DNA from: Ptychodera flava | Lineage: Eukaryota | Length of the DNA: 64,000 bases | Direction of reading: 5' to 3' | NCBI RefSeq assembly: GCF_041260155.1 | Contig: NW_027248355.1 | Coordinates: 2,452,078 to 2,516,077 of the forward strand | Shown here: piece by piece, positions 1 through 64,000 of the stretch | How the letters are laid out: every line of letters starts with the position of its first letter | Position numbering within the stretch: position 1 is the first letter of the stretch | Notes under the pieces: generated by a model | Seen by the model: only the letters and a program-made list of their open reading frames with translations | What the model was told of the DNA's origin: nothing | Databases searched by the model: none | Translations under genes and position numbers: made by a program

Positions 1-14341: not shown

Positions 14342-14991
14342 GATCACTGCCCTCTCACCAAGATCAATATAAACTGTGACTGCTGGAGAGAATGTCATGA
14401 CCCCAGTTCTGTACTGAATGTGTTGGTCTGAATTGGAGTAAATAAAATGCAAACTTTTAGAAAGTCACACAAAAATTCTACCTCTGTTTTGTATATTTTT
14501 CAGGAATGTGTACTCGTTAGAGTTCCAAAGATGACTTCGAAGACTGATAAACAGTCACTGCGGCTGACTGGTATCGGATCAGAAAATAAACTTTTACTGT
14601 CGGGTTCCAGGACAAGGAGCCTCTTGACTGATGCAGGCTCACCTGGTGGCAAACTTACTACATCTTCTTTGAAGCTAAAGACATCTTCAGCCCGCACTCT
14701 GACAGCCACAAGTTCTCAGGGATCTACTGCATTGCTATCATCATCATTGTTATCTGGGAAAAGCAGGTCCCTGCTCCTTGGGAAATCAACGCTCAGTAGT
14801 TTTGTGCAGTCACCGTCAAAAGTTGACTCAGCTTCGAGAAAATTACCTGCAAAAAACAAAGACAAGGGAAAAAAGAAACATGAAGTGAGCTCGTCATTGA
14901 CGTCAAATCTTACTCTCAGCAGAACAAGCCATAGTGTCTCCAAGACCAGTGGTACACAGAAGGTCACGGACCGGACAAGTTTACTTTCAAA

Positions 14992-15345
14992 ATGAGTACA
15001 ACATCACCAAATCTTGGACTCGGTTTGACTTCAACGCTGAGTACCAAAAAATCACCAAGTATAGCCTCAGCCTCTGGTTCGAGGTTAACATCTTCCCCGT
15101 TACTGACCTCAACTCTACTGCGCTCCAAACAACCAGCGGTGAAAAAATCAAAGAAAGCTACCCACAATACATTGCCAACTGCAGCCAGGACAGACAGGGT
15201 ATATGCTGATTTTGGCATCCGGGAGTATGATTTCAAACTTGAGGATGGTGATCCTGAAGTCACTATTCCTGATTTTCTGGCACCGGATTTGGATGTGACA
15301 GTTCAGAAATCTGTAAAGCCAGTGAAAAAGATCAACGTCTTAAAG
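14992..15345 (+). CDS. TEP1: TEP1 ortholog, candidate first coding exon. ATG at 14992; peptide MSTTSPNLGLG...VKPVKKINVLK; donor GT at 15346
   Basis: 118-codon open frame ending at a GTTAGT donor in phase 0. The phase matches the next exon (18154, phase 0), which carries clear TEP1 homology. The N-terminal region is poorly conserved, so the start codon itself is uncertain. Confidence 0.55.
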
Positions 15346-15957
15346 GTTAGTGCTTTCCTGGGTACTGTGTTATTAAGGTAGAACACGCCTCAGGGACAGA
15401 TATTCAGACTCTGAAACGTTTACAATTCTATCAAATGATTGTCATATCTATTCATGTGTGTATTCAAATTTCCAACTGACAGGCGAAGTGCGTGAACCAT
15501 GTGCATTGCGATGTGCAGACAACGACATTGCTTTGCCCGTCACTTGGTAACGACTCTGTCACGGGTCACTTGTCTTGATCACGTGATTGATATTGAAGTA
15601 TGGTTGACAGCCAGAGACTTTAATGACTGTCTTAGGCATTGTACAAACTTACAATAATGGCAGGTATGAGAAAAGTGATATTTTTAGGTTTTAACGACAT
15701 TGACATTGATGAATCAATATGTGTCACAGGTTTTGATAGAATATTAACAACATTGTAATCACCACCTGTTGCACAAGGTCACGTGTAATACTTCTTTTGA
15801 TGAAAGGTATTGCTAATCTGTTCACCCCCAAGCGATTAATAAACAGGTCCACATGCACCATTGATAAGAATAGGTTTGGAGCAAACCATTGTGGTCGAAG
15901 GGTAAACATTCTGAGAGAATCACAATATACATTTGTAGGACATGTAATGCCTCTTTG

Positions 15958-16582
15958 GTTTTAATGAGAGCTAAAGTCAATTTTTGTCACTTTAATAAAA
16001 TATACTCCAGTCAATTTTTTCCCAGTATTTGCCAAACTTTTAATGCACAACTGTAGCCAATAAAATGTGGTGTCTATTTAATCCAAAATTGTCAAATAGA
16101 GAAAATTTCATAAAAATTGATAAAATGTTGCACTGAAAATTTGGGGGGAAAAAATTAAAGCGCGCAAGGGTTAACCAGCTTTAACTGATGGTGACTTGAC
16201 AGGATAAGGGTGTATATGTATATATGGATTCTACTTGGAGTTAGCAGTATGAGTTCCAAACATTAGTCTTTCAGTAGGAACAAAGGAGTCATATTAACCC
16301 TTTGAGTGCCAAGGTCTATTTTTGTCCTCTTTAGAAAATAAACCCCAACCAATTTTTCTCAGATTTTTGCCAAAATTTTGAGAAAAAACAGTAGCAAATG
16401 AAATGTGATGTCCATATGGTCCAAAATTATCAAAAAATTACAGACAAATTCATAGAAATATGTAAAATTTTGCACTAAAATTTTGGCGGGAGAAAAACAA
16501 AAACAGAAAAATTTGTAAAAATTGGTAAAATCTGGCACTAAAATTTTGGCGGGAAAAATTACAGCACTCAAAGTGTTAATGG
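15958..16582. mobile_element. Two MITE family B copies in the TEP1 intron (15958-16183 and 16297-16582)
   Basis: Shared internal sequence …aaattttggtgggaaaaattacagcactcaaagggttaa. Confidence 0.75.
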
Positions 16583-18153
16583 TACACTGTACTTTACTAT
16601 ACATAGTAACATGTTGTGGAACTGCATGTATTGTACAACAGATGTATGGTTTATATCTGCATGTAATTGCCTTTAAACCAGATTTTAGAGATCTACTGAA
16701 AACATTAAAACATGCGCTAGCTAATACTTATACCATAGGCATATGTTCAGTCTTTCAGCCTGTGGTTGAACCATATTTACTTCAAAGGCCAGTGCCACAT
16801 TGTTCTTTACTACAATCCAAATTCCATATGGCAGGACATTGAGTCACCAGGAATTGTCCCAACGTGACATCAAATATGTGGAAATTTTGGCGACCAAAAC
16901 AACCAAAAGCAGGGTGATTTAAGATGTTCAGAATGTAGGCTGTATCATTTACAATACGCGCTGTGTGAATATGGTTCCAGTGAATCTACAATGAACATGT
17001 ATGGTTGTGTGTTTTTCAAATCCTGTTAGCACCCTTCATGTACAAGTACATATGTACCGGTATGCCATACCAATGATATTTCATGTAGTAGAAATATTTT
17101 TTATCTGTCACTCGGCCATATTTTTGTAAATATTCAGGAATGTTTTTTTGACAGAAAGGAGTAAGTCATAAATAAATAGTGTTTCTTATTTGCCCTTAGG
17201 GCACTATGTCTGCCATCTGTCACTCAATGACAACTTCGTCAGACATTTTACAGTAAATACGATAACAAACGGTTCACAATTGATTTATAATGAACTACCA
17301 TAAAATCATCAATTTATCACATGGAATTACATGTATATTGACGTATTTCGTGTAAGTCCACAAATATGTGAAAATAAATTCACATGAAATTAGTTTTGCG
17401 CTAAACCGCAGCAAGTGGGTAGGGGTTGCAGTGTCTACAACTGAAGCAGGCACACAACCATGCTCTGTAAAACAACTTTTTCAGCTGGCATCCTTTTTCA
17501 GCTAATTTAAGAAAGTCGGTTGATTCGCTGATTTAAGATGCCGCTAATATTCAGGCATGCCCTAAATTTTCAATGGTTGGACATCCTTTTAGCTACATCA
17601 AAACGTAGCTGATTGTAATAAAAATCCAAAAACGGTAACAGTATGTGATCAATAGATAGACATTTTGAATTTCTGATTGTAAACTGATCTATTGTTTAGA
17701 AAGACATGAAAATATCACTCGTTAATTTTTTTACTGGTAACAGTGTAGGCACTTGGTGTAACACAAACGGGATAAAATAAAAATGTTTTTTTCTCTTGTT
17801 AGTGACACAGGAAAACAGTAAATCTTTTTTGACCTTTGACTTAGCCAAACCAACCACGAACATAAATATCCATGAAAGTGTGTGGCAGAGCTGATATACG
17901 AACTCAAATCCATGGATTGCAAAGTATAATGACTTTTTTGGAAAATCACTGATAAAATGTTGGCCAGGAGATAAAAATGTCAATAACACAGCTTAACTGT
18001 ATACGCATTTACGGTATACTGGGAACACTTTGCTTGTTAATTTACACGCTTTTAGATGATAAGAATGAACTTCATTAAGTCCTTCATGGTATGTATGCAT
18101 GTGTTTTGGAAAATTTGTTTTTAATTGCCATTGCAAATTTTTTTTCTCTGCAG

Positions 18154-18288
18154 ACGTCTTTCATAAATGGTGTGAGTGCGTCGTTGCTGGGCAGTCCAGA
18201 TTTCCATGAAAGCAGTGACGCAACAAGACGACGTTTGATGGTGTTGGCTGACCAAGTCATTGCATACGACCCAGAATTCATTCTGAAA
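18154..18288 (+). CDS. TEP1: TEP1 exon (TROVE domain start): TSFINGVSASLLGSPDFHESSDATRRRLMVLADQVIAYDPEFILK
   Basis: Acceptor ttttttctctgcag and donor GTGAGT. From memory, the motif 'EPEFILK' matches human TEP1 ('LALLEPEFILKASLYARQQ'). Phase 0 at both ends. Confidence 0.8.
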
Positions 18289-18589
18289 GTGAGTGTTCAC
18301 ATACTCGGGTACTTCTTACTCCAAATTGTGCATCACCTGTAAGCTTTCTTAATGATTTCATGATTATATTTATTTCTTTGAGAATTTTCTCAATCACCTC
18401 AGTGCTTTTCCCAAAGCAAATAAAGCAAAGTGGTCATATTGTTTACTATGGTAAAATAATAACCAGATATGAACTGAATATGCTCACGTGTTTTACAACA
18501 GGTTCATTAATAGTAGTACGCTTCACAGAACAATGAGATATATGTTATCACTACCGGTATATGTAGCAGGTTTTTTTAAACTTCGCACA

Positions 18590-20150
18590 GTACTCTCAGA
18601 GTTTAATCACTAATTACAAAACTTTATTTAATATGCAAATGAGCTGTCAATTAACTTGACACTGCTCAATGCTTTATGGGACAATTAGATATCCATCAGA
18701 TCAACATTTGTAGCACGTTTTATTTAATTTAATGCTGTAATTTTAGAGTAATGTCACTTATTACAAAGTTCATTAAATACGCAAATAAACCCCACATTAA
18801 CTTGACACTGTTCAATGATTCATAGCACAATTAAATATTTATCAAATCAATATCTGTAGCATGGTTCACCAAATTTTAGTGCCGAAATTTCAGAGTTATA
18901 TACCTAATTACAAAGTTTATTAATATGAATGCAAATGAACCCTTAATAACTTTATACTACTAAATGCTTTACAACACAGTTAGATATCTGTCGTATCAGT
19001 ATGTGCAGCAGTGTTCATCACATTTGATGCAGTTATTTCAGAGTTATATGACTAATTATAAGACTTCATGGAATATGCAAATGAGCTAATTATTAACTTG
19101 ACACTGCTCAATGCTTCTCAGTACAATTGGATATTTATCAGATCAACATCTGTAGCAAGTTTCATCAAATTTAATGCTTTAATTTTGGAGTAATATCACT
19201 AATTACAAAGTTTATTAAATATGCAAATGAACCCTTAATTAACTTCACACAAACTAAATGGTCTAAACCACAGTTAGATATCATTCAGATCAGTATCTGC
19301 AGCAGATTTCATCACATTTGGTGCAGTTATTTTGGAGTTATATCACTAATTACTAAACTTCATAAAATATGCAAATGACCTATTTGTTAACTTGACACTG
19401 CCAAATGCTTCTCAGTACAATTAGATATTTATCAAAACAATATCTGTACCCAGTTTCACTGACTTGGGTGCTGTAATTTCAGAGTTATATACCTAATTAC
19501 AAAGTTCATTAAATATGCAAATGAACCCTTAATTAACTTCACACTACTAAATGCTTTATACCACAGTTAGATATCTGTCGGATCAGTATCTGCAGCAGAT
19601 TTCATCACATTTGGTGCAGTTATTTTGGAGTTATATGACTAATTACAAAACTTCATAAAATATGCAAATGATCTATTTATTAACTTGACACTGCCCAATG
19701 CTTCTCAGTACAATTAGATATTTATCAAAACAATATTTGTACCCAGTTTCACTGACTTTGGTGCTGTAATTTCAGAGTTATATACCTAAGTACAAAGTTC
19801 ATTAAATATGCAAATGAACCCTTAATTAATTTCACACTACTAAATGCTTTACACTACAGTTAGATATCAGTCGGATCAGTATTTGCAGCAGATTTCATCA
19901 CATTTGGTGAAGTTATATCGGAGTTATATGACTAATTACAAACCTTCATAAAATATGCAAATGAGCTATTTATTAACTTTACACTGACTAATGCTTCTAA
20001 GTATAATTAGATATATATCAGATCAATATTTGTTGCAAGTATCATCAAGTTTGGTGCAGGAATTTCAGAGTTATCTCACAAATACCAAAAGTTCATTAAA
20101 TATGCAAATGAGAAGATAATTGACATGACACTCACAGTATCATCATAATG
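18590..20150. repeat. Satellite array with a ~293-bp higher-order unit (two ~147-bp subunit variants), about 5 higher-order copies
   Basis: The marker 'atgcaaatgaaccc' recurs at 18929, 19221, 19514 and 19808, spacing about 293 bp. The alternate subunit 'atgcaaatgagct' sits in between. Confidence 0.85.
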
Positions 20151-20395
20151 TTCTTAGCTTGTCATCTGTGAAAAGTTTCATGAAATTTTGTGCAGTACTT
20201 CTTGATATATGTCTACACTGTCATTACCGTCTCCATAGGGAAACCATTGTATGGAAAAAAACGATATTGCATAACTTCATTAATATGCAAGCCACACTAA
20301 CCAAAATCTAATCAGTTCTTGCAAGTAGCACATAGTACCTGTGTACCAAATCTGACTTGAATCTGTTCAGGCGTTTTTGAGTTATCGTGTAAACA

Positions 20396-20470
20396 GACAG
20401 ACAGACACACACACACACACACACACACTAACACACACACACACACACACACGGACAGACAGACAGACAT
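20396..20470. repeat. (GACA)n/(CA)n microsatellite followed by the palindrome ccacgtgtttacacacgtg
   Basis: Direct reading; it lies at the distal end of the satellite array. Confidence 0.85.
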
Positions 20471-22138
20471 CGCTATGACAATAGCCCACGTGTTTACACA
20501 CGTGAGCTAAAAAACATTAAAGGGACATAAGCTGTAACTTGTGGCAAGTTTTTCGGTATTCTGCTTCTGGATATCAACTACTGTGTCTGACTCTAATTCG
20601 TTTGTCATGCTGAAATTTTGAGAATTCTTTTTGTCAACACAGCTTGTACGTGTGTAGTGATCATTTTTTATTGTTCACAAATGAATTCTAGTCCGGACCT
20701 GAATACAATTTTGACCAATAAAAATGGAGATTATATTCATTTAGGTTGTGTTGATATGTTAAATACTTGGCATGAAGTTATAGTTCAGGTATTCAATGCA
20801 GAACGTGTAGGGAAACCACAAAACAAGTTCTGAAAGAATAGCCAAAAGATACAGCTCATGGAGCTTTAACATAGAAATTATTATAATTGATATTATATAC
20901 TTATGCAAATTAGCCAATGCACCATCACAAATTCATTGGAAGACCGTTGCAGCAACTTGATACATTTTCTTATTGTTTGTCTAGAAGGGGTATGTTGAAA
21001 GTGAGATACAATGTTCAAGCCTTTTCAGCAACAAAGAATCTGACATAAAATACAATACTTTTTTCCAATATTGCCTGTTCCTGTGTCTGGTTTCAGCATG
21101 AGTGTTATCTGTGCGGTGTCAGACACGAGATGAAGTCGAGTGTCTGACGCAGCACAAATGACATGACAGCTGATACGAAGAAGCAAAAGGCAATAATGTA
21201 ATAATGGATTTATCATATACACATGCCCAGAATTTTAGTATGAGTAACCTGAAATTTTAAGGCTTTGCTTTATAACGCCTTGCGCATAAATATCTAAATA
21301 TATGTGTGAACAGGCTTCATTCGTAAACAGTACAAAGATCTGTCAACATCACGCGCTACATCGCTGCAAGTCATCCATATCTCAATGAAACCCAAGAAGA
21401 AAGACACCGGGATCCAAAAATTGTCACACAGGAGGAACTTTTTTGCAGGGAGGGGGGTTGCCATTTCGATAGTTTACACTGAGATTTGCCATGTCAACAG
21501 GCGTCTCATGTACGGCGTTGCGGTCATGCCACGGGTTCACCACCTGTTCAGAGGTAGACCATGCTGTGCGAAGTGCAGAACGTTTGCTAGGTCTTGTCTT
21601 AAGTAAAAAATACAAGAACTTTTGAAAGAAAAAACCATGCAAAAGCATATTAAAACTCAACATGTTATTTCTTTATTTTTATAAGTATTTAGCAACCAGA
21701 AATATCCATGTTCCTCAAAGCCCTTCAAATTTTTACTGGCGACATGGCTTCGCAGGTGGAGAGTGGCAGCCATTTTGTTTGTTAACATTGTTTACCATCA
21801 AATTGCAAACGTTCATGTAGTTCGGGAACATTCCCAAATTTATGACGTTTAGTCTGCATATTTCAACGTGAAATATCACATCCACTATTTTATGGTAATT
21901 TAAATATCACCAGGATGAAGCGATATGGGCATGGATATATGATAATCAGTGTTGTAGTTGACAAATTAATTCTTGTCCAGACCAGAATTCAATAGTCAGA
22001 GTCTGCTTTTTGAATGACTTATTAAAAATTTTGCTCTAAACATGCCTCAATTTCAACCATTCTCTTGCACCAGTAAGAATACAAATCAGGGGTCACCATT
22101 CAAATTGTTGTGCCAGAGAAACAAATTACAAATGTAAC

Positions 22139-22338
22139 CCTCATTTAAAGGTATACAGTCACCTGTATTCTAAATATGCCCAAATATGGTCAAAGGAGCA
22201 TTCCTTGGCATTCAAACTGCCCATGTGAGGGCGCTGTTTTTAAAAAAGGGCCATCCTCTTAAAATCTGTGATTGGTTAGATTTTCTCTTTCCGTGGTAAC
22301 TGTGGCAAAATTGGAACAGGTGACAGTATACCTTTAAC
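22139..22338. mobile_element. MITE family E (~200 bp; TIR aggtatacagtcacctg…caggtgacagtatacct; TTAA-flanked) directly 3' of a partial family-A copy
   Basis: A second copy at 44766-44960 is also directly 3' of a family-A copy (44400-44765). Confidence 0.75.
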
Positions 22339-23994
22339 GATATTTGCAATAGCTCTGATTGTGATATCAGGTTTGTTACTAAATATAGCTGCACACACAC
22401 GACTACACTACTGCTTGAAATTAGGACTTATTGTTGCATGGGTGGCTGTTGTTGCAGCTTGTAGTCTAAGCCATCAAGTTTTAGTATCCCGTGTAACACC
22501 AGCTGGTTTTATTTTCATAATTCTTGCAGATAATAATATAATATGGACTTATGTTTATTTTTCAATATGAATGAAAGAAAAATGAGGTCATTTGCAAAAA
22601 AGCTGTCATCCGTTTGTTATTTCTGTTGAAAAAAAATGAGATATTTTTATTTTCACAAAAAATTAGATGGTGAAAACATCAATATACTCCAAAAAGCTTC
22701 AAACTGAGCCCGCATAAAAACTAGACCAAAATAGCATCTTAAAAATACTGTTTGTGTGAACTCATCAGAGCCATTAAATAATCAACATGTTGTGAGGTAT
22801 AGTAAAATTTTTATCTGTGTGTTAATCACTTAGAACTCTTTGGAAACATTTCATCTTCAGCTTCATTTACATTTAGTACCGAGAAACTACTGTACAGTAA
22901 AATTATGACAAAAATAATGAGAAAAGGGAGTGAACGGAAGATTAAGATTAGTATAAATGGACTATTGTGGTGGCTGCTGTCGACAGTGGGGCAATTAATT
23001 TTCAATTCAAACATCCCTGAATGCTTATAATGCATGAAGCTTGGCAGAGAGCAGTCTGCTTGTATTGTCATTGCTCAAGCAAGCTGTGACTCATAAAATA
23101 CTGTGTTTAAAGGGCCATTAATGCTAACGTTTGATGATATTTTCAATATTTTTGTTTTGTATCAATCGCAACGTCTTATTCTATTCCCCAAAGAATGTTG
23201 AAACACCTACACATGTACTATTTAGCTTGTCAACCTAGCGGGTTTTTTTGTAAAATGCATTGTTATTGTGTACATTTGAATTCTAGTCTGGACCAGAAGT
23301 CACTTTTCAACAATAACAATGCAGTCTGCACATTTATGTGCTGAGTTTACAAGCTGAATACTGTGTATATCAACATGCCTTGGGGAGTAGAACAAGGAAT
23401 TATGATGGACATTCATGGCAAAAATGGTGAAAAAATTATCAAAAGTTAGCATAACTGGCCTGTTAATCGCCATTTTCAATTCATGCAGTGGAATATTTCA
23501 TCTTCAGAAGACCAGTTCAAAAGCTAGAGTCAAACTCAATAGCTCCATCCTCTTTGAGAAAAGTAAATATATTTTCCAGTATTTCTGGTTTGTTCCAGAA
23601 AGATATGCTTCTTTTTCTTCCTGGACAAAATTATATTGAAGTGCATAGCTGTAGTATTCAACCAGTCAGCTATAGCCTGTATGTGTGTGCAACATCCTGT
23701 GCTATTGTTGACTACAGTCCCCAGGGACCATGTGTTTAACAAGTGACTTTTAATGTACACAATAATTTGTACATCAACAATGAAGTTGGATGCTGTCAAC
23801 AATTTTGTCCCCTTGATAAAATATAGCCCAGTCAATTTTTTTCCAGATTTTGCCAAATTTTGACAAGAAACCACAGCAAATGAGATGTGATGTGCATTTG
23901 GTCCAAAATTATCAAAAAATTAGCAAAAAGTTAATAAAACTTGAAAAATGATGCGCTAGTAAAGCCAGTCTGGTAACTGTGAACAAATACCCCC

Positions 23995-24215
23995 TAGGAC
24001 AGAGAATGGATTAACCCAAACCCCCAGAGTCCATAAAACCTTCACAGGGCATTGTTCAACATTCAACATACCGGTACTAAGGAGTCCATAACCCTGTAAT
24101 GGAGAATGGATTAACTTCAAACTTACCACACAGTCAATAACCCCTTGACAGAAAATGGATTTCCTCCATGTACCGGTACTACAGAGTCCCTAAACTCTTG
24201 ACAGAGAATTGATGA
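23995..24215. repeat. ~60-bp tandem repeat (…acagagaatggattaac…ccataaaccc…), 3-4 copies
   Basis: Direct reading. Confidence 0.6.
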
Positions 24216-24277
24216 ACTCTTTGAGTGCCACAGTCAATTTTTGTTGCCTCTATAAAATAAACTCCAGTCAATTTTTT

Positions 24278-24950
24278 TCATGTTAGTCCCCACAGACATC
24301 GTCCGGGGGGACTTATAGGTTTGGTCATGTCCGTGCGTCCGTCCGTGCACGCCCATATCTCAGAGATGCCTTGAGCGATTTCATTCAAACTTGGTACAAG
24401 GATTACTTCATATGTCATACAGATGCACATCGATTTGTTTCGTGATACGATCCAATATGGCTGCCAGGCGGCCATTTTATTACGATTTTTTCATATTCAG
24501 AGCAATAACTCAGGCATGTTTCAACTGATTTTATTCAAAGTTGATACAAGGACATTGACCAATGTCATAGATATGCACTCTAATTTTTTTGGTGATACGA
24601 TCAAATATGGCCGCCGTGCGGCCATTTTGTTACGATTTTTTCATGTACAGAGCCATAACTCAGGCATATCTCAACCGATTTTATTCAAACTTGGTACAAG
24701 GACATTGACCTATGTCATACATATGCACGTCAATTTGTTTTGTGATACGATCCAATATGGCCGCCAGGCGGCCATTTTGTTACGAATTTTTTCATGTACA
24801 GAGCCATAACTCAGGCATATCTCAACCGATTTTATTCAAAGTTGGTACAAGGACATTGACCTATGTCATACACATGCACATCGATTTGTTTTGTAATATG
24901 ATCCAATATGGCCGCTGTGTGGCCATTTTATTACCTTCTCGTGTCTATTT
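24278..24950 (+). mobile_element. Composite element copy 1: conserved head (ttagtccccacagacatcgtccggggggacttataggtttggtcatgtccgtgcgt(ccgt)n…cagagatgc) followed by a 150-bp satellite array (~3.4 units, 24440-24945); no tail found
   Basis: The head is near-identical to the heads at 39466 and 27583. The satellite unit is the same as at 39600-41335 and 30425-30775. Confidence 0.7.
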
Positions 24951-26939
24951 ATAGACAGAGAAGGTATTAGAGTTGAAAACCAATATGCTGCTGTCAAGAA
25001 CTTCCGTCTGTCAAGACTTCCGTCTGTCAAGATCCGTTGACGGCATGCCATTGTGATGGGTCATATCATAAACTGGTGGGGGTGTTCATGGCTCAGGTTG
25101 AGGTGTGGGAGAACGATTTTGAGCTATGACAAAAATCAAAAGGGACTTAGCGGCATAGCCACAGTGTTAAGCCTTTCTCCAAGGTTTCTTAGTTGACTAC
25201 AATCTATTACAGACTACTGAGCTGACGTTAGGGGTACTCACTTTGTGTGTGCTCACTCTGTGAGCGCTAGTGTTTGGTACTGAGTTGCGTGGATATCCCC
25301 TCATGGCCTCACGTGATCTGGGCCTGTTGCATAATCTGCAGAGATGATCATATGCCTCCGAGTCTGAAAACTGTCATTGTGTAAGCCTGTCGGCATTTTC
25401 CTTGCATTTTTTCTCATTTAATTTTGCAAAATATCGGCGAGTACCTCAATATTTCAAGATAACCCTTTCTTCCCAATCGTTTCCTGGAGTTTCAGAGTCA
25501 TATGAACGAAAATGAGTGAAAGTTTTAGACAGGAAAATCGGACGTTGGCCGGCCATGTTCAATGTTTACAGTACAATCAGAAGTTTACGTGGAGGAATTA
25601 ACCAACAAACACAGGAGTGTTCATGATGGCCGCCCTCTAGAGGCAGACCCTCCTATATGAAGTACCACATTTGATGCTTGTGGAAAGCTTGACCACACAA
25701 TGGAGCATTTAAACTTTTAGAAAATGACAAACTGAATAAGAAGGTATTCAGAAAATGTTAAATACTGAGGAAAAATGCGCAAATATTCAAAATAAACAGG
25801 TTAACTGATTGGTCAGCTATAAAAAACAATGAAAATGTTTATGATCAAAAGTTTTTGAGATGCGCACATTTTAACAAATACAGAAATTATTAACATTATA
25901 AATATAAGACCAAACTATTTTTTCAGGGATGGGACAGGTTGGAAATGAGGGTGAGAGACAAAGGCACTCCTATTGCTGCATGTGGATGCAGCCACACCAT
26001 TTCATTTACAGCATACTTATTCACTGTGTTGTGTTCAAGTTCCATATTGTACTGACTCACTGTCATACAAGGATAACATAAGCAAAGCAAATCAAATTAG
26101 AAAAGGATCAATGCTGTTGTGTGGATTTTGCTGAACATGGCTGATATTTCGCCCTATATATTTGGTATCCAGCAAAGGCATATTTTGATGTAAAGTCAAA
26201 ATTAACACTACATTGCTGACAATATATTTTACCGTTTCTGCATGAATTTTTCTTTTTTAAATTATAGTATATTAGTACTTCAAACAGATTAACAGTTATC
26301 GTGATGTCAACCCATAATTTTACATCACAAAGACTGTAATTCTGCCAACTTTTTTTGTTTTTCAGTCATTTTATAAATTTTGCACTGCACAAGATGATTG
26401 AACAAATTGCAATGTTTGAATTTGTAAACTCAAAGAATAAAAATCCTTTGGTCACAAATTAAATTATTTTTTGAAAAGAAATTTACTCTTAAACACTTTT
26501 AGCATATATTCTTTACACGGTCATGTATTTCAAGGAAAATATGCCTATTAAAAACAGTAATTTCTTCACTTTCAATTTTTTTTCAATACTATGACAATTA
26601 TCAGCCATGAGGTTATACAAACACAAGACCAGATAGGCGTTTTTCATCATTTCCACAGGACTCTTTGGAAAATCCATTAAAAACAGTTAAAAGTGACTGG
26701 AAATGATCACTTGGTATACATTTAATTTACAGATGCCAGGTTGTGTATTTCACATGCACTCAGGTCAGTAAGGAAGTGCGTCATTACTTATTTTGGGCTG
26801 TTAATTCTTATTTCTGAATTGTTTAACTTTTTTCCACATTGAACTATCTTTAGGCAGTTTATACAGTAGCTTAGAATTTTTTTAGCTCCCATAGCCATAT
26901 GTATATATGGCAATGGAAGCTATTCTTATAGGCTAGGGA

Positions 26940-27042
26940 AATGTCTGTATGTATGTATGTCTGTATGTCTGTATGTCTGTACGTCTGTATGTCTGTATGT
27001 CTGTATGTCTGTATGTCTGTATGTCTGTCCGTCAACATCAAA
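26940..27042. repeat. (TGTCTGTA)n 8-bp microsatellite, ~11 units
   Basis: Direct reading. Confidence 0.9.
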
Positions 27043-27582
27043 AACTCCAAAACCGCTGTACATTTCATCTTGATATTTGGTGTGTACACGGATGATGGGC
27101 TGTAGATGAGATTTTGTTCAAATGAAGTTGTCATTGCCAAAAATATGCAAATTAAGTGAAAAAATGTAAAAACAGTCAAAATTGAAAAACTCAATAACCA
27201 CTGAGCAGATTACATGAAAAATTAGCATGTAAGTACTTTGGGCTGACATGAAATGATTGTGCACATCTTGGGTCAGTATCTTGGACTTGCTATTTTTCAT
27301 GAATTTTTTTGTAATTTTCTCCCATTTTTGGTCAAAAATCTCCTGCTCTGAAACCACAAGTCCGATTGATTTGAAACTTGGTATGGAAGTGCATAGAAGT
27401 GACCTTTCCCAAATTTGGGCAAATCGTGGTGAAATTTGCATATTTTTAGTTTACACGTCCATAGACTCCCATGTATAAGGCAGATCTCCATAGACTCCCA
27501 TGTATAAGGCCACGAAAAATAAAAATTTAGTTTCTCATCGTATTCATATTGCAAAAAGGATGCAGTGACACAATTTTTAGTC

Positions 27583-30500
27583 CCCACGGATGAAGTCCAG
27601 TGAGCTTATAGATTGGGTCATGTCCGTCTGTTCGTCCATCCGTGAGTCCATCCGTTCACGCAGATATCTCGGATATTTTGACAAAATGTCATGTGACCTT
27701 GATGACCTTTGATCTCAAATATACATATTTGTCCATAACTCAGTAACCACAAGTGCTACAGCCTTCATATATGGTATGATGGAACACCTTATGACGCCAC
27801 ATATTGTATCTCATTAATTATGCGCATATCTAATTTTGAGCGAGCCAATAGAGCTAGAGGTCTGATTTTTGGTATATAGGGATAACTTAGCAATACAATT
27901 TTTTTGACAAAATGTCACGTGACCTCGGTGACCTTTGACCTCAAATATACATATTTGTCCATAACTCAGTAACCACAAGTGCTACAGCCTTCATGTATGG
28001 TATGATGGGACAGCTTATGACGCCACATATTGTACCTCATTAATTATGCACATATCTAATTTTGAGCGAGCCAATAGAGCTAGAGGTCTGATTTTTGGTA
28101 TATAGGGATAACTTAGCAATACAATTTTTTTGACAAAATGTCACGTGACCTCGGTGACCTTTGACCTCAAATATACATATTTGTCCATAACTCAGTAACC
28201 ACAAGTGCTACAGCCTTCATGTATGGTATGATGGGACACTTATGACGCCACATATTGTACCTCATTAATTATGCACATATCTAATTTTGAGCGAGCCAAT
28301 ATTTGAGCGAGCAATAGAGCTAGAGGTCTGATTTTTGGTATATAGGGATAACTTAGCAATACAATTTTTTGACAAAATGTCACGTGACCTCGGTGACCTT
28401 TGACCTCAAATATACATATTTGTCCATAACTCAGTAACCACAAGTGCTACAGCCTTCATGTATGGTATGATGCGACACCTTATGACGCCACATATTGTAC
28501 CTCATTAATTATGCACATATCTAATTTTGAGCGAGCCAATAGAGCTAGAGGTCTGATTTTTGGTATATGGGGATAACTTAGCAGTAGAATTTTTTTGACA
28601 AAATGTTACGTGACCTTGGTGACCTTTGACCTCAAATATACATATTTGTCCATAACTCAGTAACCACAAGTGCTACAGCCTTCATGTATGGTATGATGGG
28701 ACACCTTATGATGCCACATATTGTACCTTATTAATTATGCACATATCTAATTTTGAGCGAGCCAATAGAGCTAGAGGTCTGATTTTTGTAATATAGGGAT
28801 AACTTAGCAATACAATTTTTTTGACAAAATGTCACGTGACCTTGGTGACCTTTGACCTCAAATATACATATTTGTCCATAACTCAGTAACCACAAGTGCT
28901 ACACCCTTCATGTATGGTATGATGGGACAGCTTATGACGCCACATATTGTACCTCATTAATTATGCACATATCAAATTTTGAGCGAGCCAATAGAGCTAG
29001 AGGTCTGATTTTTGGTATATAGGGATAACTTAGCAATACAATTTTTTTGACAAAATGTCACGTGACCTCGGTGACCTTTGACCTCAAATATACATATTTG
29101 TCCATAACTCAGTAACCACAAGTGCTACAGCCTTCATGTATGGTATGATGGGACACCTTATGACGCCACATATTGTACCTTATTAATTATGCACATATCT
29201 AATTTTGAGCGAGCCAATAGAGCTAGAGGTCTGATTTTTGGTATATAGGGATAACTTAGCAATACAATTTTTTTGACAAAATGTCACGTGACCTCGGTGA
29301 CCTTTGACCTCAAATATACATATTTGTCCATAACTCAGTAGCCACAAGTGCTACACCCTTCATGTATGGTATGATGGGACACCTTATGACGCCACATATT
29401 GTACCTCATTAATTATGCACATATCTAATTTTGAGCGAGCCAATAGAGCTAGAGGTCTGATTTTTGGTATATAGGGATAACTTAGCAATACAATTTTTTT
29501 GACAAAATGTCACGTGACCTCGGTGACCTTTGACCTCAAATATACATATTTATCCATAACTCAGTAACCACAAGTGCTACAGCCTTCATGTATGGTATGA
29601 TGGGACACCTTATGACGCCACATATTGTACCTCATTAATTATGCACATATCTAATTTTGAGCGAGCCAATAGAGCTAGAGGTCTGATTTTTGGTATATGG
29701 GGATAACTTAGCAGTAGAATTTTTTTGACAAAATGTTACGTGACCTTGGTGACCTTTGACCTCAAATATACATATTTGTCCATAACTCAGTAACACAAGT
29801 GCTACAGCCTTCATGTATGGTATGATGGGACACCTTATGACGCCACATATTGTACCTTATTAATTATGCACATATCTAATTTTGAGCGAGCCAATAGAGC
29901 TAGAGGTCTGATTTTTGGTATATAGGGATAACTTAGCAATACAATTTTTTTGACAAAATGTCACGTGACCTCGGTGACCTTTGACCTCAAATATACATAT
30001 TTGTCCATAACTCAGTAACCACAAGTGCTACACCCTTCATGTATGGTATGATGGGACAGCTTATGACGCCACATATTGTACCTCATTAATTATGCACATA
30101 TCTAATTTTGAGCGAGCCAATAGAGCTAGAGGTCTGATTTTTGGTATATAGGGATAACTTAGCAAAATGTCACGTGACCTCGGTGACCTTTGACCTCAAA
30201 TATACATACACTAAATAGTCCAGGATGGGAGCTACAGTGTCATTGACGCTATTTTTTGATTGATTGATGTATTTAATCATCTTTTGGGTTCTTTGGGTCC
30301 ATATCCCACCTCATGCCCCTACATCATCAACTATTTACCAACAACTCCATGCCAACAACCAATTACCTGACCTGGCCACACATTAGAGAAGGTACAGCGT
30401 CATTGACGGTATTTTTTACGTTTTTTTATGTCCAGAACCATAACTCAGACATGTATCAAGCGATTTTATTGAAAGTAGGTACAAGGAGATTGACCAATGT

Positions 30501-30885
30501 CATACATATGCACGTAAATTTGTTCTGGTACGATCCAATATGGCTGCTGTGCGGCCATTTTGTTGTTAATTTTTCATGTACAAAGCCATAACTCAGGCAT
30601 ATCTCAACCGATTTTAATCAAAGTTGGTACAAGGACATTGACGTATGTCATACATATGCACATTGATTTGTTTTGTGATACGAACCAATATGGCCACCAT
30701 GTGGCCATTTTATTACGATTTTTTCATGTCCTGAACTATAACTCAGACATGTATCAAGCGAATTTATTCAAAAGTATTTTTATCACAGACCTAATTAATG
30801 AAGAGGACTCTATCCTCTCTGAGGACATGTAATCAAAGGACCCATTAACAAGTGGGGACTGTGTCATCAACGATGACTTGTTTTT
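27583..30885 (+). mobile_element. Composite element copy 2 (~3.3 kb): head (27583-27665), 226-bp satellite ×~11 (27665-30200), unique spacer, 150-bp satellite ×~2.3 (30425-30775), conserved tail …gtggggactgtgtcatcaacgatgacttgtt (30850-30885)
   Basis: Head motif 'ttagtccccacgga' and tail motif 'gtggggact' are reverse complements. The tail is identical at 41860-41895 and 57480-57515. The satellite period was measured from recurring 'atgtcacgtgacc' markers (27687, 27912, 28138). Confidence 0.7.
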
Positions 30886-32008
30886 CATGTTTTTGCCAAC
30901 ATTTTGGTAAAACACTGTAGCCAATGAAATGTGATGTCTATTTGGTTCAAAAATATAAAAACAATTACAGAAAAATTGGTAGAGTGTTGCACTGAAATTT
31001 TGGTGGGAAACATTAAAGCACTCAAAGGATTTAATCTCCCACATACTGCTGAGTAACATCTGGCTTATTTGAACAATTGTCAGTTTTTAACCTAAGTCAA
31101 TTTATTCCTGGAATATGAATACTACCCACCTCATTCCCATGGAGATGGGCGGTTAGTCCATTGTCATGCAGATTAATTGTTTGACTAGGGACTGTGCCGT
31201 CAGTGAAACATTAAATCAATGGTGAACAAAAGATGTTTGTTCATGAATCTTTCTGTTGAATGGTTGCAATGCAAAACTGTGTTTGTTCGAGAGAAAAGAG
31301 AGAGTCTAGCCTATGTACGGGTACTTGTGTAAATGTCAAATAGTACAGTCAGACCTGAATTCAATTGTCAGCAATAACATTGCATATAACAGACATTGCA
31401 TCATACTAACAATTTGAGAGCTTGATATATTCCTTACTACAACTACTACCCTCCTGCCTTGTTCAAGTTCAAAGCACTTCTTTCGTCAGAGAAAATGGAC
31501 ACTCTCCGGAAATTTAGTAGATACATATTTTATGCGACAAATCGTAAACACGAATTTTTGGATAATTCTGTAACATAGTTCCGTACGATGTATTTTTGTC
31601 ATTTTCTTTTTCGACAGACTTGTATGTTTGCTTATTCTATTATGTACCAGTGACTGATACATGTAATACAATGTATCTATACCTTTGTACATTTTGGCCG
31701 GTGGCCATTTGTACTGAATAAACAAACTGCTACTACAACTCTATACTAACAATTAGGCTAGCACTTTGTAAGCAGACAAATGAATTAGTAAATAAAACTT
31801 GGTTTCAGCAATAAAAACAACCTACTTGTAAATATTATCCAAAATCCACGCTGTGGTCTCAGTACTGATACTTTGTACTGGTTCTGCTGATATGAATTGA
31901 ATTTATGACAAAGAAGAGATCGTTTTTGCATAAATTGTCACCTTTATTGTCAGCGTACTGCATTCTTTATCTGTGAATTTCAATAATTGTGGACATTTTT
32001 TTGTTCAG

Positions 32009-32170
32009 GTCGCTCTTTACACAAGATGCGAGTTGAATATCCGTACCACAGCTGACTTTCTGCTGGCCCTAGCATCTCATCGACATCCTTGCAGACCGTT
32101 CCTCAAGAAGTATTTCAATGATGCAGTCAGACTGCCTTCTGATTGGATAGATGTAGCTGAAGTTTACCTT
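32009..32170 (+). CDS. TEP1: TEP1 exon (TROVE): VALYTRCELNIRTTADFLLALASHRHPCRPFLKKYFNDAVRLPSDWIDVAEVYL
   Basis: Acceptor ttgttcag and donor GTAAGT. Strongly resembles human TEP1 'ASLYARQQLNVRNVANNILAIAAFLPACRPHLRRYFCAIVQLPSDWIQVAELYQ' (from memory). Confidence 0.85.
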
Positions 32171-32543
32171 GTAAGTTTCTGATTGGTTGATTATCTGTTT
32201 GGTCATCAGAGGGTTGGTATCTGATTGGTTGATTGTTTGCAGGGGTCATGACAGGGTTGTATCATATTCTAACCCTGATGCAGACAGACCCATTTAATTT
32301 TTTTTAAGATTTTTCTTAAAATTTTGATCAAAAACTGTAGCGAATGAAAAGTTATACCCATTTGGTCCAAATTATCAAAAAGTACAGAAAAATTGGTAAA
32401 ATATTGTACTAAAATTTTGGTGGAAAATTACAGCGCTTTAGGATTTGATTGTCATATTTAAAAAACGATCATGATATTTGTTTGTTTCGTGATTTTGTCT
32501 TTAATAATATGAATGACCTTTTGAATTTGTCTTATTCTTGCAG

Positions 32544-32640
32544 ACTTTTCATGACAAATCAATCAATTTTGGTGCACTGCCTTCTGCCTTGCGGAAAGCA
32601 ATGACTGCAAAGTTTCCAAGTTTTGATGCCTATCAGCTGG
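32544..32640 (+). CDS. TEP1: TEP1 exon (TROVE): TFHDKSINFGALPSALRKAMTAKFPSFDAYQLG
   Basis: Acceptor cttattcttgcag and donor GTGAGT. Matches human 'LPACLRTAMTDKFAQFDEYQLA'. Ends in phase 1, and the next exon starts in phase 1. Confidence 0.8.
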
Positions 32641-33105
32641 GTGAGTCGTCTTTTAGGTATATTACTCTGACCAGTGCTGTTGCATAGCTTAATGATACTA
32701 ATTAGCTTGACGATGAAGAACCGTGTGTGTACAGGGAGAGAGATGAAGGTGTTCAACACTGTGCATTGGTTAAACCCTATTGTTTTCATTAGGAAAGTTT
32801 GACCCATTGTCATAGAATGGATTTGAAAACGACTGTTAATGTACAGATATAATGTAATTTTTCAGAAAAAAAAAGATACTTACAGGAAAACTATGTTTTG
32901 TGTTGAGTCTGTCAGAGAAGATATCTGACAAAGCAGTTACATCCTGGACACCGTCATATCTTGCCATTCATACAACTTTGCAGCATATACCTGGAATTTA
33001 AATGGTAGGATCATTTGTCGAGATGGAAGAATTTTTATAGGGAAATTGAAGCAACAGAAATTCTAGGATTATTTTTTGCAACTTTGTCGTTTGTTTGTTT
33101 TGCAG

Positions 33106-33224
33106 CGAAATATAACAAAGACAAAAAGAAGAAAAAAGATGGTGATGCCAAGAAAAAGAAAAGCAAAGAAGACAAGGAGTCGTCTGATGAAGAAGTAGAA
33201 AATGGTGGAAATGTATCAAGACAG
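33106..33224 (+). CDS. TEP1: TEP1 exon: (A)KYNKDKKKKKDGDAKKKKSKEDKESSDEEVENGGNVSRQ (basic/acidic linker)
   Basis: Acceptor ttgtttgttttgcag and donor GTGAGG. Human TEP1 has 'AKYNPRKHRAKRHPRRPP' at the equivalent place. Phase is consistent. Confidence 0.75.
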
Positions 33225-34112
33225 GTGAGGTCATGTCCTTGCATAGAAGGTCAAAATTTGCATAAAGTAAGTAGTATTGCATTGCAATAGGCAATACTTT
33301 CCTACCCATCATGCATTGCATCAGAAGCCATATTTTATTACCCATTATGCATTGCACATACAGCTACACTTTCATAACACAATGTGTTGTACCTTTACTA
33401 ACCAGCATGCATTGCACCAGTTGCCGTATTGTCTTACCCATCATACATTCTAGCAATAGTCAAACTTTTACTGTTTGCAAAATTACTATCAGTGATAGAT
33501 GGAAATAGTGAAAGAACTTGTTCATTCTTTTGTGAAAACGTTTAAAACATTTTAATTGCAATGGGAGTTTTCCTGATACTCAAAAACTTTGCACATTTAA
33601 GTCATATACTACATAGGCACAGCTTTTGTCAAATTGCAGAGTTGTTAAGTTTAGGTCCAGTCTCATTTGGTCTTGCTTGTTCAATACATGGCAGGTCACC
33701 TCAAACCCCATATGTTTAACCAGATGCTTGTTTTCAAGAGAAAACATGGCAGTGATATCACCGGATGTTCAGGGTACCATATGCTGAACTCTGTCATGGA
33801 GTCTGTCTATTACCTCCATGTCTCTACTCTGTTGTCTTCATTCTCACTCTACGAGATTGAGGTTTCACAGAGGGTTCATTTTGTGAATTAACCCCCCTTA
33901 GCTTCAGTTTTCAAATGACGCCGACGCTGACGCCGTAAGCCTCTTCTAAAACCCGGCTACACATTATATTCCTTTTTGCTGGTAAAGCCTACTTAGAAGT
34001 GGTCCAGACAATACAAGACCTGCAGGCACCGATCTCTAAAGCAAGAGAAAAGCTTTCAATTTAAGTCTAGAGTGGTACATGTAAGTGGGATCAGTGACCT
34101 TTGATTTAACCC

Positions 34113-34200
34113 TTTCACCGCCATGGTTTTGTCCAAACGTATTGGTATCAATGGTGAGTGTGGACCTGTCTACAGGGAATTGGGGGTGAACAGGTTAAGG
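34113..34200 (+). mobile_element. MITE family C (~90 bp; ttaa|ccctttcacc…ggtgaacagg|ttaa)
   Basis: Other copies at 37728-37815 (minus), 56237-56335 (plus) and 15815-15905 (minus, degenerate). Confidence 0.7.
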
Positions 34201-34253
34201 ATGAGTTTAAAACTCTATGTTCTGTTCTAACTTTTACCGTTTTTGGTATTTAG

Positions 34254-34384
34254 GTGTCCTATCTTAGTGAACAGAGCGAGAACGAAGAAGAACTGGTCCG
34301 ACTGACATTTACACTGAAACAATTGATCAGAAAATTACACATCACAGTGCCGGTGGAAAATGTCATGTGTCTCATTGGAAAAAG
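34254..34384 (+). CDS. TEP1: TEP1 exon (TROVE): VSYLSEQSENEEELVRLTFTLKQLIRKLHITVPVENVMCLIGK(R)
   Basis: Acceptor ttttggtatttag and donor GTAAAG. Matches human 'FTLKKLVQRLHIHKPAQHVQALLGYR'. Confidence 0.75.
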
Positions 34385-35148
34385 GTAAAGCTGACCTGTG
34401 ACCTTTCAACTGTGACATTTTTAATTGAATTTTAAACTTCCATATTTAGGATATGCACCTGCTGTATAGATATGGTACATCTTGCTTCAATATGAAATTT
34501 TCATCCTCAAGAACGCAATATGGTCAGAGAAAAATACTCTAAAGCTCAAAAACTTGATGTGTTACTGAAATTTGATATAATAGAACAAATATTGTAATGC
34601 ATGAGAGAACATAAATGAACAAATTAGTGTACAGGTTCTTAAAGCCAGGAAGAATGATTTAATTCTTCCTTTCAATTGCGCTTCTTTGTTAGCCGATTTG
34701 AAAATATTTTTCTTAAATTGTGACAATTATACACCTCCTTGCTAAAACCTAGGGTCAAAGTACAAAGTGACAGACTTAAACATTTGCTCAAGGAATCTTC
34801 AAAAATTCTCTTACTAAAGAAGAAAAAAAATCAGGGGTCACTGTGCTGAATTTGGGACTAGAGAAAAAAGGCATTCAAAGTTTACCAATATTTGAAATTC
34901 GTAATGGCCGCCATCCCTGTGTAAACTCGGTGGGGGACTATGAAAGTTTTGATTTTCAAAAAACTATGATAGTGAACATATTTCTTGCTTCAAGAACTTT
35001 GAACTGAGCCCCCATGAGTGGTAGATTAGAAAAGTATTGGAAAAATTTGACAGTCAGCACATTTGATATTTTGTAATAGTGTCTCTCTGTACATTGTCGT
35101 CAGTTTTACAGACTCATTGATCAGTATTTGAATTCATTTTGATGTCAG

Positions 35149-35306
35149 ATATCCTGATGATGACGATGCTTTTCGTAAGAGTGGATTACCGGGAGAGTTC
35201 AATCCAGAGAGAGCCGGAAAGAGAATGAAACTCCCCACACCAGAAACCTGGGAAACGCAAGTCTCCATGAAAGGAAACAAAGCTTCGACCTGGGAAGACT
35301 TGATTG
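35149..35306 (+). CDS. TEP1: TEP1 exon (TROVE): (R)YPDDDDAFRKSGLPGEFNPERAGKRMKLPTPETWETQVSMKGNKASTWEDLI(G)
   Basis: Acceptor tttgatgtcag and donor GTAAGA. Matches human 'YPSNLQLFSRSRLPGPWDSSRAGKRMKLSRPETWERELSLRGNKASVWEELI'. Confidence 0.85.
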
Positions 35307-35349
35307 GTAAGAATTGCCAGGCGTTGGTAGTGTATGGTATCAATAAGAG

Positions 35350-36113
35350 ACACTGTTACATTGTGACTGGCCAGATATGCATGCAGACTTTACTCACTGA
35401 TTGGCTCATAAAAATGCTACTTTGTGAACGGCTAGATATGCAGACTTTGCTCACTGATTGGTTCATCAAAATGCTACATTGTGACTGGCTAGATATGCAG
35501 ACTTTGCTCACTGATTGGCTCATCAAAATGCTACTTTGTGACCGGCTAGATATGTAGACTTTGCTCACTGATTGGTTCATCAAAATGCTACATTGTGACT
35601 GGCTAGATATGCAGACTTTGCTCACTGATTGGTTCATCAAAATGCTACATTGTGACTGGCTAGATATGCAGACTTTGCTCACTGATTGGTTCATCAAAAT
35701 GTTACATTGTGACTGGCTAGATATGCAGACTTTGCTCACTGATGGCTCATCAAAATGCTACTTTGTGACCGGCTAGATATACAGACTTGCTCACTGATTG
35801 GCTCATAAAAATGCTACTTTGTGAACGGCTAGATATGCAGACTTTGCTCACTGATTGGTTCATCAAAATGCTACATTGTGACTGGCTAGATATGCAGACT
35901 TTGCTCACTGATTGGAATATCAAAATGCTACATTGTGACTGGCTAGATATGCAGACTTTGCTCACTGATTGGTTCATCAAAATGTTACATTGTGACTGGC
36001 AAGATATGCAGACTTTGCTCACTGATTGGTTCATCAAAATGTTACATTGTGACTGGCTAGATGTGCAGACTTTGCTCACTGATTGGCCTTTCAAAATGCA
36101 ATTATGCAAATAA
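35350..36113. repeat. 57-bp minisatellite ×~13 (unit ≈ gactggctagatatgcagactttgctcactgattggttcatcaaaatgctacattgt), beginning 44 bp after the donor of TEP1 exon 35149-35306
   Basis: The marker 'gatatgcagac' recurs at 35416 and 35473, spacing 57 bp. ORFs on both strands here reflect the periodicity only. Confidence 0.9.
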
Positions 36114-38524
36114 TACACTCTTGTTGAAGGGCCAGTATCTGTAACATTTGATGAATTTGTTTACCATTTTTTTGTTTTCAATGGTAACTGCAAGTTCTTA
36201 TTCTACTCTTTGAAGCATGTTAAAACACTGACAATTTTAGCTTTTCAATAAAGACTGCCTTGTTATTGTTCACAGTATGAATTTAGTCTAGATCAGAATT
36301 CACCTTTCAACAATAATAATGCAGTTTACACGTATGTACAGGCTGAGTTGACAAGCTGATATTACTATGTATCTCAACATGCTTTGGGGAGTATAATAAG
36401 AAAGAGAAGTAGACCTATAAAACAAAAATATTGAAAGAAAATCATCAAAAGTTACAGCAAGTGCCCACTTTAACACTATGATGAAGGTTTCTTGCAACCA
36501 GCAGTCTTGCAGCTAGCCCTCCCCATGTACTTTTGCATTGTGTTTTGTCTGAATAGTGTGTGGTTTCTGGATGATCGTATTTGCATGGTGAGAGTCTTGA
36601 ACCAGACAGATGAAGATAAAGAGCGTCTGGAAAAAAGAGAATGACATTGACTCGGAGTTCGTTGACCTTAGCCTCATTGTGTGCAGGCTCCATAAAGCTA
36701 ACAAAAGATTTGATTTGTTTCTAGCCATCGTAGGCATTATTTTAAGACATGTGTGAGCCGTCTTTTTTTTCATTGTCTGTTTTAATCAGTAAATCTGCAC
36801 CATAAGTTTTCCCATGCATAAAACTAGAAACATCGTTGAATGATCCTTGATATTGTATGAGTGAAATTGATACACGGTGATAACCTTGGTGTGCATGTCT
36901 GCCTTTTCTTCTTACCTGTGAGATGCCTAAAAAGATAAATATTTTACAGTCAGTGACAAGAATAATAATAGTGATATTCTGATACAAAAGTGTTTTTGAA
37001 AAAAATAAAAGAAACAGCATAGACTGGATCAAGTATGTTAATTGCCAGTGACCTGACATACTTTTTGAAGGTCTTACATTCTGAGCACAAAGTTGATACA
37101 CGAGCGTCTGGCTTTCAGCTTTACCGAAAATACCTAGATTCATGTAAAAAGTATATTTAGTACCCATTGTCAGTGCCCAATTCATCGATGTTGTGAAAAC
37201 CAACACTTTGAAAGTCTCCGAGTTTGTACAGTACAGACTAGCTGGATAAAACCTTCACAATGTCACACATTCAAAGTACATGTATTCATTCAGATTAAGG
37301 TACCAGCTGCTCTGTTACGCATTGTTGCCACTCACACGCAGACAAGGTCTGTCAGGTCAACTGTCTGCCCTTTTACTTAAGGTAGCATGCGGCTCTAAAG
37401 TGAAATACTTAACCTCTGCTGAAACTTTCCCCAGTGAAATATTCAGCCTTGCTCTTACCAAATCATGAATAACAATTCGGGGTCACCTTGCAAATTTTGT
37501 ACCATATTACCTGACATTTACCGATATTTAATATTCAAAATGGCTGCCATCCCTTTTGTTGACTTGTGGGAAGAATGAAATTTTCAATTTTTCAAAAAAA
37601 CTGAGACGATGAAAGTCTTTCTCACTCCAAGGGCTTCAAAATGAGCCCCCTCTAGTGAAGGTTTAGGAAATAACTGGACATGTTTGAGAGTTTGAATATC
37701 TGTCCCCAAGGTGCATTCTGTTTTAACCTGTTCACCCCCAATTCCCTGTAGACAGGTCCACTACCACCATTGATAACAATGGGATCGGGCCAAACCACGG
37801 TGGTGAAAGGGTTAAAATGATGCCATACTGACTCATGGATGTACTTTATGAAAAATTAACATTTATTCCGATACCAGTTCAGGGCTGACTCAAAGAATCC
37901 CAAATATTCTTAAATGGACCTAAATGTTGAGAAAACTTATGTCCTGAGTTTGATTGCATGTGGGAAGTTTGATAAGCATTACATAGTGATCATTAAAGGC
38001 CCTATAGCTGTATCTTTTTCGCATTATTTTTGTGATTTTACTTCCAAACTAAAACAAGTTCATGGGAATGTACTCATTGAGGGGTGTTTACACAGGTAGA
38101 ATAAACTGTCCACTGGGACAACATGTGCAATTTTGAGCAAGATAAATAATAAAGTACGTAGTGCATATATGCATTGGAATCTTCACAGAAACAACAGAGA
38201 AGTCCAAAATATAATGCATACTGCTGAAATTATTCCACTGGGACACCATATGCTATGTTTTCTTTGTAATATTATCAATTTTTAAAAATGGCGGGAAATC
38301 AAAACAACAGTTAAAATTTAAATTTGCTCGTCCAATTTTTCAGTGGTAAAAGACTATATCCTTTAAATTTGTAGAATTTAAAGAAAAAGTCAAAGTCAAG
38401 TCAAATTAAAGTTTTATTCACATGATTTAATCGTACGTCATTGTACTCAGTTTTAATAATGTTGATAGTTCCATGAGCATGAAATCACTGATTGCCCACA
38501 TTAATTAACTTCATTGAAGTTCAT

Positions 38525-38526
<2 letters not shown>

Positions 38527-38555
<29 letters not shown>

Positions 38556-38560
38556 ATGTG
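38527..38560. repeat. (AG)n microsatellite
   Basis: Direct reading. Similar (GA)n/(CT)n runs occur at 6943-6975, 52637-52685 and 52803-52848. Confidence 0.9.
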
Positions 38561-38647
38561 TATTATGTTAATATGTATTTGATAAAAATTTATTTTTTCT
38601 GCAAAATAATGTTTTTTGATTTTAATAATTTACTGTCTTGATTTCAG

Positions 38648-38848
38648 ATCACAACAAACTACCATTCATGGCTATGCTGAGAAACATTCGTAACATGCTA
38701 CAAGCCGGCATCAGCGACAAGCACCACACCTGGGTTCTGAAGAAACTGACCAATGAGAGATCAGTTGTCAACAGCAGACAGTTTCCTTTTAGGTTCTTCT
38801 CTGCATATGAAGTATTGGTTGGATTGGAAAAAGCTCTGGACAAACAAG
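38648..38848 (+). CDS. TEP1: TEP1 exon (TROVE): DHNKLPFMAMLRNIRNMLQAGISDKHHTWVLKKLTNERSVVNSRQFPFRFFSAYEVLVGLEKALDKQ
   Basis: Acceptor ttgatttcag and donor GTGAGG. Matches human 'KLPFMAMLRNLCNLLRVGISSRHHELILQRLQHAKSVIHSRQFPFRFLNAHDAI'. Confidence 0.85.
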
Positions 38849-39465
38849 GTGAGGAATGCAAACATCTGTTTACAACCGTCTTTTATGTAGTATCATCATT
38901 CCAAGAAGAGCCCTCAAACCCCCATTTTATAAGCTGTACCCTTTGCATTTTATTCACCAAAGAAATACCTTTCAGTATTCAAGGAGATGCTTTGAATTTC
39001 GGTTATTATGCTGTGTTGTGCTTCAAAATGTCAGTGTTCAAATTGGTTGTGATTGATTTGGTCAATTGAATTCAGGCACTTACGTATGCATTTGCAGCTG
39101 CTACATATTAGTAACAACTCCAAAATTAATTATTTATAGTAGGTAAAATCTCAGTTGGGAATGTGCATTGTGAAAGCAATGTAGTTTGCGCCTCGAAAAA
39201 GAAAGACTTTAATTTTTGCTCAAATTTTCCTCAAAGAAACTTGCAACGATTCTCTTACCAAAATTCAAAATGGTGGTCACTCCTGTGTTGTCTGTATGGG
39301 GAAAACAAAATTCATGATTTTCACAAAACTGAGCTGGTGAAAACTTTATTTACTCCATAAGCTCCAAAATATCCCCCCATAAGTGGTAGGCCAAAAGCCT
39401 ATTGTAAAAGTTTGAGAGTTTGAATATCTGTCCCTTAGGTGCATTGTACCTTGAGAAGAATTGGT

Positions 39466-51915: not shown

Positions 51916-52248
51916 TTAAGGCTGAATAAATATGTGAAAACTGAATAAAAGATTTGAATTTTTTTCAGGTGCTTGCCTTTGACAAAGAAACGACTCACTT
52001 AAAAGAAAAATGAAAGAAAGAAAGAATGAAACATAAGAGATGGATTGATGGAAATAGACATATCATAAATGGATGAATGAATGCATGAATGAAAGGTTGG
52101 AGGGAGCGTTAGTTTCTTTTATTGTCGGCAAATGTTTTGTAGTGCGTGTTTTGGTATGAGTTCAGGGATTTTATGTTTTTTAGAGAAAAGCTATATATCA
52201 CTGCAAGTGGATCATAACTGTGTAAATCTTGCTTGTTTCTTTGAAAAG

Positions 52249-52491
52249 ATCACTTGAAATCTGTCTGAGTGAAGTTGCCAGATGCGATTTCTTCATCGGC
52301 ATCCTCGGTGAGAGGTACGGATGGATTCCAGAACGTTACGTGGCACCGGACACGGATGACTTTGACTGGCTGAAGGACTATCCGTCTGGTCGATCCATCA
52401 CAGAACTTGAGATGCAACATGCCGGGCTGTGTGATCCTGTGAACGCTGCAGACAAGGCATTTTTTTATCTGAGAGATGATGAGTTTACATG
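52249..52491 (+). CDS. TEP1: TEP1 exon (DUF4062-like region continued): SLEICLSEVARCDFFIGILGERYGWIPERYVAPDTDDFDWLKDYPSGRSITELEMQHAGL...FYLRDDEFT
   Basis: Donor GTAAAT. Matches human '[54 protein letters not shown]...IYFRDSSF'. The acceptor AG at 52247-52248 fits the phase. Confidence 0.8.
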
Positions 52492-52640
52492 GTAAATGGC
52501 TTCATTTGTTTTATTTTCCTGTTGTCCATGTCTTTCTTAACATGTGTGGAAAGTTTGATGAGATAGAATTGTTGAAATGAATAGTAAAATGATGAAAAAC
52601 ATAAACAGAAGCCAGGTTGACATTAAGGGTGGGTGGGGGG

Positions 52641-52684
<44 letters not shown>

Positions 52685-52801
52685 TTGATATTTTGTATGC
52701 AGAGAGAGAGAGAGTTCATATGCGTCAGGTATACTCACAAACTTAAACATAGCAGAGACTGACAGACAGATCATAGGAAAGAGAGAGAATGTCTGATGAA
52801 C

Positions 52802-52851
<50 letters not shown>

Positions 52852-53042
52852 GTGTTAATTTATAGAGGAGTGTTTTTGCTTTTCAGGCAGTCAAGATGAT
52901 TTATTATTTGTTTAAGAAATACACCATTATGATTATAGTATAATCTGTCAAAGATTTAGGAACATGTGATTTAGTTACAAGTCTGTGTTTGTTATATTAC
53001 TAGTAGTGATCTCAATGTATTATTGATAACTCTGTTTATTAG

Positions 53043-53156
53043 GTCAGTACCAGCAAAACATAGAGCAGATCTGCTGACCGAATCAAGTTCTTCCAGAGAC
53101 AAGATCAACAACTTGAAAGAGAGATTACGAAAGAGTGGTTTGGAAGTATTTGATGG
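53043..53156 (+). CDS. TEP1: TEP1 exon: (W)SVPAKHRADLLTESSSSRDKINNLKERLRKSGLEVFDG
   Basis: Acceptor ctctgtttattag and donor GTAAGT. Matches human '[39 protein letters not shown]'. Confidence 0.75.
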
Positions 53157-53219
53157 GTAAGTTTGGATTGCAGTTGTTGTTGGATGGAGATTTGAGTTTA
53201 TCACAGAAAGGCTAAATAG

Positions 53220-54840
53220 TATTTAGAAATGATGCAATATTCACCATATGAATACAATGCCCCATGTGTACATCATATTCAAAATTAATATTGATACTTG
53301 TAAGTTACAATATGAAAATTGTATTTACAATTAATTTGGATACAGTGTTTCATGTGTGCACTGTATTCACAATAAATATGGCTACTGTGTATTGTATGTA
53401 GAATGTATTTACAATTAATATGGAATACAGTGTACTGAAAAACACTTTGAATTAGCTGCTTGCTGATATGGATACAATGTACTTTAGGTACATTGTATTC
53501 AAATTTACATAGAGATTTATGTACATTCTATTCATAACTATTATGGATCCAGACTGTACTTTATGTACTGTGTACTCATAATTGATATGGATTTATGTAC
53601 ATTTTATTCAGAATTAATATGGATACAGACTGTACTTTATGTACATTTTATTCATAATTAATATGGATTCATGTATATTTTATTCAGAATTAATATGGAT
53701 ACAGGCTGTACTTTATGTACATTGTATTCATAATTAATATGGATTCATGTACATTTTATTCAGAATTAATATGGATACAGACTGTACTTTATGTACATTG
53801 TATTCATAATTAATATGGATTCATGTACATTTATTCAGAATTAATATGGATACAGGCTGTACTTTATGTACATTGTATTCATAATTAATATGGATTCATG
53901 TACATTTTATTCAGAATTAATATGAATACAGACTGTACTTTATGTACATTGTATTCATAATTAATATGGATTCATGTACATTTTATTCAGAATTAATATG
54001 AATACAGACTGTACTTTATGTACATGTATTCATAATTAATATGGATTCATGTACATTTTATTCAGAATTAATATGAATACAGACTGTACTTTATGTACAT
54101 TGTATTCATAATTAATATGGATTCATGTACATTTTATTCAGAATTAATATGGATACAGGCTGTACTTTATGTACATTGTATTCATAATTAATATGGATTC
54201 ATGTACATTTTATTCAGAATTAATATGGATACAGACTGTACTTTATGTACATGTATTCATAATTAATATGGATTCATGTACATTTATTCAGAATTAATAT
54301 GAATACAGACTGTACTTTATGTACATTGTATTCATAATTAATATGGATTTATGTACATTTTGTTCAAAATTAATATGGATACAGGCTGTACTTTATGTAA
54401 ATTGTATTCATAATTAATATGGATTCATGTATATTTTATTCAGAATTAATATGGATACAGGCTGTACTTTATGTAAAATGTATTCATAATTAATATGGAT
54501 TCATGTATATTTTATTCAGAATTAATATGGATACAGGCTGTACTTTATGAAATTGTATTCATAATTAATATGGATTCATGTACATTTTATTCAGAATTAA
54601 TATGAATACAGACTGTACTTTATGTACATTGTATTCAAATTTACATAGAGATTTATGTACATTCTATTCATAACTATTATGGATCCAGACTGTACTTTAT
54701 GTACTGTGTACTCATAATTGATATGGATTTATGTACATTTTATTCAGAATTAATATGGATACAGACTGTACTTTATGTACATTTTATTCATAATTAATAT
54801 GGATTCATGTATATTTTATTGATTATTATTATTAATATGG
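53220..54840. repeat. 76-bp satellite (two sub-repeats of 44 and 32 bp, both starting taatatgga…), ~18 units plus degenerate flanks
   Basis: Direct reading; the period was measured from recurring 'taatatggatacag' markers. Confidence 0.85.
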
Positions 54841-55283
54841 ATATAGTGTACGTACAGTGTATTGACAGTACAGATACGATGCACAGACAAATAATTAGAA
54901 AAAGACATTGAAAGAGACACATTATATTCAATATAAGTGCACTCACAAAAACAGTCCTTTTTTGTCACTTTTTGTACAATGCAGAAGATTTACGCTGCAG
55001 CAAAATATTGTTCAAATTAAGGGACACTCTATGCAAAGTTGTGGAAACATACCATAATATCTACAAATGATATGCAGAGTATACATTATGGATTTGCAAT
55101 AGGTGTGTACAGGAGGGGGTTCACGTCAAAGTTTACAAAGAATCTACAAATGAGATACAAAGCAGACACTATGATGTCATAATGTATACACCATGTATAC
55201 ATTAAATTGCAGCAAGCTGTAGCATACCCCATTTAACAGCAAAGAAGTACAAAGATAACTTCCTGTTTATTTTCCCTTTGCAG

Positions 55284-55407
55284 CTATCCCTGTGAATTTT
55301 CCGGAAAGATTGTGGATGGCGTACCTGTACTTGGTGGACTGGAACAGTTTGGAACCCGAGTTCTCAATAACCTGTGGAATGCCATTCTGAAGAAATACCC
55401 TGATGAG
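55284..55407 (+). CDS. TEP1: TEP1 exon: YPCEFSGKIVDGVPVLGGLEQFGTRVLNNLWNAILKKYPDE
   Basis: Acceptor tttccctttgcag and donor GTACGT. Matches human '[37 protein letters not shown]'. Confidence 0.85.
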
Positions 55408-56632
55408 GTACGTGTTGTGTGTGTGTGTGGCATATACGCAGAATTATACAGATTCAGTACCATTGCTGTACATGCAGTCTTTTGTATTCTGATATCGTTT
55501 ACCAGCTAGTTTATGTCCACTTACGGTATTAAGATACCTACCCAGTACAAGTTTCCTGTAAGTGAAAACATACAATACACTGACAAGACACTGGCATATT
55601 AGGTAGCTCTTTGTGGTGCAAGAAAATATGTTACCTGTACTGATTTTATTAATTATTTGTCAGTGCCATTGAATCTGTATTTTGAATACAATGTACATAC
55701 AGTACAATTTACATACTTTACATTGTATCCATTATGTCATACACTTTGTTCATCTTGTATCAGTTCTAAATACTTTGTAGCATTTCTTTGATAAACTGTC
55801 ACATCTCTATCTCCATAAGAGTGGCACAAAGAAATTTCATTTATATGCGCCTCAGGGATAGATATTCGGACTCTCAAATTGTCCTAAATGCTTTTTGGTC
55901 TACCACTTGTGGGGGCTCATTTAAAAGCTTGTGGAGTAAAAAAAAATTTCATTGTCCTAGTTTTTTTGAAATCGAAAATTGTATTTTTCTCCGTAGAGTA
56001 AAAACAGGGATGGCGGCCATTTTGAATTTCAAATATTCGCAAATCTTGGCTTTTTATTTTTTCTCTAGTACCAAAATTTGCACTGTGACGCCAGATTTTG
56101 ATTCTTGATAATGGTAAGAGAACGGTTGAGGAAAATTTGAGCAAAAGTTTTAGTCTTTCACTTTCAAAGTGCGGTACTTTTATGTAAAGCTGACTCAGAG
56201 AAGACTCTAAGAAACTGACTTAGAGGATTAAGAAATCTTTAACCCTTTCACCAAGATGGTTTTGCCCGAACCCATTGTTATCAATGGTGAATGTGGACCT
56301 GTTTACAGGGAATTGGGGGTGAACAGGTTAAAGTTGCAGGGTACACTGTCTAATACTACAAGTAGTGTAAGAACTACAACCATGGATATGTGAATGCTAC
56401 AAGTCAAATAATTATATTGTACCTTAGACTATGACTAGGTTAGATTCCTGTAAATCACTGTACTATATCAACAACATTCGACTGCCTCTACCATGTTCTG
56501 TTAAAACACATTCATTGACTTGATTTCTCACCAATACACTCTTAGCAAGCATAGCTTGATGATTCCAACTAAAAAACATATCAGCAACAGTAACAGATGA
56601 AACTGACTCAGTTATTATCTCATTCAATGCAG

Positions 56633-56815
56633 GAGGTGGTCGAAGATGAAATTTCCCATGAAGCCTTGCTCCATGAGGCCTGCCTTGAAAACTACCTGGA
56701 GACGTTTGTTGGCAGGAAGGCCATCTTGAAGCAATGCATGGAATCAATCCAGGCTTGCAAGCAGGGAATGCTTGTTATCCATGGGAAAGCAGGCTCTGGA
56801 AAATCGGCACTTATG
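56633..56815 (+). CDS. TEP1: TEP1 exon (NACHT N-terminus with Walker A): EVVEDEISHEALLHEACLENYLETFVGRKAILKQCMESIQACKQGMLVIHGKAGSGKSALM
   Basis: Acceptor cattcaatgcag and donor GTAGGT. Carries the P-loop motif GKAGSGKS, aligning with human 'GRLSLVTGQSGQGKTAFLASLVS'. Confidence 0.8.
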
Positions 56816-57392
56816 GTAGGTTAATGTTTGTAATGCATTATAACATCTTTTCCTTTTCATTCTTAGTTTAGCTACAATGATATAAACCATTACTAGGACT
56901 ACCAGGTGTGTCTGAAATCTGAAAAAAATTCATTGTTATAATTTAATAGTACTGTTGTATGATACACTTTTCAGTACAGTATGTGACGGTAAAACACTTA
57001 ATTAGAAATCACACAGTCACATGACATAAGTGACTGTACATTACTGCTAAGTTTTGTCATAAAAACTTGAGTGCAAGAGGTGTATGTCACTCAAAAAGTA
57101 CCCATAATAAACAAAAGTATTGCCAGGATCATTAATCTAGACTGTATGTTATATGTCATGTCTCAAGGCTAACCACAATGTAGGAATATTGTCAGCCATT
57201 CAGTCAGCCAAATACTCAAACTTTTAGCAAGTCTAAGCAACCATTAGTAAATTCATCAAAATGGGGCCTGGGGGAATTTATCGTAGAGTAACACTATAAT
57301 TACATGCAGACGTGTGAGGTATGCAGTATGTTGTTGATGACCAGTTTAATGTGTTATGCTCATGAAAATACACACTATGAAGGTTGTTTTTA

Positions 57393-57515
57393 GTCCCTGC
57401 TGACGCAGTCTGGTGGGGGGAAATCTACCAAGCTACCAAGCATGTAATTCAATCACCCTAATTCAGACACAATAATCCAGCGGGGACTGTGTTATCAACG
57501 ATGACTTGTTCGATT
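57393..57515 (+). mobile_element. Minimal (solo) version of the composite element: head ttagtccctgctgacgcagtctggtgggggg… and tail …gcggggactgtgttatcaacgatgacttgtt with no internal satellite
   Basis: Shares both the head and tail motifs of the satellite-carrying copies. Confidence 0.55.
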
Positions 57516-57869
57516 AAAATTGGATGGGCCTTTCCATCTAAAAAGACATTTCATAATGGAATTAATAGATTGTCTGAATGAATGGTGTCTCTTGTACATA
57601 AAACAAACAATGATACACTGTATAGTGCTATTAGTTGTAATCTTGAGGGTACTTATAATGCCCTTGTTTGCCAGTTTGATTGTCAAATTAAACGTGTAGT
57701 ACCAATTTCATATTTTTTTGTAACTGAAACCGGCAATCAGGTAGTGTAAGCCCTGTGTCAACATGTTCCTGTGTCATGTTCATATCTGTGTCATACCATC
57801 CTTGGTGGAGACCATCATTATACAATGAACTGTGGAGGACTGGAATCTCATTACTTGTAAAGATCCATT

Positions 57870-57906
<37 letters not shown>
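57870..57906. repeat. (AAT)n microsatellite
   Basis: Direct reading. Confidence 0.9.
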
Positions 57907-57908
<2 letters not shown>

Positions 57909-59184
57909 GGTTCTTATATAGCGCACACATCCACAAGTTCATGAGCTCAGGGTGCTTTACAATTATTATTACCACTGGTCACTGGACCTACGGTGGTATG
58001 ATGCCACTCAACTCACAGGGGAGCAAACAACAGCTCACATGTGCAGCCAATAACGCACACATTACAACCACTGTCCTACCAGGTACCCATCACTCCTGGG
58101 TGGGGAGAAGCAATGAGGAATAAAGTGCCTTGCTCAAGGACACAACACCATAGCCATGCCGGAGCTCAAACTCACTATCCTGTGATCATGTGTCCACTGC
58201 TCGAGCAATTGGGCCATGATGCCTCCTTGTACTGAAAAAAGTAATTATTAAATATCATTGTGTGGAGATATTATGGTCTGGTGAGCATGGGGTTAGAAAA
58301 TTAAAAAAGGCTCATACACGAGAGACTGTCGACCATAAATATTCAATCAACATTGGATCAATATTTACAAAATTGTGACACACTTACATGTATTCTGGAT
58401 GACTACAATATTTGCATTATCCTCAACGATGGATGGATGGCTTTCATGCAGGGAAAATTACCAGCAATTATGTCGGATATTACACAATGCCCATTACAAC
58501 AATGCTGCATGTTAGAACCACATGTTACTGAGCAAATATCCAAGGTTTTGAATGTAAAAAATAGATATAGGCAGCATGCAGGTACAGCTAGTTGTAATGT
58601 ACAATGTACATACGTCTCGGGGATGGTGTCTGTAGGGAGAAGTGGTAGGGGTATGCAGCCACACATAAAACCCCATATTGCATTTTAGACCAAAAATCTT
58701 GGTTTTCTTCAGACTCAATATGAGACCTATATAACCTTTGACCCTCGTAAAAACCTATTGCACAGAAAAATTCACAAAGCATTGTGGGGCAAAAGTAAAA
58801 CTTACCTCTGGCAGGATGGCACAAGCAAAGCAAATCTGATGTCCCAGGCTAAGTCATGATTTAATTTGCTGAAACGGAATAAACTAAAAAATTTTTGTAT
58901 TAAAACATTTTAAAAATATGGGGAAAATCTAAAAATTTAGTGCAAGAACATACATGTATGTTTCATAACCCATTTTATACCTTGGTCGCACTAAATGTAT
59001 ACCACCATAATTTAGACCACATAGTGACCCCCCTCCCCCAGTGACACATACATGTGTATGTACTGTATTGGCAAGTAATGGAATTCAAGTGACCCCCCAG
59101 GTGTATGTCATGTGATAAAAACACTGAAGTAAATTTTCAATATTTAACAATATGGTGCGCTTTTTGTCAAATTTATTGATAACG

Positions 59185-62100
59185 TTTACTCCCTACCGTT
59201 AAAGTGTGTTTAGGAACACGCATTTAATGTTTATAAGATTGTACAAGTGCTTTTCTTTTGTATCTCAGCGGAGCAGTTGAGGCAGAAAACAAAGACCTTG
59301 GTGACATGTAAAACCAACCCCCAAACGAGCATGATACCAGTTTACAACCAAATGCATTTTAGTGTATCAATAAACTGATAAGAACAACAGTTATGCTGTT
59401 CAGACCGGCCAATTTTTTGTCGGTGAAGCACCGGTGCTGGGCCTGGGCCGACGTAAAATAACCAATGTGGACAAGCTGCGCTGGCCTTGGGCTGACATAG
59501 TTTGGTTCTGGTAAGAAGCGGGTTCAGGGCCGATACAAAATATGGGCTGACGCAAATTGGCTTGTTACGTCGACCCCAGTCCCAGTTGACACCCTCAGCA
59601 AGTTTACACATGTAGGCCCACATCATTGTCATCTGTGTGGAGATTGTTATAGCATGGTTGAAGTTTGCCTGTAGGTGTATAATATAAGAGGAAATTTCAC
59701 TGATAAAAAATATATTTGAAGGTAATTACAATGAGTTTTAATCAGGCAATCAAGTATAGGTCATATGAAAAAATGAAAAAGTAGGAATTAAATTTAATCC
59801 ACGGACAGCTGACGCACTCACCGCGGATTTCATCAGGAGACAAAGTCCTGTATATCTGCATCATCATGACATAATCCGCTTGTGACTGTGTAAGTTTTGT
59901 AAAGACATTTCACGACTGATTTGTTTCCTAATGAACAGTTGCCATGGTGTGCTGCTAGTTTTTGCCTCAGTCGCTCCAGAGGTGTGACCATGTTTTCGCC
60001 AAGCAACAGTGCAAGCGGGGTATACAGTGATTGTGCATGAGAGAATGAGCCAGTTAATGTATGCCAAATGTACAATTTTGCTTTCATGTATTTAAAGTGG
60101 TATTTCTCTTGAAAAGCCACCGGTCGTTAAAACCCCCTACAGTGGGTTTCAAACCAGTGCCACAACTCTGTGTGTCTGAGAGTTTTAGCATCAGCGAAAG
60201 TTTTTAGAGTACCATGTGTTGCCTCAAAATCCTTTGGTGAAAGATCTTTTTCCCACTCAGGACTGAAAACTCGGAGCAGTCTGCCTGTTAACCCTTTGAG
60301 CACCAACCAAAGTCAATTTTTGTTGCCTTTATACAGAATATATCTCAGTCAAATTTTTTCAGATTTTTGCCAAAATTTTGATAAAGAAATGTAGCCAAGG
60401 AAATGTGATTTCCATTTGGTCCAAAATTATCAAAACAAATACAGAAAAATTCTGAAAATTTGGTAAAATGTTGCACTAAAATTTTGGTGGGAAAAATTAC
60501 ACCCCTGAAAGTGTTAACCTATGCCAAGGGAATGTACTTTTTAGAGAATAGTCTTTTTTTGTCCTGCACCTAGAGCTGCGATTTAATATTAAGCGCATTA
60601 TAAATATTCTTTATTATTATTATTACTAATACCTTTCAGCTGTAACTGTTACTAAATACAGCTACCGGTACACTGTACTGAGATCGACTGTTCAGCGATT
60701 GGATCAAGACAGAATTGCCCCGTGCTGGTTTACTGTAACTAATCCACTAGTCGGTTACTTTGAAATGTGTGGTGATACCCAAGCTAATCATTTATAAGTG
60801 TACATACAATGTGTCTGTCTCACAAACAGAGTTGGGGAACTAAAATGAAAATTAATGCATAGTTATTTGTGTTTGAACTCACATTCATGAACTTTTGGCT
60901 TGTACCATATTTACACTTCTTGGACTCATGTAGTTGGCCTAAAACACCTTGACTGAACATGTACAATACCAGAATCACATAACTTGTAGCTTTTGCCGCG
61001 CAGTTGCGGTAACTGCTGGTGCGGTAGCTTCGCGGTAACACCTCTTTTGTCAGCTGTTGATTTTCTTTGTTCTCGTTTGCGGTAACTAGTCAGTGTCAAT
61101 GAGGTAGCGCTGTGACCGACATTTTGGTTAAAATCTCACTCCGAAAGTCACCTCAAATGACTACATATATACACAGGCTAAAACTCAAATATGAAAAGTG
61201 AAAAGTGTGCCTACAGCTGTTATTACTGAATATTGATAAAAACATATTTTCAATATTATACATTGTGGCTGTAATTGTGAAGTTTTTCTGTTGCCTCTTG
61301 CTAAGTACAGAATTTTCAAGTACGGCATTTTCACAGAGATATGATGACTGTAATTTACTTACATTTACTCACTACCGATAAAGTGTGTTTAGGAACACAC
61401 ATTTAATGTTTATTAGATTGTACAAGTGCTTTTCTTTTGTATCTCACCGGAGCAGTTGAGGCAGAAAACAAAGACCTCGGTGACATGTAAAACCAACCCC
61501 CAAACGAGCATAATACCAGTTTACAACCAAATGCATTTTAGTGTATCGATAAACTGATAAGAAGAACAGTTATGCTGTTCAGACCGGCCAATTTTTTGTC
61601 GGTGAAGCACCGGTGCTGGGCCTGGGCCGACGTAAAATAACCAATGTGGACAAGCTGCGCTGGCCTTGGGCTGACATAGTTTGGTTCTGGTAAGAAGCGG
61701 GTTCAGGGCCGATACAAAATATGGGCTGACGCAAATTGGCTTGTTACGTCGACCCCAGTCCCAGTTGACACCCTCAGCAAGTTTACACATGTAGGCCCAC
61801 ATCATCGTCATCTGTGTGGAGATTGTTATAGCTTGGTTGAAGTTTGCCTGTAGGTGTATAATATAAGAGGAAATTTCACTGATAAAAAATATATTTGAAG
61901 GTAATTACAATGAGTTTTTAATCATGCAATCAAGTATAGGTCATATGAAAAAATGAAAAAGTAGGAATTAAATTTAATCCACGGACACCTGACGCACTCA
62001 CTGCGGATTTCATCAGGAGACAAAGTCCTGTATATCTGCATCATCATGACATAATCCGCTTGTGACTGTATAAGTTTTGTAAAGACATTTCACGACTGAT

Positions 62101-63520
62101 TTGTTTCCAAATGAACAGTTGCCGTGGTGTGCTGCTAGTTTTTGCCTCAGTCGCTCCAGAGGTGTGACCATGTTTTCGCCAAGCAACAGTGCAAGCGGGG
62201 TATACAGTGATTGTGCATGAGAGAATGAGTCAGCTAATGTATGCCAAATGTACAATTTTGCTTTCATGTATTTAAAGTGGTATTTCTCCTGAAAAGCCAC
62301 CGGTCGTTAAAACCCCCTACAGTGGGTTTCAAACCAGTGCCACAACTCTGTGTGTCTGAGAGTTTTAGCATCAGCGAAAGTTTTTAGAGTACCATGTGTT
62401 GCCTCAAAATCCTTTGGTGAAAGATCTTTTTCCACTCAGGACTGAAACTCGGAATTGTCTGCCTGTTAACCCTTTGAGCACCAACCAAAGTCAATTTTTG
62501 TTGCCTTTATACAGAATATACCTCAGTCAAATTTTTTCAAATTTTTGCCAAAATTTTGATAGAGAAATGTAGCCAAGGAAATGTGATTTCCATTTGGTCC
62601 AAAATTATCAAAACAAATACAGAAAAATTCTTAAAATTTGGTAAAATGTTGCACTAAAATTTTGGTGGGAAATTACAGCCCTGAAAGTGTTAAGCTATGC
62701 CAACCTACTTTTTAGAGAATAGTTTTTTTTTGTCCTGCACCCAGAGCTGCGATTTAATATAAAGCGCATTATAAATGTTCTTTATTATTATTACTAATAC
62801 CTTTCAGCTGTAACTGTTACTAAATACAGCTACACTGTACTGAGATCGACTGTTCAGCGATTGGATCAAGACAGAGTTGCCCCGTGCTGGTTTACTGTAA
62901 CTAATCCACTAGTCAGTTACTTTGAAATGTGTGGTGATACCCAAGCTAATCATTTATAAAAGTACATACAATGTGTCTGTCTCACAAACAGAGTTGGGGA
63001 ACTGAAATGAAAATTGATGCATAGTTATTTGTGTTTGAACTCACATTCATGAACTTTTGGCTTGTACCATATTTACACTTCTTGGACTCATGTAGTTGGC
63101 CTAAAACACCTTGACTGAACATGTACAATACCAGAATCACATAACTTGTAGCTTTTGCCGCGCAGTTGCGGTAACTGCTGGTGCGGTAGCTTCGCGGTAA
63201 CACCTCTTTTGTCAGCTGTTGATTTTCTTTGTTCTCGTTTGCGGTAACTAGTCAGTGTCAATGAGGTAGCGCTGTGACCGACATTTTGGTTAAAATCTCA
63301 CTCCGAAAGTCACCTCAAATGACTACATATATACACAGGCTAAAACTCAAATATGAAAAGTGAAAAGTGTGCCTACAGCTGTTATTACTGAATATTGATA
63401 AAAACATATTTTCAATATTATACATTGTGGCTGTAATTGTGAAGTTTTTCTGTTGCCTCTTGCTAAGTACAGAATTTTCAAGTACGGCATTTTCACAGAG
63501 ATATGATGACTGTAAGTGTC
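59185..63520. repeat. Tandem segmental duplication, 2 × ~2.18 kb (copy 1 59185-61364, copy 2 61365-63520), ~97-98% identical, each containing a family-B MITE
   Basis: Identical ORF pairs are offset by 2179 bp (59342..59632 versus 61521..61811) and 2162 bp (60820..61041 versus 62982..63203). The alignment continues along the whole unit. Confidence 0.9.
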
Positions 63521-63636
63521 CCCAGCATGTAGAACACCTTGTAACAGGCTTCTTGCTGTTGGTATTTCTGCTTTGAAGCCATGAGTCACAAATCCTCCAA
63601 AGGCTATTCATAAAATTTATTCACTTTTATTTTCAG

Positions 63637-63806
63637 GCTGCTTTGGCCAGGCAATGTGCAGAGAAGTTTTCCGACTCACACCATGTGATGGCGCACTTCA
63701 TAGGTGCCGTGCCTGGTTCTACCAACGTTGTGGCTATGTTTAGAAGGTTATGCCATGAACTGCAACGCAGATTCAATTTATCAGTGGAGATACCAAATGA
63801 TTTCAA
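63637..63806 (+). CDS. TEP1: TEP1 exon (NACHT continued): AALARQCAEKFSDSHHVMAHFIGAVPGSTNVVAMFRRLCHELQRRFNLSVEIPNDFK
   Basis: Acceptor cacttttattttcag and donor GTAAGC. Matches human 'ALQAPDGAKVASLVFFHFSGARPDQGLALTLLRRLCTYLRGQL'. The gene continues beyond the window. Confidence 0.8.
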
Positions 63807-64000
63807 GTAAGCGAACTAAAATTTTTTGACTTGAATCTTTTTTATTTTTATAAATTTCAATGATATGATATGCACATCATAGTTACAAAGTTCTTCATTA
63901 TTAGCAGACGCTATTCATTGAAGTAGATGATTTGCATGCATTTATCTCTCAGAAACAACAACAAGTACTTTGGACCACCTTTCATGTCTTCTGAATCATG

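Follow-up and report, generated by a model that had tools for sequence, protein, structure and literature searches.

An intron-rich invertebrate gene that is very probably a TEP1 orthologue, seen through the 21 exons of its 5′ part

Exon model of the locus

The stretch of Ptychodera flava DNA analysed here (the window, 64,000 nucleotides) carries on its + strand a gene of the family of TEP1 (telomerase protein component 1), an RNA-binding protein of the vault particle, of which 21 coding exons are modelled between positions 14992 and 63806. An earlier note on this DNA had proposed a phase-consistent 21-exon model with AG/GT boundaries at every intron. We rebuilt the model independently, using tblastn anchors from five TEP1 proteins together with an enumeration of frame-compatible GT/AG pairs and placing four small exons by relaxed tblastn, and obtained exactly 21 exons over the same interval with continuous codon phase, GT at 21 of 21 donors and AG at 20 of 20 acceptors. 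The splice sites are predicted from homology and consensus. The spliced coding sequence of 3,350 nt encodes 1,116 codons with no stop or frameshift. Introns 2 and 20 measure 13,720 and 6,821 bp, in agreement with the very large introns of 13.7 kb and 6.8 kb reported before.

Exon 1 as modelled (14992-15345) runs from an ATG to a phase-0 donor (GTTAGT) and encodes a low-complexity N-terminal region. The TROVE domain starts in exon 2 (18154-18288, phase 0 to 0) and continues beyond the 13,720 bp intron in exons 3 (32009-32170, 0 to 0) and 4 (32544-32640, 0 to 1). Exon 5 (33106-33224, 1 to 0), which shares an intron position with Solemya, encodes a Lys/acidic-rich linker within TROVE; an alternative donor for this exon is possible 12 nt upstream (GTATCA). 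TROVE resumes in exons 6 (34254-34384, 0 to 2) and 7 (35149-35306, 2 to 1), and its core (LPFMAMLRNIRN...FPFRFFSAYE) lies in exon 8 (38648-38848, 1 to 1), to which the solved TROVE chains also align. Exon 9 (42024-42189, 1 to 2) encodes an RG-rich, RGG-box-like insert, and exon 10 (44041-44224, 2 to 0) the end of TROVE.

A vWA-like DUF5920 module begins in exon 11 (44997-45152, 0 to 0), which has a weak acceptor tract and the sole in-frame AG, and extends through exons 12 (47050-47124, 0 to 0), 13 (47871-48019, 0 to 2) and 14 (48511-48664, 2 to 0). Exon 15 (49322-49419, 0 to 2) is the linker between the vWA-like and TIR-like domains, with the same donor position and phase as in Solemya. The first part of the DUF4062/NIR TIR-like NADase domain (FISSTFRDM...) lies in exon 16 (49786-49962), and the domain runs on through exon 17 (52249-52491) and exon 18 (53043-53156, 2 to 2) to its end in exon 19 (55284-55407, 2 to 0). 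The STAND/NACHT NTPase starts in exon 20 (56633-56815, 0 to 0) and continues in exon 21 (63637-63806, 0 to 2). The motifs quoted in the earlier note were found in one + strand frame, as a block from 49805 and as the Walker A sequence GKAGSGKS at 56783-56806, within exon 20. The last exon in the window, exon 21, is closed by a GTAAGC donor (63806/63807), so that the gene continues past position 64000, where the window stops; the remainder of NACHT and the expected WD40 repeats would lie 3′ of it.

The agreement of this model with known proteins is far beyond chance, because the spliced product aligns with TEP1 proteins in single HSPs with E = 0, because the TROVE match, which falls into two stretches (280 bits) before splicing, becomes a single one of 337 bits in the spliced product, and because of the alignments around the exon junctions. 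The vicinity of 13 of the 20 junctions is gap-free in the model and in every reference that covers it. Six of the remaining seven were inspected, and their gaps correspond to variable linkers or to an insertion in one reference; at the seventh, junction 18, the gap occurs in only 1 of 10 references. Wrong exon boundaries were considered as the source of these gaps and rejected in favour of single-reference insertions or variable linkers.

Family identity and domain order

In a Pfam search of the spliced product, TROVE (PF05731) spans residues 134-542 and profile positions 36-442 of 442 (337 bits, E 2.6e-100), and DUF5920 (PF19334) spans residues 576-758 and profile positions 22-194 of 203 (47.2 bits against a cut-off of 27 bits). 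DUF4062 follows in the same reading frame as TROVE (70 bits, cut-off 24.7 bits), and NPHP3_N, a model related to NACHT, scores 26.6 bits, above its cut-off of 24.8. The HMM check thus bore out the TROVE and DUF4062 assignments made before and added DUF5920, but it was less clear for NACHT: the P-loop is present, whereas PF05729 itself reaches 20.4 bits, below its cut-off of 26.7, as the window takes in no more than ~60 of its 167 profile positions, counted from the first. The NACHT assignment accordingly stays a predicted one, based on the P-loop exons and on alignment to full-length TEP1 proteins, exons 20-21 aligning with the NACHT region of P0004, P0007 and P0011. The HMM search brought up no competing family for the spliced translation. 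The domains are arranged as a low-complexity N-terminus, a TROVE ring that is predicted to bind RNA and has an RG-rich insert, the vWA-like DUF5920, the DUF4062/NIR TIR-like NADase domain and, from its P-loop onward, the start of a predicted NACHT-type STAND NTPase.

Every named entry among the 111 database relatives is a TEP1 or TROVE protein, and no named Ro60 occurs among the matches at E <= 1e-10. The TEP1 proteins of amphioxus, bivalve, sea slug, shark and bonobo are collinear with the model over all exons. Over ~1,000 residues, identity is 53% with amphioxus TEP1, 50% with that of the bivalve Solemya and 34% with that of bonobo (1,027 aligned positions); P0004 is 55% identical, in an alignment that extends through the P-loop exons. 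The annotated Solemya TEP1 gene has introns at exactly the same place and in the same phase for 15 of the 20, and the amphioxus gene for nine of the 20. The orthology to TEP1 that had been proposed from similarity to the human protein is thus upheld by computed alignments, by the names of the relatives and by shared intron positions.

We also considered that two neighbouring genes might have been joined, a TROVE and vWA-like 'p80-like' gene in exons 1-15 and a separate NIR-NACHT (NWD-like) gene from exon 16 onward. Both kinds of protein have precedents: many database relatives are TROVE-only with 600-900 aa (e.g., the Saccostrea 'telomerase component p80-like, partial'), and animal NIR-NACHT proteins that lack TROVE exist (NWD1, NWD2, NPHP3; 10.64898/2026.05.01.722283). 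However, exons 15 and 16 meet in phase 2, the junction so formed (TTP-R-WRTAKV) matches QTPRWRTARV of Solemya, whose gene has an intron of equal phase at this very point, there is neither a stop nor a plausible new start between the two exons, and full-length TEP1 proteins align across the junction in single HSPs. A pair of genes is therefore extremely improbable.

TIR-like NADase domain

The earlier note had described a 'DUF4062-like' block. The domain is indeed present, but two 2026 preprints have given DUF4062 a function as a TIR-like NADase, which is active in human TEP1 (10.64898/2026.05.01.722283; 10.64898/2026.09.04.749371). Activity of the human enzyme depends on E1008, occurs inside vaults and increases with concentration (10.64898/2026.05.01.722283; 10.64898/2026.09.04.749371), and among the human proteins tested TEP1 was the only one with NADase activity (10.64898/2026.05.01.722283).

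Residues 781-996 of the spliced product match 11gz_A, a crystal structure chain of the TIR-like NADase domain of human TEP1, with E 1.2e-61. Residues were mapped on this human PDB chain assuming a constant chain-to-human offset of 893, which places the four named residues on R, R, R and E. With this mapping the catalytic Glu is kept as E893 (human E1008; 52409-52411, exon 17), and two active-site Arg residues are kept as R793 (human R908; 49823-49825, exon 16) and R861 (human R976; 52313-52315, exon 17). The third, human R954, is replaced by Lys (K839), as it also is in amphioxus, P0004 and P0011. The numbering of the bonobo entry P0026 is shifted by 9 relative to human.

Studies of the human and mouse proteins lead to the prediction that the product of this gene would bind RNA, associate with vaults and act as an NADase. 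Its TROVE and vWA-like module would bind small structured RNAs such as vault RNA, in the manner of TEP1 in vault particles, and NADase activity would rise with oligomerisation driven by the adjacent NACHT NTPase.

The 5′ end of the gene

Immediately upstream of exon 1 lies a 187-codon open frame (14432-14992, + strand), the fourth-longest in the window, which is Ser/Thr/Leu/Lys-rich, is in the +1 frame and offers the ATGs at 14447 and 14531 as candidate starts. The TGA that closes it overlaps the ATG of the model (ATGA, 14992-14995), and one added A in the A4 run at 14989-14992 would fuse it to exon 1. Exon 1 itself is homologous to the N-terminus of the Solemya protein (z 7.8 against shuffles), and intron 1 has the position and phase that it has in Solemya and amphioxus. 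In both of these reference genes the homologous exon is a single one of 702-900 nt, compared with 354 nt here.

The upstream frame probably represents the N-terminal portion that exon 1 lacks, split from it by a 1-nt indel in this sequence, and translation probably does not begin at the ATG at 14992. We favour this 5′ extension because of the ATGA overlap, the fusion by a single A, the matching composition and the length of the homologous exons. Homology of the upstream frame to TEP1 N-termini is not claimed, because controls with composition-matched shuffles show a mainly compositional signal: z is 0.9, 0.5 and 3.4 for the three reference N-termini, although high raw scores arise in that frame only. 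For two of the three references the scores are no better than those of shuffles. A short intron between the two frames would need to be smaller than ~60 nt, as otherwise much of the upstream frame would be removed.

Alternatively, the N-terminus could truly be shorter and the frame break no error of assembly. The ATG at 14992 would then be the true start and the gene model correct as it stands, and the upstream frame would be open by chance, or would be a long uORF or a remnant. The model from this ATG is self-consistent, TEP1 N-termini vary widely in length (219-338 residues ahead of the DPEF motif), and the shuffle results for two of the three references fit this reading as well. Yet the 156 residues that it leaves ahead of DPEF would make the shortest N-terminus among all references, the exon would be 354 nt against 702-900 nt in Solemya and amphioxus, and a 187-codon frame of the same unusual composition that ends exactly at the ATG would be an unlikely coincidence. 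We regard a true start at 14992 as possible but somewhat doubtful. It is far less probable, and indeed highly unlikely, that the ATGA overlap is genuine in the sense that a 182-codon Ser/Thr/Leu-rich uORF (from the ATG at 14447) is translated separately and coupled to TEP1 by termination-reinitiation or frameshifting. In that event the low-complexity N-terminal region would have been split off here, though it is fused to TEP1 in other animals.

Introns, repeats and surroundings

Several very large introns had been described as filled with satellites, which is borne out in part. Tandem arrays cover 37%, 22%, 55% and 64% of introns 2, 7, 8 and 18, respectively. In the 6.8 kb intron 20, by contrast, a 2.18 kb unit, not a satellite, is duplicated in tandem with ~97% identity, and tandem arrays are absent from 13 of the 20 introns. 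Tandem satellites, the 2.18 kb duplication and a ~300 bp dispersed repeat inflate the introns. A Pfam search of ORFs of at least 50 codons on both strands of the upstream 14.4 kb gave no hits and so pointed to no neighbouring gene. Searches across the 64 kb with Rfam at gathering thresholds and with ARAGORN found no RNA genes, including vault RNA, a result that is uninformative on vault association.

The heavy invasion of introns by repeats and the frame break that separates exon 1 from the upstream open frame could be taken as signs of a non-functional TEP1 pseudogene or a decaying duplicate. Such decay is nonetheless very improbable given that the 21 exons hold 1,116 codons uninterrupted by stops or frameshifts, that all splice sites are canonical and that the catalytic Glu, two active-site Arg residues and Walker A are intact; the sole defect affects a homopolymer run, in a region of low complexity that evolves fast, and is directly followed by an in-frame ATG. 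The TEP1 gene looks intact and ordinary, and its exact start alone is in doubt.

Comparison with other TEP1 and related proteins

The order of TROVE, vWA-like DUF5920, DUF4062/NIR NADase and then the predicted NACHT is that of human and other mammalian TEP1. The present protein differs from human TEP1 in that its TROVE domain contains an RG-rich insert and a Lys/acidic linker and that Lys replaces R954. The mammalian N-terminal TEP1_N repeat (PF05386), which among the database relatives occurs in mammalian entries only, has no match in the model or in the upstream frame. The RG-rich insert and a Ser/Leu-rich low-complexity N-terminus are shared with the TEP1 proteins of Branchiostoma belcheri (P0001, locus L002) and Solemya velum (P0002, locus L001). 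Unlike in these two, the introns here contain lineage-specific satellites and exon 1 is interrupted by a frame break. The introns are also far longer than in amphioxus, whose whole annotated gene occupies 12.2 kb, compared with 48.8 kb for the part seen here.

Among RNA-binding proteins, Ro60 (TROVE2) and bacterial Rsr belong to the same TROVE fold family and represent the other family that combines TROVE with vWA, but Ro60 lacks the TIR-like and NACHT modules found here. Human Ro60 has ~540 aa. The solved 'TROVE domain-containing protein' chains 9l5y and 9kop are weak matches (E 1e-5). On the enzymatic side, the animal NIR-NACHT proteins NWD1, NWD2, NPHP3 and TTC41 and the bacterial DUF4062/NIR defence effectors (Swarozyc, Avs-NIR, Vulcan, Vesta and Evangelion) likewise place the NADase module, with its catalytic Glu, beside a STAND NTPase. 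Both groups differ from the present protein in having no TROVE, and the bacterial systems differ further in that they sense phage proteins and act in abortive infection.

Discussion

We are highly confident that the 21 exons, with at least 1,116 codons, form the 5′ part of an invertebrate TEP1 orthologue that is intact and rich in introns and in which the start at 14992 is probably a truncation. This is a gene of a known family and holds nothing surprising to specialists. Its value is mostly for annotation, as a clean, homology-validated exon model of a TEP1 that is at most ~58% identical to anything in the searched protein collection. That an invertebrate retains the catalytic Glu and most active-site residues of the NADase, together with the domain order and most intron positions, is consistent with an enzymatic role of TEP1 that is ancient and conserved.

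Exon model of the TEP1 locus

The window has a G+C content of ~30-45% and fragmented open reading frames, the pattern of a eukaryotic genome. In a six-frame motif search, the P-loop motif GKAGSGKS was located at 56783 on the + strand and a second protein block (segments of 16 and 10 residues) from 49805 in the same frame; both had been quoted in an earlier note on this DNA. As a first step, coding-looking open frames were roughly concatenated and scanned against Pfam, which returned TROVE (280 bits), DUF5920, DUF4062 (74 bits) and a number of P-loop STAND models. The rough protein has 111 relatives at E ≤ 1e-10, and all of the named ones are TEP1/TROVE proteins; the top relatives are from Branchiostoma belcheri (“Telomerase protein component 1”), Solemya velum and Elysia marginata, and others are from sharks, teleosts, reptiles and primates. 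Each of six of these relatives aligned to the window with tblastn gave 7–15 collinear + strand HSPs in the order TROVE to P-loop.

Between neighboring anchors, we enumerated all GT/GC…AG pairs with both frames open and scored the candidate junction peptides against five references. Relaxed tblastn of the matching reference segments located four small exons, which lie in linkers of low conservation; their boundaries were set by direct reading of the DNA. The resulting model comprises 21 exons (14992–63806) and 3,350 nt of stop-free coding sequence (1,116 codons), with unbroken codon phase, 21 GT donors (the majority GTAAGT or GTGAGT) and 20 AG acceptors, most of them preceded by a pyrimidine-rich tract. 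Introns 2 and 20 span 13,720 and 6,821 bp. Although built independently, the model agrees with the earlier note in exon count, end points and the sizes of these two introns. A GTAAGC donor closes exon 21 after the second base of a codon; therefore, the gene runs past the window.

Domain content and tests of the model

All domains lie on the + strand: TROVE in exons 2–10 (18199–44143), a vWA-like DUF5920 in exons 11–15 (45015–49354), DUF4062 in exons 16–19 (49787–55398) and a STAND P-loop region in exons 20–21 (56699–63771). In the spliced product, TROVE is recovered in one stretch (337 bits, E 2.6e-100, profile positions 36–442 of 442), DUF5920 rises to 47 bits (positions 22–194 of 203) and DUF4062 scores 70 bits. 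NACHT (PF05729) reaches 20.4 bits against a cut-off of 26.7 bits because only ~60 of its 167 profile positions fall inside the window; the related NPHP3_N scores above its own cut-off. No competing family was found for the spliced translation in Pfam.

Single blastp HSPs cover most of the product: model residues 78–994 align with residues 261–1236 of amphioxus TEP1 (P0001; 53% identity), residues 51–976 with Solemya TEP1 (P0002; 50%), and an alignment with a further database relative (P0004; 55%) reaches residue 1116. The bonobo (P0026) and gorilla (P0028) proteins each align over 1,027 positions at 34% identity. At 13 of the 20 junctions there is no nearby gap in the model or in any covering reference. 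At six of the other seven, which were inspected, the gaps fall in variable linkers or stem from an insertion in a single reference (for example, the shark at junction 10); at the seventh, junction 18, just one of the ten references shows a gap.

We also mapped the Solemya and amphioxus proteins back onto their own genomic loci and projected their intron positions onto the protein alignment, counting as matches only introns in an identical column and phase. Fifteen of the 20 introns match Solemya, whose annotation ends before the last two introns of the model, and nine match amphioxus. These common positions and phases provide strong evidence for the predicted exon boundaries and for TEP1 orthology. 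Together with the Pfam matches of the spliced product and the TEP1 relatives, they support the identity proposed in the earlier note: judged from sequence, the locus covers the 5′ portion of an orthologue of TEP1.

The 5′ end of the gene

The model had been described as fully consistent, which holds for its exons, phases and splice sites; the start at ATG 14992 is the sole weak point. Directly upstream is a 187-codon open frame (14432–14992, +1 frame), the fourth-longest in the window, which abuts this ATG and whose TGA overlaps it (ATGA, to 14995). It is rich in Ser, Thr, Leu and Lys, the same composition as exon 1 (14992–15345), and the two become a single frame if the A4 run (14989–14992) is lengthened by one base, an A. 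The model has 156 residues ahead of the DPEF motif, compared with 219–338 in eight references, and exon 1 has 354 nt, whereas the homologous single exon, followed by the same phase-0 intron, has 702 nt in Solemya and 900 nt in amphioxus. This short region and short exon argue that the upstream frame belongs to exon 1; it is probably the N-terminal part of TEP1 that the model lacks, separated from the rest by an indel in the assembly or in an allele. We lean toward a start at 14447 or 14531, with the frame break a homopolymer indel of the assembly or of an allele. The alternative, that the upstream frame is not part of exon 1, draws on its similarity to reference N-termini being mostly compositional (z of 0.9, 0.5 and 3.4 against shuffles; exon 1 proper gives 7.8 against Solemya); we consider it the less likely of the two. 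With the remaining 1,116 codons intact, a pseudogene is unlikely.

Introns and surroundings

The earlier note described the large introns as filled with satellites. This holds in part. In intron 2, tandem arrays make up 37%: a 147/293 bp array of 10 copies (18588–20111), 150 bp arrays (24376–24934 and 30411–30772) and a 226 bp array of 11 copies at 95% identity (27676–30165). Intron 20 has no such array; two head-to-tail copies of a 2.18 kb unit, ~97% identical, lie at 59182–63540 and appear to be a recent segmental tandem duplication, not a satellite. Arrays also occupy 22% of intron 7 (57 bp × 12.8, 35357–36086, beginning 51 nt past the exon 7 donor), 55% of intron 8 (150 bp, same family as in intron 2, 39589–41320) and 64% of intron 18 (76 bp × 18, 53466–54820). 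The 150 bp family has a palindromic ATGGCCGCCAGGCGGCCAT core and forms three arrays across two introns; its open frames, up to 219 codons long, are repeat artefacts.

A dispersed, SINE- or MITE-like repeat of ~300 bp is present in at least 11 copies, some in introns and some upstream of the gene, in either orientation and with 67–88% identity between copies (1062–1363, 1470–1804, 5976–6248, 15845–15910, 34105–34167, 34700–35100, 37397–37816, 39195–39439, 44649–44758, 45628–45953, 47383–47634 and 55850–56300). It surfaces in ORF lists as recurring …QNGRHPC… or …KMAAI… peptides. Upstream of the gene, positions 1–14400 contain no Pfam-recognizable ORFs and appear to be intergenic or repeat sequence, including a 640 bp (TA)n tract (4333–4972) and a segment of unusual GC skew (+0.17, 8001–10000). 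No Rfam families or tRNA genes were found across the window.

Relation to known TEP1 proteins and possible function

As far as the window reaches, the defining TEP1 architecture is present. Mammalian TEP1 has a TEP1_N repeat, whereas the Ptychodera flava gene lacks it, carries a Lys/acidic linker, has Lys in place of human R954 and includes an RG-rich exon. These departures are minor and confined to variable regions. The RG-rich exon (exon 9, 42024–42189) encodes an RGG-box-like run (GGGRGRGRGRGRGRGRDRGRGRG) inserted in the TROVE region; a similar run is found in amphioxus and Solemya TEP1 and is absent from P0004, from P0007 (another database relative) and from primates. In some invertebrate TEP1s, this exon may provide an additional element for RNA binding.

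Two 2026 preprints show that DUF4062, now called NIR or “TIR-like”, has NADase activity (10.64898/2026.05.01.722283; 10.64898/2026.09.04.749371). The TIR-like domain of human TEP1 (PDB chain 11gz_A) aligns with model residues 781–996 at E 1.2e-61. If chain and human numbering differ by a constant 893, the active-site residues of the human protein (R908, R954, R976 and E1008) correspond to Arg, Arg, Arg and Glu of the chain. Their equivalents in the model are, in the same order, R793 (49823–49825, + strand), K839, an Arg-to-Lys change also present in amphioxus and two other references, R861 (52313–52315, +) and E893 (52409–52411, +), the NADase catalytic residue, which is kept.

The closest sequence in the searched collection is only ~53–58% identical. 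The gene is thus new as a TEP1 sequence, but its architecture, introns and catalytic residue are of a thoroughly known type, and the locus is an ordinary finding in which the original observation is confirmed and its interpretation supported. By analogy with the TEP1 family, the TROVE and vWA-like module would, like that of vault TEP1, bind small structured RNA, and the TIR-like domain would be a competent NADase whose oligomerization the NACHT NTPase would govern.
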